NCBI GenBank assembly: GCA_002238945.1
Contig: MPNI01000002.1
Location: 72,855 to 136,854 of the forward strand
Source: Proteobacteria bacterium bin106
Lineage (GTDB): Bacteria > Bdellovibrionota_B > Oligoflexia > Oligoflexales > Bin106
DNA: 64,000 nt
Direction: 5' to 3'
Shown here: in pieces, positions 1-64,000 of the stretch
Numbering within the stretch: position 1 is the stretch's first letter
Layout of the letters: each line of letters opens with the position of its first letter
Notes under the pieces: generated by a model
Database searches by the model: none
Seen by the model: the letters and a program-made list of their open reading frames with translations, nothing else
Told to the model about the DNA's origin: nothing
Made by a program: the position numbers and the translations under genes

Positions 1-336
1 TATGACAGCAAAAGGTACATGCCAAGGCTCAGCAGTTCCTTAGAGGACTACAGCGGAGACAAGGTCTATGACGGAGGAGAAGTAAAAAGAAGCCGCGACA
101 GCGTAGATGCATATTCCACAGATGACTCCTCAGCTACCACAGACGATGCATCTCCATATCGCGGCAAGAAGGGTAAATACTTATACCCGCAAGAACATTA
201 CGATAGAATGGAAGCCGGTGCGCAGTTTCTTGTGAAAGAATTTTTAAAGAATGTTTTAGATGACAAAGATGTACATTCCATTAAACTCCATCGCAAAAAA
301 GGAGGCGCCTTTTTATGTGCTTACCGTTACGAATAA
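1..336 (+). CDS. hypothetical protein, C-terminal fragment (frame open to window start)
   Basis: The frame of ORF 19..336 has no stop back to position 1. It is followed by a hairpin terminator at 392-440. No family recognised. Confidence 0.35.
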   Translation, partial: YDSKRYMPRLSSSLEDYSGDKVYDGGEVKRSRDSVDAYSTDDSSATTDDASPYRGKKGKYLYPQEHYDRMEAGAQFLVKEFLKNVLDDKDVHSIKLHRKKGGAFLCAYRYE

Positions 337-391
337 ATAGGAGTCAACATCATAATCATCAGCACAAGAACGTCATGATGTGACACACCTA

Positions 392-440
392 AGCAGGTCC
401 TCTCTTAAGATCTTTTAAGAAAGGACCTGCTTTACGTTTT
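392..440 (+). terminator. putative intrinsic terminator
   Basis: 9-bp stem agcaggtcc (392-400) / ggacctgct (423-431) with an inner tcttaa/ttaaga stem, followed by the T-rich ttacgtttt. Confidence 0.45.
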
Positions 441-664
441 AAGCGTTCTATCTCGTTTTTTTACCACATCTTACCCGCTACAAACAATCTGTATTCTTTA
501 ACTAGACAAAAATACAACATAGTGTCTGCCAGTGCCGTTAAGTACTTTTTGTGGCCAAAACCATAATGCACATCTCAATCACGAAACTTTTAAAAATCTA
601 ACGTCTTAAAATGAGCCCGTTTACTCTGTTTGTTTCTTTAACCTCAAGTTCTACGCCATAAGTC

Positions 665-1450
665 ATGTCTTTTTTTCACATCATATGTCTAGTATGTGCT
701 TTGTTAGCTTTTCCTAATTTTTTACATGCTGCCCAAAGATATGGCACTGTTTCACCTTTACGTTGGGACACTAACAACACCTGCACTCAAAGTATCAATG
801 CACACATCCAAATCAGAGGCATTGACTTTGAAGCTGGTGCTCATACCTCTCGTTTTTTTGCTCAACAACCAGCCAAAGAACCCTTTCAAACAGAACTCAC
901 AGCATACGAGCCCTATGTTGGTGTATTCAGCTTCCATGGATCAAACACATCAAGTCATCCCTATAATTTTGAAAACTATCCGTTTTATATCCATCACATA
1001 GCTCCTTTTATTATCTATAACGGCATGATTTTTAGTGGAAACCAACAAGCAGATGGATCTTTTCAGCCTCTTAGTGCCACATTTGCTGCTTTAGCTGACT
1101 ACCCAGGAGTATTGGATGTGGTCTTGCACATATCCTTCCACCCCACCTTAACCCCTCAACCAGCAGTGGTGGGATATCGTTTAAATCTTCCGCTAAATAA
1201 TAGCAGAGAAGATGGACAGTGGTCTTTTGAGTTATGGGATAACTCACAGGTGTTCGTCAATTCCACATTTATCCTCCATGATTATGCCTGCTTGGTGTAT
1301 TACTATCCTACGTACTCACACGTCGTAAATGCATTTGGAAAAATACACCTAGGCACCACCAACTTGCCCAACTTGCCCAACTTGCCCAGCTTGCAAGGAA
1401 CTTTGGATAGCAACAATAGATGGCGCTTTTTGTTTGTAGTGGTAAGGTAG
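665..1450 (+). CDS. secreted hypothetical protein
   Basis: N-terminal signal peptide MSFFHIICLVCALLAFPNFLHA|AQ. In-frame 9-nt repeat encoding NLPNLPNLPSL near the C-terminus. No family recognised. Confidence 0.5.
   Translation: MSFFHIICLVCALLAFPNFLHAAQRYGTVSPLRWDTNNTCTQSINAHIQIRGIDFEAGAHTSRFFAQQPAKEPFQTELTAYEPYVGVFSFHGSNTSSHPYNFENYPFYIHHIAPFIIYNGMIFSGNQQADGSFQPLSATFAALADYPGVLDVVLHISFHPTLTPQPAVVGYRLNLPLNNSREDGQWSFELWDNSQVFVNSTFILHDYACLVYYYPTYSHVVNAFGKIHLGTTNLPNLPNLPSLQGTLDSNNRWRFLFVVVR
1361..1394. repeat. 9-nt tandem repeat (aacttgccc x3 plus a degenerate copy), in frame
   Basis: Read directly from the sequence; encodes (NLP)n in CDS 665..1450. Confidence 0.9.
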
Positions 1451-1485
1451 CTTATTTATTGATTTATGGGTTTATTGAGCTCTAG

Positions 1486-2238
1486 CTATTTCTTTGTAGG
1501 CACATCCATGTGTTTGATGATGTTATCAAGCTTTTTTTCAATGGATACAAGTCTTTTGTTGTAAACTTCTTCTTTATTTTGATCGTCGAGTTCAATGAAG
1601 TAGCTTGCCAGTAAGCCAGAAATACCACCATAAAAAGCCACACCATAAATCATCACCACAATGCCCAGTATGCGGCCATTAAAGGTGATGGGTACGACAT
1701 TGCCATATCCCACAGTCGTAAGCGTGACAACACTCCACCACACAGCATCCAGTGGTGTTTTAATGCTCGAGTCAGGCGCATTTTCAAAATAGAGAATCAA
1801 CGTCGAAGTCAGAAAGATAATTAAGCTGGTAATAAGAGCAATCAACACCGGAGCTGAGACATTATTGTTTTTGATCAAATAGGGAATTATACCCCTAAAA
1901 ACCTTTAAAGAACGCAACAAATAATATAATCGTGCTAAGTGAGAAAGACGTCCTAAGCGGAAAACATCAAACCAAGCCATACAAGATAGCAGATCCAACC
2001 ATCCACCTTGCTTAAAAAAATACACTTTGCGAGATGAGGCGCGTTTGAGGCGATAGAAAAAATCCATCAAAAAAACAACACATAACAAACGATCAAAACC
2101 CAAGGCTAAAGCTCTTGAAGCCTCAGCCTTACCTTCTAAAGTAAGAGGGACAAGATTGATCAAGCTCACCAGCGATAAAATACCCACAGCGAGTTCATAA
2201 ATGACCTGTTTTTTGCGAAAAAGCTCCATTCGTGGCAT
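1486..2238 (-). CDS. 6TM voltage-gated-type K+ channel
   Basis: K+ selectivity filter TLTTVGYG. S4-like helix FRLGRLSHLARLYYLLRSLKVFR with a basic residue at nearly every third position. S5-pore-S6 layout. Confidence 0.85.
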   Translation of the reverse strand: MPRMELFRKKQVIYELAVGILSLVSLINLVPLTLEGKAEASRALALGFDRLLCVVFLMDFFYRLKRASSRKVYFFKQGGWLDLLSCMAWFDVFRLGRLSHLARLYYLLRSLKVFRGIIPYLIKNNNVSAPVLIALITSLIIFLTSTLILYFENAPDSSIKTPLDAVWWSVVTLTTVGYGNVVPITFNGRILGIVVMIYGVAFYGGISGLLASYFIELDDQNKEEVYNKRLVSIEKKLDNIIKHMDVPTKK

Positions 2239-2266
2239 ACATGAACCTTACATCAACAATAAAAGC

Positions 2267-3115
2267 TTATTCATCCTCATCAGAAATGACGATTTCTGCG
2301 ATTTTCATGCGTGGAGAGGTGTTTTGTGATGCATCCACCTTTTCCACACTGGCACGGATCAACAACTTCACACCCGCAGAAGGACCAATGGTTTCTACAC
2401 GCAAAGACTCATCCTCTTGGAGCGGATAAAGAGCCTCAAGACTATCGAGTTCTTGGATATCATTGATTTCTTTGCGCACCAGTTCCATGATGGTTTTTTC
2501 TTTAGAAAAAGCCATATTCGATCCCAAACAATCCCCATTCATACGAAAATAAGCCGTAGGTGATGGCATATCAGCTATGAGAGTTAGGATGATTTTACGA
2601 ATCTCAGCGAGTCGTCCAGCATACTGAGATGAGGTTTTATCCATGGCATCAAGAGCTGAGTTAAAAAGAGAGGCAAATTGAGAAAGCTCATCAAAACCAC
2701 TCATCACCAAACGTTTATGCAGTAACCCATGACTATGACTATCTAAAACAAAACGCCTTAAAGAATTCAGACGTGTCACCACATGCTTTTTTAAAGTGCT
2801 CATCCCAATGGCAAAAAGCAACATAACCAGCACAGCTGATATCACCATCAGCAAATACATTTGATAGCGGTAATTTTCAAAATCTTTAAGAATGGTTTGC
2901 CCTCTGGTTTGCAGAGCAGCAAGCTGTAAAGCAAGCTCGTTGGTCATGTGATCTTGCAGATGTTGAGCGGGAACAGCCGCAAGTGTCAGTAAACCAAGGG
3001 ATTTTTCCAGATTTTGAAAGATTATGCTCTGATTGATGTAATTGATCATCATCATGGCAGCCAGAAGGATCATAGCAGCCATAAATAAAAATGTGATACG
3101 TGTGCGTAATTTCAT
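2267..3115 (-). CDS. membrane protein with two TM helices, a HAMP domain and a PAS-like C-terminal region; no recognisable output domain
   Basis: TM1 ITFLFMAAMILLAAMMMI, TM2 MYLLMVISAVLVMLLFAIGM. HAMP-like segment RLNSLRRFV...GFDELSQFASLFNSALDAM. The C-terminal ~120 aa has a PAS-like start (PSPTAYFRMNGDCLGSNMAF). Confidence 0.55.
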   Translation of the reverse strand: MKLRTRITFLFMAAMILLAAMMMINYINQSIIFQNLEKSLGLLTLAAVPAQHLQDHMTNELALQLAALQTRGQTILKDFENYRYQMYLLMVISAVLVMLLFAIGMSTLKKHVVTRLNSLRRFVLDSHSHGLLHKRLVMSGFDELSQFASLFNSALDAMDKTSSQYAGRLAEIRKIILTLIADMPSPTAYFRMNGDCLGSNMAFSKEKTIMELVRKEINDIQELDSLEALYPLQEDESLRVETIGPSAGVKLLIRASVEKVDASQNTSPRMKIAEIVISDEDE

Positions 3116-3123
3116 GGCTGCTC

Positions 3124-3780
3124 CTAGGAGATACTCGCTAGTTTTTGAATATCCTCTGAGCTTCCCACTAACACCAACTTATCCACACTTTGAATAATCT
3201 CTGTAGCCTTAGGCGATGCAATAACCATATCTCCTCGATAAAGAGCTACCACACTGACGTTATAACGATTACGTAATTTAAGATCTTGAAGAGATTTATT
3301 GACAAAACGCTGCGGGGTACTGATCTCAGAAAGTCTCAAATCATGACCAAGATTAAACTGCTCCAATAAATACGGCTGAGACAGACGTTCAGCTAAACGC
3401 CTCCCCAGCTCTTCTTCAGGATTGATCACCTCATGAGCTCCCACAGAGCGCAATACCTTTTCATGTAATGCATGAATACCACGAGAAATAATACGAGCAC
3501 AGCCAATCTGAGAGAGCAAAGCTGTGGTGAGAATTGATGCTTCAAGAGAGCTCGCTCCAATCCCCACAACCACACAAGAAAACTTTTGGATCTCCAACTC
3601 CAAAAGACTATCTTTATCTGTGGTGTCACTTTGCACCGCTGCTGATACTTCACTGGAAATCTCCTCGATAAGCTCTTTCTTGCTATCGATGACAAGCACA
3701 GGATAGCCTTTCTGAGAGAGAGTTCTAGCCACAGAGCTACCAAAACGTCCGAGGCCAATAACAGCAAATGCATGAGTCAT
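3124..3780 (-). CDS. trkA: K+ uptake regulatory subunit TrkA/KtrA (RCK_N + RCK_C)
   Basis: Rossmann motif AVIGLGRFGSSVARTL and a C-terminal TrkA_C-like segment. I prefer the ATG at 3780 (MTHAFAVIG) because AGGAG lies 8 nt upstream; the ORF track starts at 3807. Confidence 0.85.
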   Translation of the reverse strand: MTHAFAVIGLGRFGSSVARTLSQKGYPVLVIDSKKELIEEISSEVSAAVQSDTTDKDSLLELEIQKFSCVVVGIGASSLEASILTTALLSQIGCARIISRGIHALHEKVLRSVGAHEVINPEEELGRRLAERLSQPYLLEQFNLGHDLRLSEISTPQRFVNKSLQDLKLRNRYNVSVVALYRGDMVIASPKATEIIQSVDKLVLVGSSEDIQKLASIS

Positions 3781-3814
3781 GGAAAGATCTCCTGGACAGA
3801 TGAACAAAACACAT

Positions 3815-3844
3815 CACTCAACCGCACTCAACCGCACTCAACCG
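3815..3844. repeat. 10-nt tandem repeat (cactcaaccg x3) spanning the trkH stop codon
   Basis: Read directly. The trkH TGA (3838-3840) lies inside the third copy. Confidence 0.9.
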
Positions 3845-5958
3845 ATCATCACTTCAGCACTGGGAAAATTGATGCGTGAACGATCATCACTAGCTAAAGC
3901 AATGGCAAGGGTTAAGGGGCCAATACGACCAATAAACATCCCAATAGCTATAATCACTTGTCCCACAAGATCGAGTTTATCAGTAATACCTAATGTTAGG
4001 CCAACAGTTCCACTGGCACTAAATATCTCAAATAACAATAACATGGGTGGTAAATCTTGGGTGAGCAGTAACAAAAACCATAATACACCGATAGTTGAAA
4101 AGGAAAGAATGATCAGAGCCGAACTTTTTGCCACCGTTTGCATGGAAAAATTTCGAGAAAATAACATCACTCTATTATCATTGCGAATCAACGTAGGAAG
4201 GGTGGCTAAAAGAGTGGCAAATGTCGTAACTTTAACTCCTCCAGCCGTACCGGCAGGAGCTCCTCCCACAAACATAAACAGCAACATCACCACAAATGAA
4301 GGATACGTAAAAAGCTCTAAAGGCAAGGTATTAAAACCCGCTGTTCTTAAAGTGATGCTATGAAAAAAACTATTCATTATCTTATCGCGAAGTGACAAGC
4401 TTGCCAGAGCTGAATCCCATTCCAACATCAAAAACAACACCCCACCAGCAACCACAAACACAACCGTTGCCACCACAACCACTTTGGTTTGAACACTCAA
4501 AGGAGTGATATGCGTCCTTTTGAAAAGCCGAGAGATCAACTCAAACAACACCACAAAGCCCATGCCACCAAGCACAATCAAAACCCCATAAGCTGCAAGC
4601 GCTACAGGAGAGCCGTGGAGATGAGTCAGAGAATCATCAGTGAGAGAAAAGCCTGCGTTACAAAAAGCACTCACAGCCTGAAATATACCCAACTTTAAAG
4701 ACGTATAAAAAGAAGGATCTTTCACACTATGATAATGTTGATAACCGATGATCGCTGCACCTATCAACTCAATGATCACTGTGGATATCACAATAAAAAT
4801 AATCAATTGACTGGTAGACTTCATACCTTTTCTAGAAAAAAACTCTGAAAAAGCTTTTTCTGTACGCACACCGAGCTTTCCACCTAAGGCAATGGTTGCA
4901 AAAGTAGATAGCACCATAATCCCTAAACCACCCACCTGCATCAGCCCAAGGATGACAAACCGGCCAAACTCAGAAAACACCTCTGAAATATTCACCACCG
5001 TTAATCCTGTGACACAGGTAGCAGAGATAGCGGTAAACAAAGCCTGCATAAATGTGATAGAGCTTCCCGTAGCAGAAGCTGCTGGAAGATAAAGAAACAA
5101 TGATCCTAAACTAATCAAAACAGCAAAGCTAAAAAGGACCAATAAAGCAGGAGCTGATTGAAAATTTTCTAAAATATCTCTTACTGTTGAGTTTTCAGCC
5201 ACAAGAAAACTCAACACCGTAATAAAATACATAAACATGAAAATCTGAGAGAGTATCCCTCCCCATACTCCAAAAAGAGAGATAGCACTCAATGCGAGTA
5301 TCACTAAAATCACACCCAGAGTTCTAAAGGCTGGATGATAGCGAATAAGCATATAAAGAAAACGGGTGGTAAGAAGTAAAGCCACCGCTGCATACAACAC
5401 AATAGCGTTACTCACAGCTTTCAACTCTGTAACCTTAAAACCATACGTTAAAAGCAAGCTGATGGCTGAAATCAACACCACATGAGACAGAGCAGGAGCA
5501 TAGTTCTGCATCCAAACACGATAAGGATTGTAACCGCGAAGACGACGATCAGAAAAACCAATAAAAGCAGAATGTCCTTCTGGTTCTAAAGGACGAGCGT
5601 ACATAAATGTAACAGCACCGAGATAGGCCTGATAAAACACCAAGATACCAGCTAACCATGTATCCACTGGCATAGCTAAAGCAAACACACCCACACTGGA
5701 AAACATCACTAACCAAGCCAAGCTTGTGGCCCAAAACAGCTTAAAACTAAAGCCAATGATAGCTAAAACACTGATAGTGATCCAAAACACTGACAGCACA
5801 GCCCCTGTCAGGCTATATTTTCCTCCAACGCCTAATAACCCCTCAGGATCATCTACCAAAAAAGCACCAAGAAGACTGATCAAACACGATGTAGCAATAC
5901 GTGTCACAGATGTCAGTATGGCAGCTCTCGCAGGTTCTTGAGGTGGCAAAAGGCGCAT
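3838..5958 (-). CDS. trkH: TrkH/KtrB-family K+ transporter with a ~265-aa N-terminal polytopic extension
   Basis: The C-terminal ~440 aa have the TrkH layout with repeated pore-loop glycine motifs (TCVTGLTV, FCNAGFSL, RTAGFNT, SASGTVGLT). The first ~265 aa are additional hydrophobic helices. Confidence 0.85.
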   Translation of the reverse strand: MRLLPPQEPARAAILTSVTRIATSCLISLLGAFLVDDPEGLLGVGGKYSLTGAVLSVFWITISVLAIIGFSFKLFWATSLAWLVMFSSVGVFALAMPVDTWLAGILVFYQAYLGAVTFMYARPLEPEGHSAFIGFSDRRLRGYNPYRVWMQNYAPALSHVVLISAISLLLTYGFKVTELKAVSNAIVLYAAVALLLTTRFLYMLIRYHPAFRTLGVILVILALSAISLFGVWGGILSQIFMFMYFITVLSFLVAENSTVRDILENFQSAPALLVLFSFAVLISLGSLFLYLPAASATGSSITFMQALFTAISATCVTGLTVVNISEVFSEFGRFVILGLMQVGGLGIMVLSTFATIALGGKLGVRTEKAFSEFFSRKGMKSTSQLIIFIVISTVIIELIGAAIIGYQHYHSVKDPSFYTSLKLGIFQAVSAFCNAGFSLTDDSLTHLHGSPVALAAYGVLIVLGGMGFVVLFELISRLFKRTHITPLSVQTKVVVVATVVFVVAGGVLFLMLEWDSALASLSLRDKIMNSFFHSITLRTAGFNTLPLELFTYPSFVVMLLFMFVGGAPAGTAGGVKVTTFATLLATLPTLIRNDNRVMLFSRNFSMQTVAKSSALIILSFSTIGVLWFLLLLTQDLPPMLLLFEIFSASGTVGLTLGITDKLDLVGQVIIAIGMFIGRIGPLTLAIALASDDRSRINFPSAEVMIG

Positions 5959-6167
5959 AAAAGAGAGTGCTTTTCAAAAAATATAATCTATAAAGCCGCT
6001 TTTTTCATGTTATCCTCAAGAGTTTACACAATTTATTTTGATAAACGAAACAAAGCCCAGTGTCGTATTCGGCATGATTTTCCTGCAGAAAGCAACATAG
6101 ACCATCTCAGGCATGCTACTTTGATGCTGAAAAGTAGGGGACTCTCCACCATACGTGCGAGCTAGCT

Positions 6168-6452
6168 ATGCTGATATACACCTTGTGGTCACGATGCATT
6201 ATTGTTGCTCTTTTAGGAATCTTACTCAATGGTGTTATTCGCGGTGAACGCACCCTTTCCGATTACGTAGAGCTTAAAGAAAAAAGAGATCTGCTCTCAG
6301 AAGTAGTCGATAAGCTCGAAGCAGAAAGCCAAGCTATTAGCGTTGAGATTCATCGCATTCGTCACTCTCATCAATATGCTAAAAAGGTCCTGCGTAGCAA
6401 ATATCACATTATGGAAGATAACGAAGAGCTGATCTTCTTTGAAGATGAGTAA
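6168..6452 (+). CDS. ftsB: septum formation initiator family protein (FtsB/DivIC-like)
   Basis: 94 aa: one N-terminal TM helix followed by a coiled coil (LSDYVELKEKRDLLSEVVDKLEAESQAISVEI) and a tail ...KYHIMEDNEELIFF, typical of FtsB. Confidence 0.55.
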   Translation: MLIYTLWSRCIIVALLGILLNGVIRGERTLSDYVELKEKRDLLSEVVDKLEAESQAISVEIHRIRHSHQYAKKVLRSKYHIMEDNEELIFFEDE

Positions 6453-6743
6453 GCCACGCTCGTAATCTCATAACAATAAACCACCCAAACAGATATGATC
6501 GTATGTGATGGCTGGAAAAATGCCCTCCCGTTATCACAGACACCATAGCTATAAGCAGACTTTGCCCTTTGCTAGCATATCTCTTAGCAAAGACCATTCG
6601 ATAAGATAGGGCTATGAATTCATAAAGATATGATCATAAAACCGATCGGCTCAGCAGCTATACACAAAGCTATACAATATACAAAAAGCTATACACAACC
6701 AAAAAAACGCATCCTTATATCTAGAGAGTAGGACAGTAGCTCC

Positions 6744-8216
6744 ATGAAGAAGTTAACCACAGAGTTTCGAGTGGGTATCTTCACCATTCTCTCCATTGCT
6801 GCTTTAAGTTATATTCTCTTTCTTCTTAATTCCAAATATTTCAGCTCTAAAAAAACCATCTCTCACTACACCCTTACCAACAATGCAAAAGGGGTTGTGA
6901 ACATGACAAATGTAAGAGCTGGTGGTGTGACCGTAGGACAGGTTACAGGCATTAAGCTGAAAGGACAGATGACACAGATCTATTTTGCCATTGATAGCAG
7001 CATCCTTATTCCCGAAGGATCAAAGATGGAACTACGTACCCGTGGTTTACTCGGTGAAACCTTCCTTGAGGTGGTAAGAGCTCCTGATTCAGGAAGATAT
7101 ATTGCCGAAGGAGATCTGGTTCCCATGAACACCCAATTTGTGGATTTCTCGGATTTGATCCGTATCATTGGCAGTATTGCTGTGGATGTGAAACATGTCA
7201 CAGAATCCTTTTCCAACTTGGTCAAAAAAGATTCCCATGGAAAAAGTCGGATTGAAACCGTTTTTGATGGCGTAGAACAATCCACCACCGATCTCAGACG
7301 TATCATTCAAAGCAATGAAGCTCAGGTAAAAAAGATACTCAGCAATATAAAAACCACCAGTGACCATCTTGTGGCCTATACCCAACAAGATCCTCTCAAA
7401 AATCTCAAAGAAGCTTCAGCCAAAATCGATGATTTCATCACAGATGCCAAAGGAGCTGTCACGGGACTTCAAGATATTGTGAGCGGGATGCAGCAAGGCA
7501 AAGGCACAGTGGGAAAATTACTCACCGATGAAGATCTTGCTGAAGACCTACGAGAAACAGCTGCAAAGATCCGTCAGGTGGTTTCTCCTAAGGAAGGATT
7601 AAGCATACAACTACAGTACAATAATGAATTCCGTTGGGGCTCTCACTCCCAGCATTATTTGCAAACTATTGTGAGTTTGCAAAAAAACACTTTCTATACC
7701 TTAGGCTTAACTGCTTATCCAGCTACCACCACCACCTCTAGTCGTATTGTTGCTAAAGAAAATGGACAAGAAGTTATAACCACACAAGAAGCTACCACAC
7801 AAAAAGACACCATCGGATTTCATCTTCAATGGGGACATCGTTTCAACCACTGGGCTTTTCGTCTCGGTGTGTTTGAAAACTCTGGAGGCTTAGCCACCGA
7901 TTTGCATCTGTTAGACAATCGGTTACGCTTCTCTCTAGAGGCTTTTCGTTTTAGCCAAAGCTCTCCGAAACGCTGGTTAGCGCAGTTTAAGTTTTATGGG
8001 TTTTGGTACTTTCTTCCCCATGTTTATGCTTCTTTTGGACTCGCTGATATCAGTGGACGTGGCCAAACAGAAAACCCCACCGATACATCCTCCCATAACA
8101 ACAACAATAACATAGGATCATCCATAGAGAATATGAGCCCATTTGTTGGCGCTGGATTCCATTTCAATGATGCTGACATCAAACGTTTAACCAGCTCAGC
8201 AGCTTTGATGTTTTGA
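6744..8216 (+). CDS. MCE/MlaD-family protein with a long helical region and a beta-rich C-terminal domain
   Basis: N-terminus MKKLTTEFRVGIFTILSIAALSYILF and MCE core VRAGGVTVGQVTGIKL...LRTRGLLGETFLEV. The C-terminal ~190 aa have alternating aromatic/hydrophobic patterns and end in ...AALMF. Confidence 0.7.
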   Translation: MKKLTTEFRVGIFTILSIAALSYILFLLNSKYFSSKKTISHYTLTNNAKGVVNMTNVRAGGVTVGQVTGIKLKGQMTQIYFAIDSSILIPEGSKMELRTRGLLGETFLEVVRAPDSGRYIAEGDLVPMNTQFVDFSDLIRIIGSIAVDVKHVTESFSNLVKKDSHGKSRIETVFDGVEQSTTDLRRIIQSNEAQVKKILSNIKTTSDHLVAYTQQDPLKNLKEASAKIDDFITDAKGAVTGLQDIVSGMQQGKGTVGKLLTDEDLAEDLRETAAKIRQVVSPKEGLSIQLQYNNEFRWGSHSQHYLQTIVSLQKNTFYTLGLTAYPATTTTSSRIVAKENGQEVITTQEATTQKDTIGFHLQWGHRFNHWAFRLGVFENSGGLATDLHLLDNRLRFSLEAFRFSQSSPKRWLAQFKFYGFWYFLPHVYASFGLADISGRGQTENPTDTSSHNNNNNIGSSIENMSPFVGAGFHFNDADIKRLTSSAALMF

Positions 8217-8375
8217 TTTAAGGAAAACTCTATATTTGATGTTGTATTCTGTATCGTAAACATTATATTGCGGGTATCTTTGCTAGACATAAGACTCAAA
8301 AAACACAACTGACATCCTATCCCTTCTACAAAACACATAATAAAAACACAAAAAAAAAGGTTGAGGCATAGCACT

Positions 8376-9803
8376 ATGCATATTTCTACAGGTCTAGACA
8401 TTCCTATTAAAGGATCACCTAGACATGTGGTGGACCAGCTTAAACCTGTAAGCTCTTATGCTTTACTCGCCCGTGATTATCATGGTATGCGTCCTACCAT
8501 GCATGTGCGTGTGGGTGATGAGGTAAAGCTAGGGGATATACTTTTTGAAGACAAAAAACAACCAGGTGTGTCCTTTGTCTCTCCTGCTTCAGGCAAAGTA
8601 ACTGCTATCCATCGTGGCGAGCGTCGCACTTTTTTGTCATGTGTGATCAAAAGCTCTGCAAAGCACTTAGAAGATGATGATGGTTTAAGTAAAAAGGCTT
8701 TCTTTACTCCCATAGATCCAGGCACTTTAGCTTCTTTATCCTCAGCAGACATACGCAGGCGCTTGCTTGATTCTGGCTTATGGACAGCTATCCGCAGAAG
8801 ACCTTTTTCTAAAACCCCTGCTGTGGATGAACAGCCTCGAGCGGTCTTTGTTTCCACAGTGGATTCAAGGCCTTTAGCCTTTAATCCCCAAATAGTCATT
8901 GCTGAGCACTCAGAGGCTTTTGATGCAGGCCTTGGGGTGTTACATGGCTTAACCGGTAAAGATATTTACTTGAATACGGCTCCTAATCAAAGTGTTCCAA
9001 ACAAGCCGTTTATTCACCATGAAGAATGGCAAGGCAAGCATCCTTGTGGATTAGTGGGAACACATATGCATATGCTACTGCCTGTGAGTTTAACGCATGT
9101 GAATTGGCATGTGGGCTATCAAGATGTGATAGCCATGGGATATCTTTTTATAAAAGGATGTCATTGGTTAGATCGTTATGTGGCTTTATGTGGTCCGGTG
9201 GTGGATAATCCTCGCATTATCAAAACCCGTCTTGGTGCTTGCTTAAGTGAGTTAGTGGGGCAAGAACATATCAACCTCAAAGGACTTACGACAGCTCCTT
9301 ATGATCAGCTTAGTCCTACAGAGAATAAAAAAAACCGCATTCGAGTGATATCAGGCTCGGTATTAGGGGGACATACAGCTAGAGAAGCTCACGATTATTT
9401 ATCACGTTTTGACTATCAAGTCACTTTGCTAGCAGAAGGCCACGAGCGCGATTTCTTTTTAACCAAAGGCTGGTTATCTCCTGGCTTTCATAAGTTTTCA
9501 TTACTTGGAACCTATCTGGGTAAGTTTGTACCAGGCTATCTGTTTCCTATGACCACTTCTACTCAAGGATCGAAGCGAGCCATGGTCCCTATTGGGTTAT
9601 ATGAAAAAGTGATGCCTTTGGATATTTTAGCCACCTATTTGCTCCGAGCTTTGATTGCTAAAGATACCCAAAGAGCTCAAGAACTAGGGGCTTTAGAGCT
9701 TGATGAAGAGGATCTAGCCTTAGCTACATTTGTGTGTGCTGGCAAATATGAGTATGGCCCTATTTTAAGAGATAACCTTACAGACATAGAGAAAAACGGT
9801 TGA
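8376..9803 (+). CDS. nqrA: Na+-translocating NADH:quinone oxidoreductase subunit A
   Basis: N-terminus MHISTGLDIPIKGSP is typical of NqrA, and this is the first gene of the nqrA-F order. ATG at 8376 has GAGG 9 nt upstream; the ORF track's TTG is at 8361. Confidence 0.9.
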   Translation: MHISTGLDIPIKGSPRHVVDQLKPVSSYALLARDYHGMRPTMHVRVGDEVKLGDILFEDKKQPGVSFVSPASGKVTAIHRGERRTFLSCVIKSSAKHLEDDDGLSKKAFFTPIDPGTLASLSSADIRRRLLDSGLWTAIRRRPFSKTPAVDEQPRAVFVSTVDSRPLAFNPQIVIAEHSEAFDAGLGVLHGLTGKDIYLNTAPNQSVPNKPFIHHEEWQGKHPCGLVGTHMHMLLPVSLTHVNWHVGYQDVIAMGYLFIKGCHWLDRYVALCGPVVDNPRIIKTRLGACLSELVGQEHINLKGLTTAPYDQLSPTENKKNRIRVISGSVLGGHTAREAHDYLSRFDYQVTLLAEGHERDFFLTKGWLSPGFHKFSLLGTYLGKFVPGYLFPMTTSTQGSKRAMVPIGLYEKVMPLDILATYLLRALIAKDTQRAQELGALELDEEDLALATFVCAGKYEYGPILRDNLTDIEKNG

Positions 9804-9804
9804 T

Positions 9805-11013
9805 ATGATTCGCAAGCTTCGCTCCATATTAGATACCCTAGAGCCTCATTTTCTTAAAGGAGGTAAGCTAGCTAAGTTGTTTCCATTGTATGAAGCAGCT
9901 GACACCTTCTTGTTTACGCCCTCATCGGTGACACAAACCACAGCTCACGTGCGTGATGCCATTGATTTAAAGCGCATGATGTTTTCTGTGATTATCGCTC
10001 TCCAGCCGGTGATTTTGATGGCTCAGTACAACACCGGCTTGCAAGCTAACTTAGGCTTGCAAGCCATGGGAATGGATGCTTCTCCTTCACAGTGGCGAGC
10101 CCTGATTTTGGAGTTTTTAGGCTTAGGATACAACCCTCATAGTCTATGGGATAACTTTGTCCATGGCATGCTGTATTTTGTACCTATTTTTCTAGTGACT
10201 CAACTTGCAGGGGGCATCACTGAGGCTTTATTTGCTAGCTTTCGTAAGCATGAAATCAACGAAGGATTTCTTGTTACCGGCATGCTTTATCCTTTAACTC
10301 TGCCTCCTGATATACCTCTGTGGCAAGTGGCTTTAGGGATTATTTTTGGTGTAGCTGTGGGTAAGGAGATTTTTGGAGGTACGGGCAAGAACTTTCTTAA
10401 TCCTGCTTTAACAGGCAGAGCCTTTTTGTATTTTGCTTACCCAGCTGACAGCTCTGGCAACTCGGTGTGGGTTGCAGTGGATGGTTATTCCAAAGCTACT
10501 CCTTTGGCTGATGCTGCCGAAGGTGGCATGCCTATGCTTACAGCAAACTTTGATTGGTGGTCCTCTTTTTTAGGTTTTATCCCAGGATCCATGGGAGAAA
10601 CCTCTGCTTTAGGGTGTTTGCTGGGAGCTTCTTTGCTTGTGGTCATGGGCATTGCTTCATTGCGGATCATGGTAGCCATGGTCCTTGCCAGTGCTACCGT
10701 TATCACTTTATTCAATGTATTTGGTAGCTCTGGGTATTTTGACGTGCCTTTTTATTGGCATTTTGTCATGGGAGGGTTTGCTTTTGCCATGGCTTTTATG
10801 GCCACAGATCCTGTTTCAGCAGCCTATACCGGTACCGGTAAGATTTATTATGGGTTATTGATTGGTGTTATGGTTGCTATTGTCCGAGTGATCAACCCTG
10901 CTTATCCTGAAGGCACCATGCTGGCTATCTTATTTGCTAATTCTTTTGCTCCTCTTATCGATTACTTTGTGATCCGCTCTAACATCAAAAGGAGGTTAGC
11001 GCGCGATGGCTAA
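9805..11013 (+). CDS. nqrB: Na+-NQR subunit B
   Basis: Polytopic membrane protein with NqrB/RnfD-type motifs (GKEIFGGTGKNFLNPALTGRAFL, ATDPVSA). Position in the operon fits. Confidence 0.93.
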   Translation: MIRKLRSILDTLEPHFLKGGKLAKLFPLYEAADTFLFTPSSVTQTTAHVRDAIDLKRMMFSVIIALQPVILMAQYNTGLQANLGLQAMGMDASPSQWRALILEFLGLGYNPHSLWDNFVHGMLYFVPIFLVTQLAGGITEALFASFRKHEINEGFLVTGMLYPLTLPPDIPLWQVALGIIFGVAVGKEIFGGTGKNFLNPALTGRAFLYFAYPADSSGNSVWVAVDGYSKATPLADAAEGGMPMLTANFDWWSSFLGFIPGSMGETSALGCLLGASLLVVMGIASLRIMVAMVLASATVITLFNVFGSSGYFDVPFYWHFVMGGFAFAMAFMATDPVSAAYTGTGKIYYGLLIGVMVAIVRVINPAYPEGTMLAILFANSFAPLIDYFVIRSNIKRRLARDG

Positions 11014-11881
11014 GCACTCCACTCAATCTATTTTTCTTGTGGCCACAATTCTTGCTGTATTCTGCTCGGTGTTAGTGAGTAGTGCTGTGGTGTTGTTAGC
11101 TGACAAGCAAGAAAAGAACATGTTGCTCTTTAAACGCTCAAATGTGTTGGTTGCAGCAGGTTTAACAGTGGCTAACGATCAGGTAGAAGAGGTTTATGAG
11201 GCAACTATTGAAAAACGTTTTGTGGATCTCAGCAAAGGCACCTACACCAAAGCTCCTGATGATCCCACTTTTGATTCTGTGGATGCAGCCAAAGAGCCTG
11301 CTTGGATGGAAATTATCCCAGCCAAAAAAGATGTAGCACGCATCAAAAGACGTTCTCGGATCAGTGAGGTGTATTTTTTTCGTGCTACAAGACTTCCTGA
11401 GGGTTTTCAAGAAAGACCCGACAACAGTACCAACAAAGCAGATGATGGGGATAAGGATAAAGATAAAGATAAGGATGAGAATAAGGATACCATCACCAGT
11501 ATTATTTTACCGCTACGAGGCAAGGGATTATGGTCCACTATGAAAGGATTTCTGGCTTTAGATCCCACATCTTTGGTGGTTAAAGGATTGAGTTTTTATT
11601 CCCATGGTGAAACCCCGGGACTTGGTGGAGAAATTGATAATCCTCGCTGGCGGGCTCAGTGGCCTGGTAAGCGCATTTATAATGATCGTGGTGATGTGGC
11701 TATTAGGGTTTTAAAAGGGCAGGTACCAGCAAATGATCCAAGGAAAAACTATCATCTTGATGGCCTTTCTGGTGCCACTTTAACATCCAATGGAGTGACG
11801 ATGATGATGGTGTATTGGCTGGGTGAAAGTGGCTATCAGCGATTTTTAAAAGAGCAACAAAAGCAAGGTTGGCCGTTATGA
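11006..11881 (+). CDS. nqrC: Na+-NQR subunit C (with a KD-rich insertion)
   Basis: N-terminal TM helix, FMN-attachment region [14 protein letters not shown], and operon position. Contains the insertion [18 protein letters not shown]. Confidence 0.85.
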
Positions 11882-12504
11882 TAACCAAAGCAAAAACATT
11901 ACTCTTTCGGCCTATTATTGCCAACAACCCTATTGCTTTACAGGTTTTAGGGATTTGTTCCGCTCTTGCTGTAACCACTCAGATGAAACAAGTTATGGCT
12001 ATGTGTATAGCTGTGGTGTTTGTGTGTGGTGTTTCATCCCTTGCTGTCTCTTTGATCCGTAAGTACATACCTGGATCTATCCGTATTATTGTCCAGATGG
12101 TGATTATTGCTTCAGCTGTTATTGTGGTGGATCAGTTTCTCAAAGCTTATGCTTTTGAGGTTTCTAAAACCATGAGTGTTTTTGTGGGACTTATTATCAC
12201 CAACTGTATTGTGCTTGGACGTGCTGGAGGCTTTGCCATGGAAAACCCTCCTTTATCTTCTTTTATAGACGGCATTGGCAATGGGTTAGGCTATAGCTTT
12301 GTTTTGATTATTGTGGGTGTTGTCCGTGAATTGCTAGGATCAGGTAGCCTGTTTGGTATAGAGATATTATCTAAGGTTTCTGATGGTGGTTGGTACACAC
12401 CAAATGGCTTATTTTTACTTGCTCCCAGTGCCTTTTTTATTATCGGTTTTATTATCTGCGCTATCCGTCTCTATGATTCTGCACAAATTGAAGAAGACAA
12501 CTAA
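11878..12504 (+). CDS. nqrD: Na+-NQR subunit D
   Basis: [18 protein letters not shown] motif. ATG at 11878 overlaps the nqrC stop (ATGA); the ORF track's TTG is at 11869. Confidence 0.93.
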
Positions 12505-12532
12505 ACTCTCATCTATATTATCTATAAAATAA

Positions 12533-12556
12533 AACAACACAACAACACAACAACAC
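12533..12556. repeat. 8-nt tandem repeat (aacaacac x3) in the nqrD-nqrE spacer
   Basis: Read directly. Confidence 0.9.
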
Positions 12557-12574
12557 AAAAAGGAACCTCTTGCG

Positions 12575-13195
12575 ATGATGTGGGATCACTATCTTGCCAT
12601 TTTGATTAAAGCGGTTTTTGTGGAAAACCTCGCTTTAGCTTTTTTTCTTGGCATGTGTACATTTCTTGCGGTATCCAAACAAGTAAGTACTGCTATAGGT
12701 TTAGGTATTGCGGTGATTGTAGTACAAGGCATCACTGTTCCTTTGAACCATCTTTTTTTAAAATACCTTCTTGCTGAAGGCTCTGTTGTGTTATCTTTTT
12801 TTTCGCTTAAGGATATAGATCTCACTTTTCTGTCTCTTATTACCTTTATTGGTACCATTGCAGCTTCTGTACAGATCCTTGAAATGACCTTAGATCGTTT
12901 TACCCCTAAGCTTTACAATGCTTTAGGCATTTTTCTGCCACTCATCACCGTGAATTGTGCCATTCTTGGCGGCAGTTTATTTATGCAAGAGCGGGAGTAC
13001 AACTTTGCCGAAAGTATGGTGTATGGGGTGGGAACAGGTATTGGTTGGGCATTAGCTATTGCTGCTTTAGCTGGTATTCGTGAAAAAATGAAATACTCTG
13101 ATGTTCCTGCTCCTTTACGTGGTCTTGGCATCACCTTTATCACAGTGGGCTTGATGGCTCTGAGTTTTCTTGCCTTTTCTGGCATAGATATCTAA
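12575..13195 (+). CDS. nqrE: Na+-NQR subunit E
   Basis: [22 protein letters not shown] motif typical of NqrE/RnfE. Confidence 0.93.
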
Positions 13196-13262
13196 AAATA
13201 AAACATGTATACCGATAACAACAAGCAAGAACAAGAAAGAGAGTAAGAAAGGTCTTTAATTA

Positions 13263-14483
13263 ATGGAACTCATACTGGGCCCTGTGGTTTTTACATGCAT
13301 TGTATTGCTTTTAGTGGCCGTGATTTTGCTTGCAAGGTACTATCTTGTTCCTGCTGGTAATGTAACCATAAAAATCAACAATGAGCGCGAGATTAAAACC
13401 GAGCCTTCAGGAAAATTACTGGAAGTTCTTGCTGGTAACGGCATATTTGTGGGTTCTGCTTGTGGTGGAGGTGGTACATGTGCCCAATGCACGGTGAAGG
13501 TGTTTTCTGGTGGAGGTGATATTTTAGCTACAGAAAAAGGCCATATTTCCAATAAAGAAGCTAAAGAGGGCCAACGACTTTCCTGTCAAGTGGCTGTGAA
13601 GCAGGATATGGAAATTGAAGTTCCTGCTGAGGTTTTTGCTACTAAGAAATGGCAATGTAAGGTAAAAAGCAATAATAATGTGGCTACTTTCATCAAAGAG
13701 CTAGTCCTTGAGCTTCCTCCCGGAGAGGATGTCCATTTTAAAGCCGGTGGTTATATTCAAATCGAAGCTCCACCGTCAACCATTGATTTTAACAAGATCA
13801 TTGTGGATGATCAGTATCGCAGTGAATGGGATCAATACAAGATCTTTGATTTAAAATGTCATATCACAGAGCCCGTCATTCGTGCGTATTCCATGGCCAA
13901 CTGTCCTGCTGAAAAGGGTATTATTATGCTTAATGTCCGTATCGCCACACCTCCACCGGCTCTATGGAATAAGGTTTCACCGGGATGGATGTCATCATAT
14001 ATTTTTCAATTAAAACCCGGTGATACGGTCACAATTTCGGGACCTTATGGAGAGTTTTTTGCAAAAAACACCCAAGCTGAAATGATCTATGTGGGTGGAG
14101 GGGCTGGTATGGCCCCCATGCGATCTCATCTCTTTGATCTGCTTAAAACCAAGAGATCCACTAGAAAAATATCTTTTTGGTATGGAGCTCGCTCTAAAAA
14201 AGAGATGTTCTATGATGAAGATTTTAAGGCTCTAGCAGAAAAATGTGCCAATTTCACCTATCATGTGGGATTATCTGATGCCCTCCCTGAAGATGATTGG
14301 CAAGGCTACAAAGGCTTTATTCATCAGATTCTCTTAGATGAATACTTACAAAACCATGAAGCACCAGAGGATTGTGAATACTATATCTGTGGCCCTCCCA
14401 TGATGAACACCTCAGTGATTGCCATGTTAACTTCTTTAGGTGTGGAGCCAGAAAACATTATGCTCGATGATTTTGGTGGATAA
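13263..14483 (+). CDS. nqrF: Na+-NQR subunit F
   Basis: N-terminal TM helix, 2Fe-2S ferredoxin cysteines ([10 protein letters not shown]...C) and an FNR-like FAD/NAD module ([16 protein letters not shown]). Confidence 0.95.
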
Positions 14484-14551
14484 GATAGATAAAAATAGCA
14501 TAAACACAACAAGCTGATCTTAAAATTCACATTAACAATAACAGTAGAAGT

Positions 14552-14575
14552 AAACTTAAACTTAAACTTAAACTT
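14552..14575. repeat. 6-nt tandem repeat (aaactt x4) upstream of apbE
   Basis: Read directly. Confidence 0.9.
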
Positions 14576-14589
14576 AAAAAAGCCCTCAC

Positions 14590-15795
14590 ATGGTCACCGA
14601 AGATTACAAACACATTCCCAAAAAAGCCCTAGAGCATGCTTTAAGGCAACCCGAGAAATCACCTGCACAAACAAAAGCATCTCTTTTTGCTTTAGCTGTG
14701 GTGAGTGTTGGGTTATTAGGCTGGTTTGTCTATGCCTCCACTAACCCTAGGCAACTTGTCATTAAGGGCCAAACCATGGGCACCCATTATGTGGTGAAAT
14801 ACATCAGTGGGGCAGTGGATGAAGAAGATAGCTCAGCAACGCAAGCTGACTTCACATCCTTAACGACGGGCATAGAGGATCTCCTGGAACGTCTTAACGC
14901 TCAGGTTTCCACCTACGATCCTGACTCTGAGATTTCCAAATTCAATAACTCTCGATCTTTAGAACCCATTACCCTTTCAGCAGATTTTTTTGCCGTAGTA
15001 GAGCTTGCCAGTAAGGTCCATGAACGTTCTAGATTTGCTTTTGATCCCACCATCGCTCCTTTGATCAATGTCTGGGGATTTGGTGAAAAAACCTCCAGAA
15101 AAAAGATGGTACTACCAGATCCGGATGCTTTAAAGAAAGCTGCAGCAAAAGTAGGCTTTAAAAAACACCTCAAACTTGATCCACAGACCCAAAGCTTGCA
15201 GAAAATGCATCCTGAAATATCTGTAAATATATCTGCTATAGCTAAAGGTTATGGGGTAGATAAGATAGCTCAATATCTTGAAGAGCAGGGATTAAAACAT
15301 TATCTTGTGGATATCGGGGGTGAAACTCGTGCTCGTGGTATGAATGTGAACAAACAACCATGGTCTGTGGGCATTCAAACCCCCACAGCGGTAACAGAGA
15401 ACTCTCCCTCAGAAGAAGCTAGTCATGTGAAGCGAGTGATACCTCTCAAAAACATGTCTTTAGCAACCTCAGGTACGTATTTGAATTTTTTTATTAAAGA
15501 TGGCAAGCGTTATTCACATATCCTCGATCCCCGGACTTCTTATCCCATCGATCATCTGGTAGCTTCTGTATCTGTGATGGCTAAACGTTGCATCGAAGCT
15601 GATGCTTACGCCACAGCACTTTTGGTTTTAGGGCTAAAAGAAGGATTAGCCCTTGCCGAAAAACTCGGCATTGCTGCTCTTTTTATGACAGGTGATGTGC
15701 CTCATGGTACAAACAAAGATTTTAAAATCACCACATCTAGTGCTTGGAAAAGCTTAGTCAAAAATCAACACAACTTACAAAAAACACAACCTTAG
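14590..15795 (+). CDS. apbE: FAD:protein FMN transferase ApbE
   Basis: ApbE-type motifs (TMGTHYVVKY, FDPTIAPLINVWGFG, AIAKGYGVD, ATSGTY...HILDPRT, ADAYATAL). Lies immediately downstream of nqrF. Confidence 0.85.
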   Translation: MVTEDYKHIPKKALEHALRQPEKSPAQTKASLFALAVVSVGLLGWFVYASTNPRQLVIKGQTMGTHYVVKYISGAVDEEDSSATQADFTSLTTGIEDLLERLNAQVSTYDPDSEISKFNNSRSLEPITLSADFFAVVELASKVHERSRFAFDPTIAPLINVWGFGEKTSRKKMVLPDPDALKKAAAKVGFKKHLKLDPQTQSLQKMHPEISVNISAIAKGYGVDKIAQYLEEQGLKHYLVDIGGETRARGMNVNKQPWSVGIQTPTAVTENSPSEEASHVKRVIPLKNMSLATSGTYLNFFIKDGKRYSHILDPRTSYPIDHLVASVSVMAKRCIEADAYATALLVLGLKEGLALAEKLGIAALFMTGDVPHGTNKDFKITTSSAWKSLVKNQHNLQKTQP

Positions 15796-15894
15796 TTTTA
15801 ATTTTTTATAGCTAGCCTAAAACGAGCCTAAGCAAGCTCTTATCCTAACTGAATTTTCATATCACATTTTTCATCTGCTACGGTGTGTCTTTCT

Positions 15895-16113
15895 ATGCTA
15901 ACGATGGTGATTCTATGTTGTGTGATCGTTTTGCTATCCATAGCTATGATGGCTGTGGGTTATATATGTCAAAAAAAAGCTATTAAGGGCAGTTGTGGAG
16001 GCATAGCTGCTTGGCAGAACACGCAAGCCTCTTTGTCAGACACAAACACCACCATAGAATGCAGGCAGTGTGGCAAACCTTTAACGTCTGAATCCCCTTG
16101 TGAACAATCCTAG
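15895..16113 (+). CDS. nqrM: (Na+)-NQR maturation factor NqrM (DUF539-like)
   Basis: Small single-TM protein with KGSCGGIA followed by CxxC and a further Cys. Lies directly after apbE, as in characterised nqr loci. ATG at 15895 preferred over GTG at 15883. Confidence 0.65.
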   Translation: MLTMVILCCVIVLLSIAMMAVGYICQKKAIKGSCGGIAAWQNTQASLSDTNTTIECRQCGKPLTSESPCEQS

Positions 16114-16122
16114 TCGATATCC

Positions 16123-17217
16123 CTAATCTCTATGAGGACTATGAGCATAGGGATAGAGTGTTTTGAGCACTGTTTTAAATTCATCAGGTAGTGGTGAGCT
16201 AAAGGTGAGATGGGTTTTATGATGAGGATGCTTAAAGCCTAGATAACGTGCATGAAGCAGCTGTCCTGATAGTTGCAATGGCTGTGTATCTGTAGACGTA
16301 GACAAAGAACCACTGGAAAGGCCCATTTCTTTTAAAAAAGCACCGTACCGACATTTTCTATGTCGTTTATAGGTCTTATCGCCTAATACCGGTGTTTTAA
16401 GGTGTTGTGCGTGAACGCGAATTTGATGAGTACGGCCAGTACTGAGTTTGATGGTGCATAAATCAAAGCGTTTGGCAAAACTCACTTTTTGTACAAATTG
16501 AGAGCAAGCATAATGAAAATAAGCTGGTAAGGATGCGTTATAGGTCTTTTTTGCTTCATCTATTTCCATGGATGTGTAACGGGTACGTGAAGTAGGGCAG
16601 CGATAAAGATAGCTTTCATAGCGAATGGCTGGCTGACTTAAACAGCCATCTAATAAGGCAACATACTCACGATAAGTGGTACGCTGATGAAACTGCTGGG
16701 TAAGATCTTTATGGGTAAGACCGTCCTTTGCTATCACAATAACCCCTGAAGTGTCTTTGTCGAGACGATGCACAAGCCCACAACGTGGTGGCACATCTGG
16801 CTGCAAAGAAGAACCTATACCAAGGTAAGCCATAACACCTTGAATAAGAGTCTTTTCCTGCTGCCTACCAGCACCAGGATGAATGATAATACCTGGTGGT
16901 TTATTGATAACAAGAAGATAGTCATCTTCAAAGACAATATCTAACTCCATATTTTCAGGCTGCCAAAGAGATGGCTTTTGCGTTAAAGCATGCTCAAGCA
17001 AGGAGTTAAAGCTGTCAGGATTTTTACATATCACCTCATCGCCAGCTTTCAGTAAAGTGCTCGCTTGCGCAGGTTTATCATTGACATAGATATCTTTAGA
17101 AAGAATATATTTTTGAATCACTGATCGTGATAAAGCAGGCCACTGTGCTGTAAGCCATATATCAAGCCTTTGTCCCGATTGCTCTTCGTCAACAATGAAA
17201 GGAACCGAAACGTTCAT
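16123..17217 (-). CDS. rluD: RluA-family 23S rRNA pseudouridine synthase (RluD-like)
   Basis: N-terminal S4-like domain (QRLDIWL...), catalytic HRLDKDTSGV motif, and GRTHQIRVH. Confidence 0.85.
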   Translation of the reverse strand: MNVSVPFIVDEEQSGQRLDIWLTAQWPALSRSVIQKYILSKDIYVNDKPAQASTLLKAGDEVICKNPDSFNSLLEHALTQKPSLWQPENMELDIVFEDDYLLVINKPPGIIIHPGAGRQQEKTLIQGVMAYLGIGSSLQPDVPPRCGLVHRLDKDTSGVIVIAKDGLTHKDLTQQFHQRTTYREYVALLDGCLSQPAIRYESYLYRCPTSRTRYTSMEIDEAKKTYNASLPAYFHYACSQFVQKVSFAKRFDLCTIKLSTGRTHQIRVHAQHLKTPVLGDKTYKRHRKCRYGAFLKEMGLSSGSLSTSTDTQPLQLSGQLLHARYLGFKHPHHKTHLTFSSPLPDEFKTVLKTLYPYAHSPHRD

Positions 17218-17230
17218 AGCACCTGGCTTA

Positions 17231-17842
17231 CTATGTGATATTGCCCCATATGAACAAACTTAGGACCATGCAAATAATATAAAAAGGCGTTTGTAAAAAC
17301 TTTGCCACCAGCCATGATACATCACTCCAGTGTTTAGCCACATAAACCATTCCAGCCCCATAAATCAACGAAGCTACAATCAATGATATCTCTATCACAC
17401 TCATAATCACAGGATCATCTTCTAATATTCCTAAGACAAGCCGGAATACTTCGCCTATTTCTGGGGCATCTGTGAATAAATCGTGGCTACTCATATGGCT
17501 CATAACATCTTCAATAACCGGTGATGAAACCACGCGAAAATAAACAAAATAACCAGCTGTAGCAAATCCTTTAATAGCTGGTTCTAGTCTAAAAAAATAC
17601 GGATTATCTGATCTATAGCTAATGGTTCCTAAAACAACAATGCCCAAAGCAGCTGCAATGATTTTATCACCCAAGCCATCCATCAAAAAATACATCAAGC
17701 CACAGCCCATCACCGTAGCGATCATGCTGACAAGCACAGCCTTCTTTGTACCTTGATGCTTACGCACCACAACATACAATACAAAAGGCACCACAAGAAT
17801 CAGTAGTATAGGTAATATTGTGTTCAAAACATTACCAGACAC
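17231..17842 (-). CDS. polytopic inner-membrane protein (possibly YciB/IspZ-like)
   Basis: About 5-6 hydrophobic helices, GTG start, 13-nt gap to rluD. The family assignment is only an impression. Confidence 0.4.
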   Translation of the reverse strand: MSGNVLNTILPILLILVVPFVLYVVVRKHQGTKKAVLVSMIATVMGCGLMYFLMDGLGDKIIAAALGIVVLGTISYRSDNPYFFRLEPAIKGFATAGYFVYFRVVSSPVIEDVMSHMSSHDLFTDAPEIGEVFRLVLGILEDDPVIMSVIEISLIVASLIYGAGMVYVAKHWSDVSWLVAKFLQTPFYIICMVLSLFIWGNIT

Positions 17843-18105
17843 AAAATAAACCCTTATAACCAGGATAACCAGGCAGCAGCCAAGGATCGCGGCTACAAAC
17901 CATGCTGATTTTCTACTATGAAGCTACTTTCTTTATACGCTACATGTAAGCTATTTACGTATATTACGTATGAGATGTTACGTGTACTACTTATTATATA
18001 TGTATTATGTATGGGCTTTCTATATATTTTGTATACTGTGATGTTATTACCCCAAAAAACACAACCACCTTGTTTTATCTTACTACGTCTTTCAGCAACT
18101 CTGCC

Positions 18106-19848
18106 TTATGGCTGACATGTGTTTGTAGCAGGAGTGCCGGCAGATGCTGTCCCATCACTCGACCTTCTTTGTTGGGCTAATCGTAACTTCTCCTCCAACA
18201 ATCCTAGTTCCCTGTTTATTGGAGCAGTAGCATCTGCTACTAGCTTTTGGTACTCTTTCTCCCTTTGTTGCCTCTCAGCCTCTGTTTCTCCACTATCTTG
18301 CGTTACCTCTGTTGTTGTAGGCGTATGATCCCGTTCATCTGCTTTGTCCTTATTCTGCAGTTTTGCCATTTCAATACTATGACCCTTATTCAGCGCATTA
18401 GTGTTGACTTTATATTGAAGTATGTCAGGCACAACTTCTAATACACTTTGAAAAATCTGTCCTGCACCTCCTCCTAAAAAGGATCTCTGCTCATTACCAG
18501 CACCAGCGGTATTGTCTGTGGTGGTATTTGTACCATTACCCGTAGCAGGTGTGCCCGAAATAGCAGCCAAGCCATCATCCCAATTGAGAGTTGTTTCCTC
18601 AAGACCTTGACTTGCCCACTCAGGTAAATTTGGTGCTTCTAACGGACCTTGCTTTACAGCAACAACACGGTTACTCACCATCAAAAAGGCATCATCAGCT
18701 TTGGCTACATCACCACAGCCACTTTCATCTGATACAACAAGATGGCCACTAGGATCATCATTAGGAGAAAGTGTGACACTACAACCTTTAGTGAGCAACA
18801 TATCATCACTTTGACTTTTAGCAAGCCCCACAAGTGTAGCTTTTGTAGCACTTCTAAGAGCGGCCCATACCGGTAATCGCGACATTTGCAACATATCCGG
18901 GCCTGTCTGCGTGGTGCTGCCTTTTTGAGCATTGATATACGCCAATATATCTGCATCCCAAGCTCCCCAGTCGGAGACCTCACTCACCGTAGCCATGTCC
19001 ACGTCGATTGTCTTAAACACACCCCAATCTGGATTTCCTCCTGCAAATCCCGCCAAGACCACAAACCGGTTATAGAGCTCCTTTTCAACATCGCCTTTGT
19101 TAAGATCAACATCTATTTCCATAATGTGATCAAAATGAAAGCCTGCTTCTGTAGTCTCCTCAGTCCCCGCTACCCCACTAGCGTCTGGCTCAGCTTCTGT
19201 AGATACTTCTGCTGATTCTTGGCCTTCAGGTTCTCCTCCAGCAGCTGTTGTCCCAGTTGATGATGACTCAGGTGATCGAGAAGCTGGTAGTTCAATCGTT
19301 ACATCGTCCATCCGGTCCTTCAAGGATATGCTTAAAATCTTTTTGCTCATGATTTCATGATACTGATCTTCACTAAGAGGAACCTCCAATGTCTTTGTAT
19401 GCTCTTCATAACTTTCTCCTAGTGATTTTTTAAAATCCACATTCAGTAACAATTGAGCATTCTCTTTATTTTCAAGAACTTGCTTTATACAATCAACTTT
19501 TCCAGCAAGAGTGAATTTTTTATAACGATCTTCATAAAGAGGATCTTTATTTTCATAGTCCTCGTTTATGTAGTTATACACATATACAGCACAACCTTTT
19601 ACTGTTGTTCCTTCCGTCCATTTAACAGCACCCACATAAAACTTGTCATCTTGTGAGGCTGTTCCACCAGAGTAAGCAGCCACATCGGACGTGTCACATG
19701 TTGACGTAGGAGTTTTACGGCAAGAAACTGCAAAAAAAACCATAAGTACCGATAACACAAATGGCCGCCCTAGAGTTCTGATTGTCTGTTTCCATAGAAG
19801 AAAAGATAAGCTACGAAACTCTCCTGCTTTCTTTCGCGTTTTAGACAT
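18106..19848 (-). CDS. lipoprotein, hypothetical
   Basis: The internal ATG at 19848 gives MSKTRKKAGEFRS...VLMVFFAVSC|RK (basic n-region plus lipobox). Acidic/Thr-rich linker and a C-terminal coiled-coil-like region. The ORF track starts at 19965. Confidence 0.5.
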   Translation of the reverse strand: MSKTRKKAGEFRSLSFLLWKQTIRTLGRPFVLSVLMVFFAVSCRKTPTSTCDTSDVAAYSGGTASQDDKFYVGAVKWTEGTTVKGCAVYVYNYINEDYENKDPLYEDRYKKFTLAGKVDCIKQVLENKENAQLLLNVDFKKSLGESYEEHTKTLEVPLSEDQYHEIMSKKILSISLKDRMDDVTIELPASRSPESSSTGTTAAGGEPEGQESAEVSTEAEPDASGVAGTEETTEAGFHFDHIMEIDVDLNKGDVEKELYNRFVVLAGFAGGNPDWGVFKTIDVDMATVSEVSDWGAWDADILAYINAQKGSTTQTGPDMLQMSRLPVWAALRSATKATLVGLAKSQSDDMLLTKGCSVTLSPNDDPSGHLVVSDESGCGDVAKADDAFLMVSNRVVAVKQGPLEAPNLPEWASQGLEETTLNWDDGLAAISGTPATGNGTNTTTDNTAGAGNEQRSFLGGGAGQIFQSVLEVVPDILQYKVNTNALNKGHSIEMAKLQNKDKADERDHTPTTTEVTQDSGETEAERQQREKEYQKLVADATAPINRELGLLEEKLRLAQQRRSSDGTASAGTPATNTCQP

Positions 19849-20238
19849 TAAAGGCTCGGTTAACAAGACGATATCTTCAATCATGAAATTATCCTTACTC
19901 TCTATATGGATGATGTTACAAATCAGTCTTATAATTAAGCTCATAACATGTCCTAAAAGACTCACTACCTAAGCTAGATAAATGTAGACACGTAACTTGC
20001 TTAACGGTATTGGCTGGTAAAAACTTAGCCTGTTTATAAAAAACGAAACATTTCATATATCTAAAAAAGACCTAAAATGCTTACAATCACACCAGTACAT
20101 GTTGTTATGGATGTATTTGTGCTGTTAGAATGCCTGATAAGAACACACAAATAGCTCTGTCAACAGATAACACATGACTCGTAGAAAAGAAGTATAACCA
20201 CCAAACACCTTTTCAAGAAAGAACGGCTTATCTCTCAA

Positions 20239-20274
20239 CGTATTTTCAAACGTATTTTCAAACTTATTTTCAAA
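20239..20274. repeat. 12-nt tandem repeat (cgtattttcaaa x3, third copy ctt...)
   Basis: Read directly. In the frame of the downstream lipoprotein gene it encodes RIFK-RIFK-LIFK. Confidence 0.9.
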
Positions 20275-20310
20275 CGAGGTCTTTGTGCCTCTTTTTACAT
20301 CTTCTTAATA

Positions 20311-21468
20311 GTGTCTTTGGGTGTTGCAGGTATAGCTGGGTGCCAGAACCCAAGATCCGCACAAAGTGAGCTTTCTGGCAAAATAGTACTAAGCACTTCT
20401 TTTGACAACCTAGAACCTTACGCAAACCCTTACCCTCTAAGGATGGCACTAGCTATAAGTAATACTCCCGCTACACAGCATCATGGACCTGACCTACTGA
20501 ACACGTTTATGAAACAAGCTGCCAAACATCTAGCATGGCATAAACTCAATAAAATCATGATTATCAGCTGTCTTAAAGGGGACAAAAATAACGATGCTAC
20601 CTGCATCCAAAAGCTACCACATCCCCCTCATACTCCCCAGACAAAGACACATATAGGCCTAAAGACTAACCATTTTGATATCTTCCTCGGTACACATTTG
20701 CTCAAAACACTCAATGAACTCTTTCGTGGCATGTATCACGACTTTTTTCAACTAAAACAAGATCAACCCTATATTAATGTGTTTATCCAGGTTGCTGTCT
20801 TTCCTTCTAAGCTAGATGGTGAGTTTGAAGAAAACACATTCCTTTCAGATCTACCAACACTTACAAAAACCCTTTACCGAAAGTATATTGCCAAAGCTGT
20901 TTATCGTAGGCCATCTCTCAGTGTTGAAAGACGCACCACAAATCCTTCCAGTGAGTTCTCTCCTTTATTGTTTTTTCATTTCCTCGGTGGACAATACCCG
21001 CCGAGCCTAAGCCATGCAACACTGAACAATGGCTCCCATGGAGATACATTCCGCCACAAGCTCAACGAGCCTCTTATCGATCTGAATTTGCCTTTTAAAA
21101 ACCTTCTTCCCGGAACGGTTTTTGATTTAAACACTGTTACGTCTCCAAAATTTGGCAGGCTCCTCCAAAATCGTCTTGCGCGCTATATGCGTCTACTACC
21201 TAGCCATAGCACCTCTGAGGCTCATCCCAGTTATCATCCACCCGCTCCTTACAGTGATCATTTAGGTATTCTATTTGGCCATATTGCCAAACACCAACCT
21301 CCTTACACAGTACCTCTTCCCACCTTCTGCCGAGAGATCATCGCTATCAACCTACCAGAAAAAATCATCACCGATACAGCCTCTCTAAGCTGCTCCAGGC
21401 AACACGTTGTCATTCCGTACCATCTCATCCCACCCACAGTTGGCCCTGTAACCATCTCCTACAAGTAA
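20311..21468 (+). CDS. putative lipoprotein, hypothetical (true start probably upstream of 20311)
   Basis: The GTG at 20311 gives only VSLGVAGIAGC|QN before the lipobox Cys. The same frame is open back to 20185 and encodes a proper n-region and h-region, but without ATG/GTG/TTG. Confidence 0.45.
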   Translation: MSLGVAGIAGCQNPRSAQSELSGKIVLSTSFDNLEPYANPYPLRMALAISNTPATQHHGPDLLNTFMKQAAKHLAWHKLNKIMIISCLKGDKNNDATCIQKLPHPPHTPQTKTHIGLKTNHFDIFLGTHLLKTLNELFRGMYHDFFQLKQDQPYINVFIQVAVFPSKLDGEFEENTFLSDLPTLTKTLYRKYIAKAVYRRPSLSVERRTTNPSSEFSPLLFFHFLGGQYPPSLSHATLNNGSHGDTFRHKLNEPLIDLNLPFKNLLPGTVFDLNTVTSPKFGRLLQNRLARYMRLLPSHSTSEAHPSYHPPAPYSDHLGILFGHIAKHQPPYTVPLPTFCREIIAINLPEKIITDTASLSCSRQHVVIPYHLIPPTVGPVTISYK

Positions 21469-21799
21469 TAATTTGACAGCCATCTTCTATGTCTCATCTA
21501 TTTTCTCTTGAATGATCTTCGCTTTCATCCAAAGAGCTAAGCATTGTCTTAAGCGGCAAGTTATCTGCTCATCTTGCAAAATCCTTCTCCACAGTGTATA
21601 CATAATCGAGCCATGTACTCATGTACAGGGCTCGATGTGAAAGCATGAACATTAAATGAACACTAAAAGAACCAAACACATGTAATGTAAGGAGTGTAAG
21701 ATGAAGTTAAAAACATACAACACTACTTACAACGCCTCCTAATAACATAAACAAGCAAAAAACAGACAAGCATACATATATGACATCATAGGACCAACT

Positions 21800-22813
21800 A
21801 TGCACGTGTCTTTGAGCTATTATATCTCTCATATCTTCTATATCTCTATCCCACTCTTTGCAGGGAGTTTATGTCTACTCCTCAGTGGCTGTGGAAAGAA
21901 TCATAACAGCCACCACCATAGCAAGCTTCACTTAGTGGGCGGTGATACCGTACCCCTTCAGCAAAAAAATGCTGTTTCCGTTATTTTACGAGAAAACAGA
22001 CAAGCTATCTGTGAAGGCAGCTACATCCACACAGGAGTGATACTCACTGCAGCACACTGCCTCATCGGACCTGTGAACGCTGACGAAATCATGTTTGCAA
22101 GCCTTAACGCTATTAACAAAACAGACTACACTTCTATAGATATCAAGGATCACGTTGTCTTAGAGAAAGCTGACATGGCTTTAGCCTTTTTTGATGAGAT
22201 GGACCTTCAAAAAGACCTAAGAAAACAATTTCTTAAGCCACCAAGCACCACCCGCTTGCTAGACAAACCACTCACAGCACCCACCAGCCTGACTCTTCAA
22301 GGTTTTGCTGGCACCAATCCGGCCCATGCCACCAAGTATCACTTACGACAGGGCCGCGTGATGTTTTATCCCTTTGATAAGTGGAAAGATTTCATAACTC
22401 ATAGCTTTGTGAAAAATGCAGCTCCTTACCTTGAACGGCTGATTACCAGCGAGAGGAAATTTCTGCGCTTTTTAAGTACCTATTTAGCCAACATCTCATC
22501 ACACCACCATCAACACACCGGCTTCATCATGCCTGTCAATGCTGAAGAATTCTTACAAACAAGAACCCAACCATCTCTATGGGTATGTACCGGAGATTCA
22601 GGAGCTCCTCTCTATCAAAAATACTTCGATTCAGCTTATGTAGCAGCTGTACTCACCGCTGCTACATCCACCAAATACAACCTCTTGCTACCACACCCCC
22701 AACCTAATCAAGCCACCTCATGCAATCCTATCGGTATAGCACGTCCCGTTTATCCTTACCTCAACTGGATCAACCAAAAAATCCGTGCCTTTCATCGAGG
22801 TTCTTCTTCGTAG
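21800..22813 (+). CDS. trypsin-like (S1 family) serine protease, lipoprotein
   Basis: Lipobox LLLSGC. Catalytic triad context: LTAAHC (His), DMALAFF (Asp), GDSGAPL (Ser). Confidence 0.7.
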   Translation: MHVSLSYYISHIFYISIPLFAGSLCLLLSGCGKNHNSHHHSKLHLVGGDTVPLQQKNAVSVILRENRQAICEGSYIHTGVILTAAHCLIGPVNADEIMFASLNAINKTDYTSIDIKDHVVLEKADMALAFFDEMDLQKDLRKQFLKPPSTTRLLDKPLTAPTSLTLQGFAGTNPAHATKYHLRQGRVMFYPFDKWKDFITHSFVKNAAPYLERLITSERKFLRFLSTYLANISSHHHQHTGFIMPVNAEEFLQTRTQPSLWVCTGDSGAPLYQKYFDSAYVAAVLTAATSTKYNLLLPHPQPNQATSCNPIGIARPVYPYLNWINQKIRAFHRGSSS

Positions 22814-22854
22814 CACATCTCGTGTTTTAAAAGAAAATGCCACACACTCTCTAG

Positions 22855-25800
22855 AGTTATCCATATAAAAACAAAAAAGGTTATGTTATCTCTAGCTCTA
22901 CCGTTTGCCCTCCGCAGCAAAAACACAGCCAAGATTTTCTTAACACTCTTAAAAATCATCACGATTTTTGTGGAGTCATCACCACTTCTATCAGTCATTT
23001 AGCCGTACATTCCACCGATAACAGCATCTATGAACTCACTCCCCGTGCTGTGATTTATCCCAAGCAAGAACGTGATATTTCCCTTGTTTTATCCTTACTC
23101 GAACGTAAAGAATATAGAAACATAGCTATCACAGCTAAAGGAGGAGGTACATCTACCAATGGCCAATGTCTTGCTTGGCAAGAAGGGATTATCCTTGATA
23201 CCTCAAGATTTATGAATCATATCCTTGAGATCTGTCTTAAAGAACAATACGTACGCGTACAAAGTGGAGTGGTGCTGGGAAGACTCAATGAGGAGCTGGC
23301 AAAGCATGGTTACATGTTTGCTCCCACCACCTCCACCAGCTCACGTGTCACTATCGGAGGAATGGTTTCCACAAACGCCTCTGGAATTGGCTCAAGCAAG
23401 TGGGGACGTACCAGCGATCATCTCAAGTCAGTACGTCTTATATTGCTGGGAGGAGAGAGTTGGGATGTTACAACCCTAGCTACTAAAACCTCACCAAACA
23501 CCCTTTCTCCAAGGATCCGTTTGATCATCAAACGGATCTGTGAAGAAATCCAAAAAAATACCACCCAGATAGCACGGGTTTTTCAAAAGATGCCCCGCTC
23601 TCTTACCGGCTACAACCTAGATATTCTCTCTCAAAACACATTACATCTACCAGCTCTCATCTCTGGCTCTGAGGGCACTCTTGGCATCATCAGTGAATGC
23701 ACATTAGCTATAGTGAAAAAACCTCGCCATAAAACCTTACTTGCCTGTGTTTTTAAAGACTGGGATGCTTGCTTACAAGCAGGCCAGTGGAGTGTGGCTT
23801 TGGGAGCAAGCTGTGTTGAAGCCTTAGACCACTCACTACTCACTGCTGCTCGTAACGATATCACCTGGCACAGCCAGCCTCTTGCAACAAAGCTCTCCCA
23901 GATCACCGACAGTACACTCACTGTACAACTCGTGGAGTTTGATGCCACAGATCAAACCGAAATAGAAGACATTCAAAGCCGTTGCATCAAAGCCATAGAA
24001 AGCCACGGCAAACAACACAAAATCATTGCCTGGCACTTTTCTTCCAGTGAAGAAGAACGCTTAGCTTTATGGAATATCCGCAAAAATGCCGTGGGATTAT
24101 TTGCAGCAAGCTCATCATCTGCACATTCCTCGCTACGAAGCTGTGCTTTTATAGAAGACGCTGCTGTGCATCCTCAAGACCTACCAGAGTTTATCAAAGC
24201 TTTTGGTGCCATCCTGGATAAACATCAAGTACCTTATGGTATGTATGGGCATCTTGATGCAGGATGCATGCATGTACGTCCCAAACTCGATACCGCTGCA
24301 CCACAATTTGCCAAGCAAATAGCTCGCATCAGCGAAGATATCAAAAATCTCTCTTTAAAATACAAAGGACTATTATGGGGAGAGCACGGCAAAGGACTCC
24401 GTAGCCAATACACCAAAGAGTTTTTTGGAGACACACTCTATGATTCTCTGCAAGTTATCAAAACTCTATTTGATCCTCATTATCAACTCAATTGTGGAAA
24501 AATCTGTCCTCCACAAAACTACAGCGATGAAGCTATCCCGCAAGTTGATGAAGTCCCCATGCGAGCAGACCACGAACACTCTATTCCTCATTTAGACAAA
24601 GAGCTCTTTGCTGATGCCTATCGCTGTGATGGCAACGGACTCTGCTTCAGTGTACATAGCCACGATATCATGTGTCCGAGTTTTCGAGCCACTGGCTCAA
24701 GAGTTCATTCGCCAAAAGGACGAGCTGCCATCATCAGAGCATGGTTGCAGCAATCTCAGTTATCATCAGGGCGAGCCACTCAAAAACACAGCAATATCGC
24801 CAAAATTCGGCTCCAACTCACCAAGCCCTTTAAAGCTCGGCTGCAGCAAAAGTCTTCTTTTTACGAACACGAAAGTGATGATATCTCTGAGCATCTCTAT
24901 CACAGCCTCAACGGCTGTTTATCCTGTCGAGCATGCAGTGGTACCTGTCCTTTAAAAGTGGATATTCCAGAGCTCAAATCACGCTTTCTTGACATCTACC
25001 ACAAGCAACGTCCTCGGCCACTGCGAGACTATATCATCGCTTTCAGCGAAGATATTCTGCCACGTCTTGCACGTAACACACTGTTACGCACCCTCTACAA
25101 CACCACCATCTCTTTAAAACCTTCACTATGGTTTATGAAGCATGTCATCCGTCTGTGTGATCCTCCACCTCTCTGTGATGGTACACAACATCTCAAAAAA
25201 CATCACATCCTTCACTCCTATAGCCCCCCACAGCCATCACTTCTTATTGTTGCCGATATGATGTCTTTAGCTCTTGAAAAGGACCTGCTCCATTACAGTT
25301 TTCATTTTTTAGAAGCCGTAAACCTCTCTCCTTATCTTGCTCCTTATTCTGCTAGCGGCAAATCCTGGCATCTCAGAGGTTTTCTCAAACGCTTTAGCCA
25401 CATCGCCCTTACGCGTCACCAACATCTCGAAAAACTTGCCGCAAGCCATACTCTCATGGGCATAGACCCTGCCTTCACATTCACCTATCGTGGTGATTAT
25501 GCTAAATACCTGCCCAAAAATAGCCCTCGTAACTGGCATGTCCTCACCCCTCAAGAATGTCTTCATCAACTGTTTCAAAAAAAAGATGCTTGTGGTGAGT
25601 CCATAAAATCCCTTAAACAATCCGCATCAAAATGGCGAGCTCTATTAGTGGAGCATTGTTTTGAACGCACCACTTTAGCTGGGAGTGCAAAATTGTGGCA
25701 GGAGGTATGTGCTAAGATGGATATTTCTCTCGAATACCAACCCATGGGATGTTGTGGTATGGCAGGATTTTTTGGGCATGAAAAAGAACATCTCAAAGAA

Positions 25801-26025
25801 TCCAAAGATATTTTTTCTATCCACTGGCAAAACACCCTCAATACTTTTATTGCTGAAACACCAGGTCATATCACACCGGTGTTTTTGGTCCCTGGTGGCA
25901 GCTGTCGCATGCAAATAAAACGTTTTTTTTCAAAAAAGAATTGTCACATCTACCATCCCCTAGAGTGGCTAGGAAGACTTTGCAAAACACATTATGAAGT
26001 ATCTCCAAAACCGGTAATATGTTAG
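22855..26025 (+). CDS. ydiJ: FAD-linked oxidase fused to an Fe-S/CCG oxidoreductase (YdiJ/GlcD-GlcF-fusion type); start codon unresolved
   Basis: FAD_binding_4 motifs (AKGGGTSTNGQ, GGMVSTNASG), a 4Fe-4S motif (CLSCRACSGTCP) and C-terminal CCG-type cysteines. The conserved STDNSIYELTPRAVIYP lies upstream of the first canonical start (GTG 23050). The frame is open from 22855. Confidence 0.8.
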   Translation, partial: SYPYKNKKGYVISSSTVCPPQQKHSQDFLNTLKNHHDFCGVITTSISHLAVHSTDNSIYELTPRAVIYPKQERDISLVLSLLERKEYRNIAITAKGGGTSTNGQCLAWQEGIILDTSRFMNHILEICLKEQYVRVQSGVVLGRLNEELAKHGYMFAPTTSTSSRVTIGGMVSTNASGIGSSKWGRTSDHLKSVRLILLGGESWDVTTLATKTSPNTLSPRIRLIIKRICEEIQKNTTQIARVFQKMPRSLTGYNLDILSQNTLHLPALISGSEGTLGIISECTLAIVKKPRHKTLLACVFKDWDACLQAGQWSVALGASCVEALDHSLLTAARNDITWHSQPLATKLSQITDSTLTVQLVEFDATDQTEIEDIQSRCIKAIESHGKQHKIIAWHFSSSEEERLALWNIRKNAVGLFAASSSSAHSSLRSCAFIEDAAVHPQDLPEFIKAFGAILDKHQVPYGMYGHLDAGCMHVRPKLDTAAPQFAKQIARISEDIKNLSLKYKGLLWGEHGKGLRSQYTKEFFGDTLYDSLQVIKTLFDPHYQLNCGKICPPQNYSDEAIPQVDEVPMRADHEHSIPHLDKELFADAYRCDGNGLCFSVHSHDIMCPSFRATGSRVHSPKGRAAIIRAWLQQSQLSSGRATQKHSNIAKIRLQLTKPFKARLQQKSSFYEHESDDISEHLYHSLNGCLSCRACSGTCPLKVDIPELKSRFLDIYHKQRPRPLRDYIIAFSEDILPRLARNTLLRTLYNTTISLKPSLWFMKHVIRLCDPPPLCDGTQHLKKHHILHSYSPPQPSLLIVADMMSLALEKDLLHYSFHFLEAVNLSPYLAPYSASGKSWHLRGFLKRFSHIALTRHQHLEKLAASHTLMGIDPAFTFTYRGDYAKYLPKNSPRNWHVLTPQECLHQLFQKKDACGESIKSLKQSASKWRALLVEHCFERTTLAGSAKLWQEVCAKMDISLEYQPMGCCGMAGFFGHEKEHLKESKDIFSIHWQNTLNTFIAETPGHITPVFLVPGGSCRMQIKRFFSKKNCHIYHPLEWLGRLCKTHYEVSPKPVIC

Positions 26026-26159
26026 AGTTTTGAATGATTGCTTAGATTTTCCATGAAACCTAAGGATAATATATCTATTCCTATCATCCATACATTTTTT
26101 GCAACGTAACCCATTAACCATCATATAAAAAATAGACAAAAGAAAAAACCTACACAGCC

Positions 26160-26546
26160 ATGAAAAACAACTTTATGCACACATTTTACCTGCTTAAAGA
26201 CCTTGCTGAAGAAGCTCTTTTGAGCAAAGATTCCTTAGCTCGTCTTATTCAACAAGCATCTATTAAAGTAGCTCGACAAAGACCGCGTCTCAAAGAAACC
26301 GGAAAAGATCTTCTCACCTTTATCGACCTTCTTAAAAACTATAGCACTGGCTATTACCGCAACATTTCTCCTCAAAACATTGCTGTTGTGGCGATGGTGT
26401 GTTTATACTTCTTTAACCCTTTTGATGCTGTACCTGACTTTTTACCTCTAGGATTACTCGATGATATTCAAGTGGTGGCACTGGCTATCAATCTGTTAAA
26501 AAATGACATCAAAAAGTTTCGAGACTTTTGCCAAAAACCCTCATAA
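26160..26546 (+). CDS. DUF1232 (YkvA-like) membrane protein
   Basis: Motif NPFDAVPDFLPLGLLDDIQVV is typical of DUF1232. Confidence 0.6.
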   Translation: MKNNFMHTFYLLKDLAEEALLSKDSLARLIQQASIKVARQRPRLKETGKDLLTFIDLLKNYSTGYYRNISPQNIAVVAMVCLYFFNPFDAVPDFLPLGLLDDIQVVALAINLLKNDIKKFRDFCQKPS

Positions 26547-26559
26547 CTGGCTATAAACT

Positions 26560-27117
26560 ATGAAATCTCCATCCAGCTCTAGCCCCAACATTAACTTAAA
26601 CTCTTACTTACCTTTGGTTTGGGTGTTAATGTGTGCTGTTGCTCTAGCCTGCTTGCGGGTTCTCTATCTTAGTGACTCTAGCAGCGAACCTTTAAATGAA
26701 TCTTTAAAAGAACTCATCATGTCTGCAATGGGTTATTTTGTATGTAACCTCGCTTTTTTAAAACTCTTAGATGTTGGTGCATTTAAGAAAAGTTTTCTAC
26801 GCTATGATCTTGTGGCATCTCGGCTCCCTTATTACGGCACAGTTTATCCGTGGCTAGAACTGAGTGTAGGAATAAGTTTTTTAGCTTTTCCTGAACAACT
26901 CGCTAGCGGTATTCTCGCTACCTTTATGGGGGTTTCTGGTGCTATCTCCATCACCATAAACAAGCTCAAACCTGAACAAAATACCGCCAGCGGCCATGCA
27001 GCCAACCATTGCGCTTGTACTGGTGGGCACTTAAAAGTTCCTTTAGGCCTACTCAGCATCGCTGAAAACATCGCCATGATCGTTATGGGTATCATGCTGC
27101 TAGGTTATTTAGGTTAA
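26560..27117 (+). CDS. MauE/DoxX-like membrane protein
   Basis: Four hydrophobic helices and a C-terminal CACTGG motif resembling the MauE CGCFG region. 13-nt gap to the DUF1232 gene. Confidence 0.45.
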   Translation: MKSPSSSSPNINLNSYLPLVWVLMCAVALACLRVLYLSDSSSEPLNESLKELIMSAMGYFVCNLAFLKLLDVGAFKKSFLRYDLVASRLPYYGTVYPWLELSVGISFLAFPEQLASGILATFMGVSGAISITINKLKPEQNTASGHAANHCACTGGHLKVPLGLLSIAENIAMIVMGIMLLGYLG

Positions 27118-27160
27118 TAATAACGTCAACCAAGACAAACCATCTTCATAAACATAGCCT

Positions 27161-28702
27161 ATGCATCAACGCTCCTCCACCCGGATTATTTGGAACCTAT
27201 CAGCCAGGCAACTGCTTAACTCAAAAGTAGGTTGTTGTCTTATCGGAGCCGGTGATAAGCCTGAGGTCAACAAACCGCCATTCATCCAATGGCCCCATGG
27301 CTTATGCATTGAATCGTCTCAAAGACACAAAAAAGAGACCTTATCTTATCTCCATAAAATGCGTACTTACTTTGCCTCACTGCAAAGCCCTATGCCTGCA
27401 CTTATGCTCTCATTTCGCAAAACACCTAAAGGGCACGTGCTCTCTGAGAGCCAAGATGTGACAACAGGTCAAACCATCATGATCTACGCCTCAAACCAAA
27501 CCCGTCAACACAGTCAACATAGTCGTCAACACAGTCAACATAGTCGTCAACATAATAAACCACAAAACAACTCTCCTTTGTGCCCATCAGTTGTGGTTTC
27601 TATGCAAGACTTTGCAAGTGTGCGTTGTGGTGATGAGCTTTATTTTGGCTATGGAGATTGTGTTGTTAAGGCTTTAGAGGTTAAAGAAAAAAGCCTCTTA
27701 GCTGAAGTGGTATCCCAAGGTACCATCCATACTGAAGCTTCCTTTGTTGTGGATGTCTCTGACGAAACCACAGAAAACCTCTTAGAGCAACACATCAGTG
27801 CCGGAGAGCTTAAACAGGTCGGTGTGAATTATCTCATGTTACCCGGCTCGCTATCACCAAAAACCGTTAAAACTTTACGCCGGCATCTTAGGCGAGATGA
27901 TGAAACCTCTCCATGGCTGATCTTTCGCATCGATTCCAAACAGGCTATTAAGCGCTTTCGCGCTGTTGAAGAGGATGTTGATGGGGTGATGATCTCAAGA
28001 CGAGATCTTGCTCTCACAGAAAATCCTGACATGCTGCCTATTCTTACCAAAGAATTGATTGCCCGCTGTCGCTATAAAGCCAAACTAGCCATTGTTGCCT
28101 CTCATATGTTGGGCTCCATGAGACAACAGGTCACACCTACCCGTGCAGAGGTGAGTGATATCGCTTATGCGGTTTTTGATGGAGCTGATGCCATCACTCT
28201 TCCTGAAAAAACCCTCATAGGCCCTTATGGAACCACTGCCACCGAAGTTGCCTCACGAGTCATTGAAGATGTCACCTCCAATCGTTCAACGTTACATCAT
28301 CATCATAACAAACTGCGAGATGTGGATCCTTCAGATATGGAAATGGATGTGATCTGTATCGAAGCTGCAAAAACAGCTCTACACATTAACGCTAAGGCCC
28401 TTGTCTGTATAACCAAAACCGGAAATACCGCCCTGCGTCTTTCCAGTATTGATATAGGACTGCCCATTATCGCTATCACTTTCCATGAAACCATCTCCCG
28501 TAAGCTGCAACTCCTCAGAGGAGTGGAAAGTCTTGTGCTCAAATCCAACCCAGGAGTAGATAAAATATTGCCACGTATCAATGAACTCATCAAAGCCATG
28601 GGATGGCTTAAAAAAGGCGATAAAATTGTCTTTGTTACGGTCACTCTTTCTTCCATGAGTGATGAAGCCAGTAACCTCTTTACGGTCCAAAATATCTATT
28701 GA
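27161..28702 (+). CDS. pyruvate-kinase-like protein with degenerate catalytic motifs
   Basis: PTRAEVSDIAYAVFDGADAITL, SHMLGSM and MISRRDLALTE align to PK motifs (PTRAE.SDVANAV.DG.D..ML, TQMLESM, MVARGDLGVE). The N-terminal K+/substrate motifs are not conserved. Contains an RQHSQHS repeat. Confidence 0.6.
   Translation: MHQRSSTRIIWNLSARQLLNSKVGCCLIGAGDKPEVNKPPFIQWPHGLCIESSQRHKKETLSYLHKMRTYFASLQSPMPALMLSFRKTPKGHVLSESQDVTTGQTIMIYASNQTRQHSQHSRQHSQHSRQHNKPQNNSPLCPSVVVSMQDFASVRCGDELYFGYGDCVVKALEVKEKSLLAEVVSQGTIHTEASFVVDVSDETTENLLEQHISAGELKQVGVNYLMLPGSLSPKTVKTLRRHLRRDDETSPWLIFRIDSKQAIKRFRAVEEDVDGVMISRRDLALTENPDMLPILTKELIARCRYKAKLAIVASHMLGSMRQQVTPTRAEVSDIAYAVFDGADAITLPEKTLIGPYGTTATEVASRVIEDVTSNRSTLHHHHNKLRDVDPSDMEMDVICIEAAKTALHINAKALVCITKTGNTALRLSSIDIGLPIIAITFHETISRKLQLLRGVESLVLKSNPGVDKILPRINELIKAMGWLKKGDKIVFVTVTLSSMSDEASNLFTVQNIY
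27504..27557. repeat. 21-nt tandem repeat (cgtcaacacagtcaacatagt x2.6), in frame
   Basis: Read directly; encodes RQHSQHS-RQHSQHS-RQHN. Confidence 0.9.
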
Positions 28703-28876
28703 TATCCGTGATATCAAATAGCACACTCACTCATCACCTTGACCTTTCTTGCCGACCATGATAGTCTGGCGTGCCTATCTTGGAAAAGATGGTGGTGCTT
28801 AGAAAAAAGCACTTTCACCACAACTTCCATAAGGCTAACCCAACTCCAACATTTACCATCGCCGAGAGTCTTTCAT

Positions 28877-30409
28877 ATGCTACGTTCATGCGAACTTTTT
28901 GCTGTCTTTCTGATATTACTGAGTTTATCCATTGATCACACTTACGGACAAAACAATCCCTCATCAGCACGTTCTTATCTTGATGATATTTTTGAATCAG
29001 GTGGTGCCTTAGATCAAGAACCAATAACAGATAGATCAGCTTCTTTTTTCTCTGCATTTTTGCCAAACCAGCAATTTGTATTAAATCCTAACTATAACAA
29101 TAAACGCCCAGCAGTAAGAATTCGTTTTCTACAATCGGTACACTTTGATGCAGGACCTTCACTCCAAAAACGTACTTCCTCTCTTAAAGTCACATTGATC
29201 GGAACACAGCAACAAACCAGCACAGATGAGCAAGGACGCCTTATAATCAGCAACCTTCCTCCAGGAAGTGAATTTCTCTTAGCTTCAGGAGAAGATATTA
29301 CCTATAAGCCCATGCTTCACAGAGTGATTGTACCCACAGCCATAGACGAAGAAGACACACCTATGATCTCACTAGAACAGATCACCACAGAGCATTTTAA
29401 CTCATGGCTTGAAGCTGTGGGTATAAAAGAAGAAAACAACCGTGGGCATATTTGTGGAAAAGTGTCATGGCAAAGTCATCAAAACACCAACAAAACTTTT
29501 CGAAAAAACTTTAAAGTTTCTATTTTTCAAAGCTCCGTTCAACCTATCTACTTTGATGCCAATGGTCAGGTTAATTTAGACCTTAAAGCCACTTCCTCTT
29601 CAGGAAAATTCTGCTTCTTCAATCACCCAGCAGAATCTGTGCTCTTAAGTGTTGCGTTTAATGATGTAAGCGCTCCCCTAAGAACCTTAAGTGCCGTATT
29701 TGCAGGCTACACCACCTCTATCGATATCATCAATGTAGCTGAACCTTCTCCTTATGACATCACATATTTACATGGAGGTTCAGCCACCGATTTAACCCTT
29801 CATGTCCCACAACCACAATTCCTTCATACCCAACCACAACCATCCACCAGACCCTTACATGTCATTGAAGGACAGATCAAACACAACCGCGCGCAACCAC
29901 AAACTGGCACCAAAGTATCTCAATTACGTGACGCTAATAGTGTCTCGTTATCTCTTCATACAGCTGCCCGAAGACCCACTGTTAGCACCACAAACCCTCT
30001 TTGGGAAAGTGCTCTAAGCACCATCCCTCCTATGGACGCCACAGATCATCATTTCCTCTTAGTCTTCCCCAAAAGCACCTTTTCTGAACTTGCTCACATG
30101 ATTGGAGCAGGGTTCATAGAAAATCTATCCTCTTTGATAATCACTCATGGTCTTAAGCCTCAAGAAAAAAACATCTCTGTTATAAGTGAGCTATGGGATG
30201 AAAGAGGACTGGTGAAAAAACACGACTGGCTACGTGTCCATGACAATGACGTATTACACGCTGCTTTCTTTAATCTTTATCCTGGCCGTTATCAGTGGCT
30301 TCTCAAATCTGAAAACGGTTATTGGTTAGACAGTCGTGTTGTGGATATTTTAGAAAGAATTCATCACTCTGTACAATCAGGAAGACAGTACATACTCACA
30401 GAAAAGTAA
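28877..30409 (+). CDS. secreted protein with carboxypeptidase-regulatory-like beta-sandwich domain(s)
   Basis: The ATG at 28877 gives signal peptide MLRSCELFAVFLILLSLSIDHTYG|Q. The segment LKVTLIGTQQQTSTDEQGRLIISNLPPGSEFLL resembles CarboxypepD_reg. The ORF track starts at TTG 28739. Confidence 0.5.
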   Translation: MLRSCELFAVFLILLSLSIDHTYGQNNPSSARSYLDDIFESGGALDQEPITDRSASFFSAFLPNQQFVLNPNYNNKRPAVRIRFLQSVHFDAGPSLQKRTSSLKVTLIGTQQQTSTDEQGRLIISNLPPGSEFLLASGEDITYKPMLHRVIVPTAIDEEDTPMISLEQITTEHFNSWLEAVGIKEENNRGHICGKVSWQSHQNTNKTFRKNFKVSIFQSSVQPIYFDANGQVNLDLKATSSSGKFCFFNHPAESVLLSVAFNDVSAPLRTLSAVFAGYTTSIDIINVAEPSPYDITYLHGGSATDLTLHVPQPQFLHTQPQPSTRPLHVIEGQIKHNRAQPQTGTKVSQLRDANSVSLSLHTAARRPTVSTTNPLWESALSTIPPMDATDHHFLLVFPKSTFSELAHMIGAGFIENLSSLIITHGLKPQEKNISVISELWDERGLVKKHDWLRVHDNDVLHAAFFNLYPGRYQWLLKSENGYWLDSRVVDILERIHHSVQSGRQYILTEK

Positions 30410-30452
30410 TCCAAAAGATGCTTACGCAAACATCATATAAGATATAGAAAAA

Positions 30453-30486
30453 CCCAACCTCAACAAAAGAGATTGGGCTTTTTTTA
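30453..30486. terminator. putative bidirectional intrinsic terminator between convergent genes
   Basis: cccaa-c-ctc / gag-a-ttggg hairpin, flanked by an A-run on the left and T7 on the right, so there is a U-tract on both strands. Confidence 0.5.
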
Positions 30487-30530
30487 TTAAAATATTGATT
30501 CACGTCACACATGTTTAAATCACTGAACAG

Positions 30531-30566
30531 CTTATTGCACAACTTATTGCACAACTTATTGCACAA
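30531..30566. repeat. 12-nt tandem repeat (cttattgcacaa x3) containing the stop codon of the repeat lipoprotein
   Basis: Read directly. On the minus strand it reads gtt gtg caa taa x3, i.e. VVQ-stop three times in frame. Confidence 0.9.
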
Positions 30567-31965
30567 CGAGCACCAACGCTTGATCACCTAAGTAGGATAG
30601 ATCATTAACATTTTTATACAAAGCTAAACACGTACCATAGTGAGAAAAATCAAACTTCGTATTCCGCTCCACAGGTTGGCTGCCTTCTGCAGTCAAGTCA
30701 GATGTGTAATTCCCTGAACTCACTGAGCCCAAGACCACATCAGAACCTTTCATATAGACATTTCCTTGATTAACCTCTAAGCCAAGAGCTTGGGTTATAA
30801 GGCGGCCACTTTTTACCACAAATGTAGCTAAGGTGCTGGCTGTCACTCGATACAGTGAACCAAACAACACTGTGGCAAAACCAGCATAATCCAAAATACT
30901 ACCTTGATCATCTACCTGATTGCTATACAACGTTGTCACATAACGATCTATGACATATTCCCCACCGTCATGATAAATGACCTGATTAACCGCATTTTCA
31001 CACGCCAAATCACCTCTCGTTTCTTGAGCCCACATTCTCACGGTTTCTCCTTGAGCACCAGTGCCTCCTGTCTGTTGTTGCATAGCGCCTTTGCCCTGCA
31101 ATACACCAGCCTTACCTTTACCTTGCGCTACACCGCCTTGAAGAACACCACCCTTACCTTGACCTACGCCACCTTTGCCCTGAAGTACACCACCCTTACC
31201 TTGACCTACACCACCTTTGCCCTGAAGAACGCCACCCTTACCTTGACCTACGCCACCTTTGCCCTGAAGAACACCGCCCTTACCCTGCGCTACACCGCCC
31301 TGAAGAACGCCACCCTTACCTTGACCTACACCGCCTTTGCCTTGAAGAACACCACCCTTACCTTGACCTACACCGCCTTTGCCTTGAAGAACACCGCCTT
31401 GAAGAACACCGCCCTTACCTTGCAATACGCCTCCTTGAAGTACGCCGCCTTTAGTTGGTTCTCCTTTGCCTACAACCACAGCACCTTGCATGACACCGCC
31501 CTGAAGAACACCACCCTTACCTTGACCTACACCGCCTTTGCCTTGAAGTACGCCACCTTTGCCTTGACCTACACCGCCTTTGCCTTGAAGTACGCCGCCC
31601 TTGCCTTGAAGAACACCACCCTTACCTTGCAATACGCCACCTTTACCCTGAAGTACGCCGCCTTTGCCTTGACCTACACCACCTTGCTGGACGACTCCAC
31701 CTTGAAGTACGCCTTTTTGGCTAACCACAGTACCGCTGCTATCTTCAGGAACTTCTTCCACATCCTCAAGAACTTCCTCTGGCTCTTCTTGTTCCTGAAT
31801 TTCTTCAACAGGTGGTGGTGCAGCGGGAGCGTCAGGCTCGTTTGGAGCCAAAGTCTGATCTGCTGACTCACCACAGCTCCACACAATTACGCTAGCAAAA
31901 CACACACAGGCCAGCATTTTATAGGCACTCAAAGTAAACAATTGCCTGTTAACCAATGTTTTCAT
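30556..31965 (-). CDS. lipoprotein with an acidic linker, about 30 Gly-rich heptad repeats and a Cys-bracketed C-terminal domain
   Basis: ATG at 31965 has GGGGAG 8 nt upstream. Signal/lipobox MKTLVNRQ...VIVWSC|G. GKGGV[LG]Q repeats span aa ~87-299. The C-terminal domain is paralogous to CDS 32251..33132. Confidence 0.6.
   Translation of the reverse strand: MKTLVNRQLFTLSAYKMLACVCFASVIVWSCGESADQTLAPNEPDAPAAPPPVEEIQEQEEPEEVLEDVEEVPEDSSGTVVSQKGVLQGGVVQQGGVGQGKGGVLQGKGGVLQGKGGVLQGKGGVLQGKGGVGQGKGGVLQGKGGVGQGKGGVLQGGVMQGAVVVGKGEPTKGGVLQGGVLQGKGGVLQGGVLQGKGGVGQGKGGVLQGKGGVGQGKGGVLQGGVAQGKGGVLQGKGGVGQGKGGVLQGKGGVGQGKGGVLQGKGGVGQGKGGVLQGGVAQGKGKAGVLQGKGAMQQQTGGTGAQGETVRMWAQETRGDLACENAVNQVIYHDGGEYVIDRYVTTLYSNQVDDQGSILDYAGFATVLFGSLYRVTASTLATFVVKSGRLITQALGLEVNQGNVYMKGSDVVLGSVSSGNYTSDLTAEGSQPVERNTKFDFSHYGTCLALYKNVNDLSYLGDQALVLVVQ
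31078..31716. repeat. 21-nt (heptad) tandem repeat array, with a 42-nt higher-order unit in part
   Basis: Near-identical units, read directly, encoding GKGGVLQ/GKGGVGQ with shorter GGVLQ/GGVAQ variants. Confidence 0.95.
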
Positions 31966-32250
31966 ACTTCTCACTCCCCAACCTTTTCATGATTACTGAC
32001 CATCTAAAATCTTTACTTCAGCTCTAATGTCTAATCGTTATCACTGCCTTAATTATGCTGGGCAACGCTTTTGCCAATCTATCCTGCATTTAAAGACCTC
32101 ATGATTCTCGGACAAGCAAGGAAGCAAATAAGTAATATTTTCCTAAGAACTTATTTTTGTTTTTAATATCAATGAGTTAAGCAATAATCCTTGCCGCTTC
32201 TTTGTGGCAGGGATCGGCTAAAAGGGACATAAAAAAAAGCTATTTAGGTG

Positions 32251-33132
32251 TTATTTTAAAGGCGTTGCACGCAAGTAATGCTCTACTTGAGGCAGTTTGG
32301 GTAGAAGTAAAAGAGGCATGCCGCCGGAGAAATAAGCCCCTGCTGCATTTTTATAAGTAGCAAGACATGCTCCATAGGCTGATAAGTTAAGAAGATAGTT
32401 TTCCCCTTCCTCACTTACGGCCTCTTTTTTGATCAACTCACCCAAAGGATGAATATATTCATGACGCTCTGCTCCGTCTGTTGAGGTTCTCACAAACTTC
32501 AACACCAAATAACCTTCTCGCTCACCAACGGAAGCATGACGATACCAATGGCCTGATATCAAATTGCGAAAGCCAGGTATGAATCTATTTCTACGTCCGG
32601 TGACATCTATGTAATAGAATTCAAATCTCTTATGCAACATATGCTTAAACACACTCAATTGCACATATGTTTCAGCCATAGCAAAGGCATAAGAGCCAAT
32701 CTGAATCACCTGATTTGCAGGATCATCACAAGCCTCAGAAACAGGAGCGCGGCTTGCTCTCATGGCTCTGGTGCTCATGGGGTTTGTGCTACCAGCTGGA
32801 ATGTTAGCATTAACGTTTTCTGCTGTCATGTTCGAGCTTATCCCAGTCGGCTCTGTGGAAGGAGGTATCCTACTCGCATCTCTTGGTATTCTTGGCATCC
32901 TAACCACTTCTTCACCCTCCATAGCCACCGGTGGGCGAGAACGTGGTGACATCACCACCGTTTCCCCTCTCATAGGCTCAGCTGCAGCATCAACAAAATC
33001 ACTTTCCGTAACTGTTGGCCCCTGACGACGTGTTATGGGTATATCTCCACAACCACTAACAAGTTCACAAAAAAGCGCACATATGATCAGTGAATGCTTG
33101 CTTTTAGCTGTTGCCATATCTACACAGAACAT
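32251..33132 (-). CDS. lipoprotein, paralog of the 30556..31965 C-terminal domain
   Basis: ATG at 33132 has AAGGAG 6 nt upstream. Lipobox ELVSGC|G. Pro/Arg/Met-rich linker. Shared motifs AC[ED]xxxNQVI and YGxCLAxYKN at the same spacing. Confidence 0.55.
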   Translation of the reverse strand: MFCVDMATAKSKHSLIICALFCELVSGCGDIPITRRQGPTVTESDFVDAAAEPMRGETVVMSPRSRPPVAMEGEEVVRMPRIPRDASRIPPSTEPTGISSNMTAENVNANIPAGSTNPMSTRAMRASRAPVSEACDDPANQVIQIGSYAFAMAETYVQLSVFKHMLHKRFEFYYIDVTGRRNRFIPGFRNLISGHWYRHASVGEREGYLVLKFVRTSTDGAERHEYIHPLGELIKKEAVSEEGENYLLNLSAYGACLATYKNAAGAYFSGGMPLLLLPKLPQVEHYLRATPLK

Positions 33133-33350
33133 ATGAAACTCCTTAACACATCTCTTAAGCTCTTACTTTTAGCCTGGCTCTGTGAAACTCGGCTTAGCCA
33201 AGCAGATCATAAGACAGCGTGCTAGGCGATTTTTTTCGTATCCATCTGATTCATCTTGCAAACAAGCTGCCTAGAAAAGCTTAAAAGATGTTATGTTGTA
33301 GAAAATGTGTTTGAATCATTCAACACCCACACATACTTCTTGATCAAAGC

Positions 33351-35207
33351 TTGAATCATTCACAGGCACTTATGTTCACAGCCCTCAAACAACACCCCCT
33401 TTTTCAACTCTGGCTTAAACGTAAAGATTGGCGACGTAGAAGCGTTGTAGGAGCTGTATTTTCTTCTCTGAACAAGCTCTTTGATATCGCCCCAGAAATT
33501 CTTATTGGCCTTGCTGTAGATACTGTGGTGAATCGAGAAAGCAGTTTTCTTGCTGATATCCTTCATACCTCAGATCTTTTTTCCCAAATCCTCGCCCTTG
33601 GCGCTCTTACATTTCTTATTTGGGGACTCGAGTCTGTTTTTGAGTATTTACAAAAAATCACCTGGCGACGACTGGCACAAAATGTTCAACATGCCTTACG
33701 TATCGAAGCTTTCAGCCAAACCATTCATTATGCATTGAGTTGGTTTGAAAAAGAAACCACCGGAAACTACGTAACAACATTAAATGAAGATATCCATCAA
33801 CTGGAAAGATTTCTTGATGGTGGTATCAACACCATCATTCAACTGATCTGTTCAACGGTTTTTGTGTCATTGGTGTTTTTTTATGTCTCTCCCTTATTGG
33901 GCATTCTCTCTTTAATTCCCATCCCTTTACTCTTTGTGTGGTCTTCTCTATTTCATAAAAAATTACGCACCCTCTATAGCTTTGCACGCAAAGCCTCAGA
34001 AGATGTAGCGGTACGACTTAGTGGAGTCTTTTCAGGTATTGTGGTGATAAAAAGTTTTAATCAAGAAGATAATGAAACCAAAACACTCACCTCATTATCC
34101 AATGCCTATGTGGAAGCTAACCAGAAAGCTATTCTACTCAGCAGTGCTTTCACTCCCACTGTAAGAGTGTTTATTCTGCTGGGTTTTCTTTCCACATTGA
34201 TGGTAGGAGGATATTTGTGTCTTAGCGGAAAAATTGGTGTACCTGCTTACTCCATCGTGGTTTTCCTCACCCAACGCCTACTTTGGCCCTTCACCACCCT
34301 TGCTGAAACCATCGATCAATATCAACGCGCTATGGCTTCAAGTCATAGAGTGATGACATTCCTTTCTCAAAAAACCCAAAACCTCGAAGCAGCACAGCTT
34401 GCCACACCTAGCCCTATAACCAGCCCTATAACTAGCACTATAACTAGCACCCCGCCTTCTGCTTTGACATGTCAAAGCTTGCACTTTAAAGATGTTCACT
34501 TTTCTTACCCAGCATCTGAAAAGCCCACTTTGATAAATGTGAATATTGCAGCAAAAAAAGGTGAAGTGATTGGCATCTGTGGCCCAACAGGCAGTGGTAA
34601 ATCCACTCTTGCCAAACTCTTGCTACAGTTTTATCCACCAGCATCAGGAGGTATTTATTTTGATGATCATCTCACAGGAACAAGTCTACCCCAAGCCATG
34701 CGTCATTCCATAGCTTTTGTTTCACAAGACACGTTCTTGTTCGATGACACCATCGGCCATAACCTACTCTATGGCAATCCTGATGCCACAACGAGCCAAC
34801 TTCAAGAGGTGATGGATTTATGCAAGCTTTCTCCGTGGATAGCCACCTTACAAGAAGGCCTCAACACCGTTATTGGCGAAAGAGGGGTGAAGATATCAGG
34901 AGGACAAAGACAAAGGATATCACTAGCACGAGCATTGCTCAAAAAAGCACCCATTCTCGTCCTCGATGAAGCCACCTCTGCCATCGATAATGATACCGAA
35001 AAAGATATTAATGAGGTGATTTACGGACAAGCAAGCGATAAAATCACGCTCGTCATTGCCCACCGGCTCTCTACCATCAGAGCCGCTCATCGTATTTATG
35101 TGCTTGTAGAAGGGAAAGTTACCGAAACAGGAACCCATCAAGATCTCTGCAACAAACCACAAGGCACTTACCATAATCTGTGGAAACTTCAAACAGGAGA
35201 GTCTTAA
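33351..35207 (+). CDS. ABC exporter, fused permease/ATPase (MsbA-like type I)
   Basis: Six-TM domain, then Walker A GPTGSGKST, signature ISGGQRQR and Walker B ILVLDEATSAID. The linker carries the SPITSPITSTITST repeat. Start is TTG 33351 or ATG 33372. Confidence 0.85.
   Translation: MNHSQALMFTALKQHPLFQLWLKRKDWRRRSVVGAVFSSLNKLFDIAPEILIGLAVDTVVNRESSFLADILHTSDLFSQILALGALTFLIWGLESVFEYLQKITWRRLAQNVQHALRIEAFSQTIHYALSWFEKETTGNYVTTLNEDIHQLERFLDGGINTIIQLICSTVFVSLVFFYVSPLLGILSLIPIPLLFVWSSLFHKKLRTLYSFARKASEDVAVRLSGVFSGIVVIKSFNQEDNETKTLTSLSNAYVEANQKAILLSSAFTPTVRVFILLGFLSTLMVGGYLCLSGKIGVPAYSIVVFLTQRLLWPFTTLAETIDQYQRAMASSHRVMTFLSQKTQNLEAAQLATPSPITSPITSTITSTPPSALTCQSLHFKDVHFSYPASEKPTLINVNIAAKKGEVIGICGPTGSGKSTLAKLLLQFYPPASGGIYFDDHLTGTSLPQAMRHSIAFVSQDTFLFDDTIGHNLLYGNPDATTSQLQEVMDLCKLSPWIATLQEGLNTVIGERGVKISGGQRQRISLARALLKKAPILVLDEATSAIDNDTEKDINEVIYGQASDKITLVIAHRLSTIRAAHRIYVLVEGKVTETGTHQDLCNKPQGTYHNLWKLQTGES
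34410..34448. repeat. 12-nt tandem repeat (agccctataacc x3.3), in frame
   Basis: Read directly; encodes (SPIT/STIT)n in the ABC exporter's TMD-NBD linker. Confidence 0.9.
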
Positions 35208-35229
35208 AACATGGCCTAACAAACACGCC

Positions 35230-35556
35230 TTATCTGCCGTAATAGACCGCAAAGTAATGAAAAGCACCAGCTGCTAACAAAACTACACCCACAAGGACTA
35301 GCACAATCCAAAGCGAAGATTTTGATGTCTTCTTAACAGAGGTTCTTTGGGTAGAAGAAGTCCAATCACCTCCTGAAAAAGAACTTAGCTTTGACATAGA
35401 TGAAGATATTGAGCGAGCGCTTTTACCACTTGCCATTTTTTTGGAAGAACCTCTTGTCTTTGACATAGGCTTTTTTTCAAGACGTTCATCCACCAATTGC
35501 AAGAGCTTTTCGAGCTCTTGTTTCTCATCCAATTGAGGTAGTTCAAATTCCGCCAA
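35230..35556 (-). CDS. small tail-anchored hypothetical protein
   Basis: TTG start, Ser/Lys-rich middle, single C-terminal TM helix WIVLVLVGVVLLAAGAF. Lies downstream of secA. Confidence 0.35.
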   Translation of the reverse strand: MAEFELPQLDEKQELEKLLQLVDERLEKKPMSKTRGSSKKMASGKSARSISSSMSKLSSFSGGDWTSSTQRTSVKKTSKSSLWIVLVLVGVVLLAAGAFHYFAVYYGR

Positions 35557-35586
35557 TTTTACCTCTCAGTAGCTCTTTAGCTCTTA

Positions 35587-35610
35587 TTCTATAGCTAGTT
35601 CTATAGCTAG
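35587..35610. repeat. 12-nt tandem repeat (ttctatagctag x2) spanning the secA stop codon
   Basis: Read directly. The secA TAG (35607-35609) lies in the second copy. Confidence 0.85.
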
Positions 35611-38444
35611 GAAACATTCCTGCCACAACAATGTTTATACTTCTTTTTTGAACCACATGGACACGGATCATTACGACCCACCTTTTTTTCAGACTTACGT
35701 ACCACAGTTCCCAGACTTTTTTGAGACGAACTCTGACCCTCTGTCATAGCTCGTCTACCATCACTGTTATCTCCACCACCAGCTCCATGATAAGATACAC
35801 GCTTATCAAGATCCAAGTCCGCTGTTTTCTTATTAAGAATCTTGCGAGCTTTTTTGGGAAGAGTGTTTAAAGCATCGCTGAGTAACGCTTGAGTCGTTGG
35901 ACTCACCTCAGCTGTATCTTGCTGCTGTTCTTGCTGTTCTTGTTCTCCTTGTTGTTGCTGCTGTTCTTGTAAGGCAGCCTCTTTAGCACGCACAATTTCT
36001 TGGCGTGGAGGCACAGATAACAAAAAGCGGCTTATCTCACGATTGATGGTATCCATCAATCGGCTAAATAATTGATAAGCTTCTTTTTTATACTCCTGAA
36101 GAGGATCCCTTTGCCCATAACCACGTAATCTTACCGCATCTTTCAAACCATCCATATCCAAGAGATGACTCTTCCATTTCACATCCACTATTTGCAAATA
36201 CACCGACTGAGAAAGAGAATGGATTTCTTTAAACTCTTTAAGCACATCAAGTACATCGTCACATTTTTTATGAAGGTCCTGTTTGAGTATATCAAGAAAA
36301 GACTCCTCATCTTGAGGTAATGGTGCCGAACGTGATACATCGTCTTTGCTTCCTAAAATCACAGGAACGTAATGAAAGAGCTCCTGAGCCTTCTCTCTCA
36401 TTTTAGCTAAAGGCCAGCTGTCACGTTCTTCTTGATCATCTTTGAGCTGTTTTGGCACTAAAGAAGAATCGTGCGTATCTTTATCCATCGCTTGAAGCTC
36501 TTTAACCATGGCAGCATCTTCGAGTAACTCTGCTGCCATACGATCCACAGCATCAAACATCACCTCAGCAAAGTCCATTTCACCTCTAAGAGCCTCACCA
36601 CGTCTTTGATAAATAATCGTGCGCTGAGTGTTCATCACATCATCGTATTCTAGAAGATGCTTTCTTGATGAAAAGTTTTGTTCTTCCACACGTTTTTGAG
36701 CTTTTTCAATAGCCCGTGACACCATGGATGATTCAATAGCTGCACCACCTGTAAGACCCATGGTTTTCATAATTCCTGATAAACGATCTGAAGCAAAAAT
36801 ACGCATCAAATCATCTTCTAAAGACAGATAAAAACTGCTTTTTCCAGGATCACCTTGACGGCCTGAACGCCCCCTCAGCTGATTATCAATACGACGTGAT
36901 TCATGACGCTCTGTACCGATAACCAACAAACCACCTAAAGCTAAGGTTTCATCGCTTAACTGAATATCCGTTCCTCGACCTGCCATATTGGTAGCAATGG
37001 TGACATGTCCGCGCTCTCCAGCATGAGCAATAATATCCGCCTCACGAGAATGGTTTTTGGCATTAAGAATCTCATGAGGAGTGCCCTTATCTTTAAGAAG
37101 AGATGATAACAGCTCTGATTTTTCCACCGATGTTGTTCCTACCAGAACCGGCTGACCACGATGCGATTCTTTGGCAATCTGAGCAGCAATAGCTTCAAAT
37201 TTCTCAGAAGCTGTACGATACACCACATCCACCATATCCTGACGAATAATGGGCTTATTGGTGGGAATAACGACCACATCGAGATTGTAAATCTTCTTAA
37301 ACTCCACAGCCTCTGTATCAGCCGTACCTGTCATGCCAGAAAGAGTAGGGTACATGCGAAAGAAATTCTGAAAGGTAATACTCGCTAGAGTTTGTGTCTC
37401 TTTTTGGACCTCCACACTTTCTTTAGCCTCAAGGGCTGAATGCAAACCATCACCATAACGCCTACCAGGCATCAAACGCCCGGTGTGTTCATCGATGATC
37501 ATCACCCGGTTTTGCTGAACCACATAATGCACATCCTTTTTAAATAACACCTCAGCTTTAAGCGCCTGATGAATATGATGCAATAAATGTGCATGGGAAA
37601 GATCAAACATATTGGCTATCTTTAAACGCTTTTCTATACGTGATACCCCATCATCTGTTAAAGAAACACTACGGGATTTTTCATCGATCACATAATCACT
37701 GTCTTTGCGTAATCCTGTAATGGTCCGTCGCGCAAGATGATAACTGTCCTGCTCACCTTCAGCATCACCCGAAATAATCAAAGGAGTACGAGCCTCATCG
37801 ATAAGAATAGAGTCCACTTCATCCACAATGGCAAAATGAAAAGGCCTTTGTACCAAGTGATCCACATCCACTTTCATATTATCGCGCAAATAATCAAAGC
37901 CAAACTCGTTGTTAGTACCATAGGTGATATCAGCAGCATAAGCCTTCTTACGCTCCGCATAAGACAAACCCTGAACAATCACCCCAACCGATAAACCCAG
38001 AAAAGTATATGTGGCTCCCATCCACTTAGCATCACGCTGAGCTAAATACTCATTAACCGTAACAACATGAGCACCTTTGCCGGTTAAACCTCTTAAATAA
38101 CACGGCAAAGTTGCTGTAAGTGTTTTACCTTCACCGGTTTTCATCTCAGCAATATTGCCATAATGCAAGACAATACCACCAGCAAGTTGTACAGGGAAAT
38201 GTCTTTGAGAAAGAACACGTTTGCTCGCTTCACGACATACCGCAAACACTTCACATAACAGATCATCAAGAGATTTTCCGTTACGCAACAATTCTTTGAA
38301 ATAAGGCGTTTTAGCTTGCAACTCCTCATCGCTCAAAGCACTGATAGTAGGCTCTAAAGCCTCTATGTTTTTGACTAAAGGAGATATCTTTTTTTTAAGA
38401 ATTCTATCGTTTTGGGTGCCAAACAATCGCTGCATAAAAGCCAT
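35607..38444 (-). CDS. secA: preprotein translocase ATPase SecA
   Basis: MAFMQRLFGTQNDRILKK N-terminus, DEAD-like motifs (MKTGEGKTL, DEVDSILIDEARTPLIISG), TNMAGRGTDI, and the C-terminal Zn finger CPCGSKKKYKHCCG. ATG at 38444 has AGGTG 6 nt upstream. Confidence 0.97.
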   Translation of the reverse strand: MAFMQRLFGTQNDRILKKKISPLVKNIEALEPTISALSDEELQAKTPYFKELLRNGKSLDDLLCEVFAVCREASKRVLSQRHFPVQLAGGIVLHYGNIAEMKTGEGKTLTATLPCYLRGLTGKGAHVVTVNEYLAQRDAKWMGATYTFLGLSVGVIVQGLSYAERKKAYAADITYGTNNEFGFDYLRDNMKVDVDHLVQRPFHFAIVDEVDSILIDEARTPLIISGDAEGEQDSYHLARRTITGLRKDSDYVIDEKSRSVSLTDDGVSRIEKRLKIANMFDLSHAHLLHHIHQALKAEVLFKKDVHYVVQQNRVMIIDEHTGRLMPGRRYGDGLHSALEAKESVEVQKETQTLASITFQNFFRMYPTLSGMTGTADTEAVEFKKIYNLDVVVIPTNKPIIRQDMVDVVYRTASEKFEAIAAQIAKESHRGQPVLVGTTSVEKSELLSSLLKDKGTPHEILNAKNHSREADIIAHAGERGHVTIATNMAGRGTDIQLSDETLALGGLLVIGTERHESRRIDNQLRGRSGRQGDPGKSSFYLSLEDDLMRIFASDRLSGIMKTMGLTGGAAIESSMVSRAIEKAQKRVEEQNFSSRKHLLEYDDVMNTQRTIIYQRRGEALRGEMDFAEVMFDAVDRMAAELLEDAAMVKELQAMDKDTHDSSLVPKQLKDDQEERDSWPLAKMREKAQELFHYVPVILGSKDDVSRSAPLPQDEESFLDILKQDLHKKCDDVLDVLKEFKEIHSLSQSVYLQIVDVKWKSHLLDMDGLKDAVRLRGYGQRDPLQEYKKEAYQLFSRLMDTINREISRFLLSVPPRQEIVRAKEAALQEQQQQQGEQEQQEQQQDTAEVSPTTQALLSDALNTLPKKARKILNKKTADLDLDKRVSYHGAGGGDNSDGRRAMTEGQSSSQKSLGTVVRKSEKKVGRNDPCPCGSKKKYKHCCGRNVS

Positions 38445-38485
38445 GAAACACACCTACACCAAAACCATAGAAAACATTTACAAGC

Positions 38486-39490
38486 TTACAATTTATCCGA
38501 AGCACTCGCTGCTGCAAAGTTCCAGGCCAGGTCAGTTTGCATCATAAACTTACGGGGATCACGTGCTCGTCCATTCACCCATACCTCATAGTGAAGATGA
38601 GGCCCTGTGGAACGCCCTGAAGAGCCCACAGCAGCAATGGGATCACCACGTTGCACCTTCTCTCCTGTTTGTACAAACAACTCCGAATTATGACCATATT
38701 TTGTCACCATGCCATGATCATGAGCAATCATCAATAACAAGCCAAAGCCAGGCTTTTTACCTGAAAAAATCACCACGCCACTAGCTGGGGCATACACCGG
38801 AGAACCCACCCGAGCAGCTATATCAATGCCATAATGCATGGTACGTTGCCCCGTAAAAGGAGAAATACGGTACCCATACCCTGAAGTGACCCACCCCTTC
38901 ACCGGCTTGCCCAGAGGAATTGATGAAAACAAATGACGCTTTTGCTGAAGGGTTAAGAGTAATTGTTTTAAAAGATTGCTCTGCTGATAAGCTAATTTAT
39001 CCACAGTATGAATCTCTTGGATCAAAGGACGAAACACAAAATCATCAAAAACAATCCCCAAAGCTCCACGATCAGCATTATCCCTTTGTGGCTGAGCTAG
39101 CTGATTGCGATGATGAATACGCTCTTCTTCTGCGGTTAAAGGACCTATGCCAGCACGCTTAGAAACACGGTCCACTTTAAAAGCTACTAACTCACTGAGA
39201 TTTGCCATGTAACTATCCACCTTCTTGAGCTGCTTTTTAGCCACTTCAAGCTGAGATGACACCAAAGATGCTTCTGAACGCATATGCTCACGCTCACTCA
39301 AAGCTTCTCTATATTCATGCTGCATCCCACGCAACGACAGATAATGACTCACCACAAACACAGCCACACCTAACAACACGCTACTCATTGCCATCACCAC
39401 CATCAACAAACGATGGGAGACATGTAAACGACGTGTTGTGTGGCTTTCCTCAGAAAGCAACATAACCGTATAGTGTTTAGACAATGACAT
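38486..39490 (-). CDS. M23-family metallopeptidase (murein endopeptidase-like)
   Basis: N-terminal TM helix, coiled coil, then HYGIDIAARVGSPVYAPASGVV and HLHYEVWVNG (the HxxxD / HxH metal motifs). Confidence 0.85.
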   Translation of the reverse strand: MSLSKHYTVMLLSEESHTTRRLHVSHRLLMVVMAMSSVLLGVAVFVVSHYLSLRGMQHEYREALSEREHMRSEASLVSSQLEVAKKQLKKVDSYMANLSELVAFKVDRVSKRAGIGPLTAEEERIHHRNQLAQPQRDNADRGALGIVFDDFVFRPLIQEIHTVDKLAYQQSNLLKQLLLTLQQKRHLFSSIPLGKPVKGWVTSGYGYRISPFTGQRTMHYGIDIAARVGSPVYAPASGVVIFSGKKPGFGLLLMIAHDHGMVTKYGHNSELFVQTGEKVQRGDPIAAVGSSGRSTGPHLHYEVWVNGRARDPRKFMMQTDLAWNFAAASASDKL

Positions 39491-39645
39491 CCCTCTCTGA
39501 TCCGTTAAAAACGATCTAACTCTCTTCGCTCATTCTCTCTATTTCGTCTATTGTTTTATCTCTCTTGTTTGCTCTCAAGTAACATCACCTAAGCCATCAC
39601 TTCGACAATAACACCTCTTCACATAATGAGAATTACACTCTCTCT

Positions 39646-39689
39646 CTCATTCATCTCTCATTCATCTCTCATTCATCTCTCATTCATAT
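39646..39689. repeat. 11-nt tandem repeat (ctcattcatct x4)
   Basis: Read directly. Lies in the spacer between the PP2C gene and the M23 peptidase gene. Confidence 0.9.
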
Positions 39690-39828
39690 ATAGCGCCTCA
39701 ACTGGTTCACCTGTATCCATGGTGGATTGTGTATTATTTGTATCTGTATCACTCATTACGGTAGATTATAGATTATAGATATTCTGTGGCATAACTCAAA
39801 GATGAGCTAGAGGTGAACTAGAGGTGAG

Positions 39829-40554
39829 CTAAAGAATAGACACGATGATCACCGATATATTATCTTCTCCTCCAGCCGCATTGGCTAACTCAATCAATTC
39901 ATGCTGCTTTTCTAACTCATCTCCATTAAGCACCTTAGCGATCACAGAATCAGAAACTTTACCATGCAAGCCGTCGCTACACAGCAACAACTTATCTCCT
40001 GAGCGTAAAGACTGAGAAAAGGTATCAATATGCTCTTCTTTACGATACCCCACAGATCGAGTGATCACATTCCTTAATGCATGATTTTTTGCCGAACTCT
40101 CTGAGATAAGTCCGGCTTTTAATTGCTCAGCAATCAAAGAGTGATCCTCAGAAATCTGATAGAGAAACCCCGAGCGCAACATGTAAATCCGTGAATCTCC
40201 AGCATGAGCACAATGAGCTTTACGATCATGGATCCATATCATAGAACATGTCGTACCCATAGCTCGTAAATCAGGCTTTTCTAAAGAACGCAAAAAGATC
40301 GTAGAAGAAGCCGTATTCACCTGCTTTTCAAAAAACACCTGAATCTTACGGTCTGATTGTCCCCGAGGTAATGATGAGCGCTGCAAAGTTTGAAAGTGAC
40401 TCACCACCATCTGTGATGCCACTTCTCCTCCAGCATGCCCCCCCATACCGTCAGCCACAATAAAAAGAAGATTTTCATTGTCAATAAAGATCGAATCCTG
40501 ATTACTCTTCCGTACGATCCCCACATCTGTCATGCCAATGCCGTAGGCTTCCAT
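39829..40554 (-). CDS. PP2C-family Ser/Thr protein phosphatase
   Basis: TDVGIVRKSNQD, ADGMGGHAGGEVAS, LLLCSDGL and GGEDNISVIIV motifs. ATG at 40554 has AGGA upstream; the ORF track's TTG is at 40572. Confidence 0.85.
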   Translation of the reverse strand: MEAYGIGMTDVGIVRKSNQDSIFIDNENLLFIVADGMGGHAGGEVASQMVVSHFQTLQRSSLPRGQSDRKIQVFFEKQVNTASSTIFLRSLEKPDLRAMGTTCSMIWIHDRKAHCAHAGDSRIYMLRSGFLYQISEDHSLIAEQLKAGLISESSAKNHALRNVITRSVGYRKEEHIDTFSQSLRSGDKLLLCSDGLHGKVSDSVIAKVLNGDELEKQHELIELANAAGGEDNISVIIVSIL

Positions 40555-40783
40555 ACAGTTCCTATAACACAAAACCCAGCTTACAACCAGCTTATAAACG
40601 TCTTCTCTACAATGAAATATTCATTATTCATATTCTTTGACGTATGTTTACTTATGCGTCCTTATAAACTCTTATATGTCATATATCTTTTGTTATCAAA
40701 GAGCTTGCCTGCTCTATTTATCATTTCTCTTCGTCTTTCTTCATCTTTCTTCGTCATCTCTATCACTCATCTTGTAACACATC

Positions 40784-41404
40784 TTAAAGCAAAAGATGTC
40801 GCTGCTCATACAAAAACTCTGCAGTTATCATAGCAGCCTTGCCATAATTCTCACGCCACTGCCTACGACCATCCTTGCCGACAACATTTGTGATGCCAAG
40901 AACAATAGTCACGTCTTGACAACGGGCTAAATAATCACCCACAGCATACAACTCAAGATTTTCAACACCTCGGCTAGCTGTGCTTAACTGACTCGGAACG
41001 AGGTCAGCACACAACGTGATAGCAGGAGAGGTAAAACACATCACCGAAGAAAGCTGAGAAGCCACCGCATTACGAGACACACAAGGGAGCGACAAGGGAG
41101 GAGCGGGTTCCACTAAAGCAGCCATGTTTGTGCGTATGGATGGCGGAGACCAATACAGCGTCTCACAGGTCACTAACTCCAAAACATGATGACAAGCAAA
41201 CTCTCCACAACTACCAATATAGATCACCTTCGAAGATGGAGGCAGTTGCGCAACAGACCGTCCTGCTACTAAAGGCCCTATGCCTAATTCATAAAATCTA
41301 TAAGACAAAGCCACATCAGACAACATATCCAAAGTCGGCTTAGCTTCAAAAGCCTGAGCTGCAAGTACCTGAAGTGGAGCCTCTACTGTCAAAGATATCC
41401 TCAC
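40784..41404 (-). CDS. PNP_UDP_1-like nucleosidase (MTA/futalosine-hydrolase-like)
   Basis: ELGIGPLVAG and VENLELYAVGDY...GITNVVG resemble the GIGKV.A and E(D/N)MEG.AV...ISN motifs of this fold. GTG start. Confidence 0.4.
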   Translation of the reverse strand: MRISLTVEAPLQVLAAQAFEAKPTLDMLSDVALSYRFYELGIGPLVAGRSVAQLPPSSKVIYIGSCGEFACHHVLELVTCETLYWSPPSIRTNMAALVEPAPPLSLPCVSRNAVASQLSSVMCFTSPAITLCADLVPSQLSTASRGVENLELYAVGDYLARCQDVTIVLGITNVVGKDGRRQWRENYGKAAMITAEFLYEQRHLLL

Positions 41405-41440
41405 CCCTACTGAACAATCATCATCTCAAGTAGCTATCTA

Positions 41441-41481
41441 TTATAGCTAGTCTGTTATAGCTAGTCTGTCATAGCTAGTCC
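41441..41481. repeat. 14-nt tandem repeat (ttatagctagtctg x2.9) spanning the RNase J stop codon
   Basis: Read directly. The TAG (41475-41477) lies in the third copy. Confidence 0.85.
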
Positions 41482-43247
41482 AAAACCCAAACATGAGATA
41501 ATACCTGGCTCTTACACTGCCATCTCTGGGAAAGAAAGCTCTCAAAACGTACCGAAATAAACTGATCCAAAGAGGTGTCTTGGTTATGACGTCCTGAAAG
41601 ATACTTCTCTATAATTTTATACATAACCTCACAAGCTTCCTCGTAGTCATGGTCTTGCCAGTCCAGTGCAGAACCTTTGTTTTCAAACACAGGTCCATGG
41701 GTAAAGTCATCTTGATGAACCATATATATCCCAGACACCACCATAACCCCCCCTAGAGCTAACTTGCGACGAGCTATCACGTTGTCATGAGAAATCACCC
41801 GATCATATCTGTCCACATAACACTCATTAAAAGATTCTTCACAAGAGTAAGGGAATATCTGATCTTTATAGAGCAAACAGCCATTTTGATTTTTCCACAT
41901 AAATGTGGGATGTTCCTTGCGATGCTGGGCATTGGCCATCAAATGCATTAACTCACCATGAATAGGAATGAAATAACGCGGTTTAATCAACGAAAGCATA
42001 ATATCAATATCTGTACTATAAGCATGACCCGACACATGAATAGGACTTTCTGTATCAGCTACCACCACACTCGCTCCTTGCCACATAATCATGCCCTGGG
42101 CTCGAACAATCTCGCGCTCATGACCAGGAATGGTGCGGGATGAAAACACCACCGTATCACCTTCCTGCAAAGACAAACTGCCATAAGTCCGATTGATGAT
42201 ACGAGACAGCACAGAACGTGGTTCCATCTGTGAGCCAGACACAATAAAAACATCACCATTATCACGACTCGCCTCATGCTCTTCAGCAGATAAAGAAAAA
42301 ACACCTCCTTTATAACCACTCACCGCTTCCCCATAACTCACCCCTTCTTTGGGAGGTTCATATACTCCTAAAGCCTTACCCATTTCCAAGGTTTTATTCA
42401 TACCAAAACCCAACACATACACCCGCTTACCACACTGCCTAGCTGCTTCAATAATATGAATCAAGCGCCATAAATTCGATGAAAAAGTGGAAACAAATAT
42501 CCGGCCTTCACTACGAGCAAAAACAGCGCCAAGATGCACGCGTGTGCTTTCTTCTGAAGGACTAGCTCCTTGGCGATGAGCATTGGTGCTATCACAAAGA
42601 AAAACATCAATCATGCCATCTGATGCAATCTCTTGCCAACGTTGTAAGTCCGCAGGTTTTTCTAAAGAAGAATGCCGATCGATTTTAAAATCTCCACTAT
42701 GGGCAATACGATGGTACCTGGTTTCAATAAACACACTGTATGATTCAGGAATAGAGTGATTCACAGAAATATACTCAAAATACACAGAACCCACAGAAAA
42801 ACGCTCTCCACAAGATAGAGATACCAAAAACTTACGAAAATCAGGTTTGTTCTGTCTTTGAATGTCCCCTTCAATACAGGCAATGGTCCAAGGGGTGGCA
42901 TATACCGGAGCAGGCCAACGCTCCAAAAAATACATCAAAGCACCCACATGATCACGATGAGCATGAGTGATCACATACCCCTTAGGATGACCATAACGCT
43001 TAACCAATGGCGTGATCTCATAAAACAAGCCCGATAATCCCAAATGGCTTTCTCGAGAAAACAACACCCCACAATCCACAAGAATAAAGTCATCATCACA
43101 CAAAAGAGCTGTCATATTCCGGCCAAACTCTCCACAACCACCTAAAGGCAATAACACCGTACTGCCTTGCCAAGCTGGACCTTTAGCTAAGTATGACTGC
43201 AACTCTTGAGGAGGAATAAACGGCTTATGAGGAGGATTGATGATCAT
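41475..43247 (-). CDS. rnj: ribonuclease J (metallo-beta-lactamase / beta-CASP)
   Basis: VITHAHRDHVGAL motif, beta-CASP-like middle region and HVSGHA. ATG at 43247 (MIINPP...) preferred; the ORF track starts at 43313. Confidence 0.8.
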   Translation of the reverse strand: MIINPPHKPFIPPQELQSYLAKGPAWQGSTVLLPLGGCGEFGRNMTALLCDDDFILVDCGVLFSRESHLGLSGLFYEITPLVKRYGHPKGYVITHAHRDHVGALMYFLERWPAPVYATPWTIACIEGDIQRQNKPDFRKFLVSLSCGERFSVGSVYFEYISVNHSIPESYSVFIETRYHRIAHSGDFKIDRHSSLEKPADLQRWQEIASDGMIDVFLCDSTNAHRQGASPSEESTRVHLGAVFARSEGRIFVSTFSSNLWRLIHIIEAARQCGKRVYVLGFGMNKTLEMGKALGVYEPPKEGVSYGEAVSGYKGGVFSLSAEEHEASRDNGDVFIVSGSQMEPRSVLSRIINRTYGSLSLQEGDTVVFSSRTIPGHEREIVRAQGMIMWQGASVVVADTESPIHVSGHAYSTDIDIMLSLIKPRYFIPIHGELMHLMANAQHRKEHPTFMWKNQNGCLLYKDQIFPYSCEESFNECYVDRYDRVISHDNVIARRKLALGGVMVVSGIYMVHQDDFTHGPVFENKGSALDWQDHDYEEACEVMYKIIEKYLSGRHNQDTSLDQFISVRFESFLSQRWQCKSQVLSHVWVLD

Positions 43248-43377
43248 AAAAAAATATACAAGGTGAGAAAGGAGTATAGAATCATGCAGAACAACAGAAA
43301 GGAGATGCCACATGCTCTACGTTAACCCAATGATAGCTAATCCTATACAACTATTTTTGAGGGGTTGTAAAAAAAAC

Positions 43378-44934
43378 CTAAGCCGGCTTAAGAGCCCGTT
43401 TTTGTGTACCGGTACTTAAAGATATCTGACCATTATCAAAAGCACGCCCAAAGGCTTTAAGAATATCAGGATCAAAAATATCCGTTTCTTTGCTTAATCT
43501 TTCCACAGCATCATAGTCTTCCATAAAGCCAGCATAACTACGCCCACTCACCATGGCATCAAAAGAATCCGCAATGGCCACCACCCGCCCAAAGAAAGGG
43601 ATATCATCACCCACCAAACCATCGGGATAACCCGTACCATCACGACGTTCATGGTGATGACGAACACCTCCCATAATCTCATGATAATTCGGCCAGTGAC
43701 GGATAATTTTATCACCAATACTAGGATGATGCTTGATCTCTTCAAACTCTTCATGGGTGAGCATAGAAGAGTTTTTCAAAATATGATCAGGCGTTCCAAT
43801 CTTACCCACATCATGACATAAAGACGATATAATCAGCCATTGTTTGGTGCGACGATCACAGTTTAATTCATCGGCAATAGCCAAAGAATAACGACACACT
43901 CTTTCAGAGTGTCCTGCTGTATAGGTGTCTTTTGCCTCAAGAGCCGTCATCAAGGAATCCACAGAGCTCAAGGTCCAAGCATCAATACCAGCACGTAAAA
44001 TCAAGCGATCAATACTCGGAGAAACCCGTGATAAAAAAGCCTGACAAAAACTCAACTGTGGCACAATCACATCAAAAGCCACTTGGCCTTCTATCTCTAA
44101 ATGCACTAAAGCAATCACCTCTCCTTGAGAGAATATGGGAGCAATCAAACGATGCACTCGCTGAGGATGTTGATGCTCAGAAGCTTTCAAAAAGATGGGT
44201 TTTTTCTGATTCATCACCTCCCCAAGACCACGTACTTGCAACCAACACGGTGCAGGGTCTTCATCAAAGTAATGCACAGCCTTAGGAATCAATTGCTTGG
44301 TTTTTTGAGAAGGTAACAAAAACATACCACGCTTCATACCACTCAGATTTTGCCCTAGCACATTGAGCAAAGTCGAGCCAGCATCAGACAGGCTATCTTT
44401 AACCAAAAAATCACCAAGATAGTTAAATAATGCCTCACCATGACCTACAGAGCTGATATAAGAAGCTACCAAAGCAGACATCTCCACTGTCTCAGGATGA
44501 TAAGGAGCATCAAGCTGCTCTTCATAAAAGACCCATTCCTGAGATCCAGATGACACATCAGCAGACTCTCCAAAAGACAGATGCTGTCCCCAACGTGATG
44601 AATAAGCTGGCAGATCCTTTGAGAGTGCATAACTCTGTTCATTTTTCTTATACAGCACCATCTCTGTGGTACCAATTAAGATACGATCACTTAAACTAAA
44701 CATGGCACTCATCACGCGATTGCCGTTTAAGTAGGTTCCATTGGTGGAGCCTAGATCTTCCACAAAAAACACATTATTTTTTCGAAGTATTTGAAAATGC
44801 TGACGAGATGTCTCTCCATCCTCCACACTCACTCCCTCTGCCACTTCTCTTCCCACCACAACAGGAAATTGCGACAAAGGTACACATTGCCCTTGATTAG
44901 GACCACGGGTAATATGAAGGTAATAAGCACTCAT
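43378..44934 (-). CDS. FHA domain - GAF-like - HD-GYP domain protein (putative c-di-GMP phosphodiesterase)
   Basis: FHA: VVGRE...SRQHFQI...FFVEDLGSTNGTYLNG. HD-GYP: HSERV...LCHDVGKIG...HHERRDGTGYPDGL. Confidence 0.8.
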   Translation of the reverse strand: MSAYYLHITRGPNQGQCVPLSQFPVVVGREVAEGVSVEDGETSRQHFQILRKNNVFFVEDLGSTNGTYLNGNRVMSAMFSLSDRILIGTTEMVLYKKNEQSYALSKDLPAYSSRWGQHLSFGESADVSSGSQEWVFYEEQLDAPYHPETVEMSALVASYISSVGHGEALFNYLGDFLVKDSLSDAGSTLLNVLGQNLSGMKRGMFLLPSQKTKQLIPKAVHYFDEDPAPCWLQVRGLGEVMNQKKPIFLKASEHQHPQRVHRLIAPIFSQGEVIALVHLEIEGQVAFDVIVPQLSFCQAFLSRVSPSIDRLILRAGIDAWTLSSVDSLMTALEAKDTYTAGHSERVCRYSLAIADELNCDRRTKQWLIISSLCHDVGKIGTPDHILKNSSMLTHEEFEEIKHHPSIGDKIIRHWPNYHEIMGGVRHHHERRDGTGYPDGLVGDDIPFFGRVVAIADSFDAMVSGRSYAGFMEDYDAVERLSKETDIFDPDILKAFGRAFDNGQISLSTGTQKRALKPA

Positions 44935-44946
44935 ATATTCTACTTA

Positions 44947-44972
44947 TTTTTTTCGCTAGTTTTTTTCGCTAG
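44947..44972. repeat. 13-nt tandem repeat (tttttttcgctag x2) in the 5' leader of the FHA/HD-GYP gene
   Basis: Read directly. Starts 13 nt upstream of the start codon at 44934. Confidence 0.85.
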
Positions 44973-45378
44973 TTTTATGCCACTTACAAAACACCATAAA
45001 CACAACAGATAATTGCTTTCGGCCTAACAACCGTACATACCTCGGCTTAATCGAGGCATAGATTTAACCCACAATGCTGGGTTAAAGACGCAAGGGTTAT
45101 GAAAACACACCTTTGGTCAAAAACAACCCCCACCATCAACCATTACAGCTAAAGTAATCTGCTATTTTTTGCTGATTATCTAACTTTTTTGCTTTTTTAT
45201 AATGACATCTCAAGCAAACCCACGGTTTTTTCCAACTGAACCCTAGGATCTTTGATTGACTCTCTTTGGTGCGCATAGTAGGGTGAGCCACTAGCCACGG
45301 TGAGGTTATTTGACGAACCGAGTGCTGGGTTCATTTGCTCATAACCTACAAAAAACATAAAAAAAAGGAGACGAAACT

Positions 45379-46950
45379 ATGATGCAACCAGCAAAACAGC
45401 TTCTGGCAAAAATAGTGTTAGTAAGAATTGTGATAACCACCTTTTATAAAAACATAACTGACAGTTTTTTGTGGCACAAACTTATACTTTCTCGTTTTGC
45501 AAGAATATGCCTCATACCTGTCGTTATCATAAGTGTATCGAGCTCACCATACGCACAAGCTGAACCCGAACTCGAAACAGAACTCTCTGAAGAAAATTAT
45601 TTTATCCCTGACTATCTCCCCGATTACCTTGTTCATGCTGCAACAAGCCCGCTAGCCCTTGGAGCAGCATTGCAGGTTTTTTCTCCAAAAATGCTACAAC
45701 CTCCTTTTATAAACATCCCTAAAACTGTCTTTAAAAGATCTGCACTTTATACCGCAGCAGCTTTAGGAGTGGGAGCATATGTTCATCATAAAACCACCGG
45801 CCAAGAGACAGCTTTAGATGCTGTGTGGATGAGTCATGGTGAACAAACTCACTCAAACGAGGGCGTTTGGTCTGAGGCAGCTCCCTCTGAGACCGACTTT
45901 CTAGCTGCTGGTAGCCCCAAAGAGCCCAAATTAGTGCCTGCAGCACCGCCACATTCTGATGCCGCAGATAACACACAAGATGTGCTGACTCTTTACAATA
46001 CACCTGTTAAAAGAATGTCTATGGCACTATCTGCTTCTTTAGCCTCTATATTGCCTTTGGTCTCAAATCTCACACAAACCACTTATGGTGCAAGCAATGT
46101 AGCTTTGCATAAAGAATTTTTTGTAAAAATGCTTAAAGCCTATAACCATTTTAATAACCTCAAAGCATCTCTTTTTACCATGCCCGCTTTACATCAAGCC
46201 TTACCTGAAAACATAGGCATCTTATATCGCTCACCTCACTCATTTGCTCTTGTGGAAACGTATGGCATCTTACAAAAAGTGAGTACTGCCTTAGATCTCT
46301 CACCTCAAGCTTTACAAAAAAATGCTCTCACTTGGAGCAATACCTCTTTAGAAGATAAAAAAGCTTTTTTAAACGCTTCTTACAAAGGCAACCATCCTGA
46401 AGGCTTAAAGGCTCATGACACTGCCACACAACTGCTTTTTACAAGCGTGCAACTTGAAGCCCTCTATGCCTTAGTATTTCCATTAGTCACCCGGCTTATG
46501 GCACAAAGAATGGATCCTAAGCAACAAGCATCTGGCAGAGAAACAAGAGCACTGATGAAATCTCTGGCTCTCAAAGAGCCCGTACTCAGTAGCCAGGATC
46601 AACAAGAGTTAGCTGTGGTCAAAGAATTTCAAAGCAAGCTGATTCAATTCATTATGAATGCCAACCAAGAAAGTCGTGCGAAACCAACGCAACCAACCCC
46701 CACAACCACCAGATCCACTCAAAATGGCCAAACGGTCATAACCGTGAGTTTAGGCGATGCGCAAGCTCCAACATTTCTTGAAAAAAAACCACCCACTCAA
46801 ACAAAAAACTCTCTTGGGCAGCAACAACTCAACAACATAGTCTCTGTGGAACAAACCAAAGGTATTCTTTACTCTGGCTCTTTTAAATACCTCAAACACT
46901 TCAAAAACACGTTACTGAACTATATAAGCAGTGATATAAGTAGTGAATAA
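45379..46950 (+). CDS. hypothetical secreted/membrane protein
   Basis: AAGGAG 7 nt upstream of ATG 45379. Hydrophobic segment ICLIPVVIISVSSSPYAQA|EPE. No family recognised. Confidence 0.45.
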   Translation: MMQPAKQLLAKIVLVRIVITTFYKNITDSFLWHKLILSRFARICLIPVVIISVSSSPYAQAEPELETELSEENYFIPDYLPDYLVHAATSPLALGAALQVFSPKMLQPPFINIPKTVFKRSALYTAAALGVGAYVHHKTTGQETALDAVWMSHGEQTHSNEGVWSEAAPSETDFLAAGSPKEPKLVPAAPPHSDAADNTQDVLTLYNTPVKRMSMALSASLASILPLVSNLTQTTYGASNVALHKEFFVKMLKAYNHFNNLKASLFTMPALHQALPENIGILYRSPHSFALVETYGILQKVSTALDLSPQALQKNALTWSNTSLEDKKAFLNASYKGNHPEGLKAHDTATQLLFTSVQLEALYALVFPLVTRLMAQRMDPKQQASGRETRALMKSLALKEPVLSSQDQQELAVVKEFQSKLIQFIMNANQESRAKPTQPTPTTTRSTQNGQTVITVSLGDAQAPTFLEKKPPTQTKNSLGQQQLNNIVSVEQTKGILYSGSFKYLKHFKNTLLNYISSDISSE

Positions 46951-46991
46951 GCAGCACCTATAAGTAAAAGTGATTTAAAAACTCATACACT

Positions 46992-48389
46992 TTAGGCAAG
47001 AATATCTTTGATATAAGACTGAAAAGCCAAGCCTCGAGCTGCAAAGTTTTGATATTCTCCAAAAGACTCACATCCAGGAGATAACACCAACACCACCTGC
47101 TGGTGCATTCGCCACCACTGAGCAAGTGCGCCATTGGGGGACATCAATTCTTTAAGCGATGGAGAAAGAACAGAGTCCCTAACAGCGGTTAAGCTTTTGG
47201 CTATGTCATGGCAAGCTTTTCCATAAATAAAGACTTTACAAATCTGCTTAAGATGTTCTGTAAGTAATGAAAAATCTTGATCTTTTTTAGGACAACCTCC
47301 CAAAATCACCGCCACATAACATGGCTTATAAGTCACCAAAATCCTACGTAAACCATAAGCCACAGCTTCCACATTGGTAGCTTTAGAGTCATCGATGGCC
47401 GTATAGATATGGCCTTTATAAGGAAATGTATGCTTACTGCAACGATGAGGCAAACCTTCAAAACTTTTGAGCACCGTTTTCATTGCTGATACGGGCATAT
47501 TTGCTACACGCATCATGGCATCTTTAAGCTTGATGTCATACCTTACTGTGCTGTTAGCCAAGGGATGATAACAACGTTGGTAATAAGCCTGAGCTGCTTC
47601 TTTAAGGGTGGTTATGGCTAAAGTTTCTAAAAGATCCTCCTCTTGTGCTGTCACTTCACAGTAACGATGCAGAGGAGCTGAAAGATTATGGGTGTGTGCT
47701 ATATCCATCACCGCTTTGGTAGTAATAAAAGGCGGTGGTATGGCACAACGGTTGTTATACAGTGATATCAGCCGCCATTTTGTTTGAATGTAGCAAGCAA
47801 GGCTCTGATGACGATTGAGGTGATCTTTACCCAGGCCTGTCATCACGCTGGCTAAAGCAGATATATGCTGACTACTTGCCAGCTGATAACTCGAAAGCTC
47901 CACCACATACCATGGTGTGTCATGCTCAGATAAAGCTGCCGTACTCATAGCAACACCGATATTTCCAAGCATCGGACACTTCAAACCATAGTGTTCACTG
48001 AGATAACTGATCATAGCTGTCAGGGTGGATTTGCCATTGGTACCTGTGACAGCTATCACCGGACGTGGTAGAAAAAACCAGCCAAAGTCAAGTTCTGAAA
48101 CACATCCACAACAGTGTTTCTGAGCAAACTGGTACGTTTGCGTTGTTTCAGGTATACCCGGTGAAGGCATAAACCATAAATCTTTTAAGCATATATTTTT
48201 TTGCTGGATACTACTGGCATATGATCTGATATCTGCTGGAATATCCATATGATCGTGTGGTTTAACGAACGCATCATCCCATAGATGAAACGCAATATGA
48301 TGTTTCATGGCAAGTCTTGCTGCTGCAAGACCACTGATACCCACACCATAAATCAACAATCCCTGAAAAAAACGCTTTTTTTTAGGCAT
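46992..48389 (-). CDS. murD: UDP-N-acetylmuramoylalanine--D-glutamate ligase
   Basis: N-terminal Rossmann GVGISGLAAARL, Mur ligase P-loop VTGTNGKST, and its position after mraY. Confidence 0.85.
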   Translation of the reverse strand: MPKKKRFFQGLLIYGVGISGLAAARLAMKHHIAFHLWDDAFVKPHDHMDIPADIRSYASSIQQKNICLKDLWFMPSPGIPETTQTYQFAQKHCCGCVSELDFGWFFLPRPVIAVTGTNGKSTLTAMISYLSEHYGLKCPMLGNIGVAMSTAALSEHDTPWYVVELSSYQLASSQHISALASVMTGLGKDHLNRHQSLACYIQTKWRLISLYNNRCAIPPPFITTKAVMDIAHTHNLSAPLHRYCEVTAQEEDLLETLAITTLKEAAQAYYQRCYHPLANSTVRYDIKLKDAMMRVANMPVSAMKTVLKSFEGLPHRCSKHTFPYKGHIYTAIDDSKATNVEAVAYGLRRILVTYKPCYVAVILGGCPKKDQDFSLLTEHLKQICKVFIYGKACHDIAKSLTAVRDSVLSPSLKELMSPNGALAQWWRMHQQVVLVLSPGCESFGEYQNFAARGLAFQSYIKDILA

Positions 48390-48458
48390 TGTTGAATGCT
48401 TCCCTCTCTATAAACACCTATTTTTTATAACCATATAACAAGAGGTATACAGCACACA

Positions 48459-49577
48459 TTAACGAAGCTTAAGACTTAACAACCCCACCATAGCTAAAAT
48501 AATAGCAATTATCCAAAAGCGTACAATCACCCTGGGCTCAGGCCAACCTTTTAACTCAAAATGATGATGAATAGGAGCCATTTTAAACAGCCTTTTACCT
48601 GTTAGCTTAAACGATATCACTTGTGTGATCACACTGAGTGTTTCTAAAACAAATATCCCACCGATAATCACCCATAAAATCTCATGACGTGTCAGAACAG
48701 CAAAAAGTCCTAAAGCTCCCCCCAAAGGCAAAGAGCCCACATCACCCATAAAGACCTGAGCTGGATAAGTATTATACCAAAGAAAGCCTAACCCTGCACC
48801 CACCATGGCTGCAGCAAAAATACTTAACTCTCCACTACCGGGCAGATGATGGTAATGTAAATACCGTGATATTTCGATATGCCCCGTCACATAAGCAAGA
48901 AGAGCGAAAGTAGCAGAAGCAATCATCACCGGACCAATAGCTAAACCATCCAAACCATCGGTGAGATTGACGGCATTTGAACTTCCCACAATCACCACAC
49001 ACGCAAACGGAATAGCGAGCCAACTTAAAGGGATAACCACCTGTTTTAAAAAAGGCACATACACCAGCGATAACTGCGGAGCTCCACTGTCTGCCAGTAC
49101 GTCATAAGAACCCTGATCACCGTACCAATACTGAAATATCACCACCACAATGGCTGCCACAGAAAACTGCCAGATCAACTTCCCATACGGTCTGACACCT
49201 TGTGAATTTTTGGCACGTATTTTTAAATAATCATCTAAAAAACCTAATGCACCATAACTAGCAACCACTATAAAAGGGAGCCACAGAAAAGGACTATTCA
49301 GGTCCATCCAAAGAAAACTCGGTATCAACACAGAAAGGATGATCAGTCCTCCTCCCATAGTGGGTGTACCACGCTTTACATAATGAGAATCAGGACCATC
49401 CTCTCTGATCACCTGCCGCAATTGACCATTTTTAAGACGCCGAATAAACCACGGAGAAAATATAAAACTGATCAACAAGGCACTTAAAAGAGCCATGGGA
49501 GCACGAAAAGTGATATAACGAGCCACATTCATCAAGGGCCATTCACTTGCAAGCATGGAAAACACATAAGGAATCAT
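48459..49577 (-). CDS. mraY: phospho-N-acetylmuramoyl-pentapeptide transferase
   Basis: GTPTMGG, NAVNLTDGLDGLA, MGDVGSLPLGG and APIHHHFELKGW motifs. Confidence 0.95.
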   Translation of the reverse strand: MIPYVFSMLASEWPLMNVARYITFRAPMALLSALLISFIFSPWFIRRLKNGQLRQVIREDGPDSHYVKRGTPTMGGGLIILSVLIPSFLWMDLNSPFLWLPFIVVASYGALGFLDDYLKIRAKNSQGVRPYGKLIWQFSVAAIVVVIFQYWYGDQGSYDVLADSGAPQLSLVYVPFLKQVVIPLSWLAIPFACVVIVGSSNAVNLTDGLDGLAIGPVMIASATFALLAYVTGHIEISRYLHYHHLPGSGELSIFAAAMVGAGLGFLWYNTYPAQVFMGDVGSLPLGGALGLFAVLTRHEILWVIIGGIFVLETLSVITQVISFKLTGKRLFKMAPIHHHFELKGWPEPRVIVRFWIIAIILAMVGLLSLKLR

Positions 49578-49584
49578 CTTTGAT

Positions 49585-51195
49585 TCATTCTAAATTTAAT
49601 GAAGCCACCATATCATCTGCCACCTTATCAAGCTTCATACCACGAGATCCCTTGATATACACCCATTGCCCGCCATACTCCAACCACTGTGTCATATAAT
49701 CCCTATACACCTCTGAGCTTAACAAATCATCCACTTTGGGATAATAGTGAATACATGCATTTTCCAAACCAGACACACGAGCAAAACCAGCCTTCATAGC
49801 CGCCCCTACCAACAACAAAGATGTATCTTTAAAAGAAAACCTTTCTGCAATCCACTCTCCCAACAAGCCATGTAGCGTACCAGAAGCAGCCCCCAAATCC
49901 AGCATATCTGCTAATATCAACACTTTTGTTGCTCTTGCAGCAAGCTTGTGAAAACTCAGTAACCCAGCACGCATACTCTGCAGATGAGCATTATAGCTAT
50001 CATCCACAACAGTCACACCCAAAGGCGATGATAGCAAACAAAACCGACCATTCAATGGCAAGAGCTTCAACTCAGAGCGTGCTTGTAACGCCTCTCCTCT
50101 ACCCAGTGCAAGTATCACAGCACAAGCAGCAGCCACATGCAAAGACGTGCTTTGATGCACACCTTTTACCGTAACCGTAACACTTACTGTATCACCTAGC
50201 TTGTCAGCTAGGTGATACAAAGAAGCAAGCTTTGAAGCTATGTTCATCTCCACAGTTGTGGATCTTGCTGCTACATCTAAATGACTGTGTTGAATACAGA
50301 CTTGAGCTTCTTTGCAAACCCCGAAACCATAACTCTGATCATGAGATAACATCACCTGCCTGATACGCTCATCATCCATCCATCCTACCCATTTAGCTTG
50401 CTTGCTATGATGGAACATTTCCAGTTTTCCAGCATAAAGATTGTCAAGAGATCTGATAGCTTGTAGATGACTTGGATAAACACAGGTAAGGACACACACT
50501 TGAGGACATGCCATCTTTAACAAAAAAGCAATATCTCCCTTGTGACGCATGCCCATTTCCACAATAAGATCATTGGTGGTTGGATGAGTTTGTAATAAGG
50601 TTTTAGCCACACCGATTTCATTGTTTTCATTGTTAACCGTTGCAGCTACCACATGACCTTGCCCCATCAACTCCATCAGCCATTTTTTCACATATTCTTT
50701 TAATGTGGTTTTACCAGATGATCCTGTAATAGCAATCACAGTGGTGTGTTTAAGGATCTGCCTACGATACACTCTACTAAGAACACAATACGCCTCTTTG
50801 CTGCAACGCACAGCTATGGCAACAACTTCAACTGGCTCACCTTGCTCACCTTGCTCATCAATCTCTTTTCTCATAGCTTTGATGTCATAGCGCTTGGGCT
50901 CATAAAAAAACCCACGCACTCCTTGCTGCACAGCTGCTGCTATAAAATCATGACCATCATAGTTCTTGCCAGCTAAAGGCATAAACACAGCATGATCAGC
51001 TAAATGACGGCTGTCTGTGGATAACCACTCTTGGGTGGGATCCACAATAAAGCTCGTTACAGAGCTAGTTTTAGGGCTAGTTTTAGGGCTAGCTTTAGGG
51101 CTAGTCTGAGCTCTTTGAGCCACACGGCTAGCACCTATAAAAACCTCTTCTTGTGCTAAAGCAGCCACAACATCAAAATAAGGCGTTTTATCCAC
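49585..51195 (-). CDS. murF: UDP-N-acetylmuramoyl-tripeptide--D-alanyl-D-alanine ligase (with an N-terminal PKTS repeat insertion)
   Basis: Mur ligase P-loop ITGSSGKTT, DDSYNA, and its position between murE and mraY. Contains the insertion SPKASPKTSPKTSS. Confidence 0.85.
   Translation of the reverse strand: MDKTPYFDVVAALAQEEVFIGASRVAQRAQTSPKASPKTSPKTSSVTSFIVDPTQEWLSTDSRHLADHAVFMPLAGKNYDGHDFIAAAVQQGVRGFFYEPKRYDIKAMRKEIDEQGEQGEPVEVVAIAVRCSKEAYCVLSRVYRRQILKHTTVIAITGSSGKTTLKEYVKKWLMELMGQGHVVAATVNNENNEIGVAKTLLQTHPTTNDLIVEMGMRHKGDIAFLLKMACPQVCVLTCVYPSHLQAIRSLDNLYAGKLEMFHHSKQAKWVGWMDDERIRQVMLSHDQSYGFGVCKEAQVCIQHSHLDVAARSTTVEMNIASKLASLYHLADKLGDTVSVTVTVKGVHQSTSLHVAAACAVILALGRGEALQARSELKLLPLNGRFCLLSSPLGVTVVDDSYNAHLQSMRAGLLSFHKLAARATKVLILADMLDLGAASGTLHGLLGEWIAERFSFKDTSLLLVGAAMKAGFARVSGLENACIHYYPKVDDLLSSEVYRDYMTQWLEYGGQWVYIKGSRGMKLDKVADDMVASLNLE
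51064..51111. repeat. 12-nt tandem repeat (gctagttttagg x3 plus a degenerate copy), in frame in murF
   Basis: Read directly; encodes (PKTS)n on the minus strand. The same 12-mer unit recurs at 54371-54394. Confidence 0.9.
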
Positions 51196-52696
51196 TCGTG
51201 TCTTTCATAAAAAACTCTTCCACAACGTTTCGATCCGAAAAAGGCACACTCACATCGCCTATGATTTGTCTATCTTCTACCCCTTTACCTGCAACCAACA
51301 CACTCACTTGCCCTTGATAATCTTTGATAGCCATTTTAAGAGCATATTCCACAGCTTCTCTACGATGGACATAAACATACACTCGTTTGTGATCCTGTGT
51401 GGTTAGGGCTACTTTGATGTCTTCAATGATCTTCAAAGGATCTTCGCTACGAGGATTATCACTGGTTAATACAATGGTCTCAGCTCCTTTTAGGGCTTCT
51501 TGCATCATCAAAGGACGTTTCTTACGATCCCGATCTCCTCCACAACCAAAAACACAGATAATAGGCAACCCAAATTGATGACGGATATCACACAAAGCCA
51601 GTTTCAATGCACGAGGACTGTGAGCATAATCAATGATCACATAAGGCACAGAGTGTACCACATTCATACGCCCAGGCACCTGTGGGAGTTGCTTAAAATC
51701 ACAACGATCCCACAACTCCTCAACTGTTATCTCAAGTGTTTGTGCTGCCACATGAGCAGCTAATACAAAGTTTCTTTGCATCACACCCACATAAGGAAAA
51801 CCACTACGAGCACCTCCAAAAGCAGCTACATCCACGCTCTTATACGGTACAGATTGAGCTTGCAATGTCTCACGGATAAGATGTTTGAAGCGAGGCACAC
51901 TCAAGACCTGTTGATCTATGAAAACAGCGCTCTTGGCTGTGATATAAGGATGCTGCAGGAGACGCACTTTAGCAGCAAAATACTGATCAAGACTCTTGTG
52001 CACATCCAGATGGTCCTGAGAGAAACTGGTCCATACAACAGCACAAAAACACATGCCATATAATCGGTGTTGTTCAAGACTATGAGATGACACCTCCATA
52101 ACCAACCAAGTGATGCCTTGTTGTACAGCAGAGAATAACACAGGAAAGAGTCGATCTGGATTAGGTGTTGTATGGGTGTTAAAAGATAAAAGAGGAAAAC
52201 GTTCCGTGCTTTCCAGATCCCCAAGTAACCCTAACGTTCCTAAAGCCATATGCTTCACTGCCAGCTGTTTCCATAACTGATGGACCATAAACACCGTCGA
52301 ACTTTTACCATTCGTTCCTGTAACGGCAATAGAGCGTAGCTGATTTTGAGGATGATCATAAATATATGACATCCCAAGAGCCCAACCCTTTCTCGCATCT
52401 GTCAGCTGAATATAAGAGATGTTCTTCAGCCTATCTTTGGTGATAGCTGTTATATCTTCAAGAAGATATAACAGGATAGGTTTTGTAGCTTTCCTGTGTA
52501 ATCGCAGGTGATGATCAAAATGCACGCCTTTATATAACACCACTCCCCATAAAGGATCTTGATGATCATCCCATAAGGTGAGTCCTTTAATGGGCTGTAA
52601 AGGATTGAGCAATTGAGCCCCTACCACCAAGCCTTTGCTGGTTAACATGTCACAGAGCATGGAGTGGGTTTTCATGGCTGGGGAAGGCATCATCAC
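51188..52696 (-). CDS. murE: UDP-N-acetylmuramoyl-L-alanyl-D-glutamate--2,6-diaminopimelate ligase
   Basis: VTGTNGKSS P-loop, IIDYAHSP, CVFGCGGDRDRKKRP, SDNPRSEDP. 8-nt overlap with murF. Confidence 0.9.
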   Translation of the reverse strand: MMMPSPAMKTHSMLCDMLTSKGLVVGAQLLNPLQPIKGLTLWDDHQDPLWGVVLYKGVHFDHHLRLHRKATKPILLYLLEDITAITKDRLKNISYIQLTDARKGWALGMSYIYDHPQNQLRSIAVTGTNGKSSTVFMVHQLWKQLAVKHMALGTLGLLGDLESTERFPLLSFNTHTTPNPDRLFPVLFSAVQQGITWLVMEVSSHSLEQHRLYGMCFCAVVWTSFSQDHLDVHKSLDQYFAAKVRLLQHPYITAKSAVFIDQQVLSVPRFKHLIRETLQAQSVPYKSVDVAAFGGARSGFPYVGVMQRNFVLAAHVAAQTLEITVEELWDRCDFKQLPQVPGRMNVVHSVPYVIIDYAHSPRALKLALCDIRHQFGLPIICVFGCGGDRDRKKRPLMMQEALKGAETIVLTSDNPRSEDPLKIIEDIKVALTTQDHKRVYVYVHRREAVEYALKMAIKDYQGQVSVLVAGKGVEDRQIIGDVSVPFSDRNVVEEFFMKDTSG

Positions 52697-52734
52697 CGAC
52701 GATTATCTGTTATAAATCATCCGTTCTCAATGTG

Positions 52735-54138
52735 CTAAGGATCTTGGTTCTTCTCAGCATTCTTAGAATCCTGTGAGTCAGCAGGGAGTTGTTGAGTACT
52801 GAGAAGCTCTACTTCAAGTGTTTCCAGCTTGGCTTGAATCACCTCCAAATTGCCCTGAACTCTATTTAACCACCGAGAGGTAGGATAAGAGGCCATGGCT
52901 TCTTGTAACTTCTTTTCTGCATCACGCAAGTACGTTATTTTTCTTTGTAAAGAATTCACACGTACATGGTTTTGAAACAATTGAGCCGCTTCTTTGCGCA
53001 ATTCACTCACTGCAGCATCTGAATATTGAGCTGCCAAAGAACGAGCACTGCCAAAATGAGGCGATGATTGAGGAATGCCCTCTAACAAAGCCACCGCCTT
53101 TTTATACTCTTCTTTCACATAAAGGTCTTTAGCTTGACGAATCAGCTTATCGCCTTCAGCAAACACTCCCGCTGAATATTCCTGTTGTGGCTTTTCTTGA
53201 AGAGTGTTCACTTCTGGCAAAACTGCTGGCACAGACACAGGAGATGAAAACTGCTCAGAGTCTTCTCCTGCTGAGTCATAACTTTCAATCAAACGATCCA
53301 GCCCTGTCCATAAACGTGATTTAGGCTTCACAAATGACACCACAGAAAGAATAGTGCTGTCTTTAGCACCCACATACATCAACACCAATAAAGTCACATG
53401 AAATATGGTTGGATGAAAAAGGATACGATTATTTTTTAACTCATACACCAAGTTTAAACGATACTCTTTAGCTAAATCCGATAACAGCTCAGCGGATTCT
53501 TCATCCGTTACCCCCTCATCTTTTGAACGATTTTGCAAAAGATGCTCAAATTCCACCACAGCATGTTCTAGCAATGCTAGAAACAAAATAGCTTTTTCTT
53601 TATCCGTACGACTATCAGGATCCTGATCCATAAGATACTCAATAATCTGCTCTTGTTTCACAGAAACGTTAGCTGTAAATATACGCCCTGTAGCCACTAT
53701 GTTACGTCCATAACGCAACAAACTTTTCCATAATTGATCCATTTCTTCTACAGTAGGAGCAACCATCACCACATCATCAAAATCGCCATCAAACACCGGT
53801 TGAGATATGGATAACTCTTCTGGCCCCAATACAGATAAACCCGATGAATCAGATGAAGACACATCCACATCTACTCCTGCTAAAGAGTTGGATGGAGACA
53901 AAGCTGTTTTTTCTTTCATATCCTTGGCAAGATTTTTGTTCTTAAGAGAGTTTTCTTTACTTTTGTTTTTCTCTTGTTCTTTCTTTTGTGTATCCATTTT
54001 TTCTGGAAGTGTTGCAGAATCCTCAATAGGCGATTCTACAGATGATGTCACACAACCTGTTGTTGCAAAAAGCATAACAGCCATAAAAATGCATACATAA
54101 TATACAGACATATGTTGTAGTGATGAAAAATGTTTCAT
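52735..54138 (-). CDS. lipoprotein, hypothetical (acidic linker and helical/TPR-like C-terminal region)
   Basis: Signal/lipobox MKHFSS...VMLFATTGC|V. No penicillin-binding motifs despite occupying the position upstream of murE. Confidence 0.5.
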   Translation of the reverse strand: MKHFSSLQHMSVYYVCIFMAVMLFATTGCVTSSVESPIEDSATLPEKMDTQKKEQEKNKSKENSLKNKNLAKDMKEKTALSPSNSLAGVDVDVSSSDSSGLSVLGPEELSISQPVFDGDFDDVVMVAPTVEEMDQLWKSLLRYGRNIVATGRIFTANVSVKQEQIIEYLMDQDPDSRTDKEKAILFLALLEHAVVEFEHLLQNRSKDEGVTDEESAELLSDLAKEYRLNLVYELKNNRILFHPTIFHVTLLVLMYVGAKDSTILSVVSFVKPKSRLWTGLDRLIESYDSAGEDSEQFSSPVSVPAVLPEVNTLQEKPQQEYSAGVFAEGDKLIRQAKDLYVKEEYKKAVALLEGIPQSSPHFGSARSLAAQYSDAAVSELRKEAAQLFQNHVRVNSLQRKITYLRDAEKKLQEAMASYPTSRWLNRVQGNLEVIQAKLETLEVELLSTQQLPADSQDSKNAEKNQDP

Positions 54139-54144
54139 GGTTTT

Positions 54145-54256
54145 CTTTATGTGAGTTGCTTTATGTGAGTTGCTTTATGTGAGTTGCTTTATGTGAGTTG
54201 CTTTATGTGAGTTGCTTTATGTGAGTTGCTTTATGTGAGTTGCTTTACGTGAGTAA
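54145..54256. repeat. 14-nt tandem repeat (ctttatgtgagttg, 7 perfect copies plus 1 degenerate)
   Basis: Read directly. The array ends 6 nt upstream of the ATG (54138) of the lipoprotein gene. Confidence 0.95.
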
Positions 54257-54346
54257 CTGGCACAAAGTGTTTTTATATTGTTTATATACATGATCACAGT
54301 CATTATGCGTTGTTCTTTGGTTTTTTGATGTTATGGGTTCTTTTTG

Positions 54347-54406
54347 GCTAGTTTTATAGCTAGTTTTATAGCTAGTTTTAGGGCTAGTTTTAGGGCTAGG
54401 TTTACT
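54347..54406. repeat. 12-nt tandem repeat (gctagttttata x2, gctagttttagg x2, gctaggtttact)
   Basis: Read directly. Confidence 0.9.
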
Positions 54407-54444
54407 GTTTATTGCTGATAAGAAACTCAAAAAAAGCACTCTTA

Positions 54445-54496
54445 TAACTTATACCGATAACTTATACCTATAATTCATATCTATAACTCATATCAT
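54445..54496. repeat. 13-nt tandem repeat (ataacttataccg-like, x4, diverging)
   Basis: Read directly. Confidence 0.8.
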
Positions 54497-54589
54497 TTTG
54501 AGAGCACCATAAAAACCCGCAGAGCTTTCTTGTTACGACTTAGTTTACTACATGCCAGAGGTGAAACAAAAGCAAGGCTATGGGCAATC

Positions 54590-56014
54590 TCACAACGGTT
54601 CTACCACATCTGCACTTGCTAGCAAGCCAGGATGAGATACTTCTTTGAGTGGTTGCCTGCCTAGAAGCGATGAAACCAGCATTTTGCCAAAATAAGCAGC
54701 AAAAAAATAGCCGGTTTTATCCAAACCTCCAAACAACCACATAGAAGCATACTTCTTTGCAACACGACTGTGTTCATTTTGCCAAAGAGCGCCCATAACA
54801 GGCTTGCCCTCACGCAAAGTAAGACGTCTAGCTGAATGCATCCACAATGCTTGGGCTTTTAAAAATCCTGCACGACCTTCTCTAAGAGACATTTTATGGC
54901 TCGCTTGATAAAACTGCCTGATAGCCTTTTGACACTCCTGACACACCTGATCTTTAACACCACTCTCAGTCCCATTCCCTGTGAAATAGGACTGCTTTAT
55001 GCTTAGAGGCCTTTTTGCTGTTAAGCAATATGGACACCCCTGAGATGATAATGAGCTAGCAACTTTTGTATTAAATGAACCAAACGCATACTTCACACAA
55101 GAAGAATCTATCACCTCTCCTCGGCACGATCTTGCCCCTTGCTTCCAAGCAAACATATTACTTTGCACAGGATTGTCGATATTAAGAGCTGCAAGCAAAG
55201 TGTTACGACAATCAGGTGCAAGCCACGAAAATACCCGTCCATAACTCATAGAGCTCTTTACAGAAAATCTCAGCTTCAACTGTTTCAATGTTGTAGGTAA
55301 AGCATCACCCACACATAACACCACATGACTATAAGAACGATGAGCAATATGCCAGCAAGAACCTTTATAAACAGGCAATGCGTGATGATGAAAGAAACGG
55401 TTGTTTTTATGAGTGAGTACGAAAGCCTTTAAAGATTCCAGTAAACGCTTTGGAGAATACACAAAACCCTGAGGATACACGTAAGCATACGGAAACATAC
55501 CTTCACTTAGCTTTTCACGTAATAACCGTGAATTGTTAGAATCAGAATGATGATACGATAGAAAATCTTTGGTAAAAAAACCCTGAGGAGCTCTTTGATA
55601 AGTACGTTGTGCCTGAAGACGATAATCTTTTAACGTTTGAAACGGCTCTATCACACCGCCTTGATGCCAAAGAGAAGAAGCAGGTGATATGTCTTTACAA
55701 GATAAAGAGTGAGAAGATAACTCGCTTAGTAACTCTTTAAGAGCCCAAAAACCACGCATTTTTCCATGAAATACACCACTACGAGCTAGTGATATGCCCT
55801 TAAGAGTAGCAACGCCTTGAGCTGCCTCACTGGCACTCATAGTACCACTCTGTTGATGATGATAGATATGCACACACCGCTGAGCTTTACAGAGATAATA
55901 AGCTACAGATAATCCAGCAATACCTGCTCCTATCACAGCAATAGGAAGATCATCCTGTAAAGAGTTATGTTGCTTCAGGTGAGCCATCGTTATCATCACC
56001 AGATGGTGAAGCAC
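54590..56014 (-). CDS. FAD-dependent oxidoreductase (DAO/glycine-oxidase-like fold)
   Basis: N-terminal dinucleotide-binding motif [16 protein letters not shown]. The 5' end overlaps the gyrA 3' end by 23-50 nt, depending on which Met is used. Confidence 0.6.
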
Positions 56015-58505
56015 TTGGTGAAGATGTGGTCAGTAAAGAATCTTGATCAGGACGAATAATAGCCACTGTTTGAATGGTTTCCTCTTCTCTAACATTCATC
56101 ATCCGCACCCCTTGAGTGTTTCGGCTCATGGTTGACATGCGTGATAGCCCCATTCTTAACATCGTGCCACGTGAAGTCATCAACACCACTTCATCATGAG
56201 AAGCTAAATGATACACACCCACAAGAGGACCATTACGGTTATTGACCTTAATGGTGATCACACCTTTACCACCACGTGAGGTGAGACGATAATCATCCAT
56301 AGAAGAGCATTTTCCATAACCATTCTTACACACCGAAAGAAGAGTTTTACCACGTACAGATTCAGGATCAAAAACCTCTAAAGCCACTGCTTGTTCATCT
56401 TTAGCTAAACGCATAGCTATGACACCACTGGAATTACGCCCTGTGGCACGAAAATCTTTGGCTTTAAAACGAATCACTTTTCCAGCAGAAGAAGCAATCA
56501 AAATATGATCGCTTTCTTTGGATAACTCCACTTCAAGAAGCCCATCACCCTCTTTAAGCAAGATACCAATAATGCCACTATTACGTATTTTGCTAAATAA
56601 ACGCAGAGGCGTTTTTTTGATCTGGCCTCTCACTGTCAAGCATGTAACATAAAGATCATCTTTGAAATCTGCCACCGGCATCACAGCCACAACATTTTCA
56701 CCTTCCGTTAGCGATAGCAAGTTAGCTACATGTTTACCACGAGAACGCTGGTGAGCTTCCGGTATCTCATAAACCTTAAGACAATACACTCTGCCAAAGT
56801 TGGTAAAACATAAAAGATCTTGATGATTGGTACACTCAAAAACCTGAGCTGTAGAATCATCGTCTTTCATCAACATACCACTACGACCACGACCACCCCG
56901 TCTTTGTGTCTGAATATCCTCTGTGGTAGTACGCTTGATATAACCAGCTAGTGATAAGGTGACAACAACAGACACATCTTCAACTAAAGATTGCAACGTG
57001 ATTTCATCAGCCGGCGTTTGAAAGATCTCGGTACGACGCTCATCACCAAAGCGCTCCACCACTTCATTAAGTTCGGTTAAGATAATATCCGTCACGCGCT
57101 GAGGAGTTGCCAAAATATCTTCTAAATCTTTAATGCTATCTTGTAAGTCTTTGACTTCTGCTATAACCTTTTCTCTTTCTAGTCCCGTCAAGCGCGCTAG
57201 ACGCATATCAAGAATAGCCTTAGCCTGCACCTCAAGAAGCTTAAAACGCTCCATAAGAAACTGCTGAGCCGCACTGTTATCAGCAGCAGCACGAATACCT
57301 GCCACCACTTCGTCAATGTTTTCAATGGCAACTTTTAAGCCCAAATACAAAGTCAGTTTTTCTTCTGCTTTAACAAGCAAAAACGATGTTCGTCTCAGCA
57401 CGATCTCTCGACGAAAGCTGTAAAACTCACTGAGCATTTCTTTAAGACTGACTCGCTTAGGAACACCTCTTAACAAAGCCACCATGTTCATGCCATAAGA
57501 TGTTTGCAAAGGCGTGAGCTTAAAAAGATGATTGCGTATCACCTCTGCAGACTCTCCTTGCTTACACTCCACCACAACACGAATACCCTGCTTCGATGAT
57601 TCATCACGGATATCAGCTATGCCTTCAATCTTCTTTTCATGAACAAGCTTAGCTATATTTTCCACCAAACGCGCTTTATTCACCAAATACGGGATTTGTG
57701 TGATGATAATCCGTGACTTACCACGGAATTTGGGATGATCATCCGCTGATTCTATCTCAGTACGAGATCTCACCTGAATGGATCCTCGCCCAGTAAGATA
57801 ACCCTGACGAATACCACTCACTCCATGAATCTCTCCACCACCAGGAAAGTCAGGGCCAGGCATATGCTCAAGAAGCTCATCCACTGTGATACTAGGACGC
57901 TCCATCAAGGCCTTAAGTGCTGAAACCACTTCTGTGAGATTGTGAGGCAAAATAAAGGTTGCCATACCCACCGCAATACCTGATGAACCATTCACCAAAA
58001 GATGAGGAATGCGAGTCGGTAGCACGACAGGCTCTTGTTCTTTGTTGTCATAATTAGGCACAAAATCCACTGTGCCTTTATCAATATCAGCAAGCAAATA
58101 CTCTGCATATTGCTGCATACGTGACTCGGTATAACGCATGGCTGCTGCACTATCACCATCGATGGAACCAAAGTTTCCCTGACCATCCACCACAGGATAA
58201 CGCATGGCAAATTCTTGAGCCATACGCACCAAAGCATCATATACAGAGTTATCACCATGAGGATGGTATTTTCCAAGTACATCACCCACAATCCGAGCTG
58301 ATTTAAGATAAGGGCGATTATGAAGCATTTTCAATTCATGCATGGCATATAAAATGCGCCGGTGTACAGGCTTTAAACCATCACGAATATCCGGTAAAGC
58401 CCGAGAGACAATAACACTCATGGCATAACTCAAAAAAGAGTTATGCATCTCTTCTTCAATATGTGTGGTTTCAATGATTTCTGTTTGTTCTTCCAAAAGC
58501 CTCAC
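55965..58505 (-). CDS. gyrA: DNA gyrase subunit A
   Basis: [38 protein letters not shown] and AAMRYTE (active-site Tyr region), plus C-terminal beta-pinwheel repeats. GTG start. Confidence 0.97.
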
Positions 58506-58544
58506 CCACTAACATGTCAATAGCTACTAATGTTATTTCATCTG

Positions 58545-61367
<2,823 letters not shown>

Positions 61368-61423
61368 TTATATGGAAATAGATATGAAATTTTGTAAAAA
61401 TGTGTTTATGAGACTCATAACAC

Positions 61424-62596
61424 TCATGATGTTCCGTACTGTTCATCCACAGGAGCAAAAACATGCCTTGAATGACAACCGTAAGGTTCCTCAAGTGCAT
61501 ATATCACAAATGGAGCATGACGTCCTAAGACAGTTAATATAACGTGTGTACCAGCAAGATGAGATAGTACATCAATAATACCCGTTCCATGTAGCCCTAT
61601 TTCTATCTTTTGGGGAAACGATGTGGACAACTCCATAACTTCTTTACCCCAAGACTCTTTGTTTTGCGATGAAATCGTCAATTGGCTTTCAAAGAAGCTC
61701 AACTGAACAATAGGAATTTGGGGTGACACAAGGAGTATACGTCTCATTGTGCCAAGAAACAACTCTCGGGATATATTTACTTTAAATAATCCAGGAGTAT
61801 CTTCATTAAGAAGAACACTCATATAATGCGGATAAGCCGCATAAGAAAGACGGATAAACACTTTAAACCCTGGCACAGACATAGAACACATATCTTGTTG
61901 AGCTGATAAAGAAAAATCGATGGTTTCTCCATCATGATCAGCCATTTTTTGCATCACCATAAGGCCCTTTCGAGCAATACAAATGCCTTCTTTGAGAAAG
62001 CTTTCATCAATGTCACAAGCACCAATGTCACAAGGCATTTGACTATAAGATAGCCGCACACTATCTGTGGCCACAAGACGTAAATGCCCATCTATATGAT
62101 GAAAGTAGCCTACTTCAGAATAAATATACGCACTATCAAGTCCCACCGCTGTAATCACTTGAGAGGTAAGATAACTCAAAGCTTGAGTCTCAAGCTTCAC
62201 TGTGGTGACATCATTTAAGTGAGGTTCTTCAAGCCAACTGAATTTATCAATTAAAGGAAGTTTCATTTGAAACTGAGTGTTTTCAAATACTCTTACCACA
62301 AGCGCGTTTTCTTCTATAGATAAACCCACTTCTCCAGTAGGAAGCTGTTTAACTATTTCAGTGAATAAACGTGCTGCAATAAAACACTCTCCAACTCCCT
62401 GTACCATACAGTTGACTTGTGCATAAAGATCCATATGCGCATCAGAAGCATTGAGCTGTAATGTTCCGTTCATACCTTCAAGGCTTTGGTCTAAATGTGC
62501 TCTTACTCCCACATACCCCATCTTACGATCCATGAGTACAGGCTGAAGCTTAACAACAATAGAAGATAGCTCTTGTGATGAAACAGTGATGCGCAC
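61424..62596 (-). CDS. dnaN: DNA polymerase III beta sliding clamp
   Basis: Size, three-domain repeat pattern, and position between dnaA and gyrB. The N-terminus (V)RITVSSQELSS is typical. GTG start. Confidence 0.88.
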   Translation of the reverse strand: MRITVSSQELSSIVVKLQPVLMDRKMGYVGVRAHLDQSLEGMNGTLQLNASDAHMDLYAQVNCMVQGVGECFIAARLFTEIVKQLPTGEVGLSIEENALVVRVFENTQFQMKLPLIDKFSWLEEPHLNDVTTVKLETQALSYLTSQVITAVGLDSAYIYSEVGYFHHIDGHLRLVATDSVRLSYSQMPCDIGACDIDESFLKEGICIARKGLMVMQKMADHDGETIDFSLSAQQDMCSMSVPGFKVFIRLSYAAYPHYMSVLLNEDTPGLFKVNISRELFLGTMRRILLVSPQIPIVQLSFFESQLTISSQNKESWGKEVMELSTSFPQKIEIGLHGTGIIDVLSHLAGTHVILTVLGRHAPFVIYALEEPYGCHSRHVFAPVDEQYGTS

Positions 62597-62599
62597 GCT

Positions 62600-62844
62600 T
62601 TATCCACTCCTTATGGTGTCTCTATAGCTATAAAGAAGGAGTATAATATATCTGTAGTAGTATTAGTAGGTGATTTTTTCTGTGGAAAAGCCTATGAAAC
62701 CTCTGTGTAGCCCACAATCTTCATAGGATAACTTTGTGGAAAACTTTCTTAAAGGATGTGGATAGAATGGGATATCATAGAGCCTAAGGGGAACATGTTC
62801 GTTACACATCAATCCATACACAACGTATCCCCAACTTATTCACA
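62600..62844. promoter_or_regulatory. DnaA-box cluster / candidate oriC in the dnaA-dnaN spacer
   Basis: Five 9-mers, each one mismatch from TTATCCACA; three of them also fit the looser TTWTNCACA. TTATCCACT 62600-62608; TGTGGAAAA 62681-62689 and 62735-62743 (rc TTTTCCACA); TGTGGATAG 62757-62765 (rc CTATCCACA); TTATTCACA 62836-62844. AT-rich stretch at 62641-62670. Confidence 0.6.
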
Positions 62845-62896
62845 ACACGTTTTTTACAATAAGATAAGAAGCTATAATCGCCAAAGAGGTAGGTGT

Positions 62897-64000
62897 TTAG
62901 CAAGATACTTGTTGACTTAAAGAGATGATGGTGGATGTGATTTGATCCACATGAAAGCGTAGCTTAGCATCTGTTTTGCAGCTAGCAGCGATTTTCTTAA
63001 CTCCATAAAGCACGGTGGTGTGGTCTTTACCACCAAAGGCAGCCCCTATCTCAGGTAAGGAATGAGAGGTGAGCTCCTTAGATAGGTAAAACGCCACTTG
63101 ACGTGGAAGTGATACCACTCGATGGCGTTTTGCAGAACGTAGATCACAGGCTTTGATGTCGTAATGTTTTGCCACAGTTTTTTGTATGAGATCTATACTG
63201 ACTTTGTTTTGCTGATGGTTGTTGAGATGCTGAAACGCTGATACAGCAAGATCAAGATTGATGGTGTGAGCATGGAATCCAGCGAAAGCCACAAGACGCC
63301 TTAGAGCTCCTTCCAGTTCTCTAACATTACGTCTACAACGTGAGGCGATATAAGCAATCACATCAGCAGGAACGTTTACTTTCATATCTTCAGCTTTTGA
63401 ATAAAGGATAGCCATGCGATGTTCCGTGTCAGGAGGCTGGATATCAGAAATAAGCCCCCACTCAAAACGATTGCGCAATCGATCCTCAATATCACTGATT
63501 TCGTTAGGATATTTATCAGAAGTGATAATGATTTGTTGCTTACGTTCATAAAGAGCATTGAATACATGGAAGAATTCTTCTTGAGTAGCTTTTTTGCCAG
63601 ATATGAACTGAATATCATCCACTAAAAGTACATCACATCGCGTGTACTTTTCTTTGAAACGAGCCTGCTGACCATGACGTATGCAATGAATGAGCTCGTT
63701 CATAAAGTTATGGGTTGTGGTATGAAGCACATGAAGATGATCATGTATAGCTGCTATCTTACCCCCTACTGCATGAAGGAGGTGGGTTTTTCCAAGCCCA
63801 GAATGTCCGTAAATAAACAAAGGATTGTAGTTGGTACCTGGACTTTCAGCTACACTCTGACAGGTAGCATAAGCAAACTGATTGGAGGGGCCTTTAACAA
63901 AGTTATCAAAGGTGTAAGAAGAGTTTAGAGTGTTAGAAGTGGCTGTTTGACTAGAATGACTAGCAGAGGACTCCTGAGAGGCTGTAGGTAGTACGACGGT
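62897..64000 (-). CDS. dnaA: chromosomal replication initiator DnaA (N-terminus beyond window end)
   Basis: YNPLFIYGHSGLGKTHL (Walker A), LLVDDIQF (Walker B), and the C-terminal DNA-binding domain GGKDHTTVLYGVKKI. The frame continues upstream of the ORF-track start (63820) to the window edge. Confidence 0.95.
   Translation of the reverse strand, partial: TVVLPTASQESSASHSSQTATSNTLNSSYTFDNFVKGPSNQFAYATCQSVAESPGTNYNPLFIYGHSGLGKTHLLHAVGGKIAAIHDHLHVLHTTTHNFMNELIHCIRHGQQARFKEKYTRCDVLLVDDIQFISGKKATQEEFFHVFNALYERKQQIIITSDKYPNEISDIEDRLRNRFEWGLISDIQPPDTEHRMAILYSKAEDMKVNVPADVIAYIASRCRRNVRELEGALRRLVAFAGFHAHTINLDLAVSAFQHLNNHQQNKVSIDLIQKTVAKHYDIKACDLRSAKRHRVVSLPRQVAFYLSKELTSHSLPEIGAAFGGKDHTTVLYGVKKIAASCKTDAKLRFHVDQITSTIISLSQQVSC

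What the first reader, a model, noticed from the sequence alone, without database searches (positions are those of the whole stretch)
1361..54496. Unusually high density of short perfect tandem repeats; unit length is a multiple of 3 only inside genes
I found at least 20 arrays by eye. Intergenic arrays: 10-mer 3815-3844, 8-mer 12533-12556, 6-mer 14552-14575, 12-mer 30531-30566, 12-mer 35587-35610, 11-mer 39646-39689, 14-mer 41441-41481, 13-mer 44947-44972, 14-mer 54145-54256, 12-mer 54347-54406 and 13-mer 54445-54496. Arrays fully inside CDSs have units of 6, 9, 12, 12, 12, 21 and 21 nt (11450-11488, 1361-1394, 20239-20274, 34410-34448, 51064-51111, 27504-27557, 31078-31716). The contrast between any length outside genes and only 3n inside is the footprint of a general slippage/duplication process filtered by selection. 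It makes many loci potential contingency (phase- or size-variable) loci. No dedicated mechanism is identifiable in this window.
Basis: seen in the sequence. Interest (0 to 1): 0.6.

Follow-up and report, generated by a model that had tools for sequence, protein, structure and literature searches.

The report
Dense young tandem repeats, sponge symbiont
This stretch of a sponge-symbiont bacterial chromosome carries about ten times more short, near-perfect tandem repeats (6-21 bases per unit) than other bacteria. Three of them differ in copy number between otherwise identical copies of the genome, so it is a real but not unprecedented case of a repeat-prone genome.

Summary
There are 20 perfect arrays against 0.2-0.4 expected from Markov models. 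Strict arrays occur at 2.2 per 10 kb against 0.24 in 491 kb from 29 other bacteria, and none in 50 kb of E. coli.

Of 17 arrays in called genes, 16 have 3n units, against 5 of 17 outside genes (Fisher P=2e-4).

Non-coding DNA is 10% of the window but holds half the arrays. Repeats with 1-5 nt units are at baseline level.

Contigs from independent assemblies of Aplysina aerophoba metagenomes match the window exactly except at three arrays. These are the 11-mer (4 vs 3 copies), the 14-mer (8 vs 3) and a coding 9-mer just outside the window (4 vs 6).

Repeat-rich DNA is patchy among relatives: one of four has it.

Best reading: lineage-specific, mismatch-repair-independent duplication and slippage of 6-21 nt units, filtered by selection. 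Size variation is shown; on/off phase variation is not supported. The closest precedent is the tandem repeats of archaeal Borg elements. One related 12-mer family (TTTTAKRGCTAG) at six loci is unexplained.

Novelty: a new member of a known kind.

The parts
1359..1394 (.). 9-mer CCAACTTGC x4.0, inside CDS 665-1450(+); encodes TNLPNLPNLPSLQ
3815..3844 (.). 10-mer CACTCAACCG x3.0, perfect; in the trkA-trkH spacer, straddles the trkH stop codon; absent from the trkH-trkA spacer of relative L069
6659..6695 (.). 19-mer x1.9, intergenic upstream of mlaD
7779..7812 (.). 15-mer x2.3 in the mlaD-domain CDS (TTQEATTQKDTI)
8330..8358 (.). 13-mer x2.2, A-rich, in the mlaD-nqrA spacer
11449..11489 (.). 6-mer GGATAA x6.8 (82% match) in the nqrC CDS; encodes [14 protein letters not shown]
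12533..12558 (.). 8-mer AACAACAC x3.2, perfect, in the nqrD-nqrE spacer
14551..14578 (.). 6-mer TAAACT x4.7, perfect, in the nqrF-apbE spacer
15804..15815 (+). Single copy of the TTTTATAGCTAG family unit, 9 nt after the apbE stop codon
20237..20276 (.).
21645..21672 (.). 11-mer x2.5, intergenic
27503..27552 (.). 21-mer x2.4, perfect, in the pyruvate kinase CDS; encodes RQHSQHS repeats
30527..30567 (.). 12-mer x3.4; straddles the stop codon of gene 30556-31965(-); JGI contig L046 ends inside it
31088..31685 (-). Older, diverged 21-nt (heptad KGGVLQG) coding array, about 27 units with 42/78/120-nt higher-order periods, in a putative lipoprotein; three assemblies break here
34408..34448 (-). 12-mer x3.4 in the ABC transporter CDS (PSPITSPITSTITS); GCTAG family, inverted orientation
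35587..35610 (+). 12-mer TTCTATAGCTAG x2.0; the secA stop codon is the TAG of the first unit; GCTAG family
35911..35969 (.). 9/12-mer imperfect array in the secA C-terminal linker (QEQQQQQGEQEQQEQQQ)
39643..39687 (.). 11-mer TCTCTCATTCA x4.1, perfect, 153 nt upstream of the M23 peptidase start. POLYMORPHIC: 4 copies in the window and JGI 3300027328; 3 copies in NCBI MAG GCA_026712765.1 and ENA ERZ27241788
39803..39831 (.). 11-mer TGAGCTAGAGG x2.6; straddles the PP2C stop codon
40728..40752 (.). 10-mer x2.5, intergenic
41431..41480 (+). 14-mer TAGCTAGTCTGTTA x3.6; straddles the RNase J stop codon; GCTAG family
44947..44976 (+). 13-mer TTTTTTTCGCTAG x2.3, perfect; ends 12 nt upstream of the FHA-HD gene start
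46922..46954 (.). 12-mer x2.8; straddles the stop codon of CDS 45379-46950(+)
50835..50857 (.). 9-mer x2.6, perfect, in the murF CDS (DEQGEQGEP)
51064..51105 (+). 12-mer GCTAGTTTTAGG x3.5 in the murF N-terminal region (TSPKASPKTSPKTS); GCTAG family
54145..54254 (.). 14-mer CTTTATGTGAGTTG x7.9, 6 nt upstream of the first ATG of the 449/467-aa ORF. POLYMORPHIC: 8 copies in the window, 3 in NCBI MAG GCA_026712765.1, at least 5.6 in ENA ERZ27241797 (that contig ends inside the array)
54347..54404 (+). 12-mer GCTAGTTTTATA/GCTAGTTTTAGG x4.8, intergenic; GCTAG family
54443..54492 (.). 13-mer x3.8 (83% match), the third array in the same 450-nt spacer
59073..59128 (.). 12-mer x2.0 and 9-mer x2.4 in a lineage-variable hydrophilic insert of gyrB

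Best explanation
The window is a chromosomal segment next to dnaA-dnaN-gyrB-gyrA from an uncultured bacterium found in Aplysina aerophoba sponge metagenomes. Its closest named GyrA relatives are Oligoflexales (Bdellovibrionota).

In this lineage, short tandem duplications of 6-21 nt arise and then expand or contract unusually often. The process is probably microhomology-primed strand slippage or template switching during replication or repair, which mismatch repair does not correct at this loop size (inferred).

Selection then filters the products:
- Inside genes, only in-frame units that encode hydrophilic, probably disordered, peptides in tolerant linkers survive.
- Outside genes any unit length survives. 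Arrays pile up in spacers (10% of non-coding bases), especially across stop codons, where a duplication is invisible to the protein.

The arrays are young (mostly perfect), absent at the same places in relatives, and still changing. Copy-number change is the main difference between coexisting, otherwise identical genomes.

Shown: the excess, the unit-length spectrum, the frame filter, the polymorphism, and the patchy distribution among relatives. Inferred: the molecular mechanism, and whether the cause is a raised mutation rate or weaker purging.
For: - Excess over chance and over real genomes.
- The excess is limited to units of 6 nt or more; mono- to pentanucleotide repeats are at baseline.
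- 16/17 CDS arrays are 3n against 5/17 outside.
- Coding arrays give DK, PKTS, QEQ and SENTENT-type peptides. The gyrB arrays lie in an insert that differs in every relative.
- 10% of non-coding bases are in arrays; 6/18 non-coding arrays straddle stop codons (permutation P=0.008).
- Contigs from at least 9 datasets are 100% identical to the window over hundreds of kb of alignment. The only length differences are whole-unit changes at three arrays, against a single SNP inside the window.
- Some of these datasets are tissue layers of one sponge specimen, so the alleles probably coexist in one population.
- The flank left of the window is even denser, at 7.5 strict arrays per 10 kb.
- One relative (L041, GyrA 71% identical) has the same density with unrelated units. 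Three others (L040, L067, L069) are at baseline, and the arrays are absent from their matching spacers.
- Units are A-enriched on the sense strand: CDS 41% vs 27%, P<0.0005; intergenic 45% vs 36%, P=0.025. This matches the Borg tandem repeats, which show the same frame rule and within-population variation.
Against: - Only about 82 kb of this genome was examined. The 8.6 kb beyond dnaA has no array at all, so density is not uniform.
- Only 3 of about 40 arrays vary, and two haplotypes may account for all three differences.
- A short-read assembler working at small k could in principle collapse the 14-mer array. This is unlikely: the 40-nt allele is shorter than 55, the default final k of metaSPAdes (the assembler of the NCBI MAG is not known), and a k141-named contig carries at least 5.6 copies.
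- The baseline is 29 loci dominated by AT-rich Mollicutes-like MAGs plus one E. coli region, not a whole-genome survey.
- Related 12-mer units at six loci are not expected from random slippage.
- No replication or repair gene that could explain the phenotype was identified.
Confidence: 0.62

Rival explanations
1. Relaxed selection rather than a raised mutation rate. A host-restricted symbiont with a small effective population size fails to purge slightly harmful duplications, so ordinary slippage products accumulate in spacers and in housekeeping proteins.
For: - Housekeeping proteins carry low-complexity inserts and extensions, e.g. a roughly 60-aa N-terminal extension and an internal insert in GyrB, and inserts in SecA, MurF, PK and NqrC.
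- The population is nearly clonal: 1 SNP in 64 kb.
- The host is a sponge.
Against: - Most arrays are perfect, and three vary inside an almost SNP-free population. That points to fast turnover rather than slow accumulation.
- Frame and composition filters are still strict.
- Three relatives of similar GyrA distance are at baseline, but their lifestyles are unknown.
- This reading can coexist with the best explanation.
Confidence: 0.2
2. Selected contingency or 'rheostat' loci. The arrays in 5' regions are kept because copy-number changes tune or switch expression of host-interaction genes, such as the M23 peptidase and the 449-aa membrane/secreted protein.
For: - Both variable intergenic arrays lie upstream of genes on the sense side: 153 nt before M23, and 6 nt before the first ATG of the 449/467-aa ORF, whose N-terminus is hydrophobic.
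- A promoter-like site lies upstream of the 11-mer array.
Against: - No array sits between -35 and -10 hexamers.
- No out-of-frame array lies in a CDS.
- Arrays are equally common next to nqr, secA, RNase J and mur genes, which are not plausible switch targets.
- Classical 1-5 nt repeats are not enriched.
- The same density is seen inside housekeeping CDS.
Confidence: 0.1
3. A sequence-specific or dedicated process, such as a nicking enzyme, a recombinase or a tiny mobile unit, seeds arrays at a TTTTAKRGCTAG-like motif and perhaps elsewhere.
For: - The motif (up to 1 mismatch) occurs 17 times at 10 loci against 1.6 matches expected. Five of these loci are tandem arrays, and the units share T-run + TA[TG][AG]GCTAG.
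- About 7 of the 20 perfect arrays contain CTAG, although CTAG occurs only once per 474 nt.
Against: - There is no homology beyond the unit itself.
- The motif is absent from both flanks and from relatives.
- A metagenome-wide scan found only unrelated contigs.
- Most arrays (about 25) have unrelated units.
- No candidate enzyme is in the window.
- The motif was defined after seeing the data.
Confidence: 0.06
4. Nothing unusual: chance, composition or assembly artefact.
For: At a loose TRF threshold the excess over AT-rich genomes is only 1.5-fold.
Against: - 20 perfect arrays against 0.2-0.4 expected.
- 9-fold excess over the real-genome baseline for strict arrays.
- Identical arrays in independent assemblies made with different software.
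Confidence: 0.02

Closest known systems
Pervasive tandem repeats of Borg extrachromosomal elements of Methanoperedens (Schoelmerich et al. 2023, PMC9879509)
   Same: - Perfect head-to-tail repeats scattered through genes and spacers, about half of them in ORFs.
- Every ORF repeat is 3n, while only 14-38% of intergenic ones are (here 29%).
- Unit number varies within one population while no other indels occur.
- Repeats may start in the end of an ORF.
- Partial repeats flank the arrays.
- Units are A-rich on the coding strand.
- Coding repeats give hydrophilic, disordered segments.
- The trait is genome-specific.
   Different: - Here the replicon is a bacterial chromosome with dnaA, dnaN, gyrBA, nqr and mur genes.
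- Units are shorter (6-21 nt) and arrays much shorter.
- By the Borg criteria (at least 50 nt, at least 3 perfect units) only one array in 64 kb qualifies (0.16% of bases against 0.62%).
- Some units here are shared between loci, which is rare in Borgs.
Bacterial VNTR / minisatellite loci used for MLVA typing (e.g. Bacillus anthracis vrrA 12-bp in-frame repeat; Xanthomonas and Yersinia pestis VNTRs) - from general knowledge and the titles
   Same: Units of 6-20 nt, in frame when coding, whole-unit copy-number differences between near-identical genomes, slipped-strand origin.
   Different: In those species such loci are tens per multi-Mb genome. Here there are about 35 in 64 kb, and they fill a tenth of the non-coding DNA.
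Contingency (phase-variable) simple-sequence loci of Haemophilus, Neisseria, Campylobacter and Helicobacter (reviewed in PMC11868660; PMC2651432)
   Same: Hypermutable repeat tracts whose length differs within a population.
   Different: - Those tracts have 1-7 nt units placed in reading frames or promoter spacers, so that each change toggles expression.
- Here short units are not enriched, coding units are all in frame, and no tract sits in a promoter spacer.
Lineage-specific enrichment of 6-9 nt repeats in some prokaryotic phyla (PMC12699852; heptamers in Nostoc/Xanthomonas, PMC4692102)
   Same: A genome-specific excess of repeats with longer units against a background in which bacteria are on average not repeat-rich; repeats are indel hotspots.
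   Different: Those cases are dominated by one or a few motif families (e.g. G-rich heptamers). Here units are mostly unique, 8-14 nt, and A-rich.

Membership tests
Bacterial VNTR / minisatellite loci | Head-to-tail direct repeats with units of about 6 nt or more | tested here: met
   TRF and exact-period scan
Bacterial VNTR / minisatellite loci | Copy number differs by whole units between otherwise near-identical genomes | tested here: met
   Met for three arrays: 11-mer 4 vs 3, 14-mer 8 vs 3, 9-mer 4 vs 6. The other arrays were invariant in the contigs available.
Bacterial VNTR / minisatellite loci | Coding arrays keep the reading frame | tested here: met
   16 of 17 arrays in CDS are 3n; the variable coding 9-mer changes by 18 nt
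Contingency (phase-variable) loci | Tract placed so that a unit change shifts the frame or alters -35/-10 spacing | tested here: not met
   No credible non-3n array in a CDS. Variable arrays lie outside promoter-like hexamer pairs. The consensus scan is crude, so the promoter part is weak evidence.
Contingency (phase-variable) loci | Enrichment of long tracts with 1-5(7) nt units | tested here: not met
   Mono 14, di 1, tri 2, tetra 2 per 64 kb against 13.9, 0.9, 2.2, 1.4 in the baseline; longest homopolymer is 9
Contingency (phase-variable) loci | Reversible switching of a phenotype or of expression | not testable with these tools
   Needs expression data or reporters
Borg-type pervasive tandem repeats | All ORF repeats 3n; a minority (14-38%) of intergenic repeats 3n | tested here: met
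   16/17 and 5/17 (29%), compared
Borg-type pervasive tandem repeats | Unit number varies within a population while other indels are absent | tested here: met
   The only gaps in all contig alignments are whole-unit changes in arrays. Several datasets come from one specimen. Tested on assemblies, not on reads.
Borg-type pervasive tandem repeats | A-enrichment of units on the coding strand | tested here: met
   CDS 41% vs 27% (P<0.0005); intergenic 45% vs 36% (P=0.025)
Borg-type pervasive tandem repeats | Flanking partial repeats (seed sequences) | tested here: inconclusive
   Perfect runs end with a mean of 3.35 extra nt, but decayed end copies confound this measure
Borg-type pervasive tandem repeats | Regions of at least 50 nt with at least 3 perfect units, about 0.6% of the genome | tested here: not met
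   Only 54145-54247 qualifies, i.e. 0.16% of the window
Borg-type pervasive tandem repeats | Carried on a linear extrachromosomal element of Methanoperedens | tested here: not met
   Bacterial chromosome with dnaA-dnaN-gyrB-gyrA, nqr, mur and secA genes
Mismatch-repair-deficient mutator genome | Absence or decay of mutS/mutL | not testable with these tools
   Neither gene lies in the window, and the rest of the MAG could not be read
Dispersed short repeat elements (REP/MITE-like), considered for the GCTAG 12-mer family | Copies share sequence beyond the core, or have terminal inverted repeats or target duplications | tested here: not met
   Flanks of the seven loci share nothing. No copies in the flanks or in relatives.

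The most novel reading that the evidence does not exclude
A Borg-like, genome-specific repeat-generating process operates on a bacterial chromosome. It makes A-rich perfect tandem duplications of 6-21 nt at a rate high enough that they are the main variation inside one host's symbiont population. It builds disordered inserts into core enzymes (GyrB, SecA, MurF, PK, NqrC). It also has a sequence-specific component, the TTTTAKRGCTAG family amplified at six loci. This would point to a particular polymerase, nuclease or exonuclease defect shared with the repeat-rich relative (L041) and lacking in the repeat-poor ones.
Probability: 0.15. Interest if true: 0.7.

Novelty: new member of a known kind. 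Interest (0 to 1): 0.45.

Why it matters
- It gives a bacterial, chromosomal counterpart to the tandem repeats that were presented as a striking peculiarity of Borg elements. The trait is present in some members of a clade and absent in close relatives. That contrast makes the cause (a replication or repair gene gained or lost, or population size) findable by comparative genomics.
- Three VNTR loci distinguish otherwise identical symbiont genomes in a sponge, so they are ready-made strain markers.
- The arrays explain why several assemblies of this organism break at the same places.
- The result also warns that protein-length and gene-start differences between annotations of such genomes may be repeat or gene-caller effects.

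Tried and rejected
- GTDB genome scan with GyrA. The genome itself is not among the representatives, and the best hit was a 2.5-kb fragment (79% identity). The other 28 loci were reused as a baseline.
- Apparent gene-length differences between assemblies (261 vs 249 aa, 937 vs 934 aa, 612 vs 590 aa). I first took these for repeat changes, but the DNA is identical and only the start-codon calls differ.
- Metagenome-wide scan for two tandem units of the GCTAG 12-mer. It gave six unrelated contigs and nothing from this organism.
- Idea that CTAG or an extended palindrome is over-represented genome-wide. Rejected: CTAG observed/expected is 0.96 by a maximal-order Markov model.
- Idea that GCTAG arrays are duplicated promoters or terminators. 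The consensus scans found none.
- Rfam and tRNA scans found nothing in the window.
- Comparing two assemblies of the repeat-rich relative (L041 vs L042) for further polymorphism showed only two homopolymer indels.
- A preferred 12-nt unit as a mechanistic clue. Rejected: 12 is also the commonest period in the baseline.
- Remainder lengths of perfect runs as a microhomology signature. Judged confounded by decayed end copies.
- The Mrazek et al. 2007 survey of prokaryotic repeats could not be retrieved.

Full report
**What the window is.** The 64 kb encode ordinary bacterial chromosomal genes:
- trkA/trkH, an MlaD-domain protein, nqrABCDEF-apbE, rluD-like, a pyruvate kinase, an ABC exporter, secA;
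- an M23 peptidase, PP2C, RNase J, an FHA-HD protein, murD-mraY-murF-murE;
- a DAO-family oxidoreductase, gyrA, gyrB, dnaN and the end of dnaA.

GC content is 0.40-0.44. No tRNA or Rfam family is present. GyrA is 100% identical to a protein seen in NCBI, ENA and Logan assemblies. It is 71-72% identical to three unnamed metagenomic proteins, and 56-58% identical to proteins named Oligoflexales/Oligoflexus. Exact-protein look-ups place the sequence in NCBI MAG GCA_026712765.1, JGI metagenomes 3300027328, 3300027386 and 3300002160, ENA assemblies ERZ27241788 and ERZ27241797, and Logan assemblies of SRR6214543, SRR8092756, SRR8093131 and SRR10444678. Three of those runs are Aplysina aerophoba libraries made from different tissue layers of one specimen (bioRxiv 10.1101/2024.01.09.574914).

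- An exact-period scan gives 20 perfect arrays against 0.18-0.36 in Markov order 1, 3 and 5 simulations.
- Real genomes always exceed such models, so I built a baseline from the 29 unrelated bacterial gyrA loci returned (491 kb) and from the dnaA/gyrB region of E. coli K-12.
- Perfect arrays: window 3.1 per 10 kb, baseline 0.63.
- Strict TRF arrays (score >=50, >=90% match, period 5-30): window 2.19, baseline 0.24, E. coli 0 in 50 kb.
- Perfect arrays with at least 3 copies: 7 in the window against 3 in the whole baseline.
- At a loose threshold the excess shrinks to 1.5-fold, so what is unusual is the number of young, near-perfect arrays.
- The 9.3 kb to the left of the window is denser still (7.5 strict arrays per 10 kb). 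The 8.6 kb beyond dnaA has none.

**The frame rule.** I used gene calls attached to the public contigs, converted to window coordinates.
- 17 arrays lie in CDS and 16 of these have 3n units. The exception is a weak 2.1-copy 11-mer in the partial ORF at the window edge.
- 17 arrays lie outside CDS, of which 5 (29%) are 3n. Fisher P=2.3e-4.
- Non-coding DNA is 9.9% of the window but carries half the arrays: 27 per 10 kb against 2.9 per 10 kb. About 10% of all non-coding bases are in arrays.

This contrast is expected in general and is documented across prokaryotes (PMC12699852) and for Borg elements (PMC9879509).

**Further footprints of a selection filter.**
- Coding arrays encode hydrophilic low-complexity peptides: GDKDKDK in NqrC, RQHSQHS in pyruvate kinase, TSPKASPKTS in MurF, QEQQQQ in SecA, SENTENTD in GyrB.
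- The GyrB arrays lie in an insert that differs in length and sequence in each relative and is absent from E. coli.
- Six of 18 non-coding or edge arrays straddle a stop codon (trkH, the heptad protein, secA, PP2C, RNase J, ORF 45379-46950). The permutation mean is 1.9 (P=0.008). None straddles a start codon. A duplication that contains the stop codon leaves the protein unchanged.

**Unit spectrum.** Repeats with 1-5 nt units are at baseline frequency, and the longest homopolymer is 9 nt. The excess is confined to units of 6-21 nt, with non-coding units mostly 8-14 nt. From established knowledge of MutS, loops of that size are not mismatch-repair substrates.

**Polymorphism.** Across all contig-to-window alignments the sequences are 100.000% identical. 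The exceptions are one SNP inside the window (37574, JGI 3300027328), seven clustered SNPs outside it (65551-65920), and three length differences. Each length difference is a whole-unit change in a tandem array:
- The 11-mer at 39643 has 4 copies in the window and JGI 3300027328, and 3 copies in the NCBI MAG and ERZ27241788.
- The 14-mer at 54145 has 8 copies in the window and 3 in the NCBI MAG. A k141-named contig of ERZ27241797 runs at least 5.6 copies into it and stops.
- A coding 9-mer (TATATCATC), 2.5 kb left of the window, has 4 copies in both ENA assemblies and 6 in both JGI assemblies, an in-frame 18-nt difference.

The short alleles are shorter than the k-mers normally used for final assembly, so they cannot easily be collapse artefacts. 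This is an inference about assemblers, not a read-level test. Several contigs from different pipelines end inside arrays (30562, 39658, 39672, 54176). The alleles fit two haplotypes (6/4/8 and 4/3/3). The other arrays were invariant in the data available.

**Phylogenetic spread.** I fetched loci around the GyrA of four relatives.
- L041 (71% identity) has 3.09 strict arrays per 10 kb, with unrelated units, again mostly 12-16 nt.
- L040 (72%), L067 (72%) and L069 (66%) have 0.44-0.45.
- The trkH-trkA spacer of L069 has no array, and neither does the DAO-downstream spacer of L040 or L067. In the window, the DAO-downstream spacer has grown to 450 nt, about half of which is three arrays.

The arrays are therefore recent and the trait is lineage-specific.

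**Comparison with known systems.** The closest precedent I found is the tandem repeats of Borg elements. Shared features:
- perfect repeats in genes and spacers;
- all ORF repeats 3n, and 14-38% of intergenic ones 3n;
- unit number varying within a population while no other indels occur;
- repeats starting in ORF ends, with flanking partial repeats;
- A-rich units on the coding strand, and genome specificity.

I tested the A bias here. Sense-strand A is 41% in coding units against 27% background (P<0.0005), with T depleted. It is 45% against 36% in intergenic units (P=0.025). The differences are large, though. This is a bacterial chromosome, units and arrays are much shorter, and only one array meets the Borg criteria. 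It works like Borg repeats and like bacterial VNTRs. It is not a contingency-locus system in the strict sense (see membership table).

**An unexplained feature.** Units of six loci are variants of one 12-mer, TTTTAKRGCTAG:
- arrays at 34408 (inverted), 35587, 41431 (a 14-mer version), 51064 and 54347;
- a single copy at 15804;
- 44947 and 39803 also contain GCTAG.

With up to 1 mismatch the motif occurs 17 times at 10 loci against 1.6 matches expected, although CTAG itself is not over-represented. The loci share no flanking homology. They give no promoter- or terminator-like hits. They have no copies in the flanks, the relatives or the JGI metagenome collection. The motif was defined after the fact, so the statistics are indicative only.

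**Verdict.** The phase-variation and mismatch-repair parts are not supported. The mechanism is inferred, not shown. The finding is a new member of a known kind, of moderate interest.

Noticed in passing
window 15804-15815, 34408-34448, 35587-35610, 41431-41480, 44947-44976, 51064-51105, 54347-54404: Tandem arrays at separate loci use variants of one unit (TTTTAKRGCTAG). That is 17 matches at 10 loci against 1.6 expected. There is no flank homology and no copies in the flanks or relatives. Six of seven are on the + strand.
   Followed up: partly
window 3838, 30556, 35607, 39829, 41475, 46950 (stop codons): Six of 18 non-coding arrays straddle the stop codon of the upstream gene (permutation mean 1.9, P=0.008). 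None straddles a start codon. For secA the stop codon is the TAG of the first repeat unit.
   Followed up: yes
L077, 8.6 kb beyond the window's right end (window 64001-72596): The region on the other side of dnaA (PrkA kinase, small ORFs, a PDDEXK_9/AAA-ATPase-like gene; GC 0.39) has no tandem array at all, against 7.5 strict arrays per 10 kb in the left flank. It may be recently acquired DNA or a replichore effect.
   Followed up: no
window coordinates 65551-65920 (outside the window; L078 vs L077): Seven SNPs cluster within 370 nt of the PDDEXK_9/AAA-ATPase-like gene between the NCBI MAG and ENA ERZ27241788, while the rest of about 80 kb has one SNP. This suggests a recombination patch or a paralogue mix.
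   Followed up: no
window 62600-62951: Six DnaA-box-like 9-mers lie in about 350 nt spanning the dnaA-dnaN spacer and the adjacent end of dnaA, the probable oriC. Relatives have tandem DnaA-box arrays at the same place (L040 5893-6063, L041 5002-5193, L067 5640-5695). DnaA-box-like 9-mers are also in excess window-wide (58 vs 20 expected).
   Followed up: partly
window 30556-31974 (-): A 469-472-aa putative lipoprotein with about 30 heptads of KGGVLQG/KGGVGQG and higher-order 42/78/120-nt periods. It has no Pfam match. Three assemblies break inside it.
   Followed up: partly
window 58545-61358 (-), gyrB: GyrB is 937 aa. It has a low-complexity N-terminal extension of about 60 aa (if the annotated start is right) and a hydrophilic insert before the C-terminal domain. 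Relatives carry different inserts at the same site (up to 987 aa in L041).
   Followed up: partly
window 30562, 39658, 39672, 54176, 31155-31251, 17871: Contig ends of independent assemblies fall inside tandem arrays. Other ends recur at the same non-repeat positions in different assemblies (7746, 25844, 26210, 29436, 36643), hinting at coexisting variants there.
   Followed up: partly
L033 1-305: The Logan contig of SRR10444678 starts with a 305-nt inverted copy of window 5999-6303, probably an assembly fold-back artefact.
   Followed up: no
window 665-1450, 41475-43313, 55965-58505, 58545-61358: Different pipelines call different start codons on identical DNA (261 vs 249 aa; 612 vs 590; 846 vs 843; 937 vs 934). 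This mimics repeat-length polymorphism in protein tables.
   Followed up: yes
L058 2468-2491 and L059 4239-4262 (unrelated metagenome contigs): These two contigs appear to carry the same locus in opposite orientations. It holds a run of 12-mers whose units change stepwise (GGTTTTATCGAT, GGTTTTATCGGG, GTTTTATAGCTA, GTTTTATAGGTA).
   Followed up: no
window 43378-44934 (-): A 518-aa protein combines an N-terminal FHA domain (it also matches the YscD cytoplasmic FHA model) with a C-terminal HD-GYP-type HD domain. A perfect 13-mer array ends 12 nt upstream of its start codon.
   Followed up: no

Follow-up and report, generated by a model that had tools for sequence, protein, structure and literature searches.

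Organization of the locus

The window analyzed here is a stretch of 64,000 nucleotides from Proteobacteria bacterium bin106 (MPNI01000002.1:72855-136854). Between its positions 1486 and 5958 there are four intact open reading frames, all on the minus strand and separated by gaps of 57, 8 and 28 nt as read off the sequence. From the upstream end these are a ktrB/trkH-type gene for a K+-translocating subunit of 706 aa, in which an N-terminal extension precedes a complete KtrB core (3838..5958), a ktrA-type gene for an RCK gating-ring subunit of 218 aa (3124..3780), a gene for a 282-aa protein with two transmembrane (TM) helices, a HAMP segment and an alpha/beta domain (2267..3115), and a gene for a KvAP-like 6TM K+ channel of 250 aa (1486..2238). 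The 282-aa protein is without an output domain and is proposed below to be a sensor/transducer subunit of the Ktr system; for brevity it is called the sensor. A preliminary description had read this region as a four-gene minus-strand K+ module with the same spacing, given an RCK start at 3780, and the sequence bears this out; TVGYG and GFDELSQFASLFNSALDAM, quoted there, are also both found. The four genes are thus real here, but the conserved unit comprises three of them, namely the extended ktrB, ktrA and the sensor gene.

Judging from their spacing, the four genes probably form one co-transcribed operon. The divergent intergenic region upstream of ktrB (5959..6167) is the probable promoter region of this operon, and it holds a sigma70-like match on the minus strand (6008-5980), a consensus match of a kind not enriched there over shuffled sequences. 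AGGAG-type ribosome-binding sites precede both the RCK gene and the HAMP gene. No terminator-like hairpin was found in any of the intergenic gaps of the four genes, and no Rfam elements were found within positions 1-8000.

The K+ uptake pair

The RCK reading frame is open over 3124-3807, the real start being the ATG at 3780. This start is supported by the length and N-terminus common to the RCK homologs, as all 11 homologous proteins have 217-219 aa and begin with M-x-x-x-F/Y-AVIGLG. The protein matches the Pfam models TrkA_N (4.6e-25) and TrkA_C (1.3e-13) and, in PDB, 5but (KtrA, 9.1e-52) and 4j90 (1e-36) over its full length as well as 6i8v (KtrC, 1.3e-41). A TrkA_N Rossmann domain with the nucleotide-binding motif GxGxxG (GLGRFG), a TrkA_C domain and a length of approximately 220 aa assign it to the KtrA type. 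In the membrane subunit, residues 239-689 match Pfam TrkH (8.6e-53, model positions 9-491 of 502), TIGR00933 is matched at 2.3e-86, and the best PDB match is KtrB (7zp9_I, 5.7e-68), with residues 272-706 aligned to residues 26-455 of 455; no TrkH structure was matched in the same PDB sequence search. This match, which extends over the full length of the four M1-P-M2 repeats, places the protein in the KtrB/TrkH superfamily. The earlier reading of the two genes as TrkH and TrkA/KtrA was right as to an uptake pair, but the more exact type, according to the best PDB matches of both proteins, is KtrB/KtrA.

The N-terminal extension of KtrB (residues 1-268, ~265 aa; 5155..5958) has approximately eight TM helices, predicted in a 4+4 layout from hydropathy and an alignment of seven sequences, and a K/R-rich loop (residues 122-152) predicted to be cytoplasmic. 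Residues R20, F92, D99, F118, W149, H159, F174 and F266 are invariant in eight sequences, and the extension has no match in Pfam or PDB. It is attached exactly where published work places the regulatory N-terminus of KtrB, short and disordered in canonical proteins, which sits where KtrA and KtrB meet and on which opening with ATP critically depends (PMC12059179); for this reason the extension is counted here in favor of gating by contact. The preliminary description had noted an extended TrkH, and the extension is not only real but also not incidental, in that it co-occurs perfectly with the sensor: it is present in all 10 complete KtrBs linked to a sensor gene and in none of the 33 complete KtrBs without one (Fisher p=5e-10, kinship ignored), a table that could stem from a single ancestral event and co-inheritance. 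Indeed, the sensor-linked KtrA and KtrB proteins form one clade.

The HAMP protein

The AF2 model of the 282-aa protein has a pLDDT of 89.3. TM1 (residues 7-29; 3029..3097) is preceded by a family-wide M-x-L-R-T-R motif and followed by a short extracytoplasmic helical hairpin (residues 30-83; 2867..3028), which is weakly conserved in alignments, and by TM2 (residues 84-106; 2798..2866), delineated from alignment and model. The TM2 helix runs on directly into the HAMP segment (residues 107-160; 2636..2797), which is modeled as helix-coil-helix with the AS1 helix over residues 107-129, the connector at 130-142 and the AS2 helix from 143. R135, G140, D142, E143 and N152 of this segment are invariant in 14 sequences. 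The segment thus shows the connector of 13-14 residues with a Gly, and the DE[LI] motif opening AS2, that are typical of HAMP domains. The alpha/beta domain (residues 161-260; 2336..2635) is followed by an acidic, disordered (pLDDT 54-61) and non-conserved tail (residues 261-282; 2270..2335) that is missing in most relatives. The two TM helices and the HAMP segment of the preliminary description are therefore borne out by the model. The window protein itself has no Pfam match even at E<=10, whereas the HAMP model (PF00672) matches 74 of the 95 aligned family members (best 2.3e-17). In NCBIfam, residues 62-175 align with the TM2-HAMP regions of CtpM, YfiN and ArsS with scores of 1e-5 to 2e-4, and the HAMP-region alignments range from 1.4e-5 to 7e-4.

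In most members of the family a complete 4HB_MCP/KinB-like sensor domain is retained, along with a canonical HAMP and its signaling motifs; 4HB_MCP_1 is found in 25 and KinB_sensor in 8 of the 95 members. When searched against PDB, the family profile matches the KinB sensor (4lle, 9e-7), Tsr (8e-9), NarQ (2e-3) and, weakly, the TM2-HAMP region of HtrII (0.16). Outside the cytoplasm the window protein has only a helical hairpin of ~55 aa, the 4HB/KinB-like domain of the ~350-aa members in reduced form. Because this part is short and weakly conserved, an extracytoplasmic ligand is less certain for the window protein than for the long forms, and it may not bind one.

Searches of the 2267..3115 product by Pfam (E<=10), PDB sequence comparison and Foldseek gave neither an enzymatic nor a DNA-binding domain, and no output domain in its last 120 aa, in agreement with the earlier statement that kinase, cyclase, MCP and DNA-binding outputs are all lacking. 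What the longer members of the family have in addition is confined to low-complexity tails rich in Pro/Ala. The C-terminal domain is modeled with high confidence (pLDDT 89) as a five-stranded sheet of alpha-beta-beta-alpha-beta-beta-beta topology: a helix to residue 181, strands at 187-191 and 196-199, a helix at 203-221, and strands at 227-233, 236-243 and 252-259. The conserved motifs are NG-x-L-x-SN and R173, and the C-terminal beta-hairpin holds residues invariant across the family alignments.

This domain had been described as a PAS-like tail. An alpha/beta domain is indeed present, but its topology and best weak matches lean toward Roadblock/LC7 rather than canonical PAS. In the Foldseek search, Roadblock/LC7 proteins come first and make up the majority of the best 11 matches (E>=1.7e-3), and the PAS matches have E-values of 2e-3 to 5e-2 with TM scores of 0.35-0.5. 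The top PDB match of the C-terminal profile is Robl_LC7 7f8m_A, at a borderline E=0.023 and lost with the long-form profile. Pfam searches with 43 family members gave Robl_LC7 (PF03259) for two of them at >=0.063 and PAS_4 for one at 0.044, with no PAS match for the window protein at E<=10. With manually entered reference sequences, hhalign gave P=0.056 against human DYNLRB1 and P=0.43 against PYP. In a PAS domain five strands form an antiparallel sheet, and several helices, as a rule four, stand between strands B and G; the domain here has five predicted strands and only one kinked helix of ~19 residues, between strands 2 and 3. On the predicted structure it appears nearer to Roadblock/LC7 than to canonical PAS, at a borderline level of homology on which no further conclusion should be built. 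Roadblock/LC7 proteins form dimers that serve as docking sites for nucleotide-binding proteins.

The Kv-type channel

The fourth gene product matches Pfam Ion_trans_2 (5.8e-15) and Ion_trans (1.7e-11, residues 26-218), and in PDB the KcsA pore (1e-15) and full-length KvAP (8e-15, residues 13-214). It contains TVGYG and RLGRLSHLARLYYLLRSLKVFR, and the selectivity filter and the S4 helix with spaced Arg/Lys reported earlier are both present. These features are those of a KvAP-like 6TM channel with an S1-S4 voltage-sensor-like domain and an S5-P-S6 pore.

Distribution and synteny of the sensor family

The family of the HAMP protein comprises at least 200 sequence clusters; an exhaustive HMM search gave 101 clusters at 50% identity, and 111 clusters surround P0031. 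Named members occur in Myxococcota, including the cultured Persicimonas caeni, Acidobacteriota and Planctomycetota. Some sources mis-annotate relatives of the sensor as histidine kinases. Gene neighborhoods were compared at 15 distinct loci, the complete genome of P. caeni among them, whose family members were found at E=1e-150 to 2e-5 and share 26-44% identity. Synteny with trk genes in relatives, chosen beforehand as the test on which the proposal could fail, is kept in all of them: the family gene lies directly downstream of ktrB-ktrA on the same strand, next after a ktrA of 217-219 aa, with ktrB upstream wherever the contig extends. ktrA and the sensor gene overlap by 4 nt at one extreme and are 142 nt apart at the other, and start and stop overlap at two loci (L016 and L022). 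Identity to the window drops in a similar order across the loci for KtrA (87-40%), KtrB (54-37%) and the sensor (44-26%), and the genes flanking the trio vary from lineage to lineage, in every one. Since a family member directly follows ktrB-ktrA in 15/15 loci, the link between the sensor and K+ uptake is not accidental. In the reverse direction, only three of 80 metagenomic ktrA loci carry the sensor, and these are three of the four best ktrA matches.

Whether the HAMP gene is always sandwiched between trkA and the channel gene had been put forward as a test. The ktrA side holds throughout, but an orthologous channel gene comes after the sensor in just 2/15 loci, those of the window lineage and of its closest relative (L014/L015); the other 13 have none downstream of the sensor, among them L001, whose sensor is the most similar to that of the window. 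The channel is therefore a lineage-specific addition to the trio. We found no description of this ktrB-ktrA-sensor trio in the searchable literature; the preliminary description had known of no Trk/Kv operon with an embedded HAMP sensor.

Proposed function

We suggest that the 282-aa protein is, on balance, probably a dedicated non-enzymatic sensor/transducer subunit that gates a specialized KtrAB by direct contact, independently of phosphorylation. Since no kinase or other output was found, control by the sensor would have to be post-translational and by contact, and the synteny fits an action through protein-protein contact. The gene anatomy, the domain content, the lack of an output domain and, across phyla, the strict synteny and the joint occurrence with the KtrB extension are what the data show; that the proteins touch, by which surface, in which sense the channel is regulated and by what signal are what we infer in the following model. 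The sensor would probably be a homodimer of chemoreceptor type, in which the two TM helices would flank a short helical bundle outside the cytoplasm and lead into a HAMP four-helix bundle and on, through a coiled-coil stalk, to a dimeric Roadblock/PAS-like domain. The likeliest docking partner is the 8-TM extension of KtrB, on which the TM helices could sit much as the 2TM-HAMP transducer HtrII sits on sensory rhodopsin II. A docking patch on KtrA is not clear, as only five positions separate sensor-linked from sensor-less KtrA. HAMP and the C-terminal domain might then relay a conformational signal to the nucleotide-binding ring of KtrA and/or the N-terminal junction of KtrB, and bias channel opening without phosphotransfer. 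As possible signals we consider ionic or osmotic conditions outside the cytoplasm, or the condition of the membrane. For the lineage of the window, the appended KvAP-like gene would result in co-expression of uptake with a putative voltage-gated K+ pathway. The conservation of the trio across several phyla suggests that the sensor is coupled to an ion channel without intermediates.

Other explanations have to be weighed against this one. The sensor could be the input half of a split pathway, its domain acting on an unlinked partner such as a small GTPase, a kinase or a second-messenger enzyme, and its place in the ktr operon reflecting only that both answer the same stress. Roadblock/LC7 domains classically regulate GTPases, and the best weak C-terminal matches are Roadblock proteins; furthermore, a classical HAMP-adenylate/guanylate cyclase directly upstream of an unrelated ktrAB locus (L043) shows that ordinary signaling proteins can neighbor ktrAB. 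We nevertheless regard a split pathway as unlikely: a GTPase, kinase or other candidate is conserved beside the trio in 0/15 loci, and the perfect co-occurrence of the sensor with the KtrB extension, together with the overlaps with ktrA, points to a stoichiometric partner and not to co-regulation alone. The strict linkage to the extended KtrB would also suit a subunit for structure, assembly or localization, stabilizing or positioning the 16-TM KtrB or tethering the KtrA ring without any signal, with HAMP as a rigid dimeric stalk only, and the short, weakly conserved extracytoplasmic part in the window clade agrees with such a role. A passive strut, however, hardly explains the full 4HB_MCP/KinB-like domain and canonical HAMP motifs of most members, and the invariant connector residues of the HAMP segment indicate that its mechanics are preserved, which leaves a purely structural role with a low probability.

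It was originally thought that the sensor acts on the uptake system or the channel, and the latter version, in which the Kv-type channel is the target and the four genes form one integrated influx/efflux device, draws on the short distance between the two genes (28 nt here, 13 nt in L014) and on the retention of the channel gene over a span in which sensor identity fell to 40%. It seems improbable to us, given that the sensor family evolved and persists without the channel at 13/15 loci. The sensor might, finally, be a decaying histidine kinase or chemoreceptor remnant, functionless after loss of its output, a reading invited by the missing Pfam match of the window protein and the histidine kinase labels of some relatives. 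The reading frame is, however, unbroken and has the same sequence on 12 contigs that come from different samples, and more than 200 clusters across phyla share the output-less architecture and a confidently folding, conserved C-terminal domain; family breadth and conservation effectively refute decay, which we consider hardly credible.

Comparison with known systems

The ktrB-ktrA part of the locus resembles KtrAB of Bacillus subtilis and Vibrio alginolyticus in being an adjacent gene pair, in its 218-aa RCK subunit and in the alignment of KtrB over the whole length. It differs in the extra 8-TM N-terminal domain of KtrB and in the third, sensor-like gene, present at all sensor-family loci examined (15/15); to our knowledge, the only known regulators of canonical KtrAB are nucleotides, Na+ and c-di-AMP. 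A third protein is needed or used by TrkAH with SapD (TrkE) in E. coli and by KtrABE in Synechocystis, which are likewise K+ uptake channels of the TrkH/KtrB superfamily. SapD, however, belongs to the ABC ATPases, and KtrE is unrelated; neither has a 2TM-HAMP build or goes together with added N-terminal TM helices in the channel subunit.

The 2TM-HAMP architecture itself is shared with HtrII in complex with sensory rhodopsin II, Tsr, NarQ and KinB, and, as proposed here, the sensor would dock through its TM helices on a multi-TM partner in the manner of HtrII. In contrast to HtrII/Tsr-type transducers, the sensor has no MCP signaling domain, kinase core or methylation helices, and the proposed flow of signal would be toward the channel and not from receptor to CheA, with the partner domain fused to the ion channel. 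The C-terminal domain resembles Roadblock/LC7 proteins (MglB, dynein LC7, LAMTOR) and PAS in predicted topology and top Foldseek matches, all of borderline score (E>=1e-3), yet it passes no Pfam Robl_LC7 or PAS model; we know of no other case of a Roadblock/PAS-like domain placed after HAMP and linked to a K+ transporter. Finally, the locus has in common with KdpD/KdpE-KdpFABC a membrane sensor genetically linked to K+ uptake, but KdpD, a histidine kinase, works at the level of transcription, whereas the sensor described here has neither a kinase nor another output.

Organization of the K+ Gene Module

The four genes of the K+ module (1486-5958) are intact open reading frames (ORFs) placed head-to-tail on the minus strand of the window. 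The ktrB-type membrane subunit of 706 amino acids (aa; 3838-5958) matches Pfam TrkH (8.6e-53, residues 239-689), and the 218-aa RCK protein, listed at 3124-3807 and having its real start at ATG 3780, matches TrkA_N (4.6e-25) and TrkA_C (1.3e-13). This start is supported by 11 homologs, each 217-219 aa long with the N-terminus M-x-x-x-F/Y-AVIGLG. They are followed by the gene of a 282-aa HAMP-type protein (2267-3115), here called the sensor after its proposed role, which has no Pfam match, and by a 250-aa channel gene (1486-2238; Ion_trans_2 5.8e-15, Ion_trans 1.7e-11). The intergenic gaps are 57, 8 and 28 nt and none of them contains a terminator-like hairpin. AGGAG is found 5' of the RCK gene and of the sensor gene, and no Rfam element or riboswitch was found in window positions 1-8000. 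The four-gene K+ module of the preliminary description is confirmed in its ORFs, its gaps and the quoted motifs TVGYG and GFDELSQFASLFNSALDAM.

A perfect tandem repeat (10 nt x 3.0, 3815-3844; unit CACTCAACCG on the plus strand, GGTTGAGTGC on the coding strand) crosses the ktrB stop codon and the first part of the ktrB-ktrA spacer. As this gap was called 57 nt in 4/4 junction-spanning sample contigs, a change in copy number is argued against. Convergent with the channel gene is a 261-aa ORF (665-1450, plus strand) with a signal-peptide-like N-terminus, called in all related contigs and having no Pfam or NCBIfam match; locus L001 also has a convergent gene without a Pfam match at the same position. 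Divergent from the K+ operon (6168-9803 and beyond, plus strand) are genes for a DivIC-like septum protein (94 aa) and an unusually long (490 aa) MlaD/MCE-domain protein, as well as the start of a Na+-NQR operon (nqrA; NF003759, 5.5e-174). A monomeric IDH is encoded nearby in the metagenome-assembled genome (MAG).

Conservation of the ktrB-ktrA-sensor Trio

In all 15 distinct loci with a readable contig the sensor gene directly follows, in the same orientation, a ktrA of 217-219 aa, and ktrB is upstream of the pair wherever the contig extends that far. The ktrA-to-sensor spacing is 8 nt in the window and, in the loci from other genomes and metagenomes, 24 (L001), 32 (L013), 40 (L014/L015), -1 (L016), 79 (L017/L018), 2 (L019), 3 (L020), 142 (L021), -4 (L022), 13 (L023), 10 (L024, the complete genome of Persicimonas caeni), ~5 (L025), ~15 (L026) and ~0 nt (L028). 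Identity to the window drops in a similar order over the loci for all three proteins (KtrA from 87 to 40%, KtrB from 54 to 37%, the sensor from 44 to 26%), and the flanking genes beyond the trio are different in each lineage. The suggested tie of the sensor to trk-type K+ uptake genes is therefore borne out by conserved synteny. Between ktrB and ktrA of P. caeni (CP042468.1; L024 6040-6270), and in this organism only, there is an ORF of 76 aa that weakly matches 23S_rRNA_IVP.

The window channel aligns to the KcsA pore (1e-15) and to full-length KvAP (8e-15, residues 13-214). A KvAP-like gene 3' of the sensor occurs in the window and in L014/L015 only; in the latter the channel (331 aa, Ion_trans_2 8e-15, TVGYG) begins 13 nt past the sensor stop. 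Neither L001, whose sensor resembles that of the window most, nor any other of the 15 loci has such a gene. The four-gene arrangement is thus real but lineage-specific, and what had been described as a four-gene unit is reduced to a conserved unit of three genes. The channel ortholog of the closest relative (L014 8854-9849) has an extra, very Lys/Arg-rich N-terminal region of ~75 aa and a Cys/Glu/Gly-rich C-terminal tail, both of which the window channel lacks.

The N-terminal Extension of KtrB

By sequence comparison with solved structures, the RCK protein is of the KtrA/KtrC type (5but 9e-52, 6i8v 1e-41, 4j90 1e-36). The membrane subunit is of the KtrB type (7zp9_I, 6e-68), residues 272-706 being aligned to KtrB 26-455, and no TrkH structure is among its PDB matches. 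Since the KtrB match begins only at residue 272, approximately 265 N-terminal residues are extra. Hydropathy and a 7-sequence alignment predict approximately eight transmembrane (TM) helices in this extension, arranged 4+4 with a basic loop (residues 122-152) between them, and the predicted topology fits N-in and the cytoplasmic N-terminus of KtrB. The extension is alignable between loci, with R20, F92, D99, F118, W149, H159, F174 and F266 invariant, and has no match in Pfam or PDB. It is fused exactly at the KtrB N-terminus. This element, short in canonical KtrB, lies where KtrA and KtrB meet, and ATP-dependent opening depends decisively on it, as seen by cryo-EM and functional work (PMC12059179).

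A metagenome scan with the KtrA alignment gave 80 ktrA loci (35-51% identity), in which local hmmsearch was run for the sensor, for KtrA and for KtrB with its extension. Just three loci, L025, L026 and L028, carry the sensor, and they are among the top four KtrA matches. An extended KtrB (match from model position 11-14) is encoded in two of these, L026 and L028, and in no other locus. Another 33 loci have a complete KtrB whose match begins at model position 249-287; upstream of it are at most 66 in-frame residues in 32 of these loci and 145 in L101, and the sensor is missing from all 33. When the complete KtrBs found earlier are included, extension against sensor gives 10/0/0/33 (Fisher p=5e-10), a value to be read with the loci being phylogenetically non-independent and the sensor-linked ones forming one KtrA clade. 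Scanning of genome contigs with KtrA added five distant KtrA loci, all sensor-less. The ORF after ktrA in one of them, L008, has 477 aa and is probably ktrB. In the unrelated ktrA-ktrB locus L043 (2-1357) the gene directly upstream encodes HAMP plus an adenylate/guanylate cyclase (Guanylate_cyc 4e-25, HAMP 2.5e-10), which is a different, classical sensor adjoining ktrAB.

In KtrA, A87, R100, E117, N120 and Q141 are the sole positions conserved at 85% or more in 14 sensor-linked proteins and shared by no more than 20% of 77 sensor-less ones; E117 and N120 belong to the segment HEV(I/V)NPE, with which the RCK N-lobe ends. No clear docking patch on KtrA emerges from these five positions.

The Sensor Family

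A word-index search with the 282-aa protein recovered only the protein itself, in a MAG labeled 'Proteobacteria bacterium' (GCA_026712765.1), and one relative of 44% identity. The family came to light when 1.84 billion cluster representatives were searched exhaustively by HMM, with 101 matches. About 14 of these are short forms similar to the window protein (240-285 aa), and many others reach ~350 aa, their extracytoplasmic domain being longer. When the long form P0031 served as seed, a second search added 111 clusters, labeled at best 'HAMP domain-containing protein' and otherwise mis-called as kinases; the named sources were the cultured P. caeni, Myxococcota, Acidobacteria/Thermoanaerobaculia and Planctomycetes. 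Such breadth and conservation led us to reject the sensor being a pseudogene or remnant.

Among 95 aligned members Pfam recognizes HAMP in 74, 4HB_MCP_1 in 25 and KinB_sensor in eight, and no Pfam family in the C-terminal ~110 aa. The family profile matches Tsr (8e-9), the KinB sensor domain (9e-7) and NarQ (2e-3). In the window sensor itself Pfam HAMP has no match even at E<=10, and its HAMP assignment is based on family homology, NCBIfam HAMP-region alignments, the invariant R135/G140/D142/E143/N152 and the predicted helix-coil-helix. Longer members (P0057, P0048 and P0073 were examined) have no output domain, only Pro/Ala-rich low-complexity tails. Some long forms (L026 5170-7065 and P0057, L023 6001-7761) have 230-290 extra C-terminal residues, which in P0057 are Pro/Ala-rich, of low complexity and without a domain. 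The proteins P0096-P0100 were rejected as output-bearing family members, being true kinases/cyclases that match via HAMP only.

AlphaFold2 with a 95-sequence alignment gave a model of the 282-aa protein with pLDDT 89.3, on which the structural reading rests (pLDDT was 51 with a 2-sequence alignment). In the model TM1 extends into a short extracytoplasmic helix, followed by a loop and a second helix running through TM2 into AS1 (59-129), the HAMP connector (130-142), and AS2 with a stalk helix (143-181). The C-terminal domain comprises strands 187-191 and 196-199, a kinked helix (203-221) and strands 227-233, 236-243 and 252-259, and the tail end is disordered. Foldseek against PDB gave weak matches (best 1.7e-3), Roadblock/LC7 at rank 1 and in most of the top 11 being mixed with PAS domains. 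The top PDB match of a C-terminal-only profile was Robl_LC7 7f8m_A (E=0.023); with a long-form profile the Roadblock match was lost. Pfam hits were all sub-threshold (Robl_LC7 in 2/43 members, PAS_4 in 1/43), and hhalign gave P=0.056 against dynein LC7 and P=0.43 against PYP. None of these weak and mixed results is decisive, and the domain is therefore labeled Roadblock/PAS-like. The PAS-like tail proposed earlier is supported in part only: it keeps a few weak PAS matches, but the modeled alpha/beta topology leans to Roadblock.

Possible Function of the Sensor

A conserved 2TM-HAMP protein that lacks an output domain, is linked to ktrA (with start/stop overlaps in some loci) and is constantly paired with an 8-TM-extended KtrB is most economically explained as a regulatory subunit that would act on KtrAB by direct contact. 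The sensor dimer may dock TM-to-TM on the KtrB extension; a conformational signal from HAMP would then travel along the stalk and reach the KtrA ring through contact with the dimeric alpha/beta domain. Long-form sensors retain a 4HB/KinB-like extracytoplasmic domain. The short form of the window has a helical hairpin only, and for this reason what it senses may be membrane or partner state rather than a ligand.

Less probably, the sensor might be part of a split pathway with an unlinked partner, or a passive assembly subunit. The Kv-type channel would be another, still less likely target, suggested by its gene following that of the sensor, which is the case in two of the 15 loci. Direct contact with KtrAB is the reading we prefer. 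It is possible, if rather less than probable, that a chemoreceptor-like 2TM-HAMP transducer is hard-wired to the channel: the 8-TM part fused to KtrB would serve as a dedicated receptor module where the transducer's TM helices dock, and a Roadblock-like domain would gate K+ uptake by acting on the RCK ring. Such a one-step route without phosphorylation or second messengers would be conserved in Myxococcota, Acidobacteriota, Planctomycetota and uncultured lineages. The perfect pairing of the sensor with the new 8-TM domain makes this a concrete, testable structural hypothesis, and the presence of the operon in the complete genome of cultured P. caeni opens the idea to experiment.

Comparison with Known K+ Uptake Systems

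KtrAB/TrkAH are the main K+ uptake channels of bacteria, and their acute regulation is ascribed to the RCK ring responding to ligands in the cytoplasm (ATP/ADP, NADH, Na+, c-di-AMP). The third components of Trk/Ktr known to us (SapD/TrkE, KtrE) are unrelated to the sensor, and a search of 8 million full texts on TrkH/TrkA/KtrA/KtrB with HAMP, Roadblock or an N-terminal extension yielded no description of such an arrangement. Judged from sequence, KtrAB with a putative dedicated sensor subunit and a new membrane domain appears to be new here, and a probable role could be assigned to proteins of more than 200 sequence clusters now labeled 'HAMP domain-containing protein' or mis-called histidine kinases. 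A conserved membrane sensor subunit, if true, would give external or membrane signals a direct route to the channel, and HAMP would in this case feed into something other than an enzyme or a chemotaxis array; direct HAMP-to-channel gating, if confirmed, would be a new output mode of HAMP signaling. By analogy, the model for the proposed TM-TM docking of the sensor on the extension is HtrII-SRII.

Follow-up and report, generated by a model that had tools for sequence, protein, structure and literature searches.

Two adjacent genes on the minus strand of a 64-kb stretch (64,000 nucleotides, the whole of the DNA analysed here and called the window below) raise the question of whether they encode paralogous lipoproteins that carry one common C-terminal domain on unrelated linkers, as a sequence-only reading had proposed, and what such a pair could do in the cell envelope. 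Gene A consists of a signal peptide, an acidic block, an array of Gly/Lys heptads and a beta domain that reaches the C-terminus of the protein, and gene B of a signal peptide with a lipobox, a Pro/Arg/Met-rich tether, a C-terminal beta domain and a short conserved tail (Table 1). The good Shine-Dalgarno sequences that had been claimed are indeed present, with AAGGAG 6 nt upstream of the gene B start (ATG at 33132) and GGGGAG 8 nt upstream of the ATG at 31965, which is most likely the start of gene A, as in the NCBI gene call; the GTG at 31974 given in the list of ORFs is less likely. The product of gene B is identical to the NCBI 'hypothetical protein OXC44_06160'.

Table 1. Positions in the window of genes A and B, of their parts and of the features beside them
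Feature	Position	Strand	Basis or remark
Pyruvate kinase	27161..28702	+	
Secreted protein X	28739..30409	+	Probable start Met47 of the listed ORF, from the NCBI 510-aa call
Terminator-like hairpin, then T run, downstream of gene A	30448..30482	-	
Gene A, 469 aa, A-type family member	30556..31965	-	ORF, NCBI start
Gene A signal peptide, atypical site VWS-C31-G	31873..31965	-	Predicted helix, alignment
Gene A acidic block, residues 32-75, net charge -17	31741..31872	-	Composition
Gene A Gly/Lys heptad array, residues 76-300, net charge +25	31066..31740	-	Repeat counts
DNA tandem repeat within gene A	31088..31685		Tandem Repeats Finder, periods 21, 42, 78, 120
Gene A C-terminal domain, residues 314-469	30559..31026	-	AlphaFold, motif coordinates
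Gene A C322	31000..31002	-	Motif coordinates
Gene A C446	30628..30630	-	Motif coordinates
Gene B, 293 aa, B-type family member	32251..33132	-	ORF
Gene B signal peptide ending in lipobox LVSG-C28, then GDIPITRR	33049..33132	-	Lipobox patterns
Gene B tether, residues 29-126	32755..33048	-	Composition
Gene B C-terminal domain, residues 127-293, 12 beta strands	32254..32754	-	AlphaFold, motif coordinates
Gene B C135	32728..32730	-	In short N-terminal helix (model)
Gene B C256	32365..32367	-	First residue of penultimate strand (model)

The C-terminal domains of genes A and B

A six-frame scan of the 64-kb window found the motifs on which the proposal had been built, ACENAVNQVI/ACDDPANQVI and YGTCLALYKN/YGACLATYKN (gene A/gene B), in these two genes and nowhere else. 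Pairwise alignment, which had been suggested as a check, detected only these motifs: BLASTP matches between genes A and B were confined to them (E 0.002 and 0.15), and, measured against shuffled sequences, the whole domain gave a z of about 7 while the 110 residues between the motifs scored no better than the shuffles (z about 0). Profile alignment, suggested alongside it, succeeded, with hhalign matching A-type to B-type profiles over 149 columns at 99.2 % probability (E 2.6e-19). Homology between A and B across the full domain is therefore visible at the family level only, the pairwise signal being the two motifs. Together with the 13 further members described below, the profile match indicates that genes A and B are true, ancient paralogues with one common C-terminal domain of about 150 aa. 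The marginal BLASTP values, the shuffle-like region between the motifs and the 320-aa antisense ORF created by the repeat might be taken to mean that the motifs are coincidental, or that the ORFs are spurious, above all that of the repeat-rich gene A. We regard the chance of this as negligible, the reading being refuted by the hhalign result, by 13 further homologues with the same architecture, by the retention of the gene pair in 7 other contigs, by the confident modelling of the domain in two independent AlphaFold runs and by the Shine-Dalgarno sequences at proper spacing before both genes.

Across 21 domains of the family, only two positions are invariant, both of them cysteines that lie at opposite ends of the domain, and the mature proteins contain exactly two cysteines after the anchor Cys. 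Their spacing is 124 residues in gene A (C322, C446) and 121 in gene B (C135, C256), correcting the 126 and 123 first given. As sole invariant residues and sole mature cysteines, they are what the suggested disulfide-closed domain predicts, and in the oxidising envelope they would be joined as a disulfide that fastens the N-terminal segment to the penultimate strand. The AlphaFold model of the gene B domain, built from a 15-sequence alignment, is all-beta (pLDDT 91.7, pTM 0.86) with a short helix in the tail; that of the gene A domain is also all-beta (pLDDT about 90), with both ends built as in the B domain, and in both models an N-terminal helix contains the first Cys, and the penultimate strand begins with the second. 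Apart from the two cysteines, no polar residue is the same in all 21 domains, so that a catalytic residue is not apparent; the A and B domains are probably binding modules and not enzymes.

The domain had not been recognised from the sequence, and the database comparisons agree. The window proteins gave nothing at E <= 1 against Pfam and NCBIfam, and the 15 family members gave scattered weak matches only, each from one member and below the curated cut-off. No match to the A/B domain was found among PDB sequences, nor by Foldseek against the PDB, where all listed matches had E values of at least 0.18; a search of the whole window against Rfam returned nothing. Word-indexed searches for homologues, whether with B, the A domain or the 15-sequence alignment as query, retrieved the window's own protein only, and an exhaustive HMM search of 1.84 billion proteins was needed for the distant homologues. 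A scan of the GTDB species genomes, a collection that evidently lacks the source genome, for YGxCLAxYKN gave 12 matches, each of them either in the wrong frame or broken by stop codons and dismissed as chance, as was the one match of a degenerate A-type C-terminal pattern in a metagenome and viral scan, which fell in an unrelated long ORF; metagenome and viral scans with single proteins yielded nothing. On the evidence of these searches, the A/B domain belongs to no described family and appears to constitute a new one. New here are a domain for which Pfam, NCBIfam and the PDB show no relative and an unusual conserved arrangement of two to three paralogues with differing tether types; with a confident AlphaFold model and no Foldseek neighbour, the domain is a reasonable target for structure determination.

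The same comparisons bear on the idea that A and B are defensive inhibitors, namely small lipoproteins whose beta domain is stabilised by a disulfide and which, like MliC/PliC, PliI or PliG, block host enzymes such as lysozymes or proteases. We think this improbable: the resemblance is a general one (lipid anchor, small beta domain, disulfide, host-associated bacterium), and against it, no inhibitor structure is among the listed Foldseek PDB matches (all E >= 0.18), a sequence match to the PDB or Pfam is absent, and no surface loop motif is conserved family-wide, because only the two cysteines are invariant. To our knowledge, tethers of 70-290 aa and gene pairing are not features of these inhibitors.

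Family members, gene order and lineage

The profile search found 13 further members, making 15 clusters in all among 1.84 billion representatives, a small family as had been surmised; gene A (via P0002) and gene B match the family profile with E values of 2e-77 and 5e-89, respectively. As far as these sequences tell, its few members all belong to one lineage, which answers the earlier question of lineage restriction in the affirmative. This lineage includes bacteria from marine sponge metagenomes, and SRR8093131 has Aplysina aerophoba as its source. Because it is confined to that lineage, the family is a candidate marker of a deep uncultured group, at least some members of which live in marine sponges, and it may be a component of the group's envelope or host contact.

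B lies directly upstream of A, on one strand, in all seven of the other contigs in which the downstream gene is visible. The A, B and C types, the last being a third paralogue present in some other genomes, form separate clades, and the A and B trees concur on the main groupings (L019 with L021 and L023; L025 with L026). In one related lineage, the gene occurs once, with no partner for 8 kb to either side, so pairing is not obligatory for the fold. The genomes with the pair lie far apart, with pyruvate kinases that are 39-44 % identical and a GC content of 31-52 %; the A-type domains have a mean identity of 38 %, about equal to that of pyruvate kinase, and the B-type domains diverge faster (27 %). 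These comparisons argue that the B-A pair is ancient and vertically inherited across a deep lineage and is not a recent local duplication.

Pyruvate kinase and protein X adjoin the B-A pair in most related genomes, and the core genes near it are pyruvate kinase, PEPCK, SurA, MurB and Alr. It is uncertain whether pyruvate kinase and protein X belong to the same system as A and B, and the conserved neighbourhood may reflect inherited gene order rather than a functional link. Protein X matches CarboxypepD_reg below threshold only, and Pfam searches with the conserved neighbours (X homologues and acidic-repeat proteins) likewise gave sub-threshold matches only. The hairpin downstream of gene A is the sole terminator-like site in 30300..33450, a region in which such sites are fewer than in shuffles; B and A could share a single transcript, of which the lone terminator is a weak hint and not evidence. 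A phage or mobile origin was rejected, with no viral match and no mobile genes adjoining the pair in the window.

Probable membrane anchors and tethers

Both genes had been credited with lipoboxes. This holds for gene B, whose LVSG-C28 matches the strict pattern [LVI][ASTVI][GAS]C as well as a PROSITE-like core, but not for gene A, whose VWS-C31 falls outside both because of the Trp at -2. A Glu at -5 in the gene B signal peptide leaves a shorter hydrophobic segment, and residues 4-29 of gene A are predicted to form a helix. C31 of gene A is aligned with a near-invariant Cys-Gly column of the family; of 21 members, 9 have a strict lipobox and 17 a site with the PROSITE-like core. We infer that the Cys-Gly site is lipidated in both proteins, in the case of gene A from homology; as VWSC is not a canonical lipobox, gene A might instead be cleaved by signal peptidase I. 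Since the residue at +2 is Gly rather than Asp, both would be sorted to the outer membrane by the E. coli rule.

The linkers beyond the anchors are unrelated and have the compositions originally described. In gene A, the acidic block (44 aa) precedes a heptad array of about 225 aa with 20 exact copies of GKGGVxQ and 8 further, shortened units (GGVxQ), and residues 32-316 are predicted to be disordered, with pLDDT < 50 and no secondary structure in the AlphaFold linker. Acidic blocks occupy the equivalent position in other A-types, and acidic residues follow the anchor Cys in most of them. In gene B, the lipobox Cys is separated from the modelled domain by 98 residues, among them 13 Pro, 11 Arg and 7 Met, with a net charge of about 0; this tether cannot be aligned with other family members and, judging by its composition, is probably disordered. 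The B-type motif CGDIxxxRR after the Cys is common to gene B and the B-types of L019, L021, L023 and P0007.

In every genome, the tether of A is the longer of the two, with 184-290 aa (acidic block, then Gly/Lys heptads) against 69-169 aa in B (Pro- and charge-rich). Both are long and of low complexity, and the two subfamilies differ in tether type and in the motifs that they conserve. The repeat array of gene A is 14 aa shorter in another assembly, and the A tether changes length by repeat units between near-identical strains, such variation in tether length being seen in three lineages. The array also yields the antisense ORF mentioned above. The A domain is acidic, with a pI of 4.4-5.2 in six of seven genomes (4.4 in gene A), and the B domain is neutral to basic (pI 6.3-9.5).

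Possible roles in the envelope

We give an even chance to A and B being tethered binding modules without enzymatic activity that work as a pair and belong to a previously undescribed family of envelope proteins. The disordered tethers would let the domains reach a partner far from the anchoring membrane, and the two domains would act together, possibly as a heteromer, as their co-occurrence, the agreement of the A and B trees and their opposite charge suggest. We favour, with a probability just short of even, a conserved role inside the envelope, in which the proteins would reach across the periplasm in the manner of LpoB or RcsF.

Tethered lipoproteins such as these two are a known diderm route to acting far from the membrane. 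In LpoB, the outer-membrane lipoprotein activator of PBP1B in Enterobacteriaceae, a long, intrinsically disordered linker joins the lipid anchor to a small globular domain at the C-terminus, and this domain reaches its partner across the periplasm. A and B follow this layout, with a probable anchor, a tether and a domain, but the likeness is one of architecture only: neither sequence comparison nor Foldseek showed similarity. The LpoB domain is of the alpha/beta type and is not known to carry a bracketing disulfide; its linker, at about 55 aa, compares with tethers of 69-290 aa in A and B, and no paralogous partner gene of LpoB is known. RcsF, an outer-membrane stress-sensor lipoprotein, also combines a lipid anchor, a disordered linker and a small domain held by disulfides that are made in the periplasm, but it is a single gene with two disulfides and an alpha/beta fold, and similarity between it and A/B was not detected. 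The gene A tether, in which basic repeats follow an acidic block, furthermore recalls the (Glu-Pro)n-(Lys-Pro)m spacer by which TonB spans the periplasm. However, the basic block of gene A is Gly-rich and predicted to be disordered, whereas the TonB spacer is Pro-rich and rigid; the anchor is a putative lipobox in one and a transmembrane helix in the other, and the C-terminal domains are unrelated.

Alternatively, the proteins could be displayed on the cell surface, as the sequence-only reading had proposed, and the disordered tethers could be stalks that hold the beta domains off the cell, where they would bind host matrix or other cells in the sponge, with slippage-prone repeats varying the stalk length. 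We hold this reading as tentative and lean against it, although the variation in repeat number and the association with a host fit surface exposure as well as they fit a role inside the envelope. The presence of the lineage in sponge metagenomes, the variation of tether length by repeat units in near-identical strains of three lineages, the acidic residues after the anchor Cys in most A-types and the fast divergence of the B-type domains (mean identity 27 %) are in its favour, but the A-type domain is conserved like pyruvate kinase (38 % versus 39-44 %) and the locus is single-copy, vertically inherited and placed among core genes, which is unlike a variable surface antigen. In addition, no surface-export machinery or signal was found, and Foldseek gave no similarity to known surface-lipoprotein barrels. 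The Slam-dependent neisserial fHbp and TbpB resemble A and B in having a lipid anchor (probable in A and B), a flexible tether and a beta-rich domain in a host-associated bacterium, yet they are absent from the listed Foldseek PDB matches for the A/B domain, and no Slam-like translocon Pfam family was found among the neighbouring genes. Gene A also resembles the Mycoplasma Vlp/Vsa proteins, which are lipoproteins with in-frame tandem repeats of strain-variable copy number; these, however, are essentially repeat-only and vary in phase and size, whereas the repeats of gene A form a spacer before a conserved folded domain at a stable, vertically inherited locus.

A broader reading, which we consider doubtful, is that the domain is a new fold and that the A and B lipoproteins, joined by C in some genomes, make up a previously unknown hetero-oligomeric envelope or surface apparatus peculiar to the sponge-associated lineage. 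The repeat tether would then set the working distance of the apparatus, to which protein X and an acidic-repeat secreted protein found in other genomes would also belong and which could serve, for example, in attachment to or sensing of the host matrix.

Paralogous exported proteins of a lineage-restricted family

Both minus-strand ORFs proposed by the sequence-only reading are real, and the start that we consider likeliest for gene A is also the one used in the NCBI annotation of the same contig (GCA_026712765.1, JAPOPS010000065.1, 'MAG: Proteobacteria bacterium'). The motifs that it quoted are present and, across the six frames of the window, confined to these two ORFs; the distances of 126 and 123 between the domain cysteines are corrected to 124 (A) and 121 (B) positions. 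Formal pairwise comparison bore out the proposed paralogy only in part, as BLASTP aligned the two motifs alone (E 0.002 and 0.15), and shuffle tests of A versus B gave a z of about 7 for the whole domain and of about 0 for the 110 residues between the motifs. The proteins matched nothing in Pfam or NCBIfam, and a word-indexed protein search returned the query itself as the sole match. The similarity of the two genes was settled by an exhaustive HMMER search of a two-sequence profile against 1.84 billion cluster representatives, which found 13 further proteins, at E values from 2e-13 to 8e-4, and in each of them the domain is C-terminal.

These 13 proteins split into two architectures that correspond to the two genes of the window. 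In A-type proteins the Cys-Gly site precedes an acidic block and Gly-rich, GKGGVxQ-like repeats, and the domain has LVLVxP at its end. B-type proteins usually show DIxxxRR after the Cys-Gly site; next come a linker rich in Pro and charged residues and a domain that contains the VLIAGxWYxP and FSGGxPxLxLP motifs and has a short aromatic tail. When the profiles of 8 A-type and 9 B-type domains were compared, the probability was 99.2 % (E 2.6e-19, 149 columns), which establishes the paralogy and shows the domains to be homologous over their whole length, despite an identity of just 15-25 % for any A/B pair. Chance or artefact was excluded as the origin of this similarity. The family is new and restricted to one lineage, with 15 clusters at 50 % identity among the 1.84 billion representatives, mostly singletons. 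GTDB species genomes searched for the window's C-terminal motif yielded chance matches only, the B protein, scanned against the JGI metagenome collection and IMG/VR, recovered no family member, and neither did an A-type C-terminal pattern scanned against the JGI collection.

Features of the gene pair, its paralogues and its surroundings
Feature	Location	Strand	Remarks
Gene B	window 33132 to 32251	minus	293 aa; AAGGAG 6 nt before ATG
Gene A	window, likeliest start ATG at 31965	minus	469 aa; GGGGAG 8 nt upstream
Heptad array of gene A	window 31088..31685		also L001 and L002
12-bp tandem repeat	window 30527..30567		GCAATAAGTTGT x3.4
Antisense ORF	window 30904..31866	plus	320 aa
Pyruvate kinase	window 27161..28702	plus
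Pyruvate kinase then protein X	window 27161..30409	plus	also L019, L021, L023, L025, L027
SecA	window 35607..38453	minus
C-type gene	L019 7847..9326; L021 9364..10608; L024 8559..9977
Acidic-repeat secreted protein	L019 6274..7614; L021 7525..9105
P0009/P0016	L020 169..936; L030 8001..8768		adjoins fliG
P0010/P0017			heptad-array length difference of one GGVQQ unit
P0012/P0018			heptad-array length difference of about two heptads

Cysteine pair, probable anchor and predicted fold

Every family member has exactly two cysteines beyond the anchor Cys in its mature protein, and these are the sole invariant columns in an alignment of 21 domains that includes a third paralogue type. Together with the export signal, the invariant pair forms the pattern expected of a structural disulfide, and the two residues are probably bonded. 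The export signal itself has a conserved Cys-Gly, the anchor Cys being a near-invariant column with Gly usually next. Gene B has a canonical lipobox (LVSG-C), whereas the site of gene A (VWS-C) departs from one because of Trp at -2; over 21 family members the fit is 9/21 under the strict pattern and 17/21 under a PROSITE-like core. Because of these fits and the near-invariant Cys, lipidation is likely for the family as judged from sequence, well supported for the gene B protein and presumed for that of gene A. The residue at +2 after the anchor Cys is Gly, not Asp. In E. coli, a residue other than Asp at this position directs outer-membrane sorting, and by analogy the proteins would go to the outer membrane, if a rule that may not transfer to this lineage applies.

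AlphaFold2, run on a 15-sequence domain alignment with gene B as target, confidently predicted an all-beta domain bracketed by the invariant Cys pair (pLDDT 91.7, pTM 0.86), with 12 beta strands and short helices only. In a second run, on full-length gene A, the signal peptide formed a helix (residues 4-29), residues 32-316 had pLDDT below 50 and lacked secondary structure, and the domain (pLDDT about 90) was built like that of gene B at both ends. In the models a short N-terminal helix contains the first Cys, and the penultimate strand begins with the second.

An ancient, co-inherited gene pair

A B-type gene lies directly upstream of the A-type gene, on the same strand, in 6/6 contigs with an A-type gene (L019, L021, L023/L024, L025, L026 and L027), and L029, from a second NCBI MAG, has the B-type P0013 and then the beginning of an A-type gene. 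B-then-A order is found in 7/7 other informative contigs, L028, which ends 283 nt past its B gene, not being counted. Pyruvate kinases of the related genomes are 39-44 % identical to that of the window, and local GC lies between 31 and 52 %. In a neighbour-joining tree the A, B and C types form separate clades, and the groupings L019+L021+L023 and L025+L026 are common to the A and B clades. As the genomes are far apart, the types form separate clades and the groupings recur, the phylogenetic evidence indicates that the A/B duplication predates the lineage and that the pair has been co-inherited since ancient times. Mean domain identity is 38 % for A-type, about equal to pyruvate kinase, and 27 % for B-type.

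Pyruvate kinase and the secreted protein X adjoin the pair in 6/8 genomes, across the same low pyruvate kinase identity; in the window the pair sits on the other side of them than in relatives. Protein X is lineage-specific, with sub-threshold similarity to CarboxypepD_reg only. The adjacency possibly marks a functional link, or is simply inherited gene order. The window's pyruvate kinase has an N-terminal extension containing QHSRQHSQHSRQHSQHSRQH, a low-complexity insert in a housekeeping protein.

The family HMM also revealed a more divergent third paralogue, the C-type, in L019, L021 and L023/L024, where it lies two or three gene calls downstream of A. Its Cys-Gly site and its domain, with both Cys, are joined by a long linker that is acidic and rich in Pro, Ser and Thr. 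It is split across two overlapping ORFs in L019, by a frameshift or long-read error, and called in two pieces in L023 while intact in L024. Between the A-type and C-type genes of L019 and L021 lies a secreted protein whose N-terminal ~150 aa are 37 % identical between the two and which bears long acidic tandem repeats; Pfam assigns it to no family, and the window lacks it. Over the 64-kb window the family HMM found two copies only (next best score E 0.07). The single copy of the P0009/P0016 lineage, partnerless over 8 kb in both directions, mixes A-like (YLDRYTTT) and B-like (SGGYPLLVLP) motifs and may represent the pre-duplication state.

Tethers, charge and a putative envelope role

Measured from anchor Cys to first domain Cys, the A tether is longer than the B tether in 7/7 genomes (184-290 versus 69-169 aa). 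That of the window's gene A consists of a 44-aa acidic block (net charge -17) and about 225 aa of heptads (Gly 42 %, net charge +25), encoded by DNA with repeat periods of 21, 42 and 120 bp. The A tether is predicted from the model to be disordered, and the B tether appears so from composition. A-type domains are acidic in 6/7 cases (pI 4.4-5.2), and B-type domains neutral to basic (pI 6.3-9.5). Two near-identical assemblies differ by one 42-bp unit in the heptad array (469 versus 455 aa), and repeat units likewise separate close variants in two other lineages, whose C-terminal domains are nearly identical; such differences could reflect true variation in the population or repeats collapsed during assembly. 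The antisense ORF is built of reverse-complement repeats; it is almost certainly no gene but an artefact of the repeat array. The 12-bp repeat includes the TAA stop of gene A, the end of which reads VQ* three times in frame, and slippage there would leave the protein unchanged.

We infer that the domains, which have no invariant polar residue besides the two cysteines, bind rather than catalyse and that A and B cooperate, and the compartment of both proteins is likewise a matter of inference; an enzyme-inhibitor role is possible but unsupported. A conserved function inside the envelope is the reading that we lean to, because inheritance is vertical, the neighbours are core genes and the A domain shows the conservation of a housekeeping enzyme. 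Surface display, proposed by the sequence-only reading, is a strong rival, as the bacteria are host-associated (SRR8093131, one sample carrying the window's gene, is an Aplysina aerophoba sponge metagenome) and the stalk is polymorphic in length. The observation behind that reading stands with small corrections, and its interpretation in part. For the envelope role there are analogies: the acidic-then-basic order of the A tether recalls the spacer of TonB, which spans the periplasm, and the overall layout that of LpoB and RcsF. The proteins are probably tethered envelope lipoproteins, a known sort, built on a domain without recognisable relative.

Elsewhere in the window, Rfam returned no family at threshold, tRNA included, and SecA, another housekeeping protein with a low-complexity insert, has a Gln/Glu-rich stretch (QEQQQQQGEQEQQEQQQ) near its C terminus. 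Across roughly 16-62 kb, GC skew is strongly negative, at about -0.1 to -0.3, and most large ORFs lie on the minus strand; the skew turns positive only around 10-14 kb, where most of them lie on the plus strand.

Follow-up and report, generated by a model that had tools for sequence, protein, structure and literature searches.

A Gly-rich heptad array in a rare bacterial lipoprotein: a candidate disordered cationic tether of variable length

What is a long array of Gly-rich heptads doing in a lipoprotein of an uncultured bacterium, and is this array young and expanding, or old and maintained by selection? The question is raised by a gene located in a stretch of 64,000 nt (the window, to which all coordinates refer), which encodes a repeat lipoprotein, here designated type-B, beside a paralogue, designated type-A. 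The DNA pattern corresponding to GKGGVxQ (GGNAARGGNGGNGTNNNNCAR) has 20 matches in the window, all of them in the type-B gene, where 0.00 are expected (100 shuffles). The features of the locus, all on the minus strand, are listed below from 5' to 3', together with the evidence used to delimit them.

32251..33132 (-): type-A paralogous lipoprotein, 293 aa, without GKGG repeats, directly upstream of the type-B gene; the C-terminal domain is common to both
31974..31979 (-): Shine-Dalgarno-like GGGGAG, 8 nt 5' of the type-B ATG (sequence read directly)
30556..31965 (-): type-B repeat lipoprotein gene, 469 aa, with its ATG at 31965 and its stop at 30556-30558 (ORF list and translation)
31873..31965 (-): predicted signal peptide and lipobox Cys31 (..SVIVWS/C-GES), the Cys being invariant in alignment A1
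31717..31872 (-): acidic Pro/Glu-rich block, aa 32-83 (charge-block analysis)
31072..31716 (-): Gly/Lys/Gln/Val repeat array, aa 84-298 (TRF, translation, DNA pattern, AlphaFold2)
31450..31485 (-): island GAVVVGKGEPTK within the array, aa 161-172, with the motif GK[GSA]EP (translation)
31310..31395 (-): 86 nt repeating exactly with a 42-nt period (a 44-nt sequence recurs unchanged at offset 42)
31015..31071 (-): short non-repeat linker, aa 299-317 (translation; AlphaFold2)
30559..31014 (-): predicted C-terminal all-beta domain, aa ~318-469, with 2 invariant Cys, C322 and C446 (AlphaFold2)
30527..30567 (-): 12-nt tandem repeat (GTTGTGCAATAA) x3.4, reading 'VVQ-stop' three times and holding the type-B stop codon
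30448..30482 (-): terminator-like hairpin and T-run, 74 nt 3' of the stop (consensus scan only)

The type-B ORF was considered a real gene because its C-terminal domain has a dN/dS of 0.076 (P0002/P0003 orthologue pair) and because it is flanked by the terminator-like hairpin and by the GGGGAG motif, which probably acts as a Shine-Dalgarno site. A plus-strand ORF (30904..31866, 320 aa) was dismissed as a product of reading the repeat in antisense, homologues and domain conservation being all on the minus strand. The Rfam scan of the window returned no match.

Lipoprotein signals were searched using a strict lipobox rule (PROSITE PS51257-type), which consists of a hydrophobic h-region followed by [LIVMFWSTAG](2)-[LIVMFYSTAGCQ]-[AGS]-C near the N-terminus. 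Such a signal is present in 16 relatives. The lipobox of the window protein (VIVWS/C) fails this rule owing to a Trp at -2 and passes a loosened PROSITE-type rule only, which makes it atypical. A lipoprotein-type gene carrying an in-frame heptad array, as proposed in the preliminary description, is supported. The residue at +2 after the Cys is Gly in the window protein and in nearly all relatives (C-G), and Asp is absent at this position. According to the E. coli Lol-avoidance rule, outer-membrane lipoproteins lack Asp at +2 after the lipidated Cys. By this rule, which may not hold in the host lineage, type-B would be an outer-membrane-type lipoprotein; the protein is presumably lipidated and located in the envelope, and the two invariant Cys of its domain would fit an oxidising, extracytoplasmic location. 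Besides the genes discussed below, the window holds Na+-NQR, Trk, MlaD, mur genes and dnaA-dnaN-gyrB-gyrA. The presence of MlaD and mur genes points to a diderm host with peptidoglycan, and the gene content as a whole, including dnaA-dnaN-gyrB-gyrA, to a chromosomal locus near the origin.

The array is made of roughly 31 units, namely 20 canonical heptads (13 GKGGVLQ and 7 GKGGVGQ), about nine pentads or hexads (KGVLQ, GGVVQQ, GGVGQ, GGVMQ, GGVLQ three times and GGVAQ twice) and two degenerate units (GKGKAGVLQ and GKGAMQQQ). As a generic peptide the repeat is written (GKGGVLQGKGGVGQ)n. The preliminary description had placed the array at 31078-31716 (aa ~87-299), in agreement with the limits found here, and had counted about 30 heptads; when the translation was parsed the Gly-rich array stood, but only 20 units proved to be canonical heptads, the rest being pentads or hexads, degenerate units and the island. 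It had rightly recorded the short GGVLQ/GGVAQ units and the single non-repeat island, as well as an alternation of GKGGVLQ and GKGGVGQ forming a 42-nt unit, which is seen at aa 128-155, 195-222 and 228-276. The periods returned by TRF in the array are 21, 42, 78 and 120 nt. Its residues are dominated by Gly (43%), followed by Val (16%), Gln (16%), Lys (12%) and Leu (8%), with no Asp and one Glu. The first 44 residues of the linker have a net charge of -17 (charge-block analysis), and the basic linker block that encloses the array has a net charge of +24.

In the AlphaFold2 model of the full-length protein, aa 63-317 have a pLDDT of ~30 and no secondary structure; this model was fed by only 10 sequences, and a low pLDDT is in itself no proof of disorder. 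When the C-terminal domain was modelled alone (last 150 aa), an all-beta fold was predicted with a pLDDT of 92.4 and a pTM of 0.87. We lean, with slightly better than even confidence, towards an array that serves as a disordered cationic tether of variable length, in a lipoprotein of the outer-membrane type that has the repeat-less paralogue as its partner.

A folded rod, on which the preliminary description had speculated, would instead be a beta-roll or solenoid of 14 residues per turn (GKGG as the turn, V-x-Q as the strand) or a polyglycine-II bundle. The Gly content and the regular period of the array speak for such a rod, and Leu alternating with Gly in the middle of the strand could conceivably let large residues pack against small ones in a thin roll, but the structure prediction gave no strands across the array. 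The register is moreover broken by the pentads and the island, the higher-order unit differs among relatives (14, 18, 21-28 or ~31 residues), and Lys residues stacked in ladders would be mutually repulsive without a bound counter-ion. Collagen-like and polyglycine-II proteins need Gly at every third residue, whereas the Gly fraction by phase mod 3 in the array is 0.44/0.46/0.46, that is, without a period of 3. The rod speculation found no support in these results, and we regard it as very improbable.

The same even spread of Gly over the three phases, the predicted disorder and the absence of a Pfam Collagen match distinguish the array from bacterial collagens and from the polyglycine-II antifreeze protein of snow fleas, to which it is alike only in its high Gly content. 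RTX repeats (GGxGxDxUx) are likewise Gly-rich short tandem repeats of secreted bacterial proteins, but they need Asp to bind Ca2+, repeat every 9 residues and carry a T1SS signal at the C-terminus. The window array contains no Asp among its 215 residues and repeats every 7; the protein has a lipoprotein-type signal at its N-terminus and no Pfam HemolysinCabind match. Both kinship with collagen and kinship with RTX had been denied in the preliminary description, correctly on this evidence.

The age of the array was assessed by comparing the DNA of its units. These had been described as near-identical copies, hence as signs of a recent expansion; on the contrary, most units have accumulated synonymous differences, the peptide remaining constant. 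Ten DNA versions were counted among the 13 GKGGVLQ units (mean identity 85%) and three among the 7 GKGGVGQ units (95%). The seven 42-nt double units have a mean identity of 92% (86-98%) with no identical pair, and the longest exact direct repeats are of 47 and 44 nt. Homogeneity reaches 91% in the C-terminal half of the array, versus 81% in the N-terminal half. Between heptads, pS is 0.55 and pN 0.07, giving a pN/pS of 0.12-0.14; pS lies at 0.50-0.56 in the arrays of four relatives, and the array of L087 has 18 DNA versions among 20 units. As the heptads differ at 55% of their synonymous sites and seldom in amino acid, the peptide motif is considered to be under purifying selection. The motif G-K-G-G-[VI]-x-Q persists in relatives in which the C-terminal domain is only 32-40% identical. 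Judged from these sequence comparisons, the array is mostly old, with a few recent local duplications.

A largely neutral origin was weighed against this selection: the array would be a by-product of a general tendency of the genome to tandem duplication, tolerated because it falls in a linker. The window does contain 22 tandem-repeat arrays in 64 kb, compared with 0-1 in simulated sequence; small in-frame repeats occur in other genes (ABC exporter, 34408..34448; SecA, 35911..35969), and the two differences from the contig L081 described below are both changes in tandem-repeat copy number. A neutral by-product is nevertheless hard to reconcile with the low pN/pS between units whose synonymous sites are near saturation, with a heptad motif kept in lineages of such divergent domains, and with a conserved order of acidic then basic block. 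We therefore consider this explanation improbable.

Returning to the tether, whose length is proposed to vary, the window was compared with public assemblies. It is 100% identical to contig JAPOPS010000065.1 of GCA_026712765.1 ('MAG: Proteobacteria bacterium'), and the identical sequence is found in the Logan assemblies SRR8093131, SRR10444673 and SRR10444678 and in JGI 3300002160. SRR8093131 is a dataset of the sponge Aplysina aerophoba (bioRxiv 10.1101/2024.01.09.574914). Among the matches listed for SecA of the window, identity to GTDB representatives reaches 53% at most. The sample prefixes KELL22-1 and NGUY21-1, carried by the contigs of two relatives, may also point to sponge studies, as far as can be guessed from names.

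The ENA contig L081, aligned over 21.4 kb to positions 20556..41976 (pairwise and MAFFT alignments), shows 0 mismatches and two indels. In the first, L081 lacks a single unit of the array, 42 nt long and encoding 14 aa (GKGGVGQGKGGVLQ, in one register or another), which results in a protein of 455 aa (P0001); it is the sole difference within the gene, and is placed within 31310..31395, its exact position in this periodic stretch not being fixable. The second changes by one the copy number of an 11-nt tandem repeat between genes, at 39643..39687. The identity of 99.2-99.5% given by blastn between the window and L081 was rejected as an artefact, its HSPs having crossed the repeat, and the global alignment is free of mismatches. 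In all, the 469-aa allele was seen on four assembled contigs and the 455-aa allele on one. This single length polymorphism comes from metagenome assemblies, where an assembly artefact is the alternative; it is probably real, since both differences are copy changes of tandem repeats and since the assembler k of 141 exceeds the 86 nt of the periodic stretch. Indels of 7, 7, 14, 14 and 21 aa separate the arrays of the sister species L084 and L087 (~86% nucleotide identity). Together with the 42-nt indel between otherwise identical assemblies, these differences bear out the size-variable protein of the preliminary description. The short-read contigs L091, L093 and L094 all stop within the array, which is expected for repeats and was not counted as evidence of heterogeneity.

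Relatives of the type-B protein are very few. A full-length search of 5.8 billion proteins gave eight matches only, all from ENA metagenome assemblies and all of identical architecture. A profile of the C-terminal domain, which the window protein itself matches, was searched against 1.84 billion representative proteins and retrieved 27 at E<=1e-3, 12 of which at E<=1e-10; P0019, P0021 and P0029 are weak matches in several stretches. These 27 are small lipoprotein-like proteins, about a dozen of them with GKGG-type repeats, and the linkers of the others are either non-repeat or composed of other short repeats, e.g. GKYEP or GKGEPTK. The motif GK[GSA]EP, found in the island of the window array, is seen again in linkers elsewhere in the family, in several members and lineages. 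The type-B architecture was the same in 12/12 proteins: a lipobox Cys, an acidic block (net charge -11 to -23), a basic Gly/Gln/Lys block (+7 to +26) and the domain. No charge balancing was seen between the two blocks, their charges showing no co-variation across the family, and any charge pairing between them would be hypothetical. Further profile word-index searches added one protein (P0031) and no type-B member, and a single-domain query gave no match in genome contigs or metagenome contigs. The degenerate DNA pattern GKGG[VI]xQGKGG[VI] gave one unrelated chance match only in JGI metagenomes.

Neither the repeat nor the domain was recognised by the reference collections. No Pfam or NCBIfam match was obtained for the type-B protein, the type-A paralogue and one neighbour, and the C-terminal domain had no match in Pfam, NCBIfam, PDB or BFVD; Pfam searches on all 27 domain sequences gave noise only, as did the domain profile against PDB sequences (best E 0.07). 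A literature string search for the heptads gave no match among the papers covered. The statement that this repeat family is not a recognised one therefore holds across Pfam, NCBIfam, PDB sequences and literature strings. On the basis of the sequence signature C-x4-N ... G-x-C-L-x-x-Y, we propose that the domain defines a new, very small family of paired type-A/type-B lipoproteins.

The common ancestry of the two members of the pair is clearer in profiles than in single sequences: hhalign between type-B-only and type-A-only profiles gave a probability of 99.4% (E 3.7e-21), and BLASTP similarity is weak. In 7/7 lineages (the window, L082, L083, L084, L085, L087 and L088) the type-A gene directly precedes the type-B gene and shares its strand, which suggests that the two proteins act together. 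In these seven lineages, for which the DNA was fetched, the A-then-B pair always adjoins pyruvate kinase. Other neighbours are genes for an ABC exporter, SecA, an M23 peptidase, PP2C and RNase J. Among the genes of the window, none was seen for a transglutaminase or for dedicated secretion.

The design itself, a lipid anchor followed by a repeat linker and a globular domain, is already known; it is the specific family and the heptad repeat that are new. Three known systems come close to it in design. In Neisseria AniA, the lipid anchor is joined to the globular domain by an AAEAP-repeat linker (PMC5542605). Lip/H.8, Laz and AniA are alike to type-B in their lipid-modified Cys, a putative feature in type-B, followed by a low-complexity region of imperfect short repeats and then by a globular domain, and in their diderm host. 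Their repeat region is however Ala/Pro/Glu-rich and of ~35 aa, whereas the window array is Gly/Lys/Gln/Val-rich, of ~215 aa, cationic and of heptad period, and the globular domains are unrelated, with no sequence similarity. The disordered linker of TonB, with an acidic Glu-Pro stretch preceding a basic Lys-Pro stretch (PMC10771500), resembles that of type-B as an acidic-then-basic connection between a membrane anchor and a small C-terminal domain. TonB is however anchored by a transmembrane helix, spans ~70 aa with Pro-based PPII rods and ends in a TonB_C domain; the window protein has a putative lipid anchor, a Gly-based basic block and an unrelated domain, without a Pfam TonB_C match.

The third system, the Vsa proteins of Mycoplasma, are size-variable repeat lipoproteins in which copy number alters length and shielding depends on length (PMC6080569). 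Vsa/Vlp and the window protein are alike as lipoproteins with in-frame tandem repeats of variable copy number. The Vsa/Vlp repeats, with units of 10-19 aa, form the C-terminal end of phase-switching, multigene proteins in Mollicutes, which have no outer membrane. The window gene, in contrast, is a single type-B gene with one type-A paralogue, has diverged DNA units and a conserved C-terminal domain, belongs to a diderm host and has no sequence similarity to Vsa/Vlp. By its domains and motifs, type-B belongs to none of the Neisseria AniA/Lip/Laz, TonB and Mycoplasma Vsa groups.

The Vsa shield has a counterpart in a further reading of the array, in which the repeat itself is the effector. The array would cover the cell surface as a polycationic brush or coat, either shielding the cell or binding anionic polymers (LPS, eDNA, sulfated matrix of the host); its length would tune adhesion or protection, and the beta domain would be secondary. 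Lys-rich repeats of the mycobacterial HBHA bind sulfated glycans, and in type-B a conserved motif with one Lys per heptad, a strongly positive basic block, strong selection at the peptide level, a variable array length and the presence of the organism in sponge metagenomes would all be in keeping with an effector. The beta domain is however the most conserved part of the protein, and it is present without GKGG repeats in type-A and other proteins, which argues that it is not dispensable. The DNA units also differ from one another far more than those of typical size-variable antigens that change at high frequency, and the locus has neither a multigene family nor a phase switch. An effector role of this kind is a possibility to be taken seriously, though we judge it unlikely.

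For the disordered cationic tether, which we prefer, the four parts of the protein would be a Cys bearing the lipid anchor, an acidic Pro/Glu block, a cationic heptad array of ~215 residues and a small all-beta domain containing a disulfide. The array would be flexible, would set the reach of the C-terminal domain from the membrane, and would supply regular positive charge to the linker with one Lys per 7 residues. Its length would shift by 15, 21 or 42 nt whenever units slip against each other or recombine unequally, while selection would maintain the peptide motif G-K-G-G-[VI]-x-Q, and the protein would probably cooperate with the repeat-less paralogue encoded directly upstream. We stop short of a confident case for a purely passive tether mainly because the strict conservation of G-K-G-G-[VI]-x-Q and GK[GSA]EP exceeds the needs of a generic spacer; given this strictness, the repeat may have a specific partner or an activity of its own.

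One form that such an activity could take is a response to a ligand, the array being either a Lys-lined beta-roll of 14 residues that folds only on a polyanion, as a cationic counterpart of the folding that Ca2+ induces in RTX, or a Gln/Lys-rich element cross-linked or bound to the anionic matrix of the sponge. This would make the A/B pair a symbiosis-specific surface attachment module with a reach tuned by repeat number, and we give it little probability. Should the tether be correct as proposed, it would provide a low-complexity linker in which the motif is strongly selected while the DNA diverges and the length drifts, of use for asking which sequence features of disordered tethers matter. 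The finding opens no long-standing question; it describes a very rare two-gene lipoprotein module from uncultured bacteria in sponge metagenomes, which is a candidate envelope or host-interface factor.

A last difference concerns the extreme end of the protein, where the 12-nt tandem repeat overlies the stop codon: the window protein ends in ..LVLVVQ, versus ..LVLVLP in most type-B orthologues.

Window and second assembly (ENA contig L081, which encodes a 455-aa allele of the 469-aa predicted heptad-repeat lipoprotein) were compared over 21.4 kb and contained no SNPs, the only differences being one 42-nt unit of the heptad array and one copy of an 11-nt tandem repeat, of which L081 carries one fewer than the window:

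39643..39687, 11-nt tandem repeat TCTCTCATTCA, 4.1 copies, intergenic

Short tandem repeats are unusually frequent in the window (1..64000): it holds 22 distinct arrays, with periods of 6-21 nt and 2-8 copies each, whereas each of 20 windows simulated with a Markov-1 model had 0-1. The majority are placed in intergenic spacers or at gene ends; a (G)CTAG core is common to several of the repeat units, and the unit GCTAGTTTTAG[GA] is present as two separate arrays. Examples, in addition to the 11-nt repeat, are:

41431..41480, short tandem array
51064..51105, short tandem array
54145..54254, short tandem array
54347..54404, short tandem array

In-frame short tandem repeats are also found inside two housekeeping genes:

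34408..34448, ABC exporter gene, 12-nt period, encoding 'SPITSPITSTITST'
35911..35969, SecA gene, 9/12-nt period, in the Glu/Gln-rich C-terminal part

A further array contains the stop codon of the lipoprotein gene and encodes 'VVQ-stop' three times:

30527..30567, minus strand, 12-nt tandem repeat GTTGTGCAATAA, 3.4 copies

As the protein ends in ..LVLVVQ, whereas most type-B orthologues (the family members with a GKGG-type repeat linker) end in ..LVLVLP, its C-terminus seems to have been remodelled by duplication of the 12-nt repeat.

The gene directly upstream encodes the type-A paralogue, which has the same beta domain, no GKGG repeats and a conserved C-terminal tail (..LP......Y.K); this type-A gene lies directly upstream of the repeat gene in 7/7 lineages.

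32251..33132, minus strand, type-A paralogous predicted lipoprotein, 293 aa

On the other side, a large orphan ORF separates the repeat gene from the pyruvate kinase gene; it is annotated as 510 aa in L081, and its protein had no match in Pfam or NCBIfam.

28739..30409, plus strand, orphan ORF, 556 aa

In four relatives carrying the lipoprotein pair (L083, L084, L087 and L088), the slot adjoining pyruvate kinase is filled by large orphans of 586-724 aa, likened to this one by position only. An antisense ORF running through the repeat (30904..31866, plus strand, 320 aa, containing ..TLTYATFALKNTTLTL..) was rejected as a gene, being an artefact of the stop-free antisense frames of the array.

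GC skew is negative over nearly the whole window, and the window carries a replication gene cluster, both of which fit a position adjoining the replication origin; the GyrB encoded there is unusually long (937 aa).

55965..63820, minus strand, dnaA, dnaN, gyrB, gyrA cluster

IS/transposase genes (DDE_Tnp_1, ISL3, DDE_5) are located no more than a few kb from the lipoprotein pair in three relatives (L083, L087 and L088), one of these genes being fused to a DruA domain (L088, 12507..15230).
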